This document shows positions 1 through 54,933 of a stretch of DNA of 54,933 bases, piece after piece. Numbering within the stretch: the first letter of the stretch is position 1; each line of letters starts with the position of its first letter. Both the position numbers and the translations under genes were made by a program. Where the stretch lies: sequence record SRR22947725_4822. One strand, 5' to 3'. A model generated the notes under the pieces. That model did no database searches and was not told the origin of the DNA. It saw only the letters and a list, made by a program, of their open reading frames with translations.

Positions 1-2
1 CT

Positions 3-83
3 GTGACCTTTGAGGCCGAAGCAGAAGAACGCACGAGTGAATCCATCATTCAGACAATTTTTGATGAATTACCCGTCCCTTGA
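3..83 (+). CDS. moxR: 3' end of MoxR-family AAA+ ATPase (partial, runs off left edge)
   Basis: Frame from nt 3 reads VTFEAEAEERTSESIIQTIFDELPVP*, the typical MoxR C-terminus; it lies directly upstream of DUF58/Bat genes. Confidence 0.85.
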   Translation: MTFEAEAEERTSESIIQTIFDELPVP

Positions 84-150
84 TATCAACTATTCTCTCC
101 GTCCACCGCACGAGCTGTAATCATCGGGAACGGCTGACCTCCGACAATCC

Positions 151-1107
151 ATGATACCCAAGGAAATCCTCAAGAAGATTCGCCAAATCGAATTACGGAC
201 CAAACGTCTGGTAAGCGAGACGATGGCCGGACATTACCATAGTGTCTTCAAAGGTCAGGGGATGCATTTTGATGAAGTGAGGGAATACCAGCCAGGCGAC
301 GATGTCAGGACTATCGACTGGAATGTAACTGCAAGGATGAATCATCCGTTCATTAAAAAATTCGTGGAAGAGCGCGAGTTGACTTTAATGCTGGTAGTGG
401 ATCTGAGTGGATCGGGTTTATTTGGTTCAGGTGACCAATCAAAGCGTGAACTTGCAGCGGAAATTGCATCTGTGCTTGCTTTCTCTGCCATCAGGAATAA
501 TGACAAAGTTGGCCTGATTCTATTCACGGATGAGGTTGAGAAATATATCCCTCCACGGAAGGGGCGCTTTCATGTATTGCGCGTTATCAGGGAGATTATG
601 TTTCATCAACCTGCACGGCGCGGTACTGATATTAATTGTGCTCTGAAATTTCTCAGTCGAGTAACTACTCACAAGGCAATCGCGGTGGTGATTTCAGATT
701 TCATTGGCCAAACCGCTCCAACACGCAGGGAAATTTCAGCCCATCTTCTGCGGGAAGTCGTTTTGTCTGACGTCTTGAAATACGCTTCTGTGACTTCTCT
801 CAGGCAAGCCAATCGTCGCCATGATGTAGTTGCAGTGCAAGTCATGGATCGATTTGAAATGCACTTGCCTGCGATTGGTAGAGTGCTTCTCAAAGACGCC
901 GAGACAGGAGAGGTGATGGAGGTTGATACAGGAGATCCAAGGAAGCGTGCTGCTTTTGCCAGCAAACAGAAAAAAGCACAGCACGAGCTAGGAAGATTGT
1001 TTCGTTCTGTTGGCATTGATTCCATTCAGCTCACCACTGATGAAAATTATGAAATTGCGCTTGCTCGTTTTTTTGAGACCAGGGAAAAGAGGAGGCTGCG
1101 CGGATGA
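151..1107 (+). CDS. DUF58 family vWA-like protein (MoxR-associated)
   Basis: FKGQGMHFDEVREYQPGDDVRTIDWNVTAR, EEREL, DLSGS and VISDF motifs. Confidence 0.95.
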   Translation: MIPKEILKKIRQIELRTKRLVSETMAGHYHSVFKGQGMHFDEVREYQPGDDVRTIDWNVTARMNHPFIKKFVEERELTLMLVVDLSGSGLFGSGDQSKRELAAEIASVLAFSAIRNNDKVGLILFTDEVEKYIPPRKGRFHVLRVIREIMFHQPARRGTDINCALKFLSRVTTHKAIAVVISDFIGQTAPTRREISAHLLREVVLSDVLKYASVTSLRQANRRHDVVAVQVMDRFEMHLPAIGRVLLKDAETGEVMEVDTGDPRKRAAFASKQKKAQHELGRLFRSVGIDSIQLTTDENYEIALARFFETREKRRLRG

Positions 1108-1748
1108 CAACCAACGGACCAGCACTTCTGATCGAGGAACCACTCGCGCCTTCTGCCAATGGCGTGCCCTCCGAACTGAATGACATTCGGCCTGCAATCG
1201 AAATTGTATCTCTATGGGAATATGCGGGATGGGCCCTGTTCCTGATGGCGGTTCTCGTTCTTGCTTACTTTCTGACTCGATATTTTCTCAAGAATCGAAA
1301 AAAGCAAATGAGTGAGCAAGCCTCGCGTCCCATAACTCCTTCTCACATTCTGGCAAGAAAGCGGCTGGATGCAGCACTCGAACATCTGCACGATACCCGT
1401 CTCTTTTGCGTGTTGGTTTCAGATGCCATCCGCAAATACCTGGAAGATCGTTTTGAATTGCGGGCACCTGAGCGAACGACGGAAGAATTTCTGGGAGAGT
1501 TACAATCTTCAGCTTCGCTCAATGCCTCTCAGAAAGAAACGCTTCACTCCTTCCTGAAACAATGCGATTTAGCCAAATTTGCTAGGGCGGATATGCTTGG
1601 TAAAGAACTTAAATCACTCCACGACATCGGATTGCAATTTGTGAGGGAAACGGAACCGGAAGTTATCTCTGCGCCAGGAGCCAAGCTGAACCAGGAGGTT
1701 CAATCCACGGTTTCCGGATCGCAGAAAGAGAGGAGTCATGATTCATGA
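1104..1748 (+). CDS. Membrane-anchored Bat-operon accessory protein (DUF4381-like)
   Basis: LNDIRP before one TM helix, then IRKYLEDRF..APERTTEEFL and CDLAKFA; ATGA overlaps with both neighbours. Confidence 0.8.
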   Translation: MTTNGPALLIEEPLAPSANGVPSELNDIRPAIEIVSLWEYAGWALFLMAVLVLAYFLTRYFLKNRKKQMSEQASRPITPSHILARKRLDAALEHLHDTRLFCVLVSDAIRKYLEDRFELRAPERTTEEFLGELQSSASLNASQKETLHSFLKQCDLAKFARADMLGKELKSLHDIGLQFVRETEPEVISAPGAKLNQEVQSTVSGSQKERSHDS

Positions 1749-2746
1749 ACTTCAATTTTGCTCATCCTTATTTTCTTCTTCTTCTGCTATTGCTTCCCTT
1801 TCTAGCGTGGTTACGTTCCCGACAGATCAAGGAGGCTGCATTTCTTTATTCCTCTGTGACTTTGTTACGAGGTGTGGCCAATCTTAAACGATCCAGTGCG
1901 CGTGCGTTCCTGATTCGACTACGGTGGTTGATTTTAGTGCTCTGTATTTTGGCAATGGCTCGCCCGCGCTTGAGTGAGGGCAAGACTTCAGTCAAGGCAA
2001 GTGGCATTGATATCGTGGTGGCTCTGGACTTGAGTATGAGTATGGCTGCAATGGACTTTGAGAAAAATGGCGAGCGTGTCAATCGTCTGGACATTGCCAA
2101 AGACGTTCTGGAAATTTTTGTAAAAAAACGCACCAATGATCGCCTCGGCTTGGTTGCTTTTGCTGGACGCGCCTACATTGCTGCTCCATTGACTTTGGAT
2201 CACGATTTTTTTCAACTTAATCTGGATCGCCTGCAACTTGGCATTGTAGAGGATGGCACAGCCATTGGCTCCTCTTTGACTGCCGCCCTCAATCGTCTCA
2301 GGGATGTGGAATCAAAAAGTCGAATCGTTATCCTGATGACCGACGGACAAAATAATTCAGGTAAGGTGCCACCTTTAACTGCAGCTGAAGCTGCTGAGGC
2401 ACTGGGGGTTAAAATTTATACCATAGGTGTTGGGACCAAAGGCATGGCACCTTACCCTCAAAAAGGTCCTTTCGGTCGCACTAACTTTGTGCAGATGAAA
2501 GTCAATATCGATGAAGAGACTCTGAAGGGCATTGCTGATAAAACCGGCGGCAAATATTACCGTGCAGACAACAGTGAATCTTTTCGTCAGATTTACGAGG
2601 AGATTGATTCACTTGAAAAAACCGAAGTCGAGATGCAGCAATACACAAAACACGAAGTTTTGGCGGCGTGGTTTCTTCTTCCCGGGCTCATTCTGCTTAT
2701 TTTAGAAATGATCTTAAACAATACCATATGGAGGAAACTTCCTTAG
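1745..2746 (+). CDS. batA: BatA-like vWA domain protein
   Basis: N-terminal FAHPYFLLLL BatA segment, MARP, MIDAS DLSMS, LMTDG, C-terminal TM. Confidence 0.92.
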   Translation: MNFNFAHPYFLLLLLLLPFLAWLRSRQIKEAAFLYSSVTLLRGVANLKRSSARAFLIRLRWLILVLCILAMARPRLSEGKTSVKASGIDIVVALDLSMSMAAMDFEKNGERVNRLDIAKDVLEIFVKKRTNDRLGLVAFAGRAYIAAPLTLDHDFFQLNLDRLQLGIVEDGTAIGSSLTAALNRLRDVESKSRIVILMTDGQNNSGKVPPLTAAEAAEALGVKIYTIGVGTKGMAPYPQKGPFGRTNFVQMKVNIDEETLKGIADKTGGKYYRADNSESFRQIYEEIDSLEKTEVEMQQYTKHEVLAAWFLLPGLILLILEMILNNTIWRKLP

Positions 2747-2750
2747 AATC

Positions 2751-3809
2751 ATGGATGATACATTTCGATTTGAAGACGTAAGGATGCTCTGGCTGATGGC
2801 GATTACTGTATCCGTCCTGATTTTGTTTTTATGGTGGGGTTGGATGAAGAAAAAGGCTTTGATTTCCGAGTTTGTGAAATCCAGGTTATTGGCCTCATTG
2901 ACATTGGGAGTTTCCTGGAAAAAACAAAATATCAGATCCGCTCTGTTGACCTTTGCTGTCATTTTACTCTTCATTGCATTGGCTCGCCCGCAATGGGGGT
3001 TTTCATGGCAAGAGGCTACTCAACGCGGGTTGGATATTGTGGTTGCTGTGGATACATCCAAAAGTATGCTGGCGTCTGATTTAACCCCGAATCGACTCCA
3101 AAGGGCAAGATTGGCTGCCTTGGATTTGATGGAACTTGCGCAACAGGATCGATTGGGGTTGGTTGCTTTTTCCGGTAGCGCATTCCTGCAATGTCCATTG
3201 ACATTGGACAATCAGGCTTTCCGGCAAAGTGTCGATATTTTAGGCCCCGATGTGATCCCACAAGGGGGAACCTCGATATCGGAAGCCATCGAAAGTGCTC
3301 TGACGGCCTTTGATCCTGAAAACAACAATTACAAAGCCATCATTATTCTTACCGACGGAGAGGATCATGAAACCGGTGCCGTAGCTGCTGCAAGAAAGGC
3401 ATTGGACCAGGGCTGTCAGGTTTTCACAGTGGGCCTTGGCACCCCTGAGGGTGAATTGATCCAAATTGTCGGAGAAAACAATCAGCGCAGTTTTTTGAAA
3501 GATGAAGAAGGGAATGCTGTTAAATCGAGACTCAACGAGAAGTTACTCAAGGAGATTGCTCAAGCGGGTAATGGATCCTACATATTGATGCGTGATGCAG
3601 GTACTTTATCGTCATTATACAGCACTAATCTGGCGCCTTTGCCGAAATCGGAATTGGCCTCACGTCTGGTCAGACAGTACATTGAAAGGTTTCAATGGCC
3701 CCTTGGCTTGGCGATTCTGATTTTAATGTGTGAAATGTTTGTTTCTGATCAGAGAAAAGTGCCGAAACCTAGTGAACAAATTCAATCAGGCAATGTATTG
3801 AAACATTAG
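2751..3809 (+). CDS. batB: BatB-like vWA domain protein
   Basis: ALARPQWG, MIDAS DTSKS, LTDGEDH, C-terminal ERFQWPL plus TM. Confidence 0.9.
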   Translation: MDDTFRFEDVRMLWLMAITVSVLILFLWWGWMKKKALISEFVKSRLLASLTLGVSWKKQNIRSALLTFAVILLFIALARPQWGFSWQEATQRGLDIVVAVDTSKSMLASDLTPNRLQRARLAALDLMELAQQDRLGLVAFSGSAFLQCPLTLDNQAFRQSVDILGPDVIPQGGTSISEAIESALTAFDPENNNYKAIIILTDGEDHETGAVAAARKALDQGCQVFTVGLGTPEGELIQIVGENNQRSFLKDEEGNAVKSRLNEKLLKEIAQAGNGSYILMRDAGTLSSLYSTNLAPLPKSELASRLVRQYIERFQWPLGLAILILMCEMFVSDQRKVPKPSEQIQSGNVLKH

Positions 3810-3893
3810 TGAGAAAATCCTGAAGGCATTGAAAATATTTATTAGTTATGCCATTTTAGTCATGAAGTTATCAGTCATCATTCAATAAAAATC

Positions 3894-4844
3894 ATGCACC
3901 TAGAAAAAACACTCAGTCAAAACTCTTGGAAGATCCAGATGTGTCTCATGGTTGGACTTCTTCTGACAATGGTGTTGTGTGCAGATTCACCGCGCAAAGC
4001 GGCCGAGCACATGAAACTTGGTCAGTATGACGATGCCATGAGAGTTTATGCTGATCTTGCATCAAGGAAACCGGATGATTCACGCTACCTCTACAATGCC
4101 GGAGTTGCTGCTTACAAGGCTCAGAAATTCCAGGAAGCTCAGGAATATTTTGATGCTTCAAGTTTATCGTCTGATCTGGGTTTGCAACAACAGTCATTTT
4201 ACAACCGCGGCAATGCACTCTACAAAGCCGGTGAAAGTGAAGCAGAATTTGAAAAGAAAGCACAATTATGGAAAGAAGCTCTTGATCAGTTCGATCATGC
4301 TGTGAAATTGAACGATACGGATAACCTTGCAACAGAGAATCTTCAATTCGTTAAAACCCAACTGGAGAATCTTCAGGAGCAGGAGCAGGAGAATCAACCC
4401 AACGAAGACCAAAACGAAGACCAAAACGAAGACGACAAGCAGGACGACCAGAAGGATCAGGACAAGCAGCAGCAGGACAACCAGAAAGATCAGGACCAAC
4501 AACAGCAGGAGAACGAGGAAGACTCAAGTGAAGGCAACAATCAAGATCCATCCTCGGAGGAAGATCAGGAAGATCTGAAACAGGGGAATCAGGATCAGGA
4601 GAATCCTGAAAAGCCAGAAGAGCAGGAACAAAAGCAATCTTCAAAATCAGATGAAAATCAAGATGAGGAAGAAGCATCCGCAGATCAGCCGGAGGAGGGT
4701 AAAGGAAATGAAGCCGAAACCGCAGCAACCACAATGACGCCTCAGCAAGCCATGCAGTTATTGGAATCTGCAAAGGACGAGGCAAAGGCCTTGATCTTCA
4801 AACCTCAGGAAAATAAACGCAAGCAACGCTTCAAAGATTGGTGA
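3894..4844 (+). CDS. batC: BatC-like TPR protein with acidic Q/D/E-rich tail
   Basis: Signal-like N-terminus, YNAG/YNRGN TPR motifs, QDE low-complexity region, MTPQQAMQLL...KDW end; exact start uncertain. Confidence 0.85.
   Translation: MHLEKTLSQNSWKIQMCLMVGLLLTMVLCADSPRKAAEHMKLGQYDDAMRVYADLASRKPDDSRYLYNAGVAAYKAQKFQEAQEYFDASSLSSDLGLQQQSFYNRGNALYKAGESEAEFEKKAQLWKEALDQFDHAVKLNDTDNLATENLQFVKTQLENLQEQEQENQPNEDQNEDQNEDDKQDDQKDQDKQQQDNQKDQDQQQQENEEDSSEGNNQDPSSEEDQEDLKQGNQDQENPEKPEEQEQKQSSKSDENQDEEEASADQPEEGKGNEAETAATTMTPQQAMQLLESAKDEAKALIFKPQENKRKQRFKDW
4401..4433 (+). repeat. 12-bp in-frame tandem repeat (AACGAAGACCAA x2.75, encoding NEDQ)
   Basis: Exact copies at 4401 and 4413, partial copy at 4425. 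Confidence 0.85.
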
Positions 4845-6652
4845 ATTTGAACTTCCGCATGTTTTCAAGAGTATTGAAACCCTTGTTTGAGAGATGGCAG
4901 AGTTGGTTATTGATCCTACCGCTCTTCTCTTTCGTTTTTGTAATACCCTCCACAAGAGCTGCCGATCAAGTGCGTACGGGTGTGTCCCTTTCACCTGCTA
5001 AAGTGCCGGCAGGAGAAACAGCGATCTATCAATTGCAAGTCATTAACGGAAAACCCAGTCAGCTTCCGGAATTCCCAGTTATTGATGGATTGGAAATTAA
5101 TTATGCAGGTCAACAATCCAGTTCCAATACCCGCATTTCCCAAGGCAGGATGGTGAGGGTGGTTTCTTTGATTTATCAATGGAAAATTGTGCCTCAGAAA
5201 GAAGGTGTTTACCTGATTCCACCCCTTGAATTCAAAGTAGGTGGTAACACCCTTAAAACTCAGACAGCCCGGCTTTCGGTAAGCAAGGGAATTGATTACA
5301 GCCAATATGCTTTCATTCAGCTAGGCCTCCCCAAGCGCGAGTTTTATGAAGGGGAACCATTTGCTTTTTCAGTTGATTTATTTGAACAGAACGCCCGGGT
5401 AGAGAAAGCGCCTGATCTCATATCAGATGGTTTTGTGGTTCAGCGCATATCAGACAATCTTCGGAAAAGTAAAAAAGTGATTGGCGGAGCATCCTACAAT
5501 GTATGGAGCCTTGATTATACCGCGCGACCTGTGCGGCACGGTGAGTTGCAACTCGGCCCTGTCGATTGGCCTGCTGGTTTAGTGTTTCGTCAACAATCCC
5601 GCTCAAGAAGTGTCTTCGATTCATTTTTCAATGATATGAATGCAAAGCGCCGCAATATTGTTTTGAAGGCTGCTGGGGAAACTTTGAAGATCCTTCCATT
5701 ACCCAGTGAAGGTCGACCGGCATCCTTCAACGGTGCTATTGGCGTTTACTCTATGGACATTGAAGCTTCTCCCAAAGAACTTATAGCTGGAGATCCATTG
5801 ACGATTATCATCAGTATCTCGGGCAATGGAGCTCTGGATTCCGTTCCAATGCCACCGATTGACCATTGGCAAGGATTCAAAACGTATCCAAACAGCGTAA
5901 CTACGCAACAGAGTGATCAGACCGGACTTGTCGGAACACGTCGTTTTGAACAGGTCGTTATTCCGCAAAGCAGCGATTTAAAAGCTATCCCGCCCATAGA
6001 ATTCAGTTTTTTTGATACAAACTCCAAGAAATACCGCTCGATCAAGCACCCAGCCATACCAATCCAGGTAAAAGCAAACCCGAATGCACCTACGATGCCT
6101 TCTCAAACATTTTTGAGGAATGGCGAAGAAGGATTCCCGAAGCCCGAACCCAAAGATGTAGTGCCTATCAAACCGTTTCTGGGTGAGGTGGTCGCACTTG
6201 ACAATCCTTGGATGATGCAAAGCAGTGCTTATGGGCTTCAACTCATTCCCTTGATCTTTCTCGGGATAGCATTAGGTATCAGCCAATTTCGAGAGCGATC
6301 CGGTAAGGATATCAGAGGTAAGCGAAAACGCCATGTGGACTCGTTCATTCGAAAACAAGTTCCGTTACTGGATGCGTTGGCACAAAAGAATGACAGTGAT
6401 GCTTTCTTTGAACTAATGTTTCGACTCATGCAGGAGCGATTAGGACAATGCATGAATTTGCCGGCTGTATCCATTACCGAATCAGTGCTTGATGACCAGC
6501 GTGGACAATTGGATTGTTCGGAGGAGGATATTGAAACGCTTCATCGGCTTTTTCAAGCCTGTAATCAAGCGAGATACGCTCCGATACGATCCACAGAACA
6601 ATTAGTGCAATACGCAGGTGATTGTCGTCAGATACTGACGAAAATAAATTGA
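4838..6652 (+). CDS. batD: BatD family protein
   Basis: Signal peptide, Ig-like BatD repeats, PLPSEGRPASFNGAIG, GNG, FSFFD motifs, C-terminal TM plus CNQARYAP; start may be ATG 4859. Confidence 0.88.
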   Translation: MVNLNFRMFSRVLKPLFERWQSWLLILPLFSFVFVIPSTRAADQVRTGVSLSPAKVPAGETAIYQLQVINGKPSQLPEFPVIDGLEINYAGQQSSSNTRISQGRMVRVVSLIYQWKIVPQKEGVYLIPPLEFKVGGNTLKTQTARLSVSKGIDYSQYAFIQLGLPKREFYEGEPFAFSVDLFEQNARVEKAPDLISDGFVVQRISDNLRKSKKVIGGASYNVWSLDYTARPVRHGELQLGPVDWPAGLVFRQQSRSRSVFDSFFNDMNAKRRNIVLKAAGETLKILPLPSEGRPASFNGAIGVYSMDIEASPKELIAGDPLTIIISISGNGALDSVPMPPIDHWQGFKTYPNSVTTQQSDQTGLVGTRRFEQVVIPQSSDLKAIPPIEFSFFDTNSKKYRSIKHPAIPIQVKANPNAPTMPSQTFLRNGEEGFPKPEPKDVVPIKPFLGEVVALDNPWMMQSSAYGLQLIPLIFLGIALGISQFRERSGKDIRGKRKRHVDSFIRKQVPLLDALAQKNDSDAFFELMFRLMQERLGQCMNLPAVSITESVLDDQRGQLDCSEEDIETLHRLFQACNQARYAPIRSTEQLVQYAGDCRQILTKIN

Positions 6653-6661
6653 AATTTCTCT

Positions 6662-7702
6662 TTGCGATACATGCCCTCTACCAGTTTGAACTTTCGTGTT
6701 TTCATTTCTTGTCAATGGGTAAGCCCAACATGGATAGCTGTGTTGGGTTTGCAACTGGTGCTCATGGATTCATCCAGATTGAAAGCACAACAAGGTGAAT
6801 CTCAAGCAAGCGCCCAGGGGGAAGAGATGTCCTCAGAGGAAGCATTGATCGCCGCAGAATACAGGAAATTGCTCGAACTGGATGATGTGGCCTTGCAGGA
6901 AGTTGATGATTGGATCCGCGAATCGAATGCAACCAATGATGGTGTGGATGACACATCCTTGATCTCGCTTCCCGCCAGAATCGAACAACGGCTCAAACCC
7001 GTTCGCGCTGCCTACGATGCGTTCATTCAAAAGCATCCCAAGCATGTGGGAGTGCGATTGGCTTATGCCAGCTTTTTAACGGACCGAGGTGATGAGGTTT
7101 TGGCCGCGCCTCATTTAATGAAAGCAACTGAGCTAAACCCTGGAAACCCGGCAGCATGGAACAATCTTGGGAACCATTACGGCCATCTGGGGCCAGTAAT
7201 AAAGGCTTTTGAATGTTATGAAAAAGCTATCAAGCTGAATCCCAATGCAGCGGTTTATTTTCATAATTACGGGACTACCGTTTATTTGTTCCGCAAGGAT
7301 GCGATGAAACATTTCGATATCAGCGAATCCGAAGTGTTTGACAAAGCGTTGAAGCTTTATCGAAAAGCCCTTGAAAAAGAACCGCGTAACTTTGATTTGG
7401 CGGAAGACATTGCGCAGACTTACTACGGCATTCGAAATAAAGCAGTGCCTCCTCGAATGGCTCGTCCAGATGAAGCTCTTAAGGCATGGGCCTATGCTTT
7501 GAAAATAGCGCCGGGTGAACATGAAAGACAAGGTGTCTACATTCATCTGGCACGTATCCATCTTCAGATTGACCAGGTAGCCGAGGCCAGATTGGCTCTG
7601 GATAAAGTGAATCTAGCTGTTTACCGGACATTAAAAGATCGAGTGGGCAAAAACCTTGAGAACCGGACTGCCGAACTCGTTCCCAGTGCTGAAGTGCGCT
7701 GA
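6662..7702 (+). CDS. Exported tetratricopeptide-repeat protein
   Basis: AWNNLGNHYGH, YEKAIKLNP and YFHNYG TPR motifs; hydrophobic N-region; start could be ATG 6671 or further downstream. Confidence 0.8.
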   Translation: MRYMPSTSLNFRVFISCQWVSPTWIAVLGLQLVLMDSSRLKAQQGESQASAQGEEMSSEEALIAAEYRKLLELDDVALQEVDDWIRESNATNDGVDDTSLISLPARIEQRLKPVRAAYDAFIQKHPKHVGVRLAYASFLTDRGDEVLAAPHLMKATELNPGNPAAWNNLGNHYGHLGPVIKAFECYEKAIKLNPNAAVYFHNYGTTVYLFRKDAMKHFDISESEVFDKALKLYRKALEKEPRNFDLAEDIAQTYYGIRNKAVPPRMARPDEALKAWAYALKIAPGEHERQGVYIHLARIHLQIDQVAEARLALDKVNLAVYRTLKDRVGKNLENRTAELVPSAEVR

Positions 7703-7776
7703 AAAATCAAGCCTGGTTTAAGTTTGCCAAGTGGTTTGTTTTGATGAGTTTTTTTAATCGCTGACACAAAAAATTT

Positions 7777-8226
7777 ATGGATTTGCCCGAATTACCTCTC
7801 ATGCAAGATGCGGAATTGATCGAACTCGCACAATCAACAATGCATGAAGCAAAATTTCCATTCCTTTCTTCCGTTGATGGGGATCAAGCGCGGGTGCGCC
7901 CCGTCTCACCAGTACGTCTGGATCATTTTACTGTCTATGTTGCCAACCTGAAATTCTATAAAAAGACCAAGGAAATTGCCATCAACCCCAAGGTTGAGCT
8001 CTGTTACATGGCTCAGAATCATGATCAGGTGCGTATTACTGGCATTGCAGAGCTTGTTGATGATCGTGAAACAATGGTTGAAATTTGGGATAGTAACCCT
8101 CTTCTTCGTAAATATCTCGGATCAGTGGATAATCCTCAGTTGATTATTTATCGAATCATTCCAAATCAAGTTCGATACATGAAAGAATGGGCACTCGAAT
8201 ATTATGACGTGAAATTTTCCTTATGA
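7777..8226 (+). CDS. Pyridoxamine 5'-phosphate oxidase-like FMN-binding split-barrel protein
   Basis: DGDQARVRPV, KTKEIAINPKVELCY, QVRITG. Confidence 0.85.
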   Translation: MDLPELPLMQDAELIELAQSTMHEAKFPFLSSVDGDQARVRPVSPVRLDHFTVYVANLKFYKKTKEIAINPKVELCYMAQNHDQVRITGIAELVDDRETMVEIWDSNPLLRKYLGSVDNPQLIIYRIIPNQVRYMKEWALEYYDVKFSL

Positions 8227-8230
8227 TTCA

Positions 8231-9181
8231 TCATTCTTGAGCGGAAGTTCCCATTTCGATCACCCTGATAATTTCCCTGATGACCTGCTTAGGATAGATT
8301 CCCTCGAGTCCCTTTTCCGATTCAATAATGGTAACGTGTTTTCCCAATGGTCGCCATATTTTCATGTTGGTAGGGCCCCATAAAACGACGGTAGGAGTAC
8401 CCAGACCCGCCGCTATGTGGCTGATGCCAGAATCGTGTCCGACAAATGCCTGACTTTGGGATAGGGCGCGCGCCACTTCTTCCAACGGACGGTTCATGAA
8501 AAGCCGGGTTCGATCTTTTGGGAATAGGCCATCGAGTTTTTCAGCGCTTTCTCTTTCCGCTTCTCCACCCACGATGAGGACTTCCACATCGGTATCATTC
8601 AACAATTCTTCAGTCAGACGGATCCAGTTTTGCAATGGCCAATTTTTTTTGGTACTGCCGCTTCCAGGGTGTAAGGCTATCCGGCGTTTCAAATTCGTTT
8701 TTTCCCCTTTTAAAGCTCCTATACGGCTTAGGTCGGGTAACACGCCTGTTTCGTAAATAGCCAGCTTTTCAAGAGGCTTAAGGAAGACATCAACGGCGTG
8801 CAGATTTAATCGTTCATCGGGACGATGCGGCCCTTTGATGTAATGGTGTTTTCCGGAAAGTGAGACGTTATTTTGGAAAAGACTGTCTGGATCAAAAAGG
8901 TAGGTAACGATGATGTTGAACTGAGCGAAATACTGCAGCCATTCTGGGGGTACCTGTCCCTTAGGAGCGAAGAAACGGGCAAGTCCGGGTGCTTCTATAG
9001 ATTTGGCTGAATGCGCCCACCCAGCTTCGATGGCGAGGTTGGCTACCTTCGGATAACCCAGCACTTCGATATGTGTCGCAGGAAAATTCTTCTTGAGTGC
9101 CTGCAATACAGGGATGGTGAGTATGAAATCCCCAATGGCACCTCCCCTGATGACCAACACCTTGCCTTTGCTCTGGATCAC
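8231..9181 (-). CDS. Glycosyltransferase family 9 (ADP-heptose:LPS heptosyltransferase-like)
   Basis: IRGGAIGDFIL, LHPGSG, FVGHDSGISHIAAG, LWGPT; start reassigned to GTG 9181, a GTGA overlap with the upstream stop, instead of the ORF-track 9301. Confidence 0.9.
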   Translation of the reverse strand: MIQSKGKVLVIRGGAIGDFILTIPVLQALKKNFPATHIEVLGYPKVANLAIEAGWAHSAKSIEAPGLARFFAPKGQVPPEWLQYFAQFNIIVTYLFDPDSLFQNNVSLSGKHHYIKGPHRPDERLNLHAVDVFLKPLEKLAIYETGVLPDLSRIGALKGEKTNLKRRIALHPGSGSTKKNWPLQNWIRLTEELLNDTDVEVLIVGGEAERESAEKLDGLFPKDRTRLFMNRPLEEVARALSQSQAFVGHDSGISHIAAGLGTPTVVLWGPTNMKIWRPLGKHVTIIESEKGLEGIYPKQVIREIIRVIEMGTSAQE

Positions 9182-9735
9182 AATGATGGTGAAGTCCGGA
9201 AGATCGTAACTCCAAGCAAGATGACCAATGCACAAAATGCGATTCGTGAGAGGCAGAGGATTTTCAATCTGCCCAGATCCCTGGTCGCCCATTGAATGCA
9301 ATCACGCATGCGCCAAGGTGAAATGGTAAACCACATTCCACCTATCACCAACGAGTAAGCCCAGATCACAATCACAAGACGCCATTGAGTATCAACCCAA
9401 CGTGCAGTCTCCACCATCAACTTCGCTAGAAGGAGCATGACCAATGCAGCTCCTCTGACAGCTAAAAAATCTCGAACGAAGGCGGCGGTTCCTATCCCGA
9501 TCGCAGCGAAGCCAATAATCATTAAATTTTTGTAGGCTGCGAAATCAGAGATGTCTTCCAGCTGGACCAAATACAGGAACCAGGCTATTGCGATCGTCAT
9601 CAGCAGGTAGCCCCAGTTATTAGAACGGGAGAACGCCTTCATGGTATTTTGAAATTCAGCTGGCCTGAGCAGACCATAAATCGCAGGTACTGCAAATCCG
9701 GTTCCCAGTAAAATGGATAAAAGTGACAGTGACAT
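9178..9735 (-). CDS. Hypothetical integral membrane protein (5-6 TM)
   Basis: 185-aa hydrophobic ORF co-oriented between miaB and GT9; FLAVRG and PWRMRD motifs. Confidence 0.8.
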   Translation of the reverse strand: MSLSLLSILLGTGFAVPAIYGLLRPAEFQNTMKAFSRSNNWGYLLMTIAIAWFLYLVQLEDISDFAAYKNLMIIGFAAIGIGTAAFVRDFLAVRGAALVMLLLAKLMVETARWVDTQWRLVIVIWAYSLVIGGMWFTISPWRMRDCIQWATRDLGRLKILCLSRIAFCALVILLGVTIFRTSPSL

Positions 9736-9760
9736 AAAAAATGATAATTTTAAAATGCGC

Positions 9761-11140
9761 TCAACAGGTGGGTTGCGGATCGTTGACGTTCAGTATCGCT
9801 GGATCTCCGTAAAGAGTAAAAGATCCTGTGCGTTCTATGTTCAATTTTAACAACTGTCCCTGATGGCGTTGTTTGTTGCCTTCGAAGACTACAATCTTGT
9901 TGCATCCTGTGCGTCCCTCAAGCCGCTCTGAATTCCTGCGACTCGGACCCTCAACTAGAATTTCGACTTCACGGTTCAAAAACTGCTCGTATCGTTTTCG
10001 GCCGATCTCTGTGATACGTTTCAACAAGATGGCATGGCGCGATTCGATGATTTCCTTTGGAATCTGACCGTCCATTTCACTTGCGGGTGTCCCGGTGCGC
10101 TGTGAATATTTGAAAACAAAGGCATTATCAAACCCAACCTCCTCGGCAAGCGACATGGTGGCTTGAAAATCTTCTTCGGTTTCCCCTGGGAATCCGACGA
10201 TGATATCGGTAGTTAGTCCTATTTGAGGATTAACCTTTCGAAGTTTATGGATGATTTCAAGGAACCGCTCTCGAGTGTAAACCCGGTGCATGCGTTTCAA
10301 AAGACGGTTGCTGCCGCTTTGAACCGGAATGTGGGCACTTGGGCATAATTTGGGAAGGCGGCCGTAAGCTTCGATTAAGTCATCTCCATAGCCTTTCGGG
10401 TGTGGAGATGTGAATCGGATGCGCTCCAGGTCCTCTATTTGATGAACCGCATCCAGTAATTGAACGAATGCTGATTTACCATCCTTCATGCCAATCTCCC
10501 TTTTGCCGTAACTGTTGACAATCTGTCCTAGCAGTGTGATTTCCCTGACGCCTCGATCGACCAATTGCTGGCATTCAAGAACAATCTCCTCGATGGATCG
10601 GCTGCGTTCCTTGCCACGCGTGTAAGGGACAATGCAGAAAGTGCAATATTGATTGCATCCTTGCATGATACTGACAAAAGCAGTGACGGATGATTTTTCC
10701 GTATTTCCTTTGAGTAAGTGTTCTTTGATCGTGGCTTCGCTGCCTTGCTCCTCGTCGGTATCGACAATTTGTTGTTTTCTGCCATGAACCAGATCATCTA
10801 TATACTCTGGAGCGTGATGAAATTTCTGTGTCCCCAGCACAAGATCAACATCGGGCAGCTGATCGACCAAGGACTTACCTCGGCTTTGCGCCATGCAACC
10901 CATGAAGCCGAGAACCACGTCAGGACGGTTTCTTTTGAGTGTCACGGCCAGATTCTGCATTTTTCCAAGTGCTTTTTGCTCCGCTTGATCCCTGACACTG
11001 CATGTGTTCAGTAGCACGACGTCTGCGTGATTCTCAGATGGAGCCATGGTGTAGCCCTTGGCACAAAGCTGTGCAGCGACTGCTTCTGAGTCGCGTTCAT
11101 TCATCTGGCACCCGTAGGTTTTGATGTAAACACTTGGCAT
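9761..11140 (-). CDS. miaB: tRNA-2-methylthio-N6-dimethylallyladenosine synthase MiaB
   Basis: TYGCQMNERDS, NTCSVR, GCMAQ, radical SAM CNQYCTFC, IIVGFPGET, C-terminal TRAM domain. Confidence 0.97.
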   Translation of the reverse strand: MPSVYIKTYGCQMNERDSEAVAAQLCAKGYTMAPSENHADVVLLNTCSVRDQAEQKALGKMQNLAVTLKRNRPDVVLGFMGCMAQSRGKSLVDQLPDVDLVLGTQKFHHAPEYIDDLVHGRKQQIVDTDEEQGSEATIKEHLLKGNTEKSSVTAFVSIMQGCNQYCTFCIVPYTRGKERSRSIEEIVLECQQLVDRGVREITLLGQIVNSYGKREIGMKDGKSAFVQLLDAVHQIEDLERIRFTSPHPKGYGDDLIEAYGRLPKLCPSAHIPVQSGSNRLLKRMHRVYTRERFLEIIHKLRKVNPQIGLTTDIIVGFPGETEEDFQATMSLAEEVGFDNAFVFKYSQRTGTPASEMDGQIPKEIIESRHAILLKRITEIGRKRYEQFLNREVEILVEGPSRRNSERLEGRTGCNKIVVFEGNKQRHQGQLLKLNIERTGSFTLYGDPAILNVNDPQPTC

Positions 11141-11632
11141 TTTTAAAATACGTAACAGAAAATGGGGATTTGGATTGTTTCCTCTCCAGTTGCTTCCAGA
11201 TCATCAGTGTTTCCTGAAAGAAAGTGCCAGACTAGAAGAAAATAGAGGCATTGAAAAGAGTGAATCTCGTTGAATTTGCAGTTCGGGTATCACTTGTCGT
11301 ATTCCAGGACAATTGCATGTATCGTGAATCCAGGAAACAGCCTTTGGGCGCATAAGTTGTTACATTCCAGAACCTGGCCCGATTTATTGAAACATACATT
11401 CTTCAGAAGGTTCCATTGGCCAAAGATTGTACATCAGCTGAAAAGCAAGTTGCCACAAGTTCAGGATGCCGGGATGTGACTTTGTCGGCTGCAACTGGGT
11501 GTTTTCAATAGATTCAAGAACATGAATTGAGTTGGCTATACATGCGTTCCAGACGGGTTTCTCAGACATGCGCCCCGAGGTTTGATATATTTGAGCTGGA
11601 TTCTTCATGAGGGGTAATACTAGCTTCGCATG

Positions 11633-11660
11633 TTGACAAAGTTCTCGTGGAAACTTTAAT
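11633..11660 (+). promoter_or_regulatory. Putative sigma70-type promoter of the sulfotransferase operon
   Basis: TTGACA-N16-TTTAAT, 42 nt upstream of ATG 11703. Confidence 0.4.
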
Positions 11661-11702
11661 CGAGAAGGGCATTGAAACTTTACCTGATGTTCCCGCAGTC
11701 GA

Positions 11703-12851
11703 ATGAAGAAAACGCAACAAACTGAAGCGCGCCGCAGGAAGTTAGCGACGCACCCTTTATGTGGCGCTGATTTAAAGACGCTTTTGCGCTTGTTCCTCTC
11801 CAATGGTGCGATTGAGCGGGAACGTTTTGTGGACTTGCTCATGATTGGATGTTCTGCTGCGGCCCGCATTCCATTCAATGCCCTTGAGCGACGTCTTTTC
11901 GATCGTCAGTTGAACAATGGGATGTCAGGGAAACCTCCCGTTTTCATTCTTGGTCACTGGAGAAGCGGAACGACGCATCTTTACAATATCTTATCAAAAT
12001 CCCCAAGGTTCGGATACCTCCCGCCAATCGCAACTGGCATTCCATGGAACATGCTTACTTTAGGGCGATGGCTTGAACCGTTGCTGCTCAAAACACTTCC
12101 CCCGGAACGATTCATTGATAATGTTCCAGTGATGCCTGATTCACCGCAGGAAGATGAGATTGCGCTTGCGAATATGACCAAACCATCCTTTTACCATGGT
12201 TTGTATTTCCCCTCACGCTTTGATGAACATTTCAATCGAGGTGTTTATTTCAGGGGCTGTGCTCCTCTTGAAGTTGAAAACTGGAAGCAAACGTTCCAAT
12301 ATTTCATGCGTAAATTGTCAATCCTCCATTCTGGGCGTCCCATCTTAGTCAAGAATCCGGTTTACACAGCCAGAGTTTCCTTGCTTCAGTCCATGTATCC
12401 TGAGGCAAAGTTTATTCACATCCATCGCAATCCATACCGCGTTTTTGAGTCCATGAAGAATTTCTACAGCAATCTTTTTCATGAACTGGCTTTTCAAAAT
12501 TATGATCACCTTTCGATACCTGATATTGTTCTGGAACATTATCCCCATATCATGGATCGACTCATCTCTGATACAGAACATATGAGATCTCATCAATTCA
12601 TCGAGCTTGGCTACGATGAATTGGATCAGCGCCCCTTGTCTGTTCTTCGGGAAATCTATAAGGGGCTCGAATTTGGAGCATTCGAGGAAGATGAAGATAT
12701 CTTCACTAAGTATCTTGATTCAGTTAAACAATATCAAAAGAACCCTTACTCCCATGACTCGGAAACTATTGAAAAAGTGAATCGGCATTGGGGTAAGTAC
12801 GTGGATCACTGGGGGTATGAAGTTCCCGTCAAACAACAGGGAGCAACCTGA
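11703..12851 (+). CDS. PAPS-dependent sulfotransferase (Sulfotransfer_3 / Stf3-like)
   Basis: 5'-PSB motif GHWRSGTTHL, PQEDE, KNP, 3'-PB motif IHRNP. Confidence 0.9.
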   Translation: MKKTQQTEARRRKLATHPLCGADLKTLLRLFLSNGAIERERFVDLLMIGCSAAARIPFNALERRLFDRQLNNGMSGKPPVFILGHWRSGTTHLYNILSKSPRFGYLPPIATGIPWNMLTLGRWLEPLLLKTLPPERFIDNVPVMPDSPQEDEIALANMTKPSFYHGLYFPSRFDEHFNRGVYFRGCAPLEVENWKQTFQYFMRKLSILHSGRPILVKNPVYTARVSLLQSMYPEAKFIHIHRNPYRVFESMKNFYSNLFHELAFQNYDHLSIPDIVLEHYPHIMDRLISDTEHMRSHQFIELGYDELDQRPLSVLREIYKGLEFGAFEEDEDIFTKYLDSVKQYQKNPYSHDSETIEKVNRHWGKYVDHWGYEVPVKQQGAT

Positions 12852-13852
12852 TGAGTCACTTAACTCTGGTAACAGGAGGGGCAGGTTTCATCGGTAAACA
12901 TGTGGTTGATCAATGCCTGTCGAGAGGGGATGCAGTGCGAGTGCTGGATATTCAGATCCCTGAAAAGAAAGTGAAAGAGGTTGAGTATATTGCAGGGGAT
13001 ATCACCAATCTCTCGGATGTTCAGCAAGCCATGAAAGGCGTAAACAAAGTCTTTCATCTGGCTGCCAAAGCGGGTCTCTGGTCACACCGGAATTCCGATT
13101 TCTACCGTGTGAATCAAATGGGAACACGATATGTTTTTCAGGAAGCTGAGTCAGCTGGAGTCGACCGTATTGTTCATTGTTCGACGGAATCCATTCTTAA
13201 AAGCTTCCGGCGGAAACCAGAATTCAACACTACCAATGAATCCGTAGAATTGACTCTTCAGGATATGCCCGGGCACTACTGCCGTGCAAAGTTCCTCGCA
13301 GAACAAGAAGCCCTGACTGCAGCTGACAGAGGGGTTCCAGTCGTGATCGTGAATCCAACCGTTCCCATTGGTCCGGGTGACTCCACCCTTACGCCGCCTT
13401 CAAGAATGCTGCTTGGTTATCTGAATGGACGGTACGGTGCTTTTCTCGAGACACATATGAATATGGTGGATGCCCGCGATGTGGCAGCCGGTCACCTCGC
13501 TGCCGACGAAAAAGGAGAACCTGGGCAGCGTTACATACTTGGAGGCACCAATCTGAAATTAAGCACACTCCTTGAGGAGCTTTCAAAAATCACCGGCCGT
13601 CTCATGCCCAGCAGGCAGGTGCCTTACTGGCTTGCATTGTGCTTCAGTTATTTCAGTGAAGGGCTCTCCAACATGACAGGAAAGCCACCGGTCGCTCCCA
13701 TCACTGGAGTTCGCCTCGCAGGTTCTCCCATGCTTTTTGACAATACACGCGCCATACAGGAGTTAGGTGTTCGATTTCGACCTCTGACCGAGTCCTTGAC
13801 CGATGAAATCGCCTGGTTTCACGAACAGGGTTACCTGAGTTGGAAACCTTGA
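12851..13852 (+). CDS. NAD-dependent epimerase/dehydratase, HpnA/dihydroflavonol-reductase-like extended SDR
   Basis: GGAGFIG Rossmann motif, YCRAK catalytic YxxxK, VNPTVPIGPGD..TPP; TGATG overlap with the sulfotransferase stop. Confidence 0.9.
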   Translation: MSHLTLVTGGAGFIGKHVVDQCLSRGDAVRVLDIQIPEKKVKEVEYIAGDITNLSDVQQAMKGVNKVFHLAAKAGLWSHRNSDFYRVNQMGTRYVFQEAESAGVDRIVHCSTESILKSFRRKPEFNTTNESVELTLQDMPGHYCRAKFLAEQEALTAADRGVPVVIVNPTVPIGPGDSTLTPPSRMLLGYLNGRYGAFLETHMNMVDARDVAAGHLAADEKGEPGQRYILGGTNLKLSTLLEELSKITGRLMPSRQVPYWLALCFSYFSEGLSNMTGKPPVAPITGVRLAGSPMLFDNTRAIQELGVRFRPLTESLTDEIAWFHEQGYLSWKP

Positions 13853-13869
13853 TATTACAAACAGTGCTC

Positions 13870-16158
13870 TCAGTCATTTTTGCAAATCTCATTTCCGAGT
13901 AAACAGGGCAATACGGCACATGTTGAAACGAGTGCTGCGGCAAACGCAAGTGCACACAAACCTCCAAATTGGCTGACTGGGGGGATTGAAGACCCGAGAA
14001 ACACAGTAAATGTAAAAACAAGAATGAGACTGGTAAAGACGATGGGGCGTCCTTTCGCTTTCAGCGTAGCTATCAAAGCTTGATTTGCGGATTCTGCCAT
14101 CATTTGTCTCGAACGCCAGTAGGATACGAAATGAACGGCATCGTCCACTGCAATACCCATGGCCATGGCTCCAATCATGACAGTGAAGGTGTTAAAGGGA
14201 ATATTCAGCCATCCAGCGCTTCCGATCACAAACACAACAGCCAACAAGTTAACCGCAACAGCCATGATTCCCAATTTAAAGGATCGCCAGAGCAGGGTCA
14301 GGAGACTCAGGATAATACATGTGGTTGACAAAGCAGATCTGGTCATGCTTTGAACAATCTGCCGGTCGGATTGTATCACCTTGTACAATCCTTCTTGAAT
14401 ATTGAGCTGACATCCGTCGGGCAGTTCGCGTTCCGCAATGTCCACAATCTCACTGATTAGATTCACATAGGCTTTACCAGGCATATCAGGTGTTCGAATA
14501 ATGAGCCAGGATTTCTGGTAATCTGTATCACATAACGCTCGCATGAAGGGGTAGTTCTGCGTTTTTAAAACCATGGCGAACGTTCCCAGAATCAAATCTG
14601 ATTTTGGTAACTGAAAAGACCCAGGTGTATCCTGTTCCCATATTTGATTCATCATGGACAGCAGCTGTGCGTAGGAGTAAACAGCAGTTATCTCAGGTTT
14701 TTGCTCTGCTTGCTGCTGGAGTTTTTCAAGATAGTTCAATACCTGCCTTTGATGAATCCCATTTGGATTACCCGTATCGATTTCCATTTGGAAAATATTG
14801 GCCCCGCCGTAGACCTGGTCAAAATGTTCCAATCCTTGTCGAGTTCTTGTGTCCTTGTTTAAAAATGATTTGATGCGAATATCTGCAGACAGATACCTGA
14901 GACCGAAGGCACTGATCAGGAAGCTGACCAAGGCTGCACTCAAAATCCAGCGTCGGTTTTCAAGCAGCCAATTCAAATACCTTTGAACAAACCTTTCATG
15001 TAAATTTTCTCGATGTCGTTTGAGCGAGCCTCGATCAGCTGAGTGAGGATAGAATACATTGAGAAAGGACATTCCTGGGCCAAAGGTGGTCAAGAAGATG
15101 AGAACCACACCGCCTGCCCCCATCAAACCGATCTCCTGGATGAATGCAGATTTGCTGGCGCTGAGAGATCCCATGCCAATGGCTGTGGTCAACATGGCCA
15201 GCGAAGCTGATTTGAAGATACGTTGAATACCATCTTTTACCGGATGGCCGGTGCGGTCTTCGTTGCTTTGCCTGCAGGCCGAAAGGCAATGTATCAACAG
15301 AGTCCATTGGATCGTCGCCCAAAAGGGAATGAGCAACCAGCCGCTCAAGGGGATACCAATATTCAGTAAGGATAGTAATGCAATACCGCAAAGGAGTGTG
15401 AATGCCGATTGTATAAAAAGGAAAACCAATAATCGGAAGGATCGTATGAAACCGATCAGCATGAGAGCGATGCCTGCTGAAAGAACCGGTATCATCCACC
15501 TGATATCCGATTTCAATGCCTCCCTGACTTCATTTTCAGCGAGGGGTAAACCCAGATAATGAAAACGGTAGCCTTTTATTACCCATGGGTTCAGGACCTC
15601 ATCCAATTCTTCTGAAAGACTTGACTGACGTGTCTTTGTGATAGGAGTGCCGAAAGTCACATTGATCAAGGCCTCCATGCCATCACTTGAAACCATCACG
15701 TTTTTGATAAGCGGATTGCCCAGAGAAAAATCGGATAATTTCTTCAAGGACACAACATCTAGATGGTTCGTTGCGGCGAGTGGAACCATATCAAAACTGA
15801 AGCCGGATCTCACGGGTTTGTAGGAGTGGGTGAGACTCTTGACATCAGACGCACCTTCCATTGTCAAAAGGGCTTCACTGACATCGTGAAGACTCATCAA
15901 GCCAGAAGGAGAAAAGATACCCTCAGGGCATCTGATACTGACGACAAGCACGTCCTGATTATTGATGATACCACGCAGTTTTTCGAAAGTTTCCTGTTGG
16001 CCTTGATCTGTAGCCAGCAGTTTATCCGCTTGAGAGGAGAACTTGATCTTGGATGCCTGGAAGAGCAGGGGAAAGAGGCACAAAAGTGCAACGATTCCCA
16101 GTGGCTTTGGATATCTGAGAAAAGGGTTCATAACGGAAAAACTCATGCTCCTTGACAA
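13870..16158 (-). CDS. MMPL/RND-family lipid transporter
   Basis: Two 1+5 TM repeats with extracytoplasmic loops; GIAVDDAVH in the second half; start may be 16146 or 16131. Confidence 0.9.
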   Translation of the reverse strand: MSRSMSFSVMNPFLRYPKPLGIVALLCLFPLLFQASKIKFSSQADKLLATDQGQQETFEKLRGIINNQDVLVVSIRCPEGIFSPSGLMSLHDVSEALLTMEGASDVKSLTHSYKPVRSGFSFDMVPLAATNHLDVVSLKKLSDFSLGNPLIKNVMVSSDGMEALINVTFGTPITKTRQSSLSEELDEVLNPWVIKGYRFHYLGLPLAENEVREALKSDIRWMIPVLSAGIALMLIGFIRSFRLLVFLFIQSAFTLLCGIALLSLLNIGIPLSGWLLIPFWATIQWTLLIHCLSACRQSNEDRTGHPVKDGIQRIFKSASLAMLTTAIGMGSLSASKSAFIQEIGLMGAGGVVLIFLTTFGPGMSFLNVFYPHSADRGSLKRHRENLHERFVQRYLNWLLENRRWILSAALVSFLISAFGLRYLSADIRIKSFLNKDTRTRQGLEHFDQVYGGANIFQMEIDTGNPNGIHQRQVLNYLEKLQQQAEQKPEITAVYSYAQLLSMMNQIWEQDTPGSFQLPKSDLILGTFAMVLKTQNYPFMRALCDTDYQKSWLIIRTPDMPGKAYVNLISEIVDIAERELPDGCQLNIQEGLYKVIQSDRQIVQSMTRSALSTTCIILSLLTLLWRSFKLGIMAVAVNLLAVVFVIGSAGWLNIPFNTFTVMIGAMAMGIAVDDAVHFVSYWRSRQMMAESANQALIATLKAKGRPIVFTSLILVFTFTVFLGSSIPPVSQFGGLCALAFAAALVSTCAVLPCLLGNEICKND

Positions 16159-16196
16159 GGATGATGCCTACGGGACTTTAGCTGCCTCTGAACATA

Positions 16197-17207
16197 TTAA
16201 TCCATTTTGCTTGATCTGCCTTTTGGCCACGGAAGGTCACCAGCAACTGAAGTTTTCATACTCCAAAGGTGTCCCCCAGCAGTAATGAACAAAGTCTTCA
16301 GCTCCTCCCCTCCAAAAGCGCAGTTGGTAACCTCATCATTTGGAATGGGGAGATGATCCAGAAGGATTCCGTTCTGCGTGAAAACAAACACTCCTCCTTC
16401 GTAAGGTAGTTTGGTTTCAAAGGGCAAGTTATCCGTATTCAAACCAGCCGCCACATAAATGCGCCCTGAAGCATCCTGCACCATTCCGTCTGGCCCTCTT
16501 GAAGTCTTCCAGTCAAAGATAAGTTGCTGGCTTCTTAGATTGAGGGTTCCATCCGATTTCCGCTTGAATCGCCACAACTTGTGAGCCCCGCCAACGGTAT
16601 CATTGTTATTGTCAGCAACATAAAGATACTTTTGATCGGAGGAGACAAGCACGCCATTGGGACGATCAACTTCATGCGTAATGACGCGTAACACAGTCCC
16701 GTCTTGACGGATGAGATACACCCCTTCGATTGGTGTCCCCTGATCGTCCAGCATTTCGATGTCGGATCGATCACCGTACCTTGGGTCGGAAAAGTAAATG
16801 CTTCCATCTTCATCAACGGTGATATCATTGGGAGTATTGTAGCGGCTTCCCTGATAGTGTGAGCTTAGAACGGTGATCGAGCCGTCGTTTTCCAACCGAG
16901 TGACTTGTCTTTGTTTGGGTTCGCAAGCCAGTAATCGACCGCGATAGTCAAAAAGTAAGCCATTTGTCCCAGCTTTTTCGCGGAATACGTCGAGCTTGGC
17001 TTCTTTCGGGTCCCAGCGTTGCACATTGCCATCGCCGCTGAATAGCAGGCCTAATTCGGGGTGCCACGCAGGTCCTTCACCTGCACCGCTGGTAAGTATT
17101 TCCTGAGGTTTTGCGCCCTTTGTCCAAACAGGTGGCGCTTCATTTTGAATCGTTGAACAACCTGTCAGTGCAATGATTGGAGCCAGAGTCAATACAAGGG
17201 AATGCAT
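16197..17207 (-). CDS. SMP-30/gluconolactonase family lipoprotein
   Basis: GEGPAW, NGL, NTPND, FSDP, RPNG, GPDG, TNCAFGG; lipobox-like ALTGC; start moved to ATG 17207. Confidence 0.9.
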   Translation of the reverse strand: MHSLVLTLAPIIALTGCSTIQNEAPPVWTKGAKPQEILTSGAGEGPAWHPELGLLFSGDGNVQRWDPKEAKLDVFREKAGTNGLLFDYRGRLLACEPKQRQVTRLENDGSITVLSSHYQGSRYNTPNDITVDEDGSIYFSDPRYGDRSDIEMLDDQGTPIEGVYLIRQDGTVLRVITHEVDRPNGVLVSSDQKYLYVADNNNDTVGGAHKLWRFKRKSDGTLNLRSQQLIFDWKTSRGPDGMVQDASGRIYVAAGLNTDNLPFETKLPYEGGVFVFTQNGILLDHLPIPNDEVTNCAFGGEELKTLFITAGGHLWSMKTSVAGDLPWPKGRSSKMD

Positions 17208-17336
17208 CAATTTTTGCAAGGTCAGGTGCTTGATGGTGTTCTTTCGAAACAATGACTCTGCATGAAGGATCAATGGAAACATGAACCGAATCCTAAACCT
17301 TAGGGCGAATGGCCGCAAGAGCGGGATCCATTGTCT

Positions 17337-18101
17337 TTACCACTCTCCCTGTCTTGAGAATTTATTGCGTGCCGCTTGGCTGAAACGCTGAGAGGCATTG
17401 TTGATATTATTCAGGATCTCCTCTTTTGATAAACCAGAGCAAGATCTGGCTGCTTCAATGACGGTATTGCATTCGTTGGTGTCCATGAATCGCGCGGCAT
17501 CCAGTACTCGGCTTTCATCTTCTTTTGCGATTGCCAGAAATCCATGTTTATCCGCATGTACGAGTTGTCCCGGTTGTATCGTCTGACCGAAAACCTCCAC
17601 CTCGGATCCCCAGGTGACAGGCCATGAATGAGCGTGTCCCACGCACATGCGCCTCGCCAGTGCCTTGAATCCGCTGTTAGTCATTTCATCCAAATCCCGG
17701 ATTGCACCATCGGTGATCGTGCCTACGCATCCAAGGGCTTTGTGAATGTTTGCGTTGACCTCTCCCCAAAATGATCCGATCACAGCTGGCTTGTCCAAGT
17801 CCTGCACAATGACGATTTTGGGGCCTGGTTGCGAACCGATATAATCTCGATATTCCTGCCATGCATCGGGTCTGGCCGCTGGATGATCCGCTTTTGACGG
17901 TTCGATCACTACTGTGATTGCGTAACCCACCATGGGTCCCATTGCCGGCATGTAATCTGTCGTATCCTCAAGATTGAATCCGTCTTTGGATCTATCTTGG
18001 CGAGTGATCTGTTCCCATCCATTGTAAATGGTGGGGGTGTTCCACCGCTTGAGTTGGAGTAGCTCTGAATGGCTGAGTAGGGGCTCTTTTGCGTCCTTCA
18101 T
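17337..18101 (-). CDS. RraA / HMG-aldolase family protein
   Basis: TPTIYN, FWGEVN, GTITDGAIRDLDE, HADKHG. Confidence 0.9.
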   Translation of the reverse strand: MKDAKEPLLSHSELLQLKRWNTPTIYNGWEQITRQDRSKDGFNLEDTTDYMPAMGPMVGYAITVVIEPSKADHPAARPDAWQEYRDYIGSQPGPKIVIVQDLDKPAVIGSFWGEVNANIHKALGCVGTITDGAIRDLDEMTNSGFKALARRMCVGHAHSWPVTWGSEVEVFGQTIQPGQLVHADKHGFLAIAKEDESRVLDAARFMDTNECNTVIEAARSCSGLSKEEILNNINNASQRFSQAARNKFSRQGEW

Positions 18102-18116
18102 GATTTGAACTTTTTA

Positions 18117-18935
18117 CTATATGACTAAATCATCATGGGTGTCGTCTGTGGTAAGACTATCTCCCAGATCGTGTTTCATGGTGTTTAATTCCTGTTTCAG
18201 CGCACGGCTGAACAGATATAGATCGTTGCTGCGAATGATCAAGTTTTCACCGAACTTTGCCCACTTGGTGTGTAGATTGACGTCTTCGCAGAAATGGTTG
18301 CCAGCAATTAATCCTTTGGAACGTGCTGTTTGAATGATGGTCCTGATGGCTGTTTGAAATTCAGGATGATCATATTGTTCAGGAATACCCAGACTGCATG
18401 ACAAATCATGTGGCCCAATCAGAACTCCATCCAGGCCGGGCACTGAAAGAATGGCCTCCAGTTGATCCAAGGCTGGTTGGCTCTCGATATTAATCAAAAG
18501 AATATGCCTCTGATTTTTGGATTCCAAGTATTTCAGCAATGCTGGTTCAATGTCTGAATCTCCTCGGAGGAATGAATCAAGACGGCGCCCTTTCAATGGG
18601 CGGAATTTAACCGCGCCAACTAAATCACGAACCTGTTCAGGACTTTCAATATATGGAGCTATCAAGCCAACCGCTCCTCCGTCCAGAACCTGACATGCCT
18701 GATATGGGTCCGGGCTGGGAATTCGGACAAGCGGGGGCATTCCGAGCGCGCTGTAAGTGCGGCACATCCATGATAGCTGAGAGCGATCCAGGGCGATGTG
18801 TTCACTATCGATAAATACAAAATCCACCCCCGTTTTCTTTACCATGGGGGGCCAAAGGGGGGAAGCTGTCAAAATGGCGGTTCCGTAGGCCCGCTTGTTT
18901 TGGTTCAAATATTGTTTCAATGCAATGCCGTCCAT
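18117..18935 (-). CDS. HpcH/HpaI class II pyruvate aldolase family
   Basis: FIDSEH, VRIP, NIES, IGPHDLS. Confidence 0.9.
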   Translation of the reverse strand: MDGIALKQYLNQNKRAYGTAILTASPLWPPMVKKTGVDFVFIDSEHIALDRSQLSWMCRTYSALGMPPLVRIPSPDPYQACQVLDGGAVGLIAPYIESPEQVRDLVGAVKFRPLKGRRLDSFLRGDSDIEPALLKYLESKNQRHILLINIESQPALDQLEAILSVPGLDGVLIGPHDLSCSLGIPEQYDHPEFQTAIRTIIQTARSKGLIAGNHFCEDVNLHTKWAKFGENLIIRSNDLYLFSRALKQELNTMKHDLGDSLTTDDTHDDLVI

Positions 18936-19090
18936 AGTCAGAGGACATTATCATGCTTAATGGTGGGAGAACTGTCCATGAGTAAGTGACCAGTAAATGG
19001 ATAACGTGATCACTCTACTTTTTACCTGCCAGTTGGTTCTTTCATGCGAGTTAAAATTAAACACCATTAAATACAGACTATGATTTTGGT

Positions 19091-19234
19091 AGAGTCAAAA
19101 AGGCGCATAAACCCAAAAGGGCACTCACGTCTATTTTGAAAGAGACAAAACGGCATTTACAGATTCCGAGAAAATTTTGTAAGTTACTGGTTACCAACAA
19201 AAGAGAATTAAAATTTAAAAGGCATGAAAAGTGA
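19091..19234 (+). promoter_or_regulatory. Putative sigma54-like promoter with upstream repeated motifs for hsp20
   Basis: GG-N10-GA (AGGCATG-AAAA-GTGAT) at 19221-19234; three CAAAAnGGC motifs at 19096, 19114 and 19146. Confidence 0.3.
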
Positions 19235-19354
19235 TAGATACAACAACGAACAGAGAGTTAAGGCAATGAGAAGATCTTGCCGCGGTGAACCTCGCCTCAT
19301 CAACGGCAGCATTCACCGAAAAGAAAAAATAAATAAACTGAAAGGAACAATCAT

Positions 19355-19819
19355 ATGAACGCAATCACTGTATTTGATCAAAAATGGAATCCATTCAAAG
19401 AAATGGAAGATATGCAAAACCGACTGAATCATTACTTGGGAAACGGCTCATTGACGAGAAAGTCCGAGGAAGAGTCCGTAGATAATGAACTTTGGACTCC
19501 GCTAGTCGATGTTTCAGAGGATAATAAGGAGTATCTCATTAAAGTCGAATTGCCCGAGGTCAATAAAAGCGACATCGCCGTAAGAGTGGAAAAGGGTGTT
19601 CTTTCGATCACTGGCGAGCGCAAGTTTCAAAAAGAGGAAAAGGGGAAAAAATATCATCGTGTCGAACGGTCATATGGTCATTTCACTCGGAACTTCACAC
19701 TTCCAGAGGACGTCGATGCAGACAACGTGAAGGCGGATTTCAAAGCCGGAGTGTTGGAGCTGCGCCTCTGCAAGGCAGAAAAAGCTAAATCGAAGGAAAT
19801 TGAAGTAAACATGGCGTAA
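19355..19819 (+). CDS. Hsp20/alpha-crystallin small heat-shock protein
   Basis: WTPLVDVSE, ELPEV, GVLSITGER, ERSYGHFTRNFTLP, GVLEL, IEV tail; RBS AAAGGA. Confidence 0.96.
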   Translation: MNAITVFDQKWNPFKEMEDMQNRLNHYLGNGSLTRKSEEESVDNELWTPLVDVSEDNKEYLIKVELPEVNKSDIAVRVEKGVLSITGERKFQKEEKGKKYHRVERSYGHFTRNFTLPEDVDADNVKADFKAGVLELRLCKAEKAKSKEIEVNMA

Positions 19820-19861
19820 AAGTGCCCCAGATTATCTCATAGGGATATGGGAAGTCCCATG

Positions 19862-19893
19862 CCAGCCGGGAGAATATTCTCTCGGCTGGTTTT
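19862..19893 (+). terminator. Rho-independent terminator after hsp20
   Basis: CCAGCCGGGAGA / TCTCTCGGCTGG stem followed by TTTT. Confidence 0.75.
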
Positions 19894-19993
19894 CTTCATT
19901 GGGAGGAAATCAGGATTCAGGTCAACTTTTTGTTGCAGGTGGAAATAGGATGAGTCAATTTTACTTAACATCTAGCATCACATTTAGTGCATC

Positions 19994-21502
19994 ATGAAAA
20001 ATTATTCGTCTATGATTAAATTTGGCAGTGGCCTACTTATTGGGGCTATCGGTTGGGTGCTGTTTTCGGGTTCAACTTCGAGTATTGCCGAAGATATTCA
20101 ACCCCCGGAGCTGGATATTGATACAGCTCCCTTGACCCGAGAAGTCAAGATCGCCACCAGTTTTGCGACCGTTGTCAAAAAGGCTTCGCCAAGTGTGGTA
20201 TCCATTCAAGTGATCCAGAAAACTTCCATGTCGCAACCTCCTTTTGGGGGTGACTCAAGTATGGATTCCTTTCGTAGATTCTTCTCCCCAGACGCACCTG
20301 GTCAACCCCGAAGCCAGCAAGCACCCGAAAGGCGCGTTCAAGGCGGTGGGTCAGGTGTGATTGTGTCCGAAGATGGGTTCATCCTGACTAATAATCATGT
20401 CATTGATGGAGCAGAATCCATCACTGTCTTACTGAGTGATGATCAGACTAAGTATGAAGCGAAGGTCCTCGGTGGAGACAAACACTCTGACCTTGCAGTC
20501 ATCAAAATTAAAGCAGACAACCTGGATCCAATCACTCTTTCAGACAGTAACCAGCTGGAAGTGGGAGACATTGTCCTTGCGATGGGAAGTCCCTTCGGTT
20601 TGTCGCAATCTGTCACCATGGGTATTGTCAGCGCCACTGGACGCGCTGGACTTCAGATGATGGATATCGAAAATTTCATCCAAACCGACGCATCCATCAA
20701 CCCCGGGAATTCGGGTGGCGCCCTGTTGGATGCTCAAGGTCGTTTGGTTGGTATCAACACATTGATCGTGAGTCGCTCTGGCGGGAATCAGGGAATTGGA
20801 TTTGCTATTCCTGTGAACATGGCTCGAAGGGTCATGGAACAAATTGTGACTTTTGGCGATATCAAACGCGGATTGCTGGGCATCAGCATGCAGGAAATGA
20901 CTGAATCCATGGCGCTTCAGTTCGGTCTTGAAGAAACAACAGGGGTGCTGGTAAGCGAATCCAGCATTGGCGGTCCAGCTGACAAAGCCGGCATTGAGGC
21001 AGGCGATGTCATTTTAAAATTCAATGATACCAAAGTGCGCGGTTTGACGCATCTTAAACTCCTGGTAGTTGAGACAAGACCGGGAGTAGAAGTCGAGATG
21101 ACTGTCTTCCGCCGTGGAGAATCGCGCGTCTTGAGTGTTGAAATCGGGGCTTTGCCCACCGACGGATACATGGCTCTGATGAAAAATTGGAGAGGTGAAG
21201 AAGAAGCTGATAGTGGCACGGTTCTTCAAGGAGTAGCAGTTTCCAATCTGACACCTCAACTGCGAGAGCAATTCGGGATCAGGCAAAACATGAGCGGGGC
21301 TTTGATTACCGAGGTAGATGCCGACTCGAAAGCACATGCTGAAGGATTGCGAGCAGGTCATATCATTCTGCAGATGGAGCATAACACTGTATCTGATGCT
21401 CAAGATGTGATCGATATTGCAAGGGGGATCAAAGGCGAATCCATCTTGCTGCATGTATGGACTCGCAACGGTGCCCGCTTCATGGTTGTCCCTGTGGATT
21501 GA
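19994..21502 (+). CDS. degP: DegP/HtrA (Do) periplasmic serine protease with two PDZ domains
   Basis: TNNHV, DLAVIK and GNSGG catalytic triad; IQTDASIN; two PDZ domains; signal peptide. Confidence 0.95.
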   Translation: MKNYSSMIKFGSGLLIGAIGWVLFSGSTSSIAEDIQPPELDIDTAPLTREVKIATSFATVVKKASPSVVSIQVIQKTSMSQPPFGGDSSMDSFRRFFSPDAPGQPRSQQAPERRVQGGGSGVIVSEDGFILTNNHVIDGAESITVLLSDDQTKYEAKVLGGDKHSDLAVIKIKADNLDPITLSDSNQLEVGDIVLAMGSPFGLSQSVTMGIVSATGRAGLQMMDIENFIQTDASINPGNSGGALLDAQGRLVGINTLIVSRSGGNQGIGFAIPVNMARRVMEQIVTFGDIKRGLLGISMQEMTESMALQFGLEETTGVLVSESSIGGPADKAGIEAGDVILKFNDTKVRGLTHLKLLVVETRPGVEVEMTVFRRGESRVLSVEIGALPTDGYMALMKNWRGEEEADSGTVLQGVAVSNLTPQLREQFGIRQNMSGALITEVDADSKAHAEGLRAGHIILQMEHNTVSDAQDVIDIARGIKGESILLHVWTRNGARFMVVPVD

Positions 21503-21649
21503 TATTATGCTCCAGCTCAAGGACATTGGCCTCTGCTCTTGCATGGCTCGAGAGCAAATCCCTTTCTTGCGGAATCATGGTTTTGAAATAGTTATTCATT
21601 CTCAAATTCGTTGCTTGCAGACAAGCTCGGGATTGGTGATTTTCTAACC

Positions 21650-22264
21650 ATGTTTACGGGTATCGTAGCGGAAACAGGTTTAACCTTGCAGGTGAATGAA
21701 ACAGGCAAGGGCATTCGTCTTGAAATCCAAGCGGAGCACACTTCGTGTGAACTTCGATTGGGCGACAGCATCGCCGTTAATGGATGTTGCCTCACTGCTG
21801 TTGAAATTTCCGAACCTGATGCAAAAAAAAAGCGACGAATCTCATTGGACCTGCTCAAGGAAACATGGGATGTGACCAATCTACATACCGTTGGCCCCGG
21901 TAGCTTGCTGAACCTCGAGCGCCCCTTGAGTTTCAACGGCAGTCTTGATGGACATTTCGTGACAGGCCATGTCGATGGTGTCGGGAAAGTGCTGAAATGG
22001 GAACAGCATGGGGGGGACTGGCTGCTTGAAATACAGCCCCCGGAAGAGCTCATGCATTTATTGGTGCACAAGGGATCCGTTGCCCTGGATGGTATCAGTC
22101 TGACCGTGGCCAAAGTGTTGGCTCAAAGTTTTCAGGTCTGGATCATTCCGCATACCTATCAGGTGACCAATCTCCACACAAGAAAACCAGGTGGTCTGAT
22201 CAACATTGAAACTGATTTACTTGGGAAATATGTCGAGCGATTCATTCAGGCTCGTAAGATCTGA
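21650..22264 (+). CDS. ribE: Riboflavin synthase (alpha chain)
   Basis: MFTGIV N-terminus (start ATG 21650), GDSIAVNGCCLT, NLER, GHFVTGHVD, GSVALDGISLT. Confidence 0.96.
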   Translation: MFTGIVAETGLTLQVNETGKGIRLEIQAEHTSCELRLGDSIAVNGCCLTAVEISEPDAKKKRRISLDLLKETWDVTNLHTVGPGSLLNLERPLSFNGSLDGHFVTGHVDGVGKVLKWEQHGGDWLLEIQPPEELMHLLVHKGSVALDGISLTVAKVLAQSFQVWIIPHTYQVTNLHTRKPGGLINIETDLLGKYVERFIQARKI

Positions 22265-22548
22265 ATCGAAGGGAATTCAGATCCATGTGGATGGGTTAAA
22301 ACGAAAACTGATTCAGCTTTGAGTCACCGAATTGCAGACAAGCCGAAGGAAATAGCTCCATCAAAGCTATGTGTAGGATTGAGTTGAACTCATGGTCGAT
22401 TTCACGAGTCTTCTCAGCTTCGTTTTATCTTGGTAATAACGATCAAAATCCTTCCAGAGGAGTGAATGCAAGAAAGCCGCTCGAAGAACGATATTTTCCT
22501 TGCTTAAGGCTTCAAAACCGAGTTCATTATGACCACGTCGTTCAGTGC

Positions 22549-22641
22549 GGAGAGATGGCTGAGTGGTCGAAAGCACCGGTTTGCTAAACCGACGTACGGG
22601 GATAACTCGTACCGCGGGTTCAAATCCCGCTCTCTCCGCCA
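22549..22641 (+). tRNA. tRNA-Ser (anticodon GCT) with long variable arm and encoded CCA
   Basis: Acceptor stem GGAGAGA/TCTCTCC, D-loop TGG, anticodon loop TT-GCT-AA, variable arm GTACG...CGTAC, GGTTCAAATCC T-arm. Confidence 0.97.
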
Positions 22642-22753
22642 TTTCGTTTAACCGTTCCAGATTAGCGGTTTAAAAATACCGAGTTACCTTCTCACCTGCG
22701 ATTTACAACTCGTTTGAATATGTTCAAATGCGTTTGTTGGCGTTTATAAATGA

Positions 22754-23026
22754 CTAACAGTTAAAATAGCCTGCCTGAACGGGAAGATTACTTTAGGTAG
22801 TCGACTACCGAGTTTTCCCATCGATTTTCCGATGACACTTTGCGAAGCTTATGATGCCGGTGAAATGAATGAAGATTCTTTTGACTCCGTCCGCCCTGAA
22901 AATCAATACTGATATATTGCTCCCCGTGACCATGGTGCAGAGTATGAAAGGCTCTGTATTATCCCGTAACACATCCCCGTTACTTTTCCTGACACCTTCC
23001 TTGAAGTGTTTGATTATAAACATTAG
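22754..23026 (+). pseudogene. Decayed coding remnant of unknown family
   Basis: One frame reads LTVKIACLNGKITLGSRLPSFPIDFPMTLCEAYDAGEMNEDSFDSVRPENQY*YIAPRDHGAEYERLCIIP*HIPVTFPDTFLEVFDYKH*; protein-like but with two internal stops. Confidence 0.3.
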
Positions 23027-23044
23027 TGGGTTTAAAAAAGAAAC

Positions 23045-23225
23045 ATTGGTAAGCTAACCACAGTTTTATTCCTCGCGTGCTTTCTGTCACTCAGACTTCT
23101 TGGTCAGGCACCAAACTTACAGATCGAGCATTCAGTCAAGGTAGAGTTTCCAACGCAGGCTGGGTATGACTACACGGTGTATTCAACCACCGACCCGAAT
23201 CAGCAATCCAGCTGGACACAGCCTA
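23045..23225 (+). pseudogene. Truncated 5' end of a secreted-protein gene
   Basis: IGKLTTVLFLACFLSLRLLGQA (signal-like, no ATG) then PNLQIEHSVKVEFPTQAGYDYTVYSTTDPNQQSSW; the frame continues into the antisense of the IS remnant. Confidence 0.5.
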
Positions 23226-23272
23226 ATCACGCCACAGACCCTCGACTTCCGCCATTACAAATCCAGACTGGA

Positions 23273-23441
23273 TTTGTTTGGCTTCGGAGATCTCAGGCAT
23301 GCCAAACTCACGCTTCAAGGGGAGAAGGCTTGTTCACTGATTTGATGAGCGCGACAAACATCCTCGATTGCTTTTCTTCCACCCTCCACTTCAATTTGAA
23401 TACGGATCTTCTGTTCGATTGAGTATCTTATTCCTTTTTAT
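23273..23441 (-). mobile_element. IS3-family transposase orfA remnant (frameshifted)
   Basis: Minus strand KGIRYSIEQKIRIQIEVEGGRKAIEDVCRAHQISEQAF, 1-nt frameshift near 23316, then KREFGMPEISEAKQ: HTH_Tnp_1 pattern; start codon degraded; no orfB seen. Confidence 0.8.
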
Positions 23442-23595
23442 TGCTCCAGACTGACTTTTCAAGTGGTTCAGTTATTGTAACCACGAACCATTGATTTCGA
23501 TCACCCCGCATTGAGTCATTCTTTATGCGAAGGTCATTTTGATGAGATTAAATTGAAGTCGTAAAGTCTCCAAGTGGTCTATTTTCGTCGTGTCA

Positions 23596-23832
23596 TCAAA
23601 CACCCTTTGCATGCAACCTTCTAAGCGAGACAAATTGATTACGTTTGTCAAAGATGATCTCGAACTCACCGTCGACTCCCTGAGTGGTGACCCATTGACG
23701 AAGGTGTTCCGCTCGAAATTGAATTGTAAATCCTTGGTGTGTGCGCACCCGAACGAATATTTTGTAACCTTGATAATATTCGAGGAACTCTTCTGTCGTT
23801 AATTTCAAATAGAAGTAGGCTCTGGTACTCAT
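23596..23832 (-). CDS. DUF2835 family small protein
   Basis: MSTRAYFYLKLTTEEFLEYYQG..VRVRTHQGFTIQFRAEHLRQWVTTQGVDGEFEIIFDKRNQFVSL resembles the DUF2835 pattern; start ATG 23832. Confidence 0.75.
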   Translation of the reverse strand: MSTRAYFYLKLTTEEFLEYYQGYKIFVRVRTHQGFTIQFRAEHLRQWVTTQGVDGEFEIIFDKRNQFVSLRRLHAKGV

Positions 23833-24643
23833 AAAACCGTAACGCGTCGTTAGTTCATTTCGATCCAACTATCTTTGATCATCTAATAAATCTCAAGCCT
23901 GCCTGGTTTATTTTTTTCGTTTACATTGCCATGTGTATCTGAACAGCGATTCTGGTTTGACTCAGGACCTTCTTTTTTCAGACCTTGGCAAAACAGCCAA
24001 AGGCATTTGCAACTTGTTTGGTCATGTCCTTTTCATACGCTAGCTCATTGAGCAAGAGGCCCCCGAATCACCCTCCTGCAACAACCCGATAAAGTGTGAG
24101 GACAAACCATGAATCGCTGATCAATGACATTTTTTTACGCTGCCTTTTCTCCCAAGGCAGCTACCATCGGGACTTACTGCAAATCATCAAGGGGTTACTT
24201 AAATATGCAGTAATTCTGTCATGGGTAGACTAGGCTTTGGCGATCTACACTTCACCAGAAGTTTTACCGGCCTCAACGAGTTCCTTGGCTTGTCTTCTAG
24301 TGATTAGACAAATCTGCACATTTTTAGTCTGATTGTTATCGACTTGGTTCATTGTCAATCCAGGCAGTGCGGGGCCCGAGGATCTTACCTTTATAACCAC
24401 TGGTGGCACTGCAGTCTTGGTGTCTTGCGTCAACACGGCAATCTACCAAGGCAAAGCCGTGACCTCCATAGGAGGGCAGTCCCTTCACTTCTGTGTCGAT
24501 CTCACCAGTTTCGTATGTAACTCAAGTGATACCAGCATTGGGATTTATGCATTTCACAACTTCATTGCACTGGCTTCAGTCACGATTACCGATGTGGATG
24601 CTGGATATTTCCAGCGGTGCGTTTGCGCTCTGCACCAAGCTGT

Positions 24644-25363
24644 CTATTCTTCCAATGGTGAAGGAGCATTTCTCCATTGGTCGGTGGCTGCCCATAGATT
24701 TTCAGGGCTTAACGACTCCCCGTATTTCAAAAAGCGAACACTTCCATCAGCAAATGCAAAGTTGGATCCTCCATCCCGAGATGTATCACCGGAAGCATTG
24801 TGTTTATTTTGATCGATCGCTTCTACATCGTTTCCATCTCCTTGATAAAAATCCATATGCACATCATACCGTTCCTGTTTTTTTTCACCGAACATGATTG
24901 TTTCGGAAGGAAAACGGACACTGGACAATTTCATGGGTTTGGAACCTGTCCATTCCCTGAATTCCTCAAACTCTTTTTTGGATAAGGTGATTGCAAAAAA
25001 ATCATTGAAGCCATTGATGATATAGCTCCTTTTTTGGGTTTCTTCTGCTTTAAAACGATCGGAGGGGCAGATCACTATCTCTGGATTATTATGATAGGGA
25101 AGCAGCGCACTGATCCAATTGGGCCCTCCTGAAATCCGTGGAGGAATCTTATTATCGAAATCATCAGCATACATGCTCAAAGCCAAATTAATCTGGCGCA
25201 AATTACTGCTGCATTTGACTTGTTGGGCCTTTCCCTTGGCTTTCGACAATACCGGTAGAAGCATTCCAGCCAGAATGGCAATAATCGCAATGACTACTAA
25301 TAACTCAATGAGCGTAAAAGCACGTAACAGCCTCTTTTGGGTTTTCTTATTCATTTCCAGCAT
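24644..25363 (-). CDS. Prepilin-type N-methylation protein with DUF1559-like domain and H-X9-DG-type C-terminus
   Basis: [45 protein letters not shown]...[11 protein letters not shown]. Confidence 0.92.
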
Positions 25364-25552
25364 GTTGAATAATAAGTAAAATGAGGTTTCTTTTTCTGAC
25401 GGTGAAACACCTACGTCATTCTTGCGCTTGCTGACATATTACACCCTGTTTTGTAATTAAAGCAAATTGCATTATGGTCTCAAGTATTGTAACCAACTTT
25501 GATACCGATCATGCACACTGACTAGATGAAATAGAGGGAGACGAATGCCGTC

Positions 25553-28500
25553 ATGTTTAAAATTTTGATAAATAATCTAATCACTGGCATTCGTCTGCTT
25601 CTCCTGTCCATGTGTTGTGCCGGCGTCACATTTCTTTACGAGGAAGTATTGACGGCTGAGCTCAACCGAACGGACGGAATACAATTCAATGAAATTCTAG
25701 CCTCAAATCTAACTGGATTAAAAGATGCGGACGGCGATACAAGTGATTGGTTGGAGATAGAAAATATCAAATCTCAACCTGTAAATTTGTCCGGCTACTC
25801 TCTGACAGACAATGCGAGCGTTCGCAGGAAATGGGCCTTACCAGATCTGGATATTCCTCCTGGAGGATTCCTTTCGTTCTGGATGTCAGGCAAGGATTCC
25901 AATCAAAGTGAATTATCAGATTCGAACCCTTTGCGTAAAACTTCTCCCTTCTCAGTGCACACAAATTTCAAGTTAAAGAAAAAAGGAGGAAGCCTATTTC
26001 TCATTAATCCAGCTGGCGACACCATCGATGAAATTCACTATCCCAGACAATACTCCGATCATTCATTTGCTCGCTCAACTGATCCGACGAGAAAATGGGG
26101 GTTTTATTTGATCCCAACCCCCGGAAAAGCGAACGAGGGCAGGCCTCTGAAACAGTTCGTAAAAGAGCCCTCCTTTTCCCCTTTGCCGAGTGTTGTCTAC
26201 GACGAGGTAGAAGTTCATCTCAACGTCAAATCCATCGAAACTGTAGAGCTTCGTTATACGACAGATGGGAGTCATCCAACTGGAAGCAGCTTGCTGTATG
26301 ATCACGCAATCAGGATCACCAAGTCGAAGACCATTCGTGTTGCTGCATATATCGGGCAAGAACGTGTGAGCCCTATTGCTACTGGTACTTACTTGATTAA
26401 GCCAGAACCCCAGTTGCCATCCCTTTCGATCACCTTACCCCCGGCTGATTTCAAGGAAGTTCACATGAACAGTCAGGCCAGCGGACGAAAAAGTGAGCGG
26501 CAGGCTTATTGGGAATATTTCAATAAATCAGGCAAACGCATCGAAGCGACTGGATTTGGGCTCCGACTCCATGGCGGAGCGGGACGCAATGGGGGTTTAC
26601 ATACGAAAAAATCCTACCGTGCCTACTTTCGTAGCTCATATGGTCAAAGTCGATTGAATGGAAATATCATTCCCGATGCTTCTGTAAAAGCTTTTGACAA
26701 GCTCGTACTACGTGCCAGTTCCAACGATCGAGCACCCCACGGATCCAGTATTCGAGATCAAGTTATTCGCGACCTCCACCTTGAAATGGGTGGAGTTGGT
26801 GCTCACGGTTCCTGGTGTGTGCTGTATGTCAATGGTGTGAATCGAGGGATTTACAATGTAACAGAACGGATGGATCAAAGCTTTTTGTCCTCACAACTGG
26901 GGGAAGGTCAATTTGACGTTATCAAGACAGGGGAGACAGTGCTTAATGGCAACAAGCGAGCGTGGGATCAACTTAACCATTTTTTACGCACAACACAATT
27001 CTCCGATGCTGCAAATTATGAAGAACTCAAAAGACGGGTGGATGTCGAAAATTTCACTTCCTACGTGATCCTCAATCTGTGCATGCAGAATTTTGATTGG
27101 CCGCATAATAATTGGTATGCTGCTCGGCGTATACCAGATGGCAAGTGGATCTTCATGTGCTGGGATGCCGAATGGGGGCTGGGTTACCGGCATCCGCATT
27201 CCGGGGACGCCCCAATCGGTATCGACCTGGATCCTTATGCCTTCATGGATAGTGGAGGTGCATACGGGCATGGATTGATCAGGACTTTATTTCTGGCCCT
27301 GCTCAATAACGAAGCTTATCGAAAATATTATCAGCAAGAAGTAACACGATATTTGAAAGAGTCATTATCGACCGAGAATATCCTGCGTCTCATACGGTAT
27401 CATCGAGACGCGCTTGAAACTGAAATGAAGAAGGAGTACGAGGCCAAAGGAACTCGAATCAAACGATGGCATGATCAAATTCATCAGATAGAGGTTTTCA
27501 CCAAAAAGTGCACCACATATTTCAAGCGCTACACCGATGAGTATTTTGAACCTGTGATTCAATTCAACGAAAACAAACGCCTCGCACTAGTTGAATCTGC
27601 AAATGGTAAAAGGTATGTTTTTTATCGCGGAGACAACGGTCAAATATGTCATTTTTCTTCCACTATGAAGAGCAAGTCTTGGCTGGAAACTGCCGTTTAC
27701 TTACCCAAAGGGGCTCCTTCAATTGCTGGAAATCCAGCTGCCTATTCTCTGGCTTCTGGAAAGCTGATTGTAGTTTATCGTGGCAGAGATGGAGATCTGC
27801 ATGAACTCACAGCCTACATGCAAGAGCAGGGACTCAGCCAGTGGTCATATTCAAATCTGAGTAGAAGTTTAACGCTTCCACCTGCCATTAACGATCCAAC
27901 CGTTATTGTCGCAGATGGCACACCTCATATTTTTTATCTGGATAAAAATCTCCAACCCCAGGAACTCTGGTTGAATAGTGTCTGGCATCATCATCCATTA
28001 CCAGTAACGCCTCGTCCCGGCGGTGATATCACTGCCACAGCAACTGCTGATGGCATTTACGTTACATATCGAACAGTTTTTGGAGCACCCTGCACTCAGC
28101 GTCTCGCAAGGAAAGATCAGAGGGAGGGCAAACGCTCCTGGCAGCATGAACTGGTGCTGCAAGTTCCGTCAGCAGGAACGCCAGCGGGCTTAATGGCTGA
28201 TGGGAAATGGCGAGTCATTTTTAGACCAGCCAAGGCCTGGCCCCTTCGTCAACCATACGTATTTCATTGGGATGGCCCCCAGGGTAAAGGTTATCAGGAA
28301 TACAAAGGTTCACGCGCCGGGCTTATCGAAGCTCGAAAACAGCGACGTCGATTTTGCCAGTTGCAACCGATTATATCCCCCTCAGGTCATGCCACAGGTA
28401 GCCCAATTATCCTCAGCAACCCGCACCAAAACCGACACTTCGTCACCTACCGTGATTCAATGGGGCATTTGCAAGAAGCATATTTAAGCCAAGACCACAA

Positions 28501-28690
28501 CTCAGAGGAATGGCAGATAGAGGATATAGTGTATCTTTCGAATGCACCTGCAGCAATGAGTGATCCGGTTGGGATGGCTGCACCGACTGGGAATCGACGC
28601 TATTATATTTATTGGGGTGTAGACAAAAAACTTCACGAATTACACTTTGACGGGCGTTGGAATCATATCTCATTGCACACAACCGATTGA
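25553..28690 (+). CDS. Secreted CotH-family kinase: lamin-tail + Fn3/chitobiase-like + CotH + C-terminal lectin-like beta-propeller
   Basis: FNEILASN..DWLEI (LTD), PTPG..N, RYTTDGSHP, LRLHGG..KKSY, NFDWPHNNW, WDAE; propeller repeats after ~27578. Confidence 0.88.
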   Translation: MFKILINNLITGIRLLLLSMCCAGVTFLYEEVLTAELNRTDGIQFNEILASNLTGLKDADGDTSDWLEIENIKSQPVNLSGYSLTDNASVRRKWALPDLDIPPGGFLSFWMSGKDSNQSELSDSNPLRKTSPFSVHTNFKLKKKGGSLFLINPAGDTIDEIHYPRQYSDHSFARSTDPTRKWGFYLIPTPGKANEGRPLKQFVKEPSFSPLPSVVYDEVEVHLNVKSIETVELRYTTDGSHPTGSSLLYDHAIRITKSKTIRVAAYIGQERVSPIATGTYLIKPEPQLPSLSITLPPADFKEVHMNSQASGRKSERQAYWEYFNKSGKRIEATGFGLRLHGGAGRNGGLHTKKSYRAYFRSSYGQSRLNGNIIPDASVKAFDKLVLRASSNDRAPHGSSIRDQVIRDLHLEMGGVGAHGSWCVLYVNGVNRGIYNVTERMDQSFLSSQLGEGQFDVIKTGETVLNGNKRAWDQLNHFLRTTQFSDAANYEELKRRVDVENFTSYVILNLCMQNFDWPHNNWYAARRIPDGKWIFMCWDAEWGLGYRHPHSGDAPIGIDLDPYAFMDSGGAYGHGLIRTLFLALLNNEAYRKYYQQEVTRYLKESLSTENILRLIRYHRDALETEMKKEYEAKGTRIKRWHDQIHQIEVFTKKCTTYFKRYTDEYFEPVIQFNENKRLALVESANGKRYVFYRGDNGQICHFSSTMKSKSWLETAVYLPKGAPSIAGNPAAYSLASGKLIVVYRGRDGDLHELTAYMQEQGLSQWSYSNLSRSLTLPPAINDPTVIVADGTPHIFYLDKNLQPQELWLNSVWHHHPLPVTPRPGGDITATATADGIYVTYRTVFGAPCTQRLARKDQREGKRSWQHELVLQVPSAGTPAGLMADGKWRVIFRPAKAWPLRQPYVFHWDGPQGKGYQEYKGSRAGLIEARKQRRRFCQLQPIISPSGHATGSPIILSNPHQNRHFVTYRDSMGHLQEAYLSQDHNSEEWQIEDIVYLSNAPAAMSDPVGMAAPTGNRRYYIYWGVDKKLHELHFDGRWNHISLHTTD

Positions 28691-29107
28691 CGTCTCATGG
28701 TCAGTCAAACTCTCAATGTCAGAGGCCACTTTCCTGGTTTTGACAAACTCCCTGTAGCGCTTTGCCTGGTATTGTTATTCTAACTGCCCACTATCAGGGG
28801 AGGGTTTTTTAGCGTATTCATGCCGAGCAAAATATTTACATAACCACTCCGGAACTACCGACAAGGCTGACGAGGTGAACCGGTTTCAGGTTTAGTGAAA
28901 ATGATTGGATGTTTGCGGAAACATTAAATAGTGAAATCCGATGTCCTACATGACGTGAATCATCCAACTTCATGCACAAATTGGTATGTCTAAATGAGGA
29001 GCACTCTCTAATTCAATATCTGCTGTCTTTCGTATACGATTTACAATACTTTTTAGAACCAAAAACAGAGATGAAAACCCTGCACAGACGCAAACTGCCT
29101 TCAAATG

Positions 29108-30277
29108 TTATTGATTGACCTTGAAACGGCCAAGGTGAATATGATTTGAGTCCGTCCAGCTTACCCACACATGGCCTCCACTAAAAATACTGCGAGGCAT
29201 GCCGCTGGAAAAACCAGCATCGATCTTGCAGAGGATTTCCTGGCGCCTGACGTTTCCATTCGGGGAAACCTCTGCCACGCGAAGAACAGTCTGCTTTTTC
29301 TCCTTCCCAATCCAAATGGTATAAATCGCGTCTTTGGTGCAGACAGTTGAACAGCGACCTATTGGAGCATTCTTGTCAAGCACGAGATCCTTCCTCAAAT
29401 CTGATTGCCCTTGTTTGTAAATTTGCAGAATTACCTGCGGTTTACCCTGTATGACCGTGAATCGACTTATTGCAACCAGATCGCCGCTGCTGGCGATACT
29501 GGCTCCATTGACCGGGCATCCGGGCATCAGCCAATTGTCCTCTGCAATTTTCTCAGGTGCAGACCAGCCTTGCTCAAGGTCGGTAACGAAGCTGAAATCT
29601 CGTATTTCCTCAGGTGAACGATCTCTGTAAACAACCATTGGGCCGTCAGTAAGTTGAATGGCAGACGTTGGACAACAGGTGCATACATTTTGATCCAGCG
29701 TGCGTTCTTCTTTAATTTCGTTTCCTTCAAGAATCGCCGTGTGCAGCGCCATTTTCCCATTTGGCTTGGTCATCTTTCGTCCATCCAGCCAGAAGGCGCG
29801 CACGTTTGCACCATCGGGGATAAGCGAAACAAAGCCATGTTCCGTCTCGCTTTCATCGTCATGCAGCCAGCCCATTGGGCTCCAGTTTTTACCGCGATCT
29901 GACGAGATCGTAATTCGGATACCGTAGGCATATTGTTTATGGCTGATCCGTTCAAGCCAGTGAGCATAAAGATCTCCGTTGGCTGCCTCGACAATGGACG
30001 GTATGTCCGCCCAGTTCGAAAACATTTTTTCAGACGCTGCAATCAGGTTTTTAATTTCAAAACCCGATCCGTTCCATTCAGTTAAAAAAAACCGCGATTT
30101 TTGTCCTTCGCTGCGATTGATCCATGAAAGAGCAAAATGATCTCCCATCAAACTAAGGTTGGGTGCCATGGCACCACTTCCAGCCGGTATTTCTATTTTC
30201 TTGAAATTCAGGCTATCAGCCCAAGACAATATTGCCGTGTTGGCCATTAATATTCCAATTCTGAGGAGGTATTTCAT
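29108..30277 (-). CDS. Exported BNR/sialidase-like beta-propeller protein with conserved Cys motifs
   Basis: Signal peptide, NWADIPS, Asp-box SSDRGKNWS, EHGF, WLDGR, VCTCCPTS, YRDR, DNW..GCPVNG. Confidence 0.8.
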   Translation of the reverse strand: MKYLLRIGILMANTAILSWADSLNFKKIEIPAGSGAMAPNLSLMGDHFALSWINRSEGQKSRFFLTEWNGSGFEIKNLIAASEKMFSNWADIPSIVEAANGDLYAHWLERISHKQYAYGIRITISSDRGKNWSPMGWLHDDESETEHGFVSLIPDGANVRAFWLDGRKMTKPNGKMALHTAILEGNEIKEERTLDQNVCTCCPTSAIQLTDGPMVVYRDRSPEEIRDFSFVTDLEQGWSAPEKIAEDNWLMPGCPVNGASIASSGDLVAISRFTVIQGKPQVILQIYKQGQSDLRKDLVLDKNAPIGRCSTVCTKDAIYTIWIGKEKKQTVLRVAEVSPNGNVRRQEILCKIDAGFSSGMPRSIFSGGHVWVSWTDSNHIHLGRFKVNQ

Positions 30278-30730
30278 TTCAGTTTAAATTTCAGGTAATA
30301 TGCGCAGCCGTCATCTGCGCTTTGCAATGTCACCGCATTGCATGCCAAAGAAAGACTAAATAGTAGATTATCTTTCCAGTCCTCGATGACTTTCCTTGAA
30401 TCCGTATGATTTGCTTTTCTATCTAATTGCACGGTAATAATTAAATATAATAAAATGGGATTTGCAGAGCATCATGCTTGCTTTGTTGTGCCCAAGTCGT
30501 TGGAGATTTCTTTTGGCAAGCTTTCTATGAAAGTAAATATGTTCATAATGCATATTTCACGTGATTTACAAATTTAAATTGTCTTGACCATAGCTTGTCT
30601 GGGGCATTAGCTAAAAGACAGACTTCGTCTCTTTCAGTGTGATATAGTGCTGCGGTCAGAGTCAATTCACTGACTTTTACGTTTTGTATCACCAGCAACC
30701 TTGAGTGACGAAGTGCATAAATACAAGACT

Positions 30731-33700
30731 ATGAATCGATTAACAAAAATACGACTGAAGACTACTTGTCTGGCGCTTTTGATGGCCATGACAGGTAGTA
30801 TTGCTCAAGCACAATTGAGCGATGTTACCCAACCGGGTGATACAATCGTTGCAACTTCGGATAACAGCCCAGGCTCTGAAGGAGTGACCAATGCGATCGA
30901 TAATGCAGATACAAAGTATCTCAACTTCGATATCAACGATACCGGACTTACGGTAACCCCATCTGTAGGGCTCACCGTTGTGAGTGGTCTAGCCCTGACG
31001 TCCGCTAATGACGGACCCGACCGTGATCCTACAACGTTCCTTTTGGAAGGTTCATATGACGGTGCTAATTTCATGGAAATAGCTTCTGGTGACGTGGCTG
31101 ATTTCCCTGAGAGGTTTTACACCAATCATCTATTTTTCGACAATGACACCCCCTATGCCACCTATCGCTTGATTTTCCCTACTGTGGATGACAGCACCTG
31201 TTGTATGCAGATCGCTGAAATCGAGTTCCTGGGTGTTCAGGCACCGGGAGATGTGACTCAACCCGGAGATGCTATTGTTGCCACCTCTGACAACAGCCCC
31301 GGTTCTGAAGGTGTGACAAACGCCATCGACAATGCCGATACCAAGTATCTGAACTTTGACATTTCTGATACTGGATTTGTGGTGACCCCATCCGTAGGGA
31401 TGACTGTCGTCAACGGTCTTTCTTTGAAATCGGCCAATGATGGTCCGGATCGTGACCCCACTACCTTTTCATTCGAAGGATCCTATGACGGTGTCAATTT
31501 CGCTGAAATCGCCTCTGGCGATGTGGCTGATTTCCCAACTCGTTTTCATACGAATTACTTGTTTTTCGACAACACGACTCCTTACCTCTCATACCGAGTG
31601 ATTTTCCCTACAGTGGATGACAGTACCTGCTGTATGCAGATCGCTGAAGTCGAGTTGCTGGGATCTCAAGCTCCTGGAGACGTTACTCAGCCTGGCGACA
31701 TCATAACAGCGACCTCTGACAATAGCCCGGGTTCTGAAGGTGTGACCAATGCGATCGACAATGCAGACACCAAGTATCTCAACTTTGATATCGTCAGTAC
31801 AGGTTTCACTGTAAGTCCGTCAGTAGGTTTGACCATTGTCAGCGGTCTTTCTTTGACTTCCGCTAATGACGGTCCTGACCGTGATCCAACTACATTCATG
31901 TTTGAGGGATCTTATGACGGTGTCAATTTTGCTGAAATTGCCTCGGGTGATGTCGCTGACTTCCCAACCCGTTTTCACAAGAACTACTTATACTTTGATA
32001 ATTCGGTTGCCTATTTAACCTATCGTTTGATTTTCCCTACGGTTGATGACAGTACTTGCTGCATGCAGATTGCCGAAGTCGAATTGCTGGGTGTTCAACT
32101 ACCCGGTGATGTCACGCAACCCGGTGATACCATCATCGCTAGTTCGGACAATAGCCCCGGATCAGAGGGTGTGACCAATGCCATTGATAACGCAGATACC
32201 AAGTATCTTAACTTTGATATTTCAGACACCGGTTTGACCGTTACTCCTTCAGTCGGATTGACAGAGGTCATCGGTATGTCCCTCAAATCGGCAAATGATG
32301 GTCCGGATCGTGACCCAACGACCTTCCTCCTTGAAGGTTCCAACGATGGTTCGGCCTTCATGGAAATTGCTTCAGGAGATGTTGCTGACTTCCCTGAAAG
32401 ATTTCATACCAATTACATCTTCTTTGAAAATTCCAATCCATATCAAACTTACCGCCTGACCTTCCCGACGGTTGACGGCAGTACCTGTTGTATGCAGATT
32501 GCTGAAATCGAGCTCTTTCCCAAACCGGGTGGTGCTTGCACAGACTTCAGCTTTGTTAGTTCTGGATTGATCACTCAACAGCCTTCAGACACACCAGCGC
32601 TTGCAGGTTCAACCGCGGAAATCCAAGTGACTCCTTCTGGTCCTTGGAATGTTCAATGGCTCAGAAAGCTTGTTGGAGAAGAAACTGCGGTTGCCATCGA
32701 TGGAGCAACCAGCCCTGTGCTGAGTATTCAGGATGTTTCAGCTGAAATGGACGGCACTGTCTATCAAGCATTGGTTTCAACACCCGGTTGTGAGGCTCAA
32801 CTGAGTCACGAAGTCGTTCTCAATATCTTTGAGCCTTCATCGGATGTCAGTGTTGGATTCACATTCCGTGGCAGTGGTGCGAATGGCGCTCCAACTGAAA
32901 TGTTGACAACTGATATTGCTGGATTCGTACCGCAAGCCTACTGGAATAACTTGAGTGGCGGATCTGGACAGGGAGTTACATACAATCTCGAAAGTGGCGC
33001 AGACGATGGTAGTGCAACTGACAGTAATAACGATGAGACTGAGATTGGTATTGAGTTTGCCACCAACGGTACTTGGGGAGCTGGCACTAGAACTTCCAAT
33101 GGAACAGGTCGCATGTTGAATGGTATCGTAAGAACTGATGCTGCTTCTCTTGATTTGGATGATAGTCCATCTGAAATCGTATTGTATGGGTTGCCCGCTG
33201 GCACTCATTCTTTGATTGTTTACACCGTTCAGGTACCTTTGGAATTCTACACCCTCGATCTTGAAGTAGAAGACTCTAATGGCACTCAGCGCAGGTATCT
33301 TCGTCCTGAAAACTCAGACGAATACAAACCATCTCCAAATTTCCGATTGGTTACTTCTGAAGAGTCTTCAGAAAGATCAGTTGGTAACATGGTTATTTTC
33401 AGAGGTTTGAGTCCTCAGAATGGCGAAGTCACCCTTCGATTTGCTGCGCCAGATGGTAATGGACAAGGCCCTGGTATCAATGGTCTACAAATTCTTTTGA
33501 ACAAGGATTTCGTGCCACCCCCAACCATCAATATGCATCCTGTTTCATCCAATGGCGTCAACGGTAGTGCCTTGGAACTAAGCATCGATGTATCGGGTGC
33601 TGATCAGATTCAGTGGCTCAAGGACGGTCAGGCCATTGCTGGCGCGACCGGTGCGAGTTACAGTATCGGATCCTTGACGGCAGGTGATGCTGGCGCCTAC

Positions 33701-34708
33701 AGCGTTTCTGCAAGTAACGAGGGTGGAAGTATCAGTAGTCAGGCAGCTGTGGTTGACGTTGTTAGTTCCAATAACATCTCAGAAGGTCTCGTTGCTTACT
33801 TCCCATTTGATGGCAATGCCGATAATGCGGTAGACGGTGGCAGTGATGGTGAAGCTCGTAACGGTGCTGGATTCGGATCAGGCCAAATTGGAGATGCACT
33901 TGAACTCGATGGTCAGGATGACTGGGTATTCGTTGCCGATTATACCAAACCAACAGACTCCATGACTGTTTCAGCATGGGTATTGCCTGAAGGTATTGAT
34001 TGGGGTCCAATCGTTCGTAACTGGGTAGACGAAGCTGGTGATGGCCGATTCGGTCAGTTCGTCCTCGATGCTCCGTTTCCTCTGGATGCATTTGAGCCAA
34101 GCCTTCGAGCCAGAATTGGTGTGGGTCCTAACGAACCTACTGCATCCACTGGAATCTCTGATTCAGATCGTGGATCATGGCATCACATCGCGATGTCTGC
34201 CAATGGTAGAGCCGTGACCCTGTATTGGGATGGTCAAGCTGTTGCCAGCCTGGACTACCTGAACAACATTAATGAGCCTCCATTCCCTTGGTTGGCGATT
34301 GGTGCGGATGTCGTTCTTCCAACCAATGAGGATGATGCCCTTGATTTTGCGGGTGATCCTGAAATTCAACAGGATTCGTATCCTTGGGCAGGTAGTATCG
34401 ATGATCTTGCCATCTGGAATCGTAGCTTGAGTGCTCCGGAACTGTTCTCGATCTTCGAGGCAGGTGGAGCAGGCAAAGCTGTGAGTGCTGCAAGTCCTGT
34501 TTTGGATGACTCTCCAGGTGTTGAGCCCTCTGTGGCAGAAATCGCTGGAATCAGTGTTTCCGAAGGTAACATTGTTATCGAATGGACTGGTTCACAGTTG
34601 CTTGAATCGGATTCAGTGACAGGGCCATTTACTCCAATCGGTGGAGCTACACCGCCTTCAACCAGCATCACCATAGAGGCTGGTAACAAGTTCATCATTG
34701 CTGAGTAA
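30731..34708 (+). CDS. Large acidic secreted/surface protein: 4x discoidin/CBM32-like repeat, Ig, PVC-type beta-sandwich, Ig, LamG, C-terminal tail domain
   Basis: Signal peptide ending AQA; SANDGPDRDP repeats; ITQQP..QW Ig; GLVAYFPFDG...IDDLAIWNRSL LamG; start ATG 30731 preferred over TTG 30701. Confidence 0.9.
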   Translation: MNRLTKIRLKTTCLALLMAMTGSIAQAQLSDVTQPGDTIVATSDNSPGSEGVTNAIDNADTKYLNFDINDTGLTVTPSVGLTVVSGLALTSANDGPDRDPTTFLLEGSYDGANFMEIASGDVADFPERFYTNHLFFDNDTPYATYRLIFPTVDDSTCCMQIAEIEFLGVQAPGDVTQPGDAIVATSDNSPGSEGVTNAIDNADTKYLNFDISDTGFVVTPSVGMTVVNGLSLKSANDGPDRDPTTFSFEGSYDGVNFAEIASGDVADFPTRFHTNYLFFDNTTPYLSYRVIFPTVDDSTCCMQIAEVELLGSQAPGDVTQPGDIITATSDNSPGSEGVTNAIDNADTKYLNFDIVSTGFTVSPSVGLTIVSGLSLTSANDGPDRDPTTFMFEGSYDGVNFAEIASGDVADFPTRFHKNYLYFDNSVAYLTYRLIFPTVDDSTCCMQIAEVELLGVQLPGDVTQPGDTIIASSDNSPGSEGVTNAIDNADTKYLNFDISDTGLTVTPSVGLTEVIGMSLKSANDGPDRDPTTFLLEGSNDGSAFMEIASGDVADFPERFHTNYIFFENSNPYQTYRLTFPTVDGSTCCMQIAEIELFPKPGGACTDFSFVSSGLITQQPSDTPALAGSTAEIQVTPSGPWNVQWLRKLVGEETAVAIDGATSPVLSIQDVSAEMDGTVYQALVSTPGCEAQLSHEVVLNIFEPSSDVSVGFTFRGSGANGAPTEMLTTDIAGFVPQAYWNNLSGGSGQGVTYNLESGADDGSATDSNNDETEIGIEFATNGTWGAGTRTSNGTGRMLNGIVRTDAASLDLDDSPSEIVLYGLPAGTHSLIVYTVQVPLEFYTLDLEVEDSNGTQRRYLRPENSDEYKPSPNFRLVTSEESSERSVGNMVIFRGLSPQNGEVTLRFAAPDGNGQGPGINGLQILLNKDFVPPPTINMHPVSSNGVNGSALELSIDVSGADQIQWLKDGQAIAGATGASYSIGSLTAGDAGAYSVSASNEGGSISSQAAVVDVVSSNNISEGLVAYFPFDGNADNAVDGGSDGEARNGAGFGSGQIGDALELDGQDDWVFVADYTKPTDSMTVSAWVLPEGIDWGPIVRNWVDEAGDGRFGQFVLDAPFPLDAFEPSLRARIGVGPNEPTASTGISDSDRGSWHHIAMSANGRAVTLYWDGQAVASLDYLNNINEPPFPWLAIGADVVLPTNEDDALDFAGDPEIQQDSYPWAGSIDDLAIWNRSLSAPELFSIFEAGGAGKAVSAASPVLDDSPGVEPSVAEIAGISVSEGNIVIEWTGSQLLESDSVTGPFTPIGGATPPSTSITIEAGNKFIIAE
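30821..32520 (+). repeat. Four tandem 429-bp (143-codon) intragenic repeats
   Basis: Units start at 30821, 31250, 31679 and 32108 (DVTQPGD...), exactly 429 bp apart. Confidence 0.97.
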
Positions 34709-34736
34709 TTTATTCGCAATCTGAGCAAATTTCACG

Positions 34737-34769
34737 CGGCGCCGAGTGTTGACTCGGCGCCGTTTTTTT
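34737..34769 (+). terminator. Rho-independent terminator
   Basis: CGGCGCCGAGT-GTTG-ACTCGGCGCCG perfect 11-bp stem followed by T7. Confidence 0.9.
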
Positions 34770-34797
34770 ATACCCTATATAGAGTCTTCGTATCGTA

Positions 34798-35595
34798 ATG
34801 CACTATTTTTACTTGATGCCGTTTTTACTGGTTTATTCAGCAGTCTATTGCGCTGCCGCGAGCCCATCTTTGAGCTGGGAGAACGACCACTTGAAAAAAA
34901 AGGTAGGTCATGCTGTTAAATCTGTGCGGTTTATTTTCCCTTTCTCCAATAAAACGAGCAAAACGGTCAGTATTGAAAGTATCGAAGCTTCATGCGGATG
35001 CACCCAAGCAAAGCCACCTGTGCTTCCTTGGCTCATCGAAGCTGGAACACAGCAGGAATTGGAGGTTTTTGTCAATGTGCAGGGCAAGACGGGTGTTTTT
35101 ACAAAGAGCCTTACTGTCGTATCATCCCTCGGTAAAAATGAACTGACCACAACGGTGGAAATTGACAATCCCGTCCTCCGCGAAATGAGCCCAGCTGAAA
35201 GAGAAAGAAATCTATTTCAATCCAAAAAGAATCGACAGGCTATTTTTACAGGTGAATGCGGCACTTGCCATGCTGAACCAACCAAGAACAAATACGGCCC
35301 ATCGCTTTATGAGGCCGCCTGTGGCATATGTCACGATGCCAGCCATCGGGCAAGCATGGTGCCTGACCTCAAAGGCAAGATTAAGTCCGAAAGTGCAGCA
35401 TACTGGCGGCAATGGATTACTCACGGAAAAGAAGGTGGCATTATGCCTGCATTTGCTGCCTCAGAAAAAGGTCCTCTTTCGGGTTCGCAGATTTCCACTC
35501 TTGTTCACTTTCTGGCCAAACCTGAACCCAAAACAAAAAAAAGAAAAGGTGTTATTCGGAGTTTCGGGACTCCGCGTTCTGGCATCAAAAAGTAA
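34798..35595 (+). CDS. Exported DUF1573 domain fused to diheme cytochrome c
   Basis: Signal peptide; F.FSN..IESIEASCGCT (DUF1573); CGTCH (35257-35271) and CGICH (35320-35334); MVPDL, MPAF. Confidence 0.85.
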   Translation: MHYFYLMPFLLVYSAVYCAAASPSLSWENDHLKKKVGHAVKSVRFIFPFSNKTSKTVSIESIEASCGCTQAKPPVLPWLIEAGTQQELEVFVNVQGKTGVFTKSLTVVSSLGKNELTTTVEIDNPVLREMSPAERERNLFQSKKNRQAIFTGECGTCHAEPTKNKYGPSLYEAACGICHDASHRASMVPDLKGKIKSESAAYWRQWITHGKEGGIMPAFAASEKGPLSGSQISTLVHFLAKPEPKTKKRKGVIRSFGTPRSGIKK

Positions 35596-35628
35596 ACGAG
35601 CCTCTGTGACCGTGTATCTTTATACCTC

Positions 35629-38600
35629 ATGTTGCAAAACTCAGAAATATCAAGGAAGCACAATTGTTTTAACCGATATCACTGGCTTGCTGCTTTCATG
35701 ATGAACGGGGCTTTCATTGTTATTTTGTTTTTTGTTGTTCACCTCAGTGCAGAAGCAGCAGAACCAAATAGTCTTAAAACTAAGTTGGTGGTGAAAGAAA
35801 GCACTGGAGTTGGATTTGAACAGGTATCGGCTTTGGCTGCCGGCATAGATTTCACAAATACATTGGGAGAACTCAAGGGGGCTTCCAATCGAGTTTTGTT
35901 CAATGGGGCAGGGGTTGCAGCAGGGGATGTGGATGGGAATGGACACCCTGATTTATTTTTCTGTGGATTGGATACTCCCAACCAATTGTATCTCAATTCA
36001 GGTAACTGGAAGTTTTCACCTAGCAGTATACCTGATTCGATGGCGTTGCCTGGTTTTCCCACTCGCGGTGCCGTGCTGGCTGACTTGAATGGTGATCAAT
36101 CGCTCGACTTGGTTATGACGACAGTCGGAGGTGGTCTTCGCTCGTTCATTAATGATGGTAAAGGTCGCTTCCTTGAAAACACAGTTGAAGCCGGGTTGGA
36201 AGGTCATAGTGGGGGATCCACCATTGCTATGGCAGATATTGACGGTAATGGCTCGATCGATCTTTACGTTGCCAATAACCGTTCTGACGATATTCGTGAT
36301 CGCGGTAGAGTCAACATGAGGCAAGTCAATGGACGTATCATTCCCCCTGATGAACTAAAGGATCGCCTCTTGATACACTCTGGTCAGATTCATGAGTATG
36401 GCGAACCAGATAACCTCTATATCAATGATGGTTCTGGAAAATTTTCCCGAGTTTCCTGGACTGATGGTCGATTTAGAACCTCAGGTAAAGCGTTGTCCGA
36501 AACACCACGCGACTGGGGTTTGACTGCCACATTCAGAGATATCAATGGGGATCATTCACCCGATATTTACGTTTGCAATGATTATTGGACCCCCGACAGG
36601 ATCTGGATCAATGATGGTTCGGGTTCGTTTGATGAATTGTCTGTGGAGCTTCTGAAGACTACTTCCGCCAGCTCCATGGGAGTTGATTTTGCTGATGTGG
36701 ATCTTGATGGTGATCTGGATGGATTCATCGTGGACATGCTCAGCAGAGATTTGCAGGTTAGAAAACGGCAGCAACCAGCTTTTAATCCATTATTCATGGA
36801 ATCCTCTTTGAGTGGCAATCGTCAGCAGGTGATGCACAATACACTGCTTCTTCAGAAATCAGATGGTTCATTTGCTGACGTAGCCTACTTCGCCGGTGTG
36901 GAAGCTTCCGACTGGTCCTGGTCACCTGTTTTCATGGATGTTGATTTGGATGGGTATGCTGACTTATTGATTTCTGCAGGCTACCCCCATGATGTTCAAG
37001 ATTTGGATGCCATTCAGTTGATACAGTCTAAACAGCATTCTTGGGATAGGTTTAAAGATCCTGCTGCGCTGCGAGAGGCTTTTGCCAAGGAGTTGATGGA
37101 GCATTATCGCCTTTATCCCGATCTTGATCTTCCTGTTGTCGCTTATCGAAATTCAGGCAATGGGAAGTTTGAAGATTCCACTGCCGTTTGGGGTACAGAC
37201 ATTCCCGGTATCCATCAGGGATTTGCCACTGCCGATCTGGATGGTGACGGTGATCTGGATCTCATCCTCAATTCACTGAATGCAACTCCTCTGCTTTTAA
37301 AAAACAATGCCTCAAGGCCAAGGATTAAACTACGCTTGCGTGGACAATCATTCAATACGCAGGCGATCGGCGCCAAAGTGTTTCTCAAACAGGAAAATGG
37401 TCCGGACTTGAGCTCGGAAGTGTTTGCTGGAGGACGTTATTTATGCGGCAGCGATACTGAAATTGTTTTTGCAGCAGGTGAAAAACAACAGGACCTGGCT
37501 ATCGAAATCCACTGGCCGCTAGGGGGCTTCTCTCGAATGGGTAATATTCAGCCCAATCACAGCTATGTTGTGGACGAACCGAAAAACAACACAACGATTT
37601 CAAAAAGAGGTTCAGAAGCAATCGAGACCATGGCAGTCCTTTTTGAGGATATATCTGAATCCCTGGCCTTAACATTCAATGAAGCAGACAGTAATGACTT
37701 CTCAAGGCAACCTCTTTTACCCTTTCAACTCAGTCACAGGGGTCCAGGTATTGCCATAGGTGATCTGAATCAGGATGGTTGGGATGATATTTGGATTGGA
37801 TCTGGTCGTGGAGGCCAACTTCGAACTTTCTTTGGCAATGGAGAGGACTCCCCGAGACTCGAGAAATGGCCTGTTCCATTACCCGATGATTCCATGGGGC
37901 TTTTGATGGGATACCTGATAGGGAAACCAGAACTGAATCTTATTGGTCTCGCAGGGTACGAACAAGTGGTTCCTTCAGGACTCGTAACCGGAAAAAGTGA
38001 CGGATTGGATTGGAAATCAGTAGACGCTTCCATTCCAGGTGCTGGCCCCATGGCACTCGGACCGCTTAATGGGCGTGGAGAGCTTTCACTCTTCCTGGCC
38101 GGTGGAATCAAACCAGGCCATTATCCGGCGGTTCACCCCTCCACTTTGATGGCCTTGCGTAATGGTCTCTTCACAACTGATAAAAGAAACAACACCCTGA
38201 TGGGCGGTTTGAGTATGGTGAAGGGTGTTGTCTGGAGTGATCTCAATAATGATGGTTTTCCCGAGTTAATTGTCGGAACTGAATGGGGCCCTGTCAGGGT
38301 TTTCGAAAACCGATCGGGTTCATTGTTTGATGTAACCGAGCCATGGGGGCTTGCTGGATTCAAGGGGTTATGGAATGGGATCGCAACGGCTGACCTGGAT
38401 GGCAATGGTTATCCTGATATCATAGCAGGAAACTGGGGGCTCAACAGCTCTTGGCGCGCAACTAACTCACATCCTTTTCGACTTTTTCATGGCACTTTTT
38501 CAAATCCCGCAGTGACCGATTTGATCGAAACCGAATACCAGTTTGATCTAGAAATGACTCCATCGCGGATGTTGGACGAACTTGGTTTAAGCTTGCCGTT

Positions 38601-39348
38601 CATTTATCAAAATATTCGTCACTACAAGGATTACAGTGAAGCCTCACTTCAGAAATTGACAGGTAAAAGATTTCCCCTAGGACGGATTTCCGAAGCCACT
38701 ACCTTTTCCAGCATGGTATTCTTCAATGAGGGTCCGGGACGTGTTTTCAGAGCAAAAGAACTTCCCGCCGAAGCCCAGTGGGCGCCCGTATACGGTGTGC
38801 AAGCGGCCGATTTCAATGGAGATGGTTTTGAAGACTTAATTCTCTGCCAGAACCAAAGCAGGACGAGGCCTGGTTGGTCTAGGCAGGATAATGGTGGTGC
38901 GCTCCTGCTTCAAGGGGACGGCAAGGGCGGTCTGCGGGTGTTGTCTTCCATGGAATCGGGTCTACAGGTGAGCGGTGATTTACGAAGTGCTGCCCTTGGA
39001 GATATCAACAAGGATGGGCGGACGGATCTAGGTTTGACACTTAATAAGGGGCCTTTGAAGATCTATTTCAACCAATCTTCAAATTCAGGACTGCGGGTTC
39101 GACTTCATGGGCCAGCGCACAATCCAGCAGGGGTAGGGTGTCAACTCAGACTTCATGGGGAGAACAATGTCTGGGGGCCGGTAAGAGAGATACAAGCTGG
39201 CAATGGATGGTTTTCCCAGAACAGTCCAGTCACAGTGTTGCATTCCTCATTCAAGGCGACAGGTATTTGGGTGCGTTGGCCAGGAGGTGCTGAGACGCTT
39301 ACTCCTTTAGGTCAAAAGAAAGAAATAACCCTGTCCTGGAAGCCTTAA
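35629..39348 (+). CDS. FG-GAP/VCBS-repeat protein with two ASPIC/UnbV domains (CRTAC1-like)
   Basis: Many DxDGDGxxD Ca-binding loops; NTQAIGAKV...IHWP mid-protein and NPAGVG..VRWPGG at the C-terminus; start may be ATG 35698/35701. Confidence 0.9.
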   Translation: MLQNSEISRKHNCFNRYHWLAAFMMNGAFIVILFFVVHLSAEAAEPNSLKTKLVVKESTGVGFEQVSALAAGIDFTNTLGELKGASNRVLFNGAGVAAGDVDGNGHPDLFFCGLDTPNQLYLNSGNWKFSPSSIPDSMALPGFPTRGAVLADLNGDQSLDLVMTTVGGGLRSFINDGKGRFLENTVEAGLEGHSGGSTIAMADIDGNGSIDLYVANNRSDDIRDRGRVNMRQVNGRIIPPDELKDRLLIHSGQIHEYGEPDNLYINDGSGKFSRVSWTDGRFRTSGKALSETPRDWGLTATFRDINGDHSPDIYVCNDYWTPDRIWINDGSGSFDELSVELLKTTSASSMGVDFADVDLDGDLDGFIVDMLSRDLQVRKRQQPAFNPLFMESSLSGNRQQVMHNTLLLQKSDGSFADVAYFAGVEASDWSWSPVFMDVDLDGYADLLISAGYPHDVQDLDAIQLIQSKQHSWDRFKDPAALREAFAKELMEHYRLYPDLDLPVVAYRNSGNGKFEDSTAVWGTDIPGIHQGFATADLDGDGDLDLILNSLNATPLLLKNNASRPRIKLRLRGQSFNTQAIGAKVFLKQENGPDLSSEVFAGGRYLCGSDTEIVFAAGEKQQDLAIEIHWPLGGFSRMGNIQPNHSYVVDEPKNNTTISKRGSEAIETMAVLFEDISESLALTFNEADSNDFSRQPLLPFQLSHRGPGIAIGDLNQDGWDDIWIGSGRGGQLRTFFGNGEDSPRLEKWPVPLPDDSMGLLMGYLIGKPELNLIGLAGYEQVVPSGLVTGKSDGLDWKSVDASIPGAGPMALGPLNGRGELSLFLAGGIKPGHYPAVHPSTLMALRNGLFTTDKRNNTLMGGLSMVKGVVWSDLNNDGFPELIVGTEWGPVRVFENRSGSLFDVTEPWGLAGFKGLWNGIATADLDGNGYPDIIAGNWGLNSSWRATNSHPFRLFHGTFSNPAVTDLIETEYQFDLEMTPSRMLDELGLSLPFIYQNIRHYKDYSEASLQKLTGKRFPLGRISEATTFSSMVFFNEGPGRVFRAKELPAEAQWAPVYGVQAADFNGDGFEDLILCQNQSRTRPGWSRQDNGGALLLQGDGKGGLRVLSSMESGLQVSGDLRSAALGDINKDGRTDLGLTLNKGPLKIYFNQSSNSGLRVRLHGPAHNPAGVGCQLRLHGENNVWGPVREIQAGNGWFSQNSPVTVLHSSFKATGIWVRWPGGAETLTPLGQKKEITLSWKP

Positions 39349-39584
39349 AAACGAAGCTTCCCAAGACGCAGGGAAATCCCTCATTGATTCTACTGAGACG
39401 AACCTCAAGTGTTAAGAGAATGCAATATTCACCGGGCAAGTTCAGGGCTCTCAATGCCTGTGAACTTCCTTTCTCCAATCATCTTTTCCTACTTCTCACC
39501 AATGTAATTTAGTTACCAGCTCTGCAGTGATCGGGTGCATTCGGGCTGATGACTCCTGTTCACATATTACCTTTGATTCAACCT

Positions 39585-39612
39585 TTGACAGGGAAGGTGA
39601 TCGCTCTAACCT
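39585..39612 (+). promoter_or_regulatory. Putative sigma70-type promoter
   Basis: TTGACA-N16-TAACCT upstream of the PQQ-propeller gene. Confidence 0.35.
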
Positions 39613-39715
39613 TTGCTTTCATTTTGAATCATTCAATCTGGAATAAAGATCGCAAGGCTGGGTAAAAGTGTATTCAACCCTGTTGACATGGTAATGACAT
39701 GTGACATGTTTCCGA

Positions 39716-41041
39716 ATGCTCGGAAAATCAGTCGCCTTTTTATTGCTCACATTCATCGTTCTTGCTCGGGGCGATTCTCAACAAGAATGGCCCCAGTTTC
39801 GAGGCCCCGAGGGTAGCGGCGTAACCCAGTCGTCCCTTGCCATGATTTGGTCTGATTCCAAGAATATGGAATGGTCTTCCAGCATTCCCGGGGCTGGATG
39901 GTCTTCTCCTGTAGTTTCCAATGGGAGAATTTGGCTTACAACTGCCGTTCATGAAGGTCAAAAACGACCCTTAGGTTTTCAGGCGGGAGCTCGTTCCATG
40001 GGAACTTTCCGAAAGGACGCCAATAATTTGAAAATGACCGAGTTCAGAGTCCTTTGCCTGAACTTGGATTCAGGAAAGACTTTATGGAGCGCAACCCCAT
40101 CGAAAGCTATCCCTGCATTTGGCATACATCCATCCAACACATATGCCACGGAATCCCCGGTTACTGATGGTGAGCATGTCTTTGTATATTTCGCCGCAGC
40201 AGGTGAAGTCAGTTGCCTGGATCGTGATGGTAAGGTGCTCTGGAAAACGGCGACTGGTAAGTATGGTTTCGGAAAGGGTTTCGGCAGCGGGAGCGGTCTG
40301 GCCATTTCCGACGACTTGATTTTTGTTCAGTGTGACAATGATGACTCATCCTACGTGCTTGCACTGGACAGAGTCACTGGCGAAGAAAGATGGAAAAAGG
40401 ACCGTGATACGCGCACCAGCTGGAGCACACCTTTGGTTTGGAAATCTGGATATGGATCTCACTTGGTGCTTGCAGGCGCGGGGCATGTCACTGGTTACAA
40501 TCCTGTCGATGGAGAGCTCCTCTGGAAGCTAAACGGATTCAGTGGCTCCTTTTCTGGTTCCCCTGCCTGGGATGGGGATTACTTGTTTTTTGGCAACAGC
40601 GGCCCACGTAGCACTGGTCCTTTGATTGCAGTCAAGGGAGACGCCTCCGGCGAGTTGACCATGACCCGTAATCAATCCAAAGACTGGGTCATTTGGTCTA
40701 AGTCAGGCGCCGGTCCTGGATTGACATCACCGGTGGCGCATCATGGGCTTCTTTATGTGATCAACGGCAGTGTCCTCAAATGCTATCAGGGATCAACTGG
40801 GAAACGTCTTTATGAGGAAAGACTGCCCGGTGCAGGACGTATGGCCGCTTCTCTTTTGATTGCCGGTGATTACCTTTATGCGCTCGACGAAGATGGCCGC
40901 ACATTTGTCGTAAAAACAGGGCCAGCATTTGAGTGTGTATCGGTCAACAAAATTGATGATCTTTTCTGGTCGACACCTTCTGTAGCTGGAGACCGATTAC
41001 TGCTTCGGGGAGCTGATCGTCTCTACTGCATTAAAGAATAA
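39716..41041 (+). CDS. PQQ-like beta-propeller repeat protein (PVC-expanded BamB-like family)
   Basis: WPQFRGP, GWSSPVV, NTYATESPVTDG, SWSTP, STPS...LYCI; signal peptide; start ATG 39716 or GTG 39701. Confidence 0.9.
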   Translation: MLGKSVAFLLLTFIVLARGDSQQEWPQFRGPEGSGVTQSSLAMIWSDSKNMEWSSSIPGAGWSSPVVSNGRIWLTTAVHEGQKRPLGFQAGARSMGTFRKDANNLKMTEFRVLCLNLDSGKTLWSATPSKAIPAFGIHPSNTYATESPVTDGEHVFVYFAAAGEVSCLDRDGKVLWKTATGKYGFGKGFGSGSGLAISDDLIFVQCDNDDSSYVLALDRVTGEERWKKDRDTRTSWSTPLVWKSGYGSHLVLAGAGHVTGYNPVDGELLWKLNGFSGSFSGSPAWDGDYLFFGNSGPRSTGPLIAVKGDASGELTMTRNQSKDWVIWSKSGAGPGLTSPVAHHGLLYVINGSVLKCYQGSTGKRLYEERLPGAGRMAASLLIAGDYLYALDEDGRTFVVKTGPAFECVSVNKIDDLFWSTPSVAGDRLLLRGADRLYCIKE

Positions 41042-41053
41042 GCATCAGTATTT

Positions 41054-41084
41054 TGCATCGAACAATGTGGCGATGCATCTTTTT
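41054..41084 (+). terminator. Possible terminator after the PQQ-propeller gene
   Basis: TGCATCG-N10-CGATGCA followed by TCTTTTT. Confidence 0.4.
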
Positions 41085-41634
41085 GCCACACACAGCCTCA
41101 CTCCATGCAGGCTTGATCCTTTTTAGTCAGGGAAACACCGCTCACATTCCACTGTCAGTGACACAATAGCTGCCTCAAAATTTATTACAGCCTCCGTCGC
41201 CTTGTTGCACACATCCAATGTGCGCGCTTTTTATCACGCTCATCGTCGTCCTAAGTGGTGGAAATGAGTCAAGGTAATATCAGAATTAGCAAAATAATCA
41301 GAAAGGTGGTTTCATGGTGCGTTTCGTGCACCGTGCAAGATGCTCAGTGAAGGCAGTAACCATAAAACGTATCGGAAACAAGTTGAGTCGTTTGTCATCT
41401 TGGCGTTAGATCTATTTATTCTAACTTTAAAACAACTGCTCCCATGCAAGGACAGCGATAGCCGGGGTATTTATCCATGGCATTCATGGGTAAATTGGAT
41501 AGATCATTTTCTTCAAATAGACTTGGGTGAAGGTACTTTTAAGGGTGGTAACCTGGAAGAAGGATAAACATTTCATGATTTTCTCTCAGGTAATGAGTTG
41601 GTCAGGTTGATCAAACTTAGAAATTGCACTAAAA

Positions 41635-43143
41635 ATGACATCAAAAACGATGAGTGACTCAAAATTAAATAGGACCTGGTTGGGGCATCCCGTTAGTCTT
41701 TCAACTTTGTTCTTTACCGAGCTATGGGAGCGATTCAGCTATTATGGCATGCGAGCGCTACTGGTGCTTTTCATGGTCGATAAAGTGCAGAACGGTGGGA
41801 TGGGGATGAATGATGAGATGGCTACCTCCATCTATGGGTTATATACCGCGTTTGTTTACCTTGCCTGCCTGCCCGGAGGTTGGATAGCTGATCGATTACT
41901 GGGGGCCCGTAAGGCTGTGTGGGTGGGGGGCTTGATCATCGCCGCGGGACACTTTGCTCTCGCTGTTCCCAGTCAATCGGCTTTTTTTATCGGGTTGCTC
42001 CTGGTCATTATCGGGACGGGATTTTTAAAGCCCAATGTCAGCGCCATGGTGGGACAGCTATATCCGGAAGGAGGGGCACGTCGTGATGCTGGATTCACTT
42101 TGTTTTATATGGGCATCAACATAGGCGCATTCCTGGGCCCGCTGATATGCAGTTATCTTGGCGAGAACGTAAACTGGCACATCGGTTTTGGTGCAGCTGG
42201 TATAGGCATGCTTCTTGGTGTGATTCAATATTGGATGACTAGCCATCGCTTGGGTGACACGGGTTTACTGGCAGCGCATTCACGTGCTTCGAATGAATCA
42301 AGGGCAGGCATGGATCGAGCGTGGTATCCTGTGATTGGTTTTTTTGCAGTATTAACCATTGTTGTAGCACTCACTTTTTCTGGCATCCTGAAGGTCAACG
42401 CGTTGACGTTGGCTCAAAATACGACTTACGTGATTGTCGGTCTGGCTGTTGCATTTTTTGTTTATATTTTTACCTTTGGTAAATTGAACCCAACTGAATT
42501 CAGGCAGACCCTGGTGATCGTTGTTTTGTTTATCGCCTCTGCTGTTTTCTGGTCTGGATTTGAACAAGCTGGTTCCTCTCTGAACTTGTTTGCTGAACGG
42601 CATACAAACCGACTGGCATTCGGTTTTGAGATCCCTTCCGGTTGGTTTCAATCTCTCAATCCTTTCTATATTGTTGTGTTCGCGCCTGTGTTTGCATCAC
42701 TTTGGATTAGTCTGGCAAAACGGCAGTTAGACCCTTCGATGCCCGCAAAGTTTGCGCTCGGTCTTCTATTGCTGGGCTTAGGTTTCTTACTCATGGTCGG
42801 TGCAGCAAAATGGGTGACTGCCGGTAATCAAGCGGCTCCTTATTGGTTGATTCTGACTTATCTGCTTCATACGATGGGAGAGCTTTGTGTCAGCCCTGTT
42901 GGTCTCAGTTCTGTCACTAAACTGGCGCCCAAACGGTTTGTGGGCCAAATGATGGGGATCTGGTTTTTGGCTACCTCCTTGGGGAACCTCATTGCGGGGC
43001 TCATGGCAGGCCGCTTCAATCCTGAAGCCATCAACGAAATGCCAGATCTTTTCCTGCAGATTGTACTGACCGCCATTGGGGCCGCCGTGCTGCTGATTCT
43101 ATTTACCCGACGAATTAAAAAGCTATTGGTAAAAATGGACTGA
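41635..43143 (+). CDS. POT/PTR family proton-dependent di/tripeptide transporter
   Basis: ELWERFSYYG (ExxERFxYY), GGWIADRLLG, FYMGINIG, FQSLNP, ELCVSPVGLS. Confidence 0.95.
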   Translation: MTSKTMSDSKLNRTWLGHPVSLSTLFFTELWERFSYYGMRALLVLFMVDKVQNGGMGMNDEMATSIYGLYTAFVYLACLPGGWIADRLLGARKAVWVGGLIIAAGHFALAVPSQSAFFIGLLLVIIGTGFLKPNVSAMVGQLYPEGGARRDAGFTLFYMGINIGAFLGPLICSYLGENVNWHIGFGAAGIGMLLGVIQYWMTSHRLGDTGLLAAHSRASNESRAGMDRAWYPVIGFFAVLTIVVALTFSGILKVNALTLAQNTTYVIVGLAVAFFVYIFTFGKLNPTEFRQTLVIVVLFIASAVFWSGFEQAGSSLNLFAERHTNRLAFGFEIPSGWFQSLNPFYIVVFAPVFASLWISLAKRQLDPSMPAKFALGLLLLGLGFLLMVGAAKWVTAGNQAAPYWLILTYLLHTMGELCVSPVGLSSVTKLAPKRFVGQMMGIWFLATSLGNLIAGLMAGRFNPEAINEMPDLFLQIVLTAIGAAVLLILFTRRIKKLLVKMD

Positions 43144-43175
43144 CTGATTTCTTTTAAATGACAGGAGCTCGATGC

Positions 43176-45434
43176 TCACTTCACAGGCACCAGAGAAACC
43201 TCTGAATGGGTATAGTGAATGGAAAAAAGTTGATCATTACCGTCAGTAACACGTTGGTTCATGTTCCTGAAAGTACCTTCGATCTGACTCGCTGTCAGGA
43301 TAGTGTAAGGCGTATTCGCTTTTGCACTTAAATTGCTTCGGGTGATGTCAAGAGTCCCAGCTAGAATTGCCTTGCCCCTCACCTTGAGTCCAGTGCTGGT
43401 ATCGTCTGCGATTGAGACTCTGAGCCTGGCATCCATGGTTTCGTAATAGTCCGTACTCACCTCCAGCGGTGTTTTGCCTGATGCGGAAACAATGCCATTA
43501 TTGTAAAGAGAGGCCTCAATTCTTCCATTACCATGCAGGATGCCTCCGGGTTGAATGTCAACCCAACGCAGAGAGCTGAGGGTGCCGCCATTGATGAAAA
43601 GATTACCGTTGTTCGACAGGCGGATCTCATTACGGCCGGTAAGCTTGATACCTTGGTTGATTTGAAGGGTTTGAGTTGTCTCCATGGAACTTCCGCTTAT
43701 CTCGAATCCGAGAAATTCGAGGTCAGTATCAGCGGAGACAGTACTGTGAGTGATGCCCTTGTTTTCAATCAGAGCGGTCCACGAAAGTTGTGGACCGCCA
43801 TCGTCGCTCAGGTAGGTGACCCCGGCATTTGCGTAAGCGTAATCAGACCAGTTTTCAGGATGCGACATCAACGCACCATCATCGCCTATCCAATGATGGT
43901 AGGTATTGGCGAAACCTTTTGCCTCGCTGACGCGTTCACCAAGGAGTAATGCATGGAGCTCCTTCACGAGTTCAGGATGATTGGCAGCGATATTTTCCTT
44001 TTCGGTTTGATCTCTCTCAAGGTCATACAACTCGAGTGGTGTATCCCTGTTACCCCTGACTCGAGCCCTCACAAGTTTGTGTTTGCCTCTTATGATGGAT
44101 TGTCCATTGCTGGCTTCATGAATGATAAAATCTCGATTGCGCTGATGACCGTAGCCGCTCAGCACGGGTGCGATAGAAACACCGTCGATGCTGAGTGGAA
44201 AGGGTGTGCCAGCCAGTTCACAGAAGGTTGGGAGAAGATCAGTGATATCCACAATCCTTGCACATTGAGTGCCAGATTTCAGTTTTGATTTTGTATGGAT
44301 TACGCTTGGCCAGCGCATCACCAGTGGTACTCGGATACCTCCTTCCTGAATTTTTCCTTTGCTTCCGCGAAGACCGCCATTGGAATCGAAGACGGTGTGG
44401 CTTGAACCTCTCGGCCCGCCATTGTCAGATTGGAAAATCACCAGCGTGTTGTCGGCGATCGAGTCGGAGTTATCTCCATCTTGATTGGGATCGTCAAGTG
44501 CAGATAAAAGATGGCCAAAATGCGCATCCATGCGCGTTACCATGGCAGCCCATTGTTGAGCCTGAGGGGAGAGTTTTTTAAAGACCGGGTCTTCTTCGTA
44601 AGCATGGTCCCAATTGGGAAGGTGACTGATTTCATTAAAGGGTGCGTGTGGTATCTGTGCTGCCAGCAGCCCGAAAAAAGGTTTACCTGTCTTCTTGTAG
44701 TTCTGCGCATTGATTCGCACGAAATCGAGTGCAGCGAATGCGTAAGCATCGTCACAATAAGCAACGGGTGGGTAGTCATGGTGATTCTGATACGCGGGTA
44801 AGTCGGGATATGCATCACTTCCAACATACCTGGCAATGGAATTGGGGATGAGATGTATGCCTCCAATGGCGTCTGTTTTTGGAGGAGCACTCCACAGGGA
44901 TGGTTGAAAAAATGTATGAGCACGGACATGATGCAACTCAGCCAATACGTGGGTGTATCCATGAGAGGTGGGCAGCGACTGAATATTGTCGACCTTGGGG
45001 TTTAGCTGATCCTTCGAACCACCGTATCCCCACTTACCCCAATAACCCGTGGTATATCCTGCAGCGAACATGGCATCCCCCATAAGAATATCCTCGGCAC
45101 GCATCGCTTTCCTCGCATTGTTGGGGTCATTTGCGTCGGCAAAAGTGTGTCCCTGATGGAAACCTGACTGCTGGGATGAACGTGACGGGGAACAGACGTG
45201 GCATGCATATGCGCGGGTGAAGTTAACGCCTTGTTCGGCGAGACGATCGATGTTCGGTGTGCGAACGTAGGGCAAGCCTTTGTCTTTTCTTGCGGCTTGA
45301 CCATTCGGACCGATTGAGCCCCAGCCCATATCATCAACGAATAGGTAGAGGATATTGGGACGAGGTGCAGGTTCCGCACTTGGAGCAGAAAAGATGGCAA
45401 GCGTCTGGAGAATAAAAAGGATGGAATATTTCAT
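43176..45434 (-). CDS. Formylglycine-type (S1) sulfatase with C-terminal passenger-like extension
   Basis: RPNILYLFVDDMG, CSPSR, GKWG, SDNG, EGGIRVP, LYDL; start ATG 45434. Confidence 0.9.
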   Translation of the reverse strand: MKYSILFILQTLAIFSAPSAEPAPRPNILYLFVDDMGWGSIGPNGQAARKDKGLPYVRTPNIDRLAEQGVNFTRAYACHVCSPSRSSQQSGFHQGHTFADANDPNNARKAMRAEDILMGDAMFAAGYTTGYWGKWGYGGSKDQLNPKVDNIQSLPTSHGYTHVLAELHHVRAHTFFQPSLWSAPPKTDAIGGIHLIPNSIARYVGSDAYPDLPAYQNHHDYPPVAYCDDAYAFAALDFVRINAQNYKKTGKPFFGLLAAQIPHAPFNEISHLPNWDHAYEEDPVFKKLSPQAQQWAAMVTRMDAHFGHLLSALDDPNQDGDNSDSIADNTLVIFQSDNGGPRGSSHTVFDSNGGLRGSKGKIQEGGIRVPLVMRWPSVIHTKSKLKSGTQCARIVDITDLLPTFCELAGTPFPLSIDGVSIAPVLSGYGHQRNRDFIIHEASNGQSIIRGKHKLVRARVRGNRDTPLELYDLERDQTEKENIAANHPELVKELHALLLGERVSEAKGFANTYHHWIGDDGALMSHPENWSDYAYANAGVTYLSDDGGPQLSWTALIENKGITHSTVSADTDLEFLGFEISGSSMETTQTLQINQGIKLTGRNEIRLSNNGNLFINGGTLSSLRWVDIQPGGILHGNGRIEASLYNNGIVSASGKTPLEVSTDYYETMDARLRVSIADDTSTGLKVRGKAILAGTLDITRSNLSAKANTPYTILTASQIEGTFRNMNQRVTDGNDQLFSIHYTHSEVSLVPVK

Positions 45435-45448
45435 GAGGTCATCCGAGA

Positions 45449-47344
45449 TCAAGGAACAATGTTCGCGGTTCCCAACTCTTCGTTTAAAGCACGGTTTACA
45501 ACTCGTACGACATACTTGTTTTTTGCAATCTTGCTGTCGAGCGCTGATCTCATCTGATCGAGAACCGGGGCTGCCTGAGCATTGATTTCATCAAGAACAA
45601 TCGCGGCTTGAAGTTGTTCCCATTGTTCACCATTCATCAGCCAATAAAGTAACACCGGCAAGGCCTTCTGTGGCTTCTCCATTCTGCATAGAGCTCTTGC
45701 TGCAGCAAGAGCAACTGCGGGAGATGCATCAGACAGATGCTTTTCGACAAGAGCAAGTTTGGATACCGCTTTGACTCCTATGTTTCCAAGACCAGTTAAG
45801 GCCCAATACCGAATGGCAGGGTGAGATGCTTGTATGGCAGTTGTAAGGCCCTCAATTGCTTCCACTCCGGAAGAGGCAAGAACAGCTGTTTGAGCGATGT
45901 GAGAAGCGAGGGTATCTCCACCCTCCTGACGCAGGATAGCATACCGATTGCCGATGGTTTCCTCCAGTCGAGCAATCACTGCCTCAGGGATTAAACCCAG
46001 GTCCTTCGTCTCCCGGACCCATGTGAGTTGTGCACGTCGAAGTCTGATCAATTCTCGTTTGAACGCCGGGTTATCTGCGAGGTTATTGAGTTCGTGTGGA
46101 TCTGCATTACAATCGTAGAGCTCTTCATTGGGTTTTCTTGGAGAAAAATAGGCGTTGGCAAATGGGAGCAAATTCCCCGTATTGTGGAGTCTGCGCAGTT
46201 CCTTCATCGTGGCTCCTTTCTCCGGTGTATTCATATACTGATAGAAGGTTTTTAGCGGCTCATAATTTCGAATGTATTTAAAACGTTTATCCCTCACCAT
46301 ACGGATAATATCGTAACGTTCATCCATGCGATCACGGGCCCCAAAAACAAATTGTCGAGGCGCTGGTATTTGTTTGCCCAGAAAGGGCTGCCCCTGTATG
46401 TGGCCGGGTATCGGGATCCCTGCAAGATTCATGACCGTAGGGCAGAAATCAACCGAGCTGATCAGCTGTTCAGAGGTAGTGCCAGGCTTGATTTGATAAT
46501 GCTTTCGATATGCCTCGGGCATACGGATGATGAGTGGTATGTGCGTGCCCGAATCGTAAAGCCAGCGCTTGGCGCGAGGCAGTCCAACACCATGATCGGA
46601 CCAGAAGAATACAATCGTATTTTTCTCAAGACCATCATCGTATAATTCTTCAAGGATCTTTCCCGCCCAGGCATCCATGGCGGTGATGACCTCGTAGTTC
46701 CGCTTCCAATCTTCTCGAGTGACGGCATTGTCTGGATAATAAGGAGGGAGGGTGGTCAGATTCTCTGGTTCTTGACGTTGCTCTGGCTGGAGATCCTTCG
46801 TTACACTTTGATACTTGTCATCGTTTGCAATGCCGGATTCGTGGCACCCATTGTAATTGAAGACGCTGAAGAAAGGCTGCTCGGCATTCCTACGGTTGCG
46901 CCAGTGAGCTTTTTTACCCGAAGCGCTCCATGTGTCGGATGGTGCGTCGAACTGGTAATCCTGTTTGCCGTTATTTGTGCAGTAATAACCGTTTCGCTGA
47001 AGATAAACGGGAAATGGCATTATCTGCGGAGGCAGCTTGGCATTGCTGCGCATGTGGTGCGTTCCAATGGAAGATTGATACATTCCTGTGATAATACCGC
47101 TGCGACACGGGGCACAGACTCCGGCAGTGGTGAAAGCGTGAGTGTAAAGGACGCCTTCGCTCGCTAAGCGATCCAGGTGAGGAGTGATCGCATGTGGATC
47201 TCCATAGCATGCGATTGTTGGACTGATGTCCTCGCATGAAAGCCAGAGAATGTTAGGCCGGTTGGACGCGGCGGCCAGGTTGCACTTGAATCCAGACATC
47301 AAGATAGTCATGGTTATCTGGAATAGAAATAAGGGTTTCATCAT
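45449..47344 (-). CDS. Formylglycine-type (S1) sulfatase with C-terminal HEAT repeats
   Basis: RPNILWLSCED, CAPCR, WSDHG, RDRMDERYD, ELYD; HEAT-like AIRYWA..LG and VALAAARAL; start ATG 47344. Confidence 0.9.
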   Translation of the reverse strand: MMKPLFLFQITMTILMSGFKCNLAAASNRPNILWLSCEDISPTIACYGDPHAITPHLDRLASEGVLYTHAFTTAGVCAPCRSGIITGMYQSSIGTHHMRSNAKLPPQIMPFPVYLQRNGYYCTNNGKQDYQFDAPSDTWSASGKKAHWRNRRNAEQPFFSVFNYNGCHESGIANDDKYQSVTKDLQPEQRQEPENLTTLPPYYPDNAVTREDWKRNYEVITAMDAWAGKILEELYDDGLEKNTIVFFWSDHGVGLPRAKRWLYDSGTHIPLIIRMPEAYRKHYQIKPGTTSEQLISSVDFCPTVMNLAGIPIPGHIQGQPFLGKQIPAPRQFVFGARDRMDERYDIIRMVRDKRFKYIRNYEPLKTFYQYMNTPEKGATMKELRRLHNTGNLLPFANAYFSPRKPNEELYDCNADPHELNNLADNPAFKRELIRLRRAQLTWVRETKDLGLIPEAVIARLEETIGNRYAILRQEGGDTLASHIAQTAVLASSGVEAIEGLTTAIQASHPAIRYWALTGLGNIGVKAVSKLALVEKHLSDASPAVALAAARALCRMEKPQKALPVLLYWLMNGEQWEQLQAAIVLDEINAQAAPVLDQMRSALDSKIAKNKYVVRVVNRALNEELGTANIVP

Positions 47345-47703
47345 GGAACTTTGAAGGTGAATTAATTCTTCGGATAGTGTATCTGATGTGCTCCTGAGGC
47401 AAAAATCAGAAGCCACGGAGAACATTGAGGAGCGGGAGTGTTTCGGTTTGATTGAAATGATCCCTCACCTATGACTTTCAAATGCAAATGTGTTCAGGTA
47501 ATCATTTGGTATTGCGTGTCTTGAGAGAAATTCCAAAAAGAAGTTCATAGCACACTCTCATGAATATTACCCTTCTGTCTGTTTGAATTATGTATTTGCC
47601 TGCGTCACTGCGAGAATCAACACTTTGGGCGCAATGAAAGGACGGTTGCTCATGGCTTTCCTAAGACATGAAGTGGGGGTGAAATTCAGGATTCAGAATA
47701 TTT

Positions 47704-48630
47704 CTAAGATCGTAAATCACAATTGGGCCATGTGTCAGCTACTATGATGCATCTCCATTTCTCGCAATAACCCTTGTCCGTCGATTGCTGTAAACTAAGC
47801 ATCAAAGCTGCTCTAGAACAACTAAAATGAGCTTTTAACGCATTCGTTGCCTCAGTCAAAGTTAGTTCCCTGCTGGTGAGTCCAGGATTGGAAACCCCAC
47901 TTATCCAGAATGGTTTTGGCAAGTTTATTACCCGTTCGACTCCTGATGACAAGTCACAAAAGCCAGCCCATTCCGAGGCTTTCATCCAAAGGCCTCGGAT
48001 GTGCTTTGGGTTTGCCTTGGCTGGACGTTGCGAGTTATGTCGGTCGGCTAGGTGATAAAAAAGTATACCGCGCGCAATAGGCAAGGCGTGATCAGGCTGT
48101 CCCAACTCAGGAACCCAAAGGTTTAATTGACGTTCTGTCAAGTGGGCGTATTTGCGTTCAAACGAATCTCTGGGGTCAGGTCCTATGAAAGAACTTCCGT
48201 CGGTAGAATTGGAGTTTGGGTAATGCAGATAAAACTTGATAGTGCTTTCCAGTCGCCAACGAATGCCTTGAGGATCTCGAACACTAAAGTCAATTTCCCC
48301 CACGGTGCGCCCGTTATCAAAAACTTGAAGGTGGTGAGCCTCCAGTTCGAGGTGTAATCCTTGAATGAGCCAAGGGGACAGCAAGGATTCAAAATATAGA
48401 CCTACACGTCTACTGGGAGGTGTTTTTAAATGAGAAGTCAATGAGGTGATGGGAACACTGTTTACCTTGCCATGAATACTAGCCAATTCGCCGAGGCCAT
48501 CGGGGCCTTCAAATAAGGGAGCAGAATCAAGAATCCATTTCAAATCAGCATGGGCCTGATGTTGCCATAGAGAGGGCAGTGTTTGAGGTTCTACTGGAGG
48601 AGCAGACAAGGATGTGGTGCTTAAAGTCAT
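47704..48630 (-). CDS. DUF1853 family protein
   Basis: RRVGLYFESL, HLQV..GRTVGEIDF, ESTIKFYL, FIGPDPRD. Confidence 0.85.
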   Translation of the reverse strand: MTLSTTSLSAPPVEPQTLPSLWQHQAHADLKWILDSAPLFEGPDGLGELASIHGKVNSVPITSLTSHLKTPPSRRVGLYFESLLSPWLIQGLHLELEAHHLQVFDNGRTVGEIDFSVRDPQGIRWRLESTIKFYLHYPNSNSTDGSSFIGPDPRDSFERKYAHLTERQLNLWVPELGQPDHALPIARGILFYHLADRHNSQRPAKANPKHIRGLWMKASEWAGFCDLSSGVERVINLPKPFWISGVSNPGLTSRELTLTEATNALKAHFSCSRAALMLSLQQSTDKGYCEKWRCIIVADTWPNCDLRS

Positions 48631-49530
48631 TTGAGGGACATGGAAATATACACCGAGGGCAAAAAGTCATCGGTAATCGTCCGAACGGGTAGAGTTGCTT
48701 TTAATCCCAGCAACTGCATGGAATGGATATGAGCCAATGGATTCGGTTGTTTGGGTCTTTTTAAAGAAATGTTCTTACTTAACTGGGGTGGACGTTTTTT
48801 TAAAATTTGTTCATTTGGTTTAGAACCTGGTTCGATTCTCAATCGTGACTTCAGGCGATTGCCTTGTTTGATTAAAAATTGATTGTGTGGTCTCCTATGG
48901 TGGTTTCAAGGTTAATAATGTCAGGTATTCGAGCATTCATAAAAATGAAACATATTGAATCCCTTTTGCTGCCAACCAATGCTTTTAACCCTTTTTATGG
49001 AAGTTTTGTTAAGCAACAAAAACTGAAAAGGAGCCGCTTTCCCTTTGGGTTTTACAACTCAACTCGAATCTTTTGATCCATCCGCCATGTAAAAATCCTC
49101 ACCATGCTTGTAGCAAGACCGGATTATCGCTCTTGGATTATCGGAGCTCTGCCGTTTAATTCTCTTAGTCTTAATGGGAAGGTTTTCAGGTCAATAGTTC
49201 GGCAAATTAAAAAATGTAATTTAATTCCCTCCAAAAAATTTGCGAACCAAACGGGAAGTATCCGGTGCATTGAAATGCTATCTAAAAAGCATTCCATAAG
49301 AAGCTTAGCAATGGAAGCAATCCGTGTCTTGGCGATGCATAAACATCTGGAAAACGGGTGATGGAAACATTCAATTCTCTATATTTTTCAGGGATAGAAT
49401 GAGCGTATATTTTTCTCGCTGTTTTTCCAAGATCAAGCCTTGAATCCGTTTATGGATTGGGCTCGAAATTCTTTCTGACACAATTTTTCGGATTATCGAC
49501 CTTCAGTAAAACTTTTAAGGAAAGTATCTC

Positions 49531-49558
49531 TTGACGGTCGTATACCAGCCTTTAATCT
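49531..49558 (+). promoter_or_regulatory. Putative sigma70-type promoter of the csp gene
   Basis: TTGACG-N16-TAATCT, ~140 nt upstream of ATG 49698. Confidence 0.45.
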
Positions 49559-49697
49559 TCGTTGAATCCTGATCATGGAATTGTCAATTTCCACGTGACG
49601 TATCAAGGCGCCGTGCGAAGAGATACCATTTCTTCAAATTCAGGTAAGCAGTATTTAACATTCGATTTATAATTTTAAGTAGTAGGAGATTTTTCAT

Positions 49698-49910
49698 ATG
49701 GCGAGCGGTCGTGTTAAGTGGTTTGATAATAAAAAAGGATTTGGATTCATCGTGCAGGACGCATCAGGTGAAGACATTTTTGTTCATCATAGCGCTATCA
49801 GTGGAGACGGTTTCAAGACTCTCAACGAGGGTGAAGTTGTCAACTTTGAGCTTATTCAGGGCGACAAAGGACTGAAGGCTCAAAATGTGCAGCGTGGTTT
49901 GATGATGTAA
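49698..49910 (+). CDS. Cold-shock domain protein (CspA family)
   Basis: [15 protein letters not shown] (RNP1), DIFVH (RNP2); RBS AGGAG. Confidence 0.96.
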
Positions 49911-49950
49911 TCAAGACCTCTACCAGGCCCTCTCTTCAACGTAATTCTGC

Positions 49951-51135
49951 ATGAACATCCACGACAGGGATACAGTTCCTGTTCTATCCCTATATGTCCA
50001 TGTGCCTTTCTGCTCGCACAAGTGCGATTATTGCGCTTTTTACTCGGAACTACTCAACTCAAAGGCAGTAGATCGTTACACTAATTCCCTTTGTGAGGAG
50101 TTGAATATGATTGCGGGTCTAGTCAACCCTACGACAGTTTTTTTCGGTGGAGGCACTCCTTCTTTACTTTCCCTCAAGCAGTTAGAAAAAATCCTGGGCA
50201 CGTTCCAAAGTCAAAGCTGGGGTCCTGTTGGCGAGTGGACAGTGGAGTGCAATCCTGCGACCGTTTCCAAAGATAAAGCAGAGCTCCTGAAGCAGGCAGG
50301 CGTCAACAGAATTTCCATGGGGGTTCAATCGCTTGATCCTGATTTATTAGATCGACTTGGCCGAATTCACAGTCGGGAACAAGTCTTTCGCTCGTTCGAT
50401 ATCTTGCGCTCCGCCGGATTTGAAAACATCAATCTTGATTTGATGTTTGGTATCCCTACTCAAACGATGGCCCAATGGCAAAGCACGCTTGATGAGATCA
50501 CGGAAATGAAAAGTGACCATATATCATGCTACGAGGTGATATACGAAGAAGATACCGCACTCTACCGGCAACTGAAAGCAGGCGAATTCGATATCGACGA
50601 GGAACTTGCCGCAGAGATGTACGAAGCGTTGATATTGCAAACGGAGAGTAGTGGCTTTCGGCAATATGAAATCGCCAATTTTGCTCGGTCTCAACCTGGC
50701 GATTCTTCCAGCCGCTATCCAGCCTTTGCTTCTTTGCATAATCTTAATTATTGGGAAGGTGGAGATTTTTATGGTGTGGGACCAGCTGCAACGGAATGGG
50801 TCAGTGGAATACGCCGCAAGCATTGGTCAAATACACAACTTTATTGTGATCAAATTGAAAAAGGCGCCCGAGGTATTGAATTTGAGGAAACATTGAGCAC
50901 GGAAGCCAGAATGGGGGAATCTGCAGCGTTTTCATTGAGAATGAACGCTGGTATTGATTTGAATTCATTCGAAAAAAGATTCGGAGTCAGGGCTGAAAAA
51001 CATTGGAAAGAGGCTATGGAAAAAGCTCAAAGTATGAACCTTGCCGAATTAACCAACGAATCCTTTCGATTAACAAAAAAGGGACTTCGTTTTGCAGATG
51101 CAGTCGGTTCCGATTTTGTTCACATTGCCCCATGA
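49951..51135 (+). CDS. hemW: Radical SAM heme chaperone HemW (HemN-like)
   Basis: LYVHVPFCSHKCDYC, FFGGGTPS, ECNP, RISMGVQ, YEIANF, HNLNYW. Confidence 0.92.
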   Translation: MNIHDRDTVPVLSLYVHVPFCSHKCDYCAFYSELLNSKAVDRYTNSLCEELNMIAGLVNPTTVFFGGGTPSLLSLKQLEKILGTFQSQSWGPVGEWTVECNPATVSKDKAELLKQAGVNRISMGVQSLDPDLLDRLGRIHSREQVFRSFDILRSAGFENINLDLMFGIPTQTMAQWQSTLDEITEMKSDHISCYEVIYEEDTALYRQLKAGEFDIDEELAAEMYEALILQTESSGFRQYEIANFARSQPGDSSSRYPAFASLHNLNYWEGGDFYGVGPAATEWVSGIRRKHWSNTQLYCDQIEKGARGIEFEETLSTEARMGESAAFSLRMNAGIDLNSFEKRFGVRAEKHWKEAMEKAQSMNLAELTNESFRLTKKGLRFADAVGSDFVHIAP

Positions 51136-51232
51136 TTATGGCATGGGTTTTGTTAGATAAGGAAATTATAAGCGTTATCAGGGCTCAGGTTGAGACACTG
51201 AGACCTCAAATCCCTTATTGTTTGTCACAGTA

Positions 51233-51247
51233 GAGTCATAATGACTC
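51233..51247. promoter_or_regulatory. Candidate operator (7-1-7 perfect palindrome)
   Basis: GAGTCAT-A-ATGACTC, 122 nt upstream of the ABC operon. Confidence 0.3.
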
Positions 51248-51369
51248 ACATAATGCGCTGTGGATTGATATTGATTGGTGGATTTTTGAAACATTGCATA
51301 AATGTAACTTGATTTGAAGTCTCAATTACGTCAGATAATTAGCATTCATTCTCATTTGAGGAAATAGGT

Positions 51370-52335
51370 ATGATTAAAGTAGACAGTCTAGTAAAGACCT
51401 TTGGTCCAAAAGTCGCGGTGAACCGCATATCGTTCGAAGTCGAACGAGGCGAAGTGCTGGGTTTCCTGGGGCCCAATGGGGCAGGAAAATCCACCACCAT
51501 GCGGATGATCACTGGTTTTATCCCTCCCACAGACGGCATGATTACCGTTGGTGGGCACAGCATCGTTGAAAATCCTATTCCAGCGAAACGTCTCATTGGA
51601 TACCTGCCGGAAAACGCTCCAGCATACCCAGACATGACAGTGAAAGGATTCTTGAGTTTTACTGCCGAAATTCGGGGTTTGCGCGGATCCGAAAGGAATA
51701 AGGCCATCGATAGGGTAGTTGAACTCTGCTTTCTTGAATCAGTCATTCACCAAAGTGTTGATACTCTATCGAAGGGTTATCGGCACAGGACTTGTTTTGC
51801 TCAGTCGATCATTCATGATCCGGATATTTTAATACTCGACGAACCAACAGACGGACTTGATCCCAATCAGAAGCACGAAGTTCGGAGCATCATCAAGCGC
51901 ATGGGAGAGAAAAAGGCCATTATCTTTTCGACGCACATTCTTGAGGAAGTAGAAGCGGTCTGTTCAAGAGCCATCATCATCGATAGAGGAAAGATCGTGG
52001 CTAATGGAACACCTGCAGATCTGAAAGCCAGATCGCATTCAGCCGGAACTGTTCGCCTGAAACTTGCCGGGTTATCAGGTTCTGTGGCGCGTGAAAAACT
52101 ATCCGGCCTGCCTGCTGTTAAAAGCGTGACCTTGATCAATGATGATGCGACTGCCGCTTTGCTTGAGATTAAAGGCAAAGCAAAGGTCAACGGAGAGCTT
52201 AATTCTCACATCGCCGATTTAGCGCATCAAGAGCAATGGCGTATTATTGAGCTTTACACACAAAAGGGGAAACTTGATGAGGTTTTCCGCAACATCACAT
52301 TACCTGACATCAGCAAAGGAGGAAAACAATCATGA
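51370..52335 (+). CDS. ABC transporter ATP-binding protein (GldA-like)
   Basis: Walker A GPNGAGKS, signature LSKGY, Walker B ILDEP, STH. Confidence 0.93.
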   Translation: MIKVDSLVKTFGPKVAVNRISFEVERGEVLGFLGPNGAGKSTTMRMITGFIPPTDGMITVGGHSIVENPIPAKRLIGYLPENAPAYPDMTVKGFLSFTAEIRGLRGSERNKAIDRVVELCFLESVIHQSVDTLSKGYRHRTCFAQSIIHDPDILILDEPTDGLDPNQKHEVRSIIKRMGEKKAIIFSTHILEEVEAVCSRAIIIDRGKIVANGTPADLKARSHSAGTVRLKLAGLSGSVAREKLSGLPAVKSVTLINDDATAALLEIKGKAKVNGELNSHIADLAHQEQWRIIELYTQKGKLDEVFRNITLPDISKGGKQS

Positions 52336-53084
52336 ACAATGCATGGTCTAATATTCAATCAGTATGCAAACGCGAGTTAACTGGTTATTTCGCATCACCA
52401 GTGGCTTACGTGTTTATCGTTATCTTCCTCACGCTGATAGGCTTTTTTACATTCAGCGCCCAATTGGGACAGTTCTTTGAGCGTCAGGAAGCATCTCTAT
52501 CCGCTTTCTTCACATGGCATCCGTGGATTTATCTTTTCCTGGTGCCGGCTGTAGGTATGAGACTTTGGTCCGAGGAGAGGCGTCAAGGGACCTTGGAACT
52601 GCTCCTCACCATGCCGGTGACACCCTGGCAGACTATCCTTGGTAAGTTTCTGGCTTCATGGTTATTTCTCATCATAGCTCTTGTGCTGACTTTTCCGATA
52701 GTTTTCACGGTAAAATATCTAGGATCTCCCGACATCGGACCCATCCTTTGTGGATACGTGGGCAGTATGTTTCTTGCCGGAGGTTACCTTGCTGTAAGCA
52801 GCATGACATCAGCAATAACTCGTAATCAGGTCATTAGTTTTATTCTCTCGGTGGTCATCTGTCTGTTTTTGATCCTCGCAGGTTACCCACCTGTGACAGA
52901 CATGTTGATTCAATGGGCCCCAAGTTGGCTGGTGGATACGATTTCAGCATTCAGTGTCATGACCCACTTTTTTAGTTTTCAAAGAGGAGTATTGGATTCC
53001 AGAGACGTTGTCTTCTTTCTGTCTCTGATTGGATTCTGCCTCTTCACAACAAGTGTTATTTTGCGCAATCTGCGAACCAATTAA
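52332..53084 (+). CDS. ABC-2 type permease (GldF-like)
   Basis: RELTGYFASPVAY, MRLWSEERRQGTLELLLT, TRNQV, RGVLDSRD. Confidence 0.92.
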   Translation: MNNAWSNIQSVCKRELTGYFASPVAYVFIVIFLTLIGFFTFSAQLGQFFERQEASLSAFFTWHPWIYLFLVPAVGMRLWSEERRQGTLELLLTMPVTPWQTILGKFLASWLFLIIALVLTFPIVFTVKYLGSPDIGPILCGYVGSMFLAGGYLAVSSMTSAITRNQVISFILSVVICLFLILAGYPPVTDMLIQWAPSWLVDTISAFSVMTHFFSFQRGVLDSRDVVFFLSLIGFCLFTTSVILRNLRTN

Positions 53085-53103
53085 TTGAAAGGAACCTTCG
53101 ATT

Positions 53104-54933
53104 ATGAACAAAAAGCAAACCGACCTATTTCTATACTCCTCATTGGGAGTGGTCATCATGTTAGTGATGGTTGTATTGGTGAATGTTATTGCAGGTCATT
53201 TAAAAACCCGCATCGACCTGACATCAGAAAAACTTTACACTCTCTCTGAAGGCACCAAGCAAATCCTGGGTGAGCTGGATACCGATGTTGAAATTCGGTT
53301 CTATGCAACCAGAGATGAAAAGGTAATGCCGCCAAACTTCAAGAATTACATTAGTCACATAGAAGATATTCTTGATGAATATTCCCAATATTCTGGGGGG
53401 CATTTGAAAATTACAAAATACAATCCTGAACCCGATTCAGATGCTGCCGACTTGGCAACGAGTGACGGTGTCACTGGTCAGGCTTTATCGTTTGATGACA
53501 GGATCTATCTTGGATTAGCTATCAGCATGCTGGATAAAACGGTTTCGTTACCGTTCTTAGACCCCAATCGCGAAAAATTACTGGAATATGACCTCACTCG
53601 AGCCATCACACAGGTGACTGTGGACGACAAGCCAATTGTTGGTGTCATGAGTGCCTTGCCTGTCTTTGGGCAACAGCCAAATCCAATGATGGCTCAGATG
53701 GGGCAAGCGCCTCCTCAACAACCGGCCTGGTTCCTGATTGATCAACTTCAGCAGGACTTTGAAGTGCGTGAGGTGCCATTGACCGCAGAAAGTATTGCTG
53801 CTGATTTGGATTTGCTAGTCGTCATTCATCCAAAAGACATCACCGGCTCAACTCAGTATGCGATAGATCAGTATCTTCTGGCTGGTGGTAAACTCATCGC
53901 CTTTTTGGACGCCATGGCTATCGTAGATCAAACCCCGAGTCCAAATGGAAATAATATGCTTGGGCCTCCACCTTCAACTTCCAGCCTGCCTGAACTATTA
54001 TCCGCATGGGGTATCGAGTTTGAGGGTTCGAAAATTGCTGCAGACAGGCTTTTTGCCAGAGAAATCTCCTTCCAAAGAGATGCACCACCACAAATACAGC
54101 CCGGCATTCTCTTCTTGGATCCGAAAGGGATTAACGCTGACGATGTTATCACCAGTCAGATTGATCAACTTCTGATCCCTTTCGCCGGTGTTTTCAAAGG
54201 CGAACCAGCGGAGGGCCTGGAGCAGACAGTCTTGCTTCATACTTCCGAAGAATCACAGCTCGTTGATGCTTTCATGGCTCGGCTCTCAGGAGAAAACATC
54301 ATGAAAGAATTCAAATCTGATGAAAAGAAATACTCGCTCGCCATTCGTCTCAACGGAAAATTCAAAACGGCTTTTCCTGATGGAAAGCCTGGCTCTGGCG
54401 AAGAGCCTGAAGAAGACGATTTGGACAATGATGATAAGGAGACGGAGCCTGAAGCTCCTTCCTTGAAGGAGTCTGAAGAAGGTGCTTCAGTGGTGCTCTT
54501 CGCAGATGCCGACTTCATCTATGACAACTTTTCCGTTCAACAGCAAAACTTTTTGGGATCTCGAATGGTCCAGTTACTGAATGGGAACCTTCCTATGGCA
54601 CAAAACGTTGTCGAACAAATGGCGGGTGACAGTCGTCTGATTTCAGTAAGAAGCCGGGCAACCATGAATCGCCCATTCACAAAAATACGTGACATGGAGG
54701 TCGAAGCAGCCAAAGCCTACCAAGCGCGTATCAATGAGCTTGAGGAGAAGAAACGAGAAGCGGAACAGAAGATCAATGATATTCAACGCACTCGACAAGA
54801 CGCAGGTCAAGGACAACGGTTTGTTTTAACTCCTGAGCAGAAAAATGAGCTAGAGAGCCTGCGTGAAAACAACAAAAAGGTAAGTGAAGATCTGAAGGAT
54901 ATGAGACGCAATCTCCGAAAGGATATTGATTCA
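53104..54933 (+). CDS. GldG-like ABC auxiliary protein (partial, runs off right edge; absent from ORF track)
   Basis: ATG 53104 MNKKQTDLFLYSSLGV.., RIDLTSEKLYTLSEGTKQIL, LEYDLTRAI, IDQYLLAGGK, ADADF, coiled-coil C-terminal part. Confidence 0.9.
   Translation, partial: MNKKQTDLFLYSSLGVVIMLVMVVLVNVIAGHLKTRIDLTSEKLYTLSEGTKQILGELDTDVEIRFYATRDEKVMPPNFKNYISHIEDILDEYSQYSGGHLKITKYNPEPDSDAADLATSDGVTGQALSFDDRIYLGLAISMLDKTVSLPFLDPNREKLLEYDLTRAITQVTVDDKPIVGVMSALPVFGQQPNPMMAQMGQAPPQQPAWFLIDQLQQDFEVREVPLTAESIAADLDLLVVIHPKDITGSTQYAIDQYLLAGGKLIAFLDAMAIVDQTPSPNGNNMLGPPPSTSSLPELLSAWGIEFEGSKIAADRLFAREISFQRDAPPQIQPGILFLDPKGINADDVITSQIDQLLIPFAGVFKGEPAEGLEQTVLLHTSEESQLVDAFMARLSGENIMKEFKSDEKKYSLAIRLNGKFKTAFPDGKPGSGEEPEEDDLDNDDKETEPEAPSLKESEEGASVVLFADADFIYDNFSVQQQNFLGSRMVQLLNGNLPMAQNVVEQMAGDSRLISVRSRATMNRPFTKIRDMEVEAAKAYQARINELEEKKREAEQKINDIQRTRQDAGQGQRFVLTPEQKNELESLRENNKKVSEDLKDMRRNLRKDIDS

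Follow-up and report, generated by a model that had tools for sequence, protein, structure and literature searches.

Comparison of gene order and sequence indicates that g4 and g6, two of seven genes in a 16-kb stretch of DNA, form a real, conserved and co-directional gene pair, rather than two components of a seven-part surface system. The stretch (24644..41041 of a window of 54,933 nt, the whole of sequence record SRR22947725_4822) is a mosaic within a marine Pedosphaerales-type verrucomicrobial genome. Its organisation is probably best described, and we hold this with moderate confidence, as a variable left end, a conserved g4-g6 pair with a local g5, and ordinary neighbours that are unlinked to it. 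g4 encodes a lectin-like protein ending in a C-terminal domain (CTD), and g6 a double CRTAC1-type propeller (Table 1).

The presence of seven neighbouring genes, and nearly all of the domains described in the initial annotation, was confirmed from the ORF list, Pfam and NCBIfam. The genes are consecutive and lie on both strands. All seven products look exported, as had been claimed, g1 on the basis of an N_methyl profile match and the other six by eye only. The cysteine motifs are likewise present: CC in the g4 repeats and in g2, CxCC in g3 and CGC in g5. Domain searches of the window detected no secretin, ATPase, platform or other T2SS machinery genes, and no glycoside hydrolase, SusC/SusD, TonB receptor or regulator.

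Table 1. Features of the window discussed in the text
Feature	Position	Strand	Length	Description
Window		 	54,933 nt	SRR22947725_4822; stretch under study 24644..41041
tRNA-Ser (GCT)	22549..22641	+		ARAGORN, Rfam; match of nearest genome to window ends here
IS3-type transposase orfA remnant	23268..23486	.		Within ~2 kb lacking good ORFs
DUF2835 ORF	23596..23868	-	90 aa	Pfam E 1e-21
g1	24644-25363	-	239 aa	H-X9-DG/DUF1559 prepilin-type; not in conserved unit
g2	25553-28690	+	1045 aa	LTD, Fn3_assoc, CotH; variable neighbour
g3	29108-30277	-	389 aa	Modelled beta-propeller with invariant CxCC
g4	30701-34708	+	1335 aa	Lectin-like core gene
g4 CTD	about 34520-34705	+	~60 aa	Conserved; no Pfam family
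Terminator-like hairpin, g4 to g5	34736..34763	+		12-bp stem, 9 G-C pairs, T run; consensus match only (pattern scan)
g5	34798-35595	+	265 aa	Predicted DUF1573-dihaem c-type cytochrome
g6	35629-39348	+	1239 aa	Predicted tandem CRTAC1-type core gene
g7	39701-41041	+	446 aa	PQQ_2 (BamB-like) beta-propeller
POT peptide transporter	41635-43143	+		Pfam; colinear in G004, G005
Two sulfatases	43176-47425	-		Pfam; ordinary flank, colinear in G004, G005

Gene order and the variable left end

The order of all seven genes is kept only in the closest relative, G004 (~95% amino acid identity), in which g1 is truncated; in G006 and G002, g4-g5-g6 is all that is retained, and its surroundings differ. Strain variability extends from the tRNA-Ser across the IS remnant and through g1 and g2. 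Contig C14 of G001 is 99% identical to window positions 3001-22645 and diverges beyond, where a Phage_integrase ORF and an HTH_17 ORF are found. The orfA remnant has one to three matching places per related genome, at 72-78% identity, and its G001 copy overlaps an HTH_Tnp_1 ORF that is followed by an rve ORF. The sole part of the left flank common to G004 and G005 is the DUF2835 ORF, with blastn patches in L022 and L008. G005, a relative at ~94%, is missing window positions 23840-29117 and hence has neither g1 nor g2 at the locus.

The product of g1 carries N_methyl and DUF1559 domains and matches the TIGR04294 H-X9-DG C-terminal model (28.4 bits; cut-off 19). No case can be made for this pseudopilin as a dedicated export adaptor, as had been suggested, given its loss or truncation in the closest relatives and the lack of enrichment of its family. 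Seven of the 91 N_methyl genes of G006 are within 10 kb of CRTAC1-family matches, against 5.7 expected, which is no more often than their copy number predicts, and three prepilin genes are close to CTD proteins, again against 5.7 expected. An N_methyl ORF adjoins a CTD protein at G004:C4.

The domains of g2 are LTD, Fn3_assoc/CHB_HEX_C and CotH (Pfam; E 3e-35 for CotH), and its CC (residue 21) sits in the hydrophobic N-terminus. For the C-terminal ~390 residues, previously described as a lectin-like propeller, no family and no solved relative could be found. Full-length g2 orthologues in G019 and G022 lie megabases from g4/g6 or on other contigs, as do those of g7, and in a near-complete genome of two contigs both are megabases from the core. 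The proposed role of CotH as a maturation kinase finds no support, g2 being absent from G005 and unlinked to the pair in G019 and G022. A CotH paralogue (27% identity) adjoins g6-g4 in G022. g7, a PQQ_2 protein by Pfam whose gene begins 353 nt past g6, is not a conserved neighbour either.

No Pfam or NCBIfam family was matched by g3. Its atlas matches are BNR_2 clusters, and the Foldseek matches of its AF2 model (pLDDT 85) suggest a beta-propeller of the sialidase/GH145/PL42/PLL-lectin type, in which the CxCC (C199, C201, C202) is invariant among nine homologues. Orthologues are present in 7 of 61 genomes and adjoin g4 only in the two closest; none was found in G006 or G002, both of which keep g4-g5-g6. 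L102 and L119, two distant metagenome lineages, have g3-like genes at a distance of 3-4 kb from g4.

Conservation of the g4-g6 pair

A g6-family gene flanks the g4 relative in seven of the twelve genomes that have one (G002, G004, G005, G006, G019, G022 and G031). The remaining five are cut by contig ends, with none in which the genes are clearly apart; these genomes are kin, and not independent. A survey of g4 relatives in metagenomes yielded 80 loci, dereplicated to 57 lineages. Of these, 28 have a same-strand g6-family gene at a distance of 3 kb or less, with two clear exceptions (L094 and L133) and 27 too short to judge. Within the 28 positive lineages, g6 is downstream, with g5 between, in six, and upstream in 22. 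In none of the 22 upstream-type lineages was a g5 relative detected at the locus, and the pair therefore cannot depend on a redox step.

The gene between g4 and g6 varies: it is g5 here, a DUF1559 prepilin-type pseudopilin in one distant lineage (8 loci), and nothing elsewhere. The pair persists, in relatives with as little as 39% identity in g4, despite inversion of its order (g4-x-g6 versus g6-x-g4), the varying gene in between and entirely different flanks, and lectin-type partners are paired with g6 members of several clades of the g6 tree. Furthermore, of 44 CTD matches in five genomes, 18 are within 10 kb of a CRTAC1-family match, as opposed to 2.4 expected, an approximately 7.5-fold excess. 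The two genes are neighbours more often than copy number predicts, and the pair stands. What survives of the extracellular system that had been proposed is a conserved unit of g4 and g6, which encode secreted proteins of glycan-binding and Ca-propeller type, with g5 between them here, and not a unit of seven genes. A search of the literature found no paper describing the g4-g6 unit.

In G007 the g6 orthologue is preceded by an A2M gene, a 247-residue ORF and a PQQ_2 gene in place of g4 or g5, and is followed by another LamG/PA14 protein. In one run, RNA-library contigs extend over the entire region; in two other RNA studies, g4 is the only gene with long contigs, which span 30639-34520. Contig depth cannot rank expression in these data, and DNA carry-over into the libraries is possible.

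Predicted proteins and alternative explanations

The likely start of g4 is the ATG at 30731. Its product contains four F5/8 type C (discoidin) repeats, Ig_3 and Laminin_G_3 (Pfam), followed by the CTD. The fourfold repeat is marked by a CC that recurs every 143 residues (167, 310, 453 and 596), and can be seen in the DNA as self-matches at an offset of 429 nt with 72-74% identity. As the G031 orthologue contains no cysteine whatever, these CC motifs are dispensable. g4 orthologues with as little as 42% identity still have the CTD, which recurs on other large ORFs.

Pfam identifies eight FG-GAP_3 stretches and UnbV_ASPIC in g6, which is predicted to be a tandem of two CRTAC1-type units, each an FG-GAP calcium propeller plus ASPIC. 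The model of the N-terminal half (pLDDT 91) has murine CRTAC1 (PDB 9etn) as by far its best structural match (E 1.4e-24, TM 0.64/0.71), a similarity also detected by sequence (E 6e-11), and the block at residues ~314-404 is invariant in the 16 long bacterial homologues aligned. A TPR protein with CxxCH adjoins two half-size CRTAC1 genes in G006.

g5 combines DUF1573 and Cytochrome_CBB3 (Pfam) and is predicted to be an exported fusion of a DUF1573 domain with a compact dihaem c-type cytochrome. Its two CxxCH motifs (154 and 175), their 21-residue spacing, the CGC (66-68) and Met216-Pro217 are invariant among 18 aligned homologues. PMC9312934 lists a selenoprotein of the DUF1573 family in which the motif corresponding to this CGC reads UGC. 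The family is mostly present as one copy per genome, elsewhere between cysS and tmk, and lies between g4 and g6 only in two genera. There, across seven genomes, the g5-g6 gap is 28-90 nt or the genes overlap (34 nt here), and the g6 proteins linked to g5 group together in the tree with support of 99/95. The longer relatives of g5 are fusions with ECF-sigma/TM regions, pointing to sensing rather than electron transfer.

In the account that we favour, g4 would be an exported, multivalent lectin-like protein (four CBM32-like modules, Ig, LamG and CTD) that binds glycan outside the cytoplasm. g6 would be its exported or membrane-anchored partner, a double Ca2+ beta-propeller, which may read the g4 CTD as a docking or anchoring site or, alternatively, may bind or process the same polymer in a Ca-dependent manner. 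A g5 copy seems to have been placed directly 5' of g6 in this lineage, after the hairpin that follows g4, and probably serves the pair in the periplasm as an accessory for thiol/haem redox or redox sensing. The remaining genes, namely g3, g7 and those for the transporter and the sulfatases, would be ordinary members of a secretome- and sulfatase-rich genome, with no obligate linkage.

It is unlikely, if conceivable, that g5 and g6 instead make up a redox enzyme of the periplasm or the cell exterior, electrons passing between the cytochrome and the CRTAC1-type propeller, and that g4 is an independent, separately transcribed lectin. The short g5-g6 gaps, the clade of g5-linked g6 proteins, the hairpin separating g4 from g5 and the CxxCH TPR protein of G006 would all be consistent with this, as would the CRTAC1-family gene situated between HZS-like haem-protein genes in PMC12758564. 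However, g6-g4 without g5 is much more widespread, occurring in 22 lineages as well as G019, G022 and G031, and the other contexts of the g5 family, a place between cysS and tmk or fusion with ECF sigma factors, also argue against it. Furthermore, we know of no redox cofactor site in CRTAC1-type propellers.

A PUL-like locus for utilising sulfated glycan, with g4 capturing, g3 and the sulfatases degrading, and g6 and g7 as accessory binders, is improbable. The region does have CBM32-like, LamG and sialidase-like folds, the two sulfatases reported nearby do lie downstream with a transporter, and sulfatases adjoin g4/g6 relatives in G009, G019, G023, G031 and some metagenome loci. However, with 77-138 or more sulfatases per genome, one nearby will often reflect chance; from copy number we estimate that this is expected within about 10 kb at roughly a third of places. 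Judged by copy number (83 in G006), sulfatases look to be no more frequent as neighbours than predicted. The transporter is of the peptide (POT) type, and the window contains none of the glycoside hydrolase, SusC/D or TonB receptor genes searched for.

It is very improbable that g4 and g6 have no functional coupling and owe their adjacency solely to common descent and to tandem duplication among secretome genes. Both families are expanded (24 g6-family and 19 CTD matches in G006), and adjacency can persist by descent among kin, but the survival of the pair through rearrangement and the excess of CTD-CRTAC1 proximity are difficult to reconcile with this. Finally, a single surface glycan-recognition assembly of all seven genes, with a pseudopilin adaptor and maturation by phosphorylation (CotH) and thiol redox (g5), is already largely refuted by synteny and hardly credible: the exported appearance of all seven products, the gene order of G004, the CotH paralogue of G022, the prepilin-type genes beside g4/g6 or CTD proteins and the g3-like genes of L102 and L119 are outweighed by the loss and dispersal of g1, g2, g3 and g7, the unenriched prepilin genes, the missing secretion machinery, the use of both strands and the hairpin after g4.

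Comparison with known systems

g1 resembles the H-X9-DG/DUF1559 proteins of Planctomycetota and Verrucomicrobiota in its N_methyl, DUF1559 and TIGR04294 regions, but is strain-variable, and belongs to a family that in G006 is not enriched near the core genes. Bacteroidota polysaccharide utilisation loci possibly have a similar purpose, with glycan-binding modules near sulfatases, although the window has no SusC/SusD pair, glycoside hydrolase or regulator. The four F5/8C, LamG_3 and Ig modules of g4 are like those of CBM32/discoidin and LamG carbohydrate-binding proteins, and one F5/8C module aligns to a module of the GH92 mannosidase PDB 7nsn. Unlike these multimodular proteins, g4 has no catalytic domain that could be found, and has a CTD and a fixed CRTAC1-type neighbour.

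Vertebrate CRTAC1 (cartilage acidic protein 1) shares with g6 an FG-GAP beta-propeller followed by ASPIC/UnbV, and both are secreted. By contrast, g6 consists of two tandem units, has no EGF domain detectable with Pfam, is only 16% identical and is encoded in bacteria beside a lectin-like partner. The arrangement in PMC12758564 is alike in that a haem-protein gene is beside a CRTAC1-type gene, g5 being a putative c-type cytochrome gene directly upstream of g6 and kept there within its lineage. However, the cytochrome here is small and exported, a dihaem domain in fusion with DUF1573, and not a membrane penta-/multihaem/TPR protein. It is so placed in just two genera; the lectin-like protein is conserved more widely as a partner of g6.

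Composition of the seven-gene region

The seven open reading frames (g1-g7), their domains, the discoidin repeats, the CxxCH, CGC and CxCC motifs and the nearby sulfatases described in the initial annotation are all present, so its observations on the sequence were correct; genes of the set are found on either strand. Signal peptides in g1-g7 were assigned by eye. The features of a prepilin are found in g1, which matches PF07963 (29.9 bits), TIGR02532 (26.7 bits, cut-off 16.3) and TIGR04294 (28.4 bits, cut-off 19). The suggestion that this pseudopilin serves a local system as its export adaptor finds no counterpart in the window, as the Pfam annotations of its 36 ORFs include no type II secretion or type IV pilus machinery: secretin, ATPase, platform protein and prepilin peptidase are all absent. 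Neither a SusC-like TonB receptor nor a SusD-like protein, the hallmark of Bacteroidota-type polysaccharide utilisation loci, was detected in the window by Pfam.

Features of the window, with the number of genomes, among 61 related genomes searched, that have a match to each protein (g1-g7 are seven consecutive genes)
Feature	Position (nt)	Strand	Description	Genomes with a match (n = 61)
BatA-D type 'aerotolerance' operon	151-7702		DUF58, VWA/BatA, VWA, TPR, BatD, TPR; left end of window	
tRNA-Ser	22549-22641			
IS3-type transposase orfA-like remnant	23268-23486		~220 nt	
Decayed gene and mobile-element fragments	24245-24812		short ORF like an HTH/Terminase_5 ORF of G001:C5; BspA-type LRR_5 pseudo-ORF overlapping the g1 3' end on the opposite strand	
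g1	within 24644-41041	-	239 aa; N_methyl, DUF1559, H-X9-DG C-terminal model	
g2		+	1045 aa; LTD, Fn3_assoc/CHB_HEX_C, CotH, ~390-aa C-terminal region without a family	43
g3		-	389 aa; no family	7
g4		+	1335 aa; F5/8 type C, Ig_3, Laminin_G_3	41
Terminator-like hairpin	34736-34763		between g4 and g5; 12-bp stem, T run	
g5		+	265 aa; DUF1573, Cytochrome_CBB3	46
g6		+	1239 aa; FG-GAP_3 (8 stretches), UnbV_ASPIC	45
g7		+	446 aa; PQQ_2	44
Two sulfatases	43176-47425		downstream of g7	

The domains proposed for these proteins were recovered, with the exception of a 'lectin-like propeller' in g2, for which no relative was found; a sequence search of the PDB with the C-terminal part of this protein returned no match. 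Its CotH domain, that of a putative kinase, is nearly complete (PF08757, 122.6 bits, profile positions 11-317 of 322). No Pfam match was obtained for g3, and a single-sequence PDB search was likewise empty. Its Atlas neighbours carry BNR_2, its PDB profile matches are sialidases at weak significance (E 0.03-1), and its AlphaFold2 model is an all-beta propeller (pLDDT 85) that, as modelled, would resemble GH33 sialidases, a PL42 lyase, GH145 and PLL lectins (Foldseek, TM 0.46-0.63). The CxCC motif of g3 is invariant. The four discoidin repeats of g4 are evident both from CC motifs with a period of 143 residues and from DNA self-matches offset by 429 nt.

Strain variation and the persistence of neighbours

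The left flank of the region is variable between strains. The nearest genome, G001, is 99% identical to the window over 3001-22645, with divergence setting in precisely at the tRNA-Ser 3' end. There, a Phage_integrase (tyrosine integrase) ORF and an excisionase-like HTH_17 ORF immediately follow the tRNA before the contig ends (L006, G001:C14, 1150-3545), which points to an integrated element in G001 and not in the window. Window positions 22646-54933 were not found in G001 at the thresholds used; as this genome is 79% complete and its contig stops 2.7 kb past the tRNA, only the break on the tRNA side is usable and the comparison says nothing about the cluster. The approximately 2 kb following tRNA-Ser in the window is free of good ORFs, and holds the transposase-like remnant and a small DUF2835 ORF; Rfam identified only the tRNA in the window. 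Contigs from three RNA-library runs align to 23274-23437 except for a skip of 86 nt (23316 to 23403), and their probable source is other copies of the IS3-type element. In G005 (~94% protein identity) the tRNA is followed by the DUF2835 patch and then directly by g3, with 23840-29117 missing, so that g1 and g2 are gone, while G004 (~95%) retains g2 and is missing 23833-24958, and hence the C-terminal part of g1.

The level of conservation of the remaining neighbours was studied by searching each protein against the 61 related genomes, among which were all 22 genomes of the family. Colinearity of the seven genes was found in G004 only. Beyond near-identical genomes only g4, g5 and g6 remain neighbours, which argues against the single seven-gene extracellular system that had been proposed. 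In G006 and G002, members of the same genus (75% identity for g4, about 50% for g5 and g6), the g4-g5-g6 triad is kept in other surroundings: upstream lie a TPR protein gene and two half-size CRTAC1 genes beside squalene-hopene cyclase, and downstream CAP and HsdM genes. The G006 TPR protein, next to the half-size CRTAC1 genes (567-596 aa) directly 5' of the triad, contains CxxCH (L027, 1693-6569); an ORF scan found no CxxCH in its G002 counterpart. Orthologues covering the whole of g2 (46-50% identity) are placed at 1.03 Mb in G019, compared with 4.60 Mb for g4 and g6, and on a different contig from g4 and g6 in G022, the g7 orthologues of these genomes being at 9.12 Mb and on contig C7, respectively. 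No g3 orthologue was found in G006 or G002, and those of G007, G009 and G011 are on contigs other than that of g4.

The families involved are also present in many copies: G006 contains 91 N_methyl, 83 sulfatase, 13 CotH-protein and 24 g6-family matches. Prepilin-type genes in this genome occur seven times within 10 kb of a g6-family match (5.7 expected) and three times within 5 kb (3.3 expected), no more often than copy number predicts, so the pseudopilin is not supported as a linked neighbour. The sulfatases seem to fail likewise as linked members, by copy number only. Expanded PVC families such as pseudopilins, CotH proteins, sulfatases and PQQ-like propellers can thus mimic a system when they lie side by side.

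The g4-g6 pair and its shared C-terminal domain

It is probable that the real feature of this region is the pairing, together with the anatomy, of the lectin-like g4 and the double CRTAC1-type g6, which are adjacent across large evolutionary distances. Full-length or near-full-length relatives of g4 are present in 11 of the 61 genomes, with fragments in G009. A g6-family neighbour is found in the order g4-g5-g6 in G002, G004, G005 and G006, and in the order g6-g4, without g5, in G019, G022 and G031; contig ends make adjacency uncallable in the other five genomes with a g4 relative. No paper describing this pair was found in the literature searched.

Scanning metagenomes with the g4 alignment gave 80 loci, forming 57 clusters at at least 95% DNA identity; a contig scan with the g4 sequence alone added few further loci. 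A g6-family match (>100 bits) lies on the same strand within 3 kb of g4 in 28 of the 57 clusters. In six of these g6 is downstream, with a g5 relative in between (g4 identity at least 69%), and in the other 22 the g6-family gene precedes g4 (39-64% g4 identity). L094 and L133, each with 4 kb or more on either side of g4, are negative, having no nearby g6, and 27 of the 57 clusters are too short to judge. Where upstream-type clusters extend at least 1.5 kb upstream, the g6-family gene is present in 22 and missing in six. In one lineage with approximately 40% g4 identity, a 243-244-aa N_methyl/DUF1559 gene stands between g6 and g4 (eight loci). Hence the outer pair is constant, and the middle gene varies between a cytochrome, a pseudopilin or none. 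G007 departs from this in part: A2M, a 247-aa ORF and a PQQ_2 gene precede its g6 orthologue, and the gene for a different LamG/PA14 protein follows it. A fusion gene of MbnP and a dihaem cytochrome c peroxidase (CCP_MauG) lies 5' of the g4 orthologue of this genome (G007:C8, L034, 6930-8720), which itself has an additional C-terminal LamG_3/PA14 segment that continues beyond the contig end.

The g4 protein finishes with a C-terminal domain (CTD) of ~60 residues that matches no Pfam family and is retained by g4 orthologues with as little as 42% identity. It also ends other ORFs, of 480-1400 aa, that adjoin g6 paralogues. Across five genomes, 18 of 44 CTD matches fall within 10 kb of a g6-family match, against 2.4 expected from random placement (8 of 19 against 1.2 in G006 alone), an excess that is indicative and cannot be read as a probability because neither paralogous loci within a genome nor related genomes count as independent observations.

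RNA libraries contain the region, and in them g4 assembles as its own unit. Part of 30001-40000 is contained in 13 runs recorded as RNA, these having been picked using this same stretch and with DNA carry-over possible. Among four runs examined, X1 covers 30 of 30 bins of 23001-42500 and includes a 961-nt contig that runs from the end of g4 through the whole of g5 into the beginning of g6; the gap between g5 and g6 is 34 nt. In X6 and X7, which belong to two studies, g4 is the only place with long contigs (30639/30703 to 34520, starting in both runs at about 30639). Contig depth, which cannot rank genes, is 172 for g4 against 2-6 for the g5/g6 pieces in X7, and 11-21 against about 3 in X6. Word shares of 0.36-0.41 in runs X8-X17 would fit the presence of g4 alone. 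Promoter-like sites are not in excess of shuffled sequences (19 against 25.3).

The dihaem protein, the propeller and their possible roles

The g5 protein matches DUF1573 (PF07610, 48.9 bits, cut-off 26.1) and Cytochrome_CBB3 (35.8 bits, cut-off 27), with a CGC motif that is invariant in 18 sequences. The same sequences share candidate haem ligands, C154xxCH and C175xxCH, at a fixed spacing of 21 residues, and M216-P217. A PDB sequence search returned nothing. Adjacency of g5 and g6 is limited to seven genomes of two genera (G002, G004, G005, G006, G009, G011 and G013). In this lineage g5 is a putative CGC-dihaem accessory placed 5' of the propeller gene. A fusion of g5 and g6, suspected from open frames of 1498 and 1512 aa, was ruled out by a stop codon between the genes in G006.

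Outside these two genera the g5 family is nearly always single-copy per genome, and seven of nine loci have cysS upstream and/or tmk downstream (CysS at five, Tmk at five). The cysS-tmk-flanked, mostly single-copy DUF1573(CGC)-dihaem gene spans families of the order. This housekeeping-looking context is seen at L016-L018, L020, L021, L025 and L026 (G014, G019, G012, G047, G043, G060 and G007). Among longer relatives, four clusters (P0001-P0004) are single chains of an ECF sigma factor, a transmembrane segment and DUF1573-dihaem, which suggests that this module is able to serve as a redox sensor in the periplasm; one other is an 1869-aa lectin/HYR protein starting with the DUF1573-dihaem module. 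The table of one review includes a DUF1573 selenoprotein whose matching motif reads UGC (PMC9312934), a Sec form that argues for redox chemistry at the CGC. DsbB was not found in any of the five genomes searched (92-95% complete), and VKOR was found in two; neither was found in G014, G012 and G015, which are 92-94% complete and rich in exported Cys-containing proteins. The redox features of g5, the ECF fusions and the lack of a DsbB match together leave room for a thiol-oxidant or redox-sensor role.

As to the mode of action of g4 and g6, a glycan-capturing surface or periplasmic pair is the likeliest reading, a tentative proposal that we hold to be somewhat less than an even prospect: g4 would capture glycan, and the g6 propeller would dock to it or work together with it. 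A far more speculative reading, which we regard as improbable, is that CRTAC1-type propellers are dedicated partners of CTD-marked giant lectins, with the CGC-dihaem protein maturing their vicinal-Cys modules. In Verrucomicrobiota the propeller would then recognise the CTD and so dock, anchor or process the lectin on the cell surface, and the 'thiol-to-haem' protein recruited in this lineage may replace the DsbB/VKOR step. The G031 orthologue of g4 (L033, 8879-12868) contains no cysteine, all four CC motifs being replaced (AN-S), which implies that these motifs are dispensable. Were this speculative reading true, a partner would be defined for the first time for bacterial CRTAC1 proteins, and DUF1573 would gain a function. 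A CRTAC1 neighbour that persists across orders with a recognisable CTD is a concrete and cheap experimental entry point, and the g5 family, mostly single-copy and order-wide with an invariant CGC beside two predicted haems and with ECF-sigma fusions, provides a second handle.

Bacterial CRTAC1/ASPIC proteins are broadly present across soil and marine phyla and numerous in the genomes examined, and no function for them is described in the literature searched. In g6, FG-GAP_3 scores 225 bits, many Asp, Asn and Gly columns are invariant in the alignment, and the block at residues ~314-404 is invariant across 16 long homologues. UnbV_ASPIC follows the propeller at residues 579-646 (PF07593, 42.5 bits, cut-off 23.4); Pfam detected no second copy behind the second propeller. 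When 16 g6-family proteins are placed in a tree, lectin-linked members are spread over several well-supported clades and those linked to g5 form one clade (support 99/95). The AlphaFold2 model of the N-terminal half (residues 46-660) is beta-rich (pLDDT 91), and its predicted fold best matches murine CRTAC1 (9etn_A, E 1.4e-24, TM 0.64/0.71), followed at E values of about 5e-10 to 1e-9 by integrin alpha headpieces, the fungal PVL/AAL2 lectins and aldos-2-ulose dehydratase. Vertebrate CRTAC1 has a C-terminal EGF-like domain, whereas no EGF family is among the Pfam matches of g6 at E <= 0.01. Another setting, between genes for HZS-like haem proteins, is noted for a CRTAC1-family gene in one report (PMC12758564).
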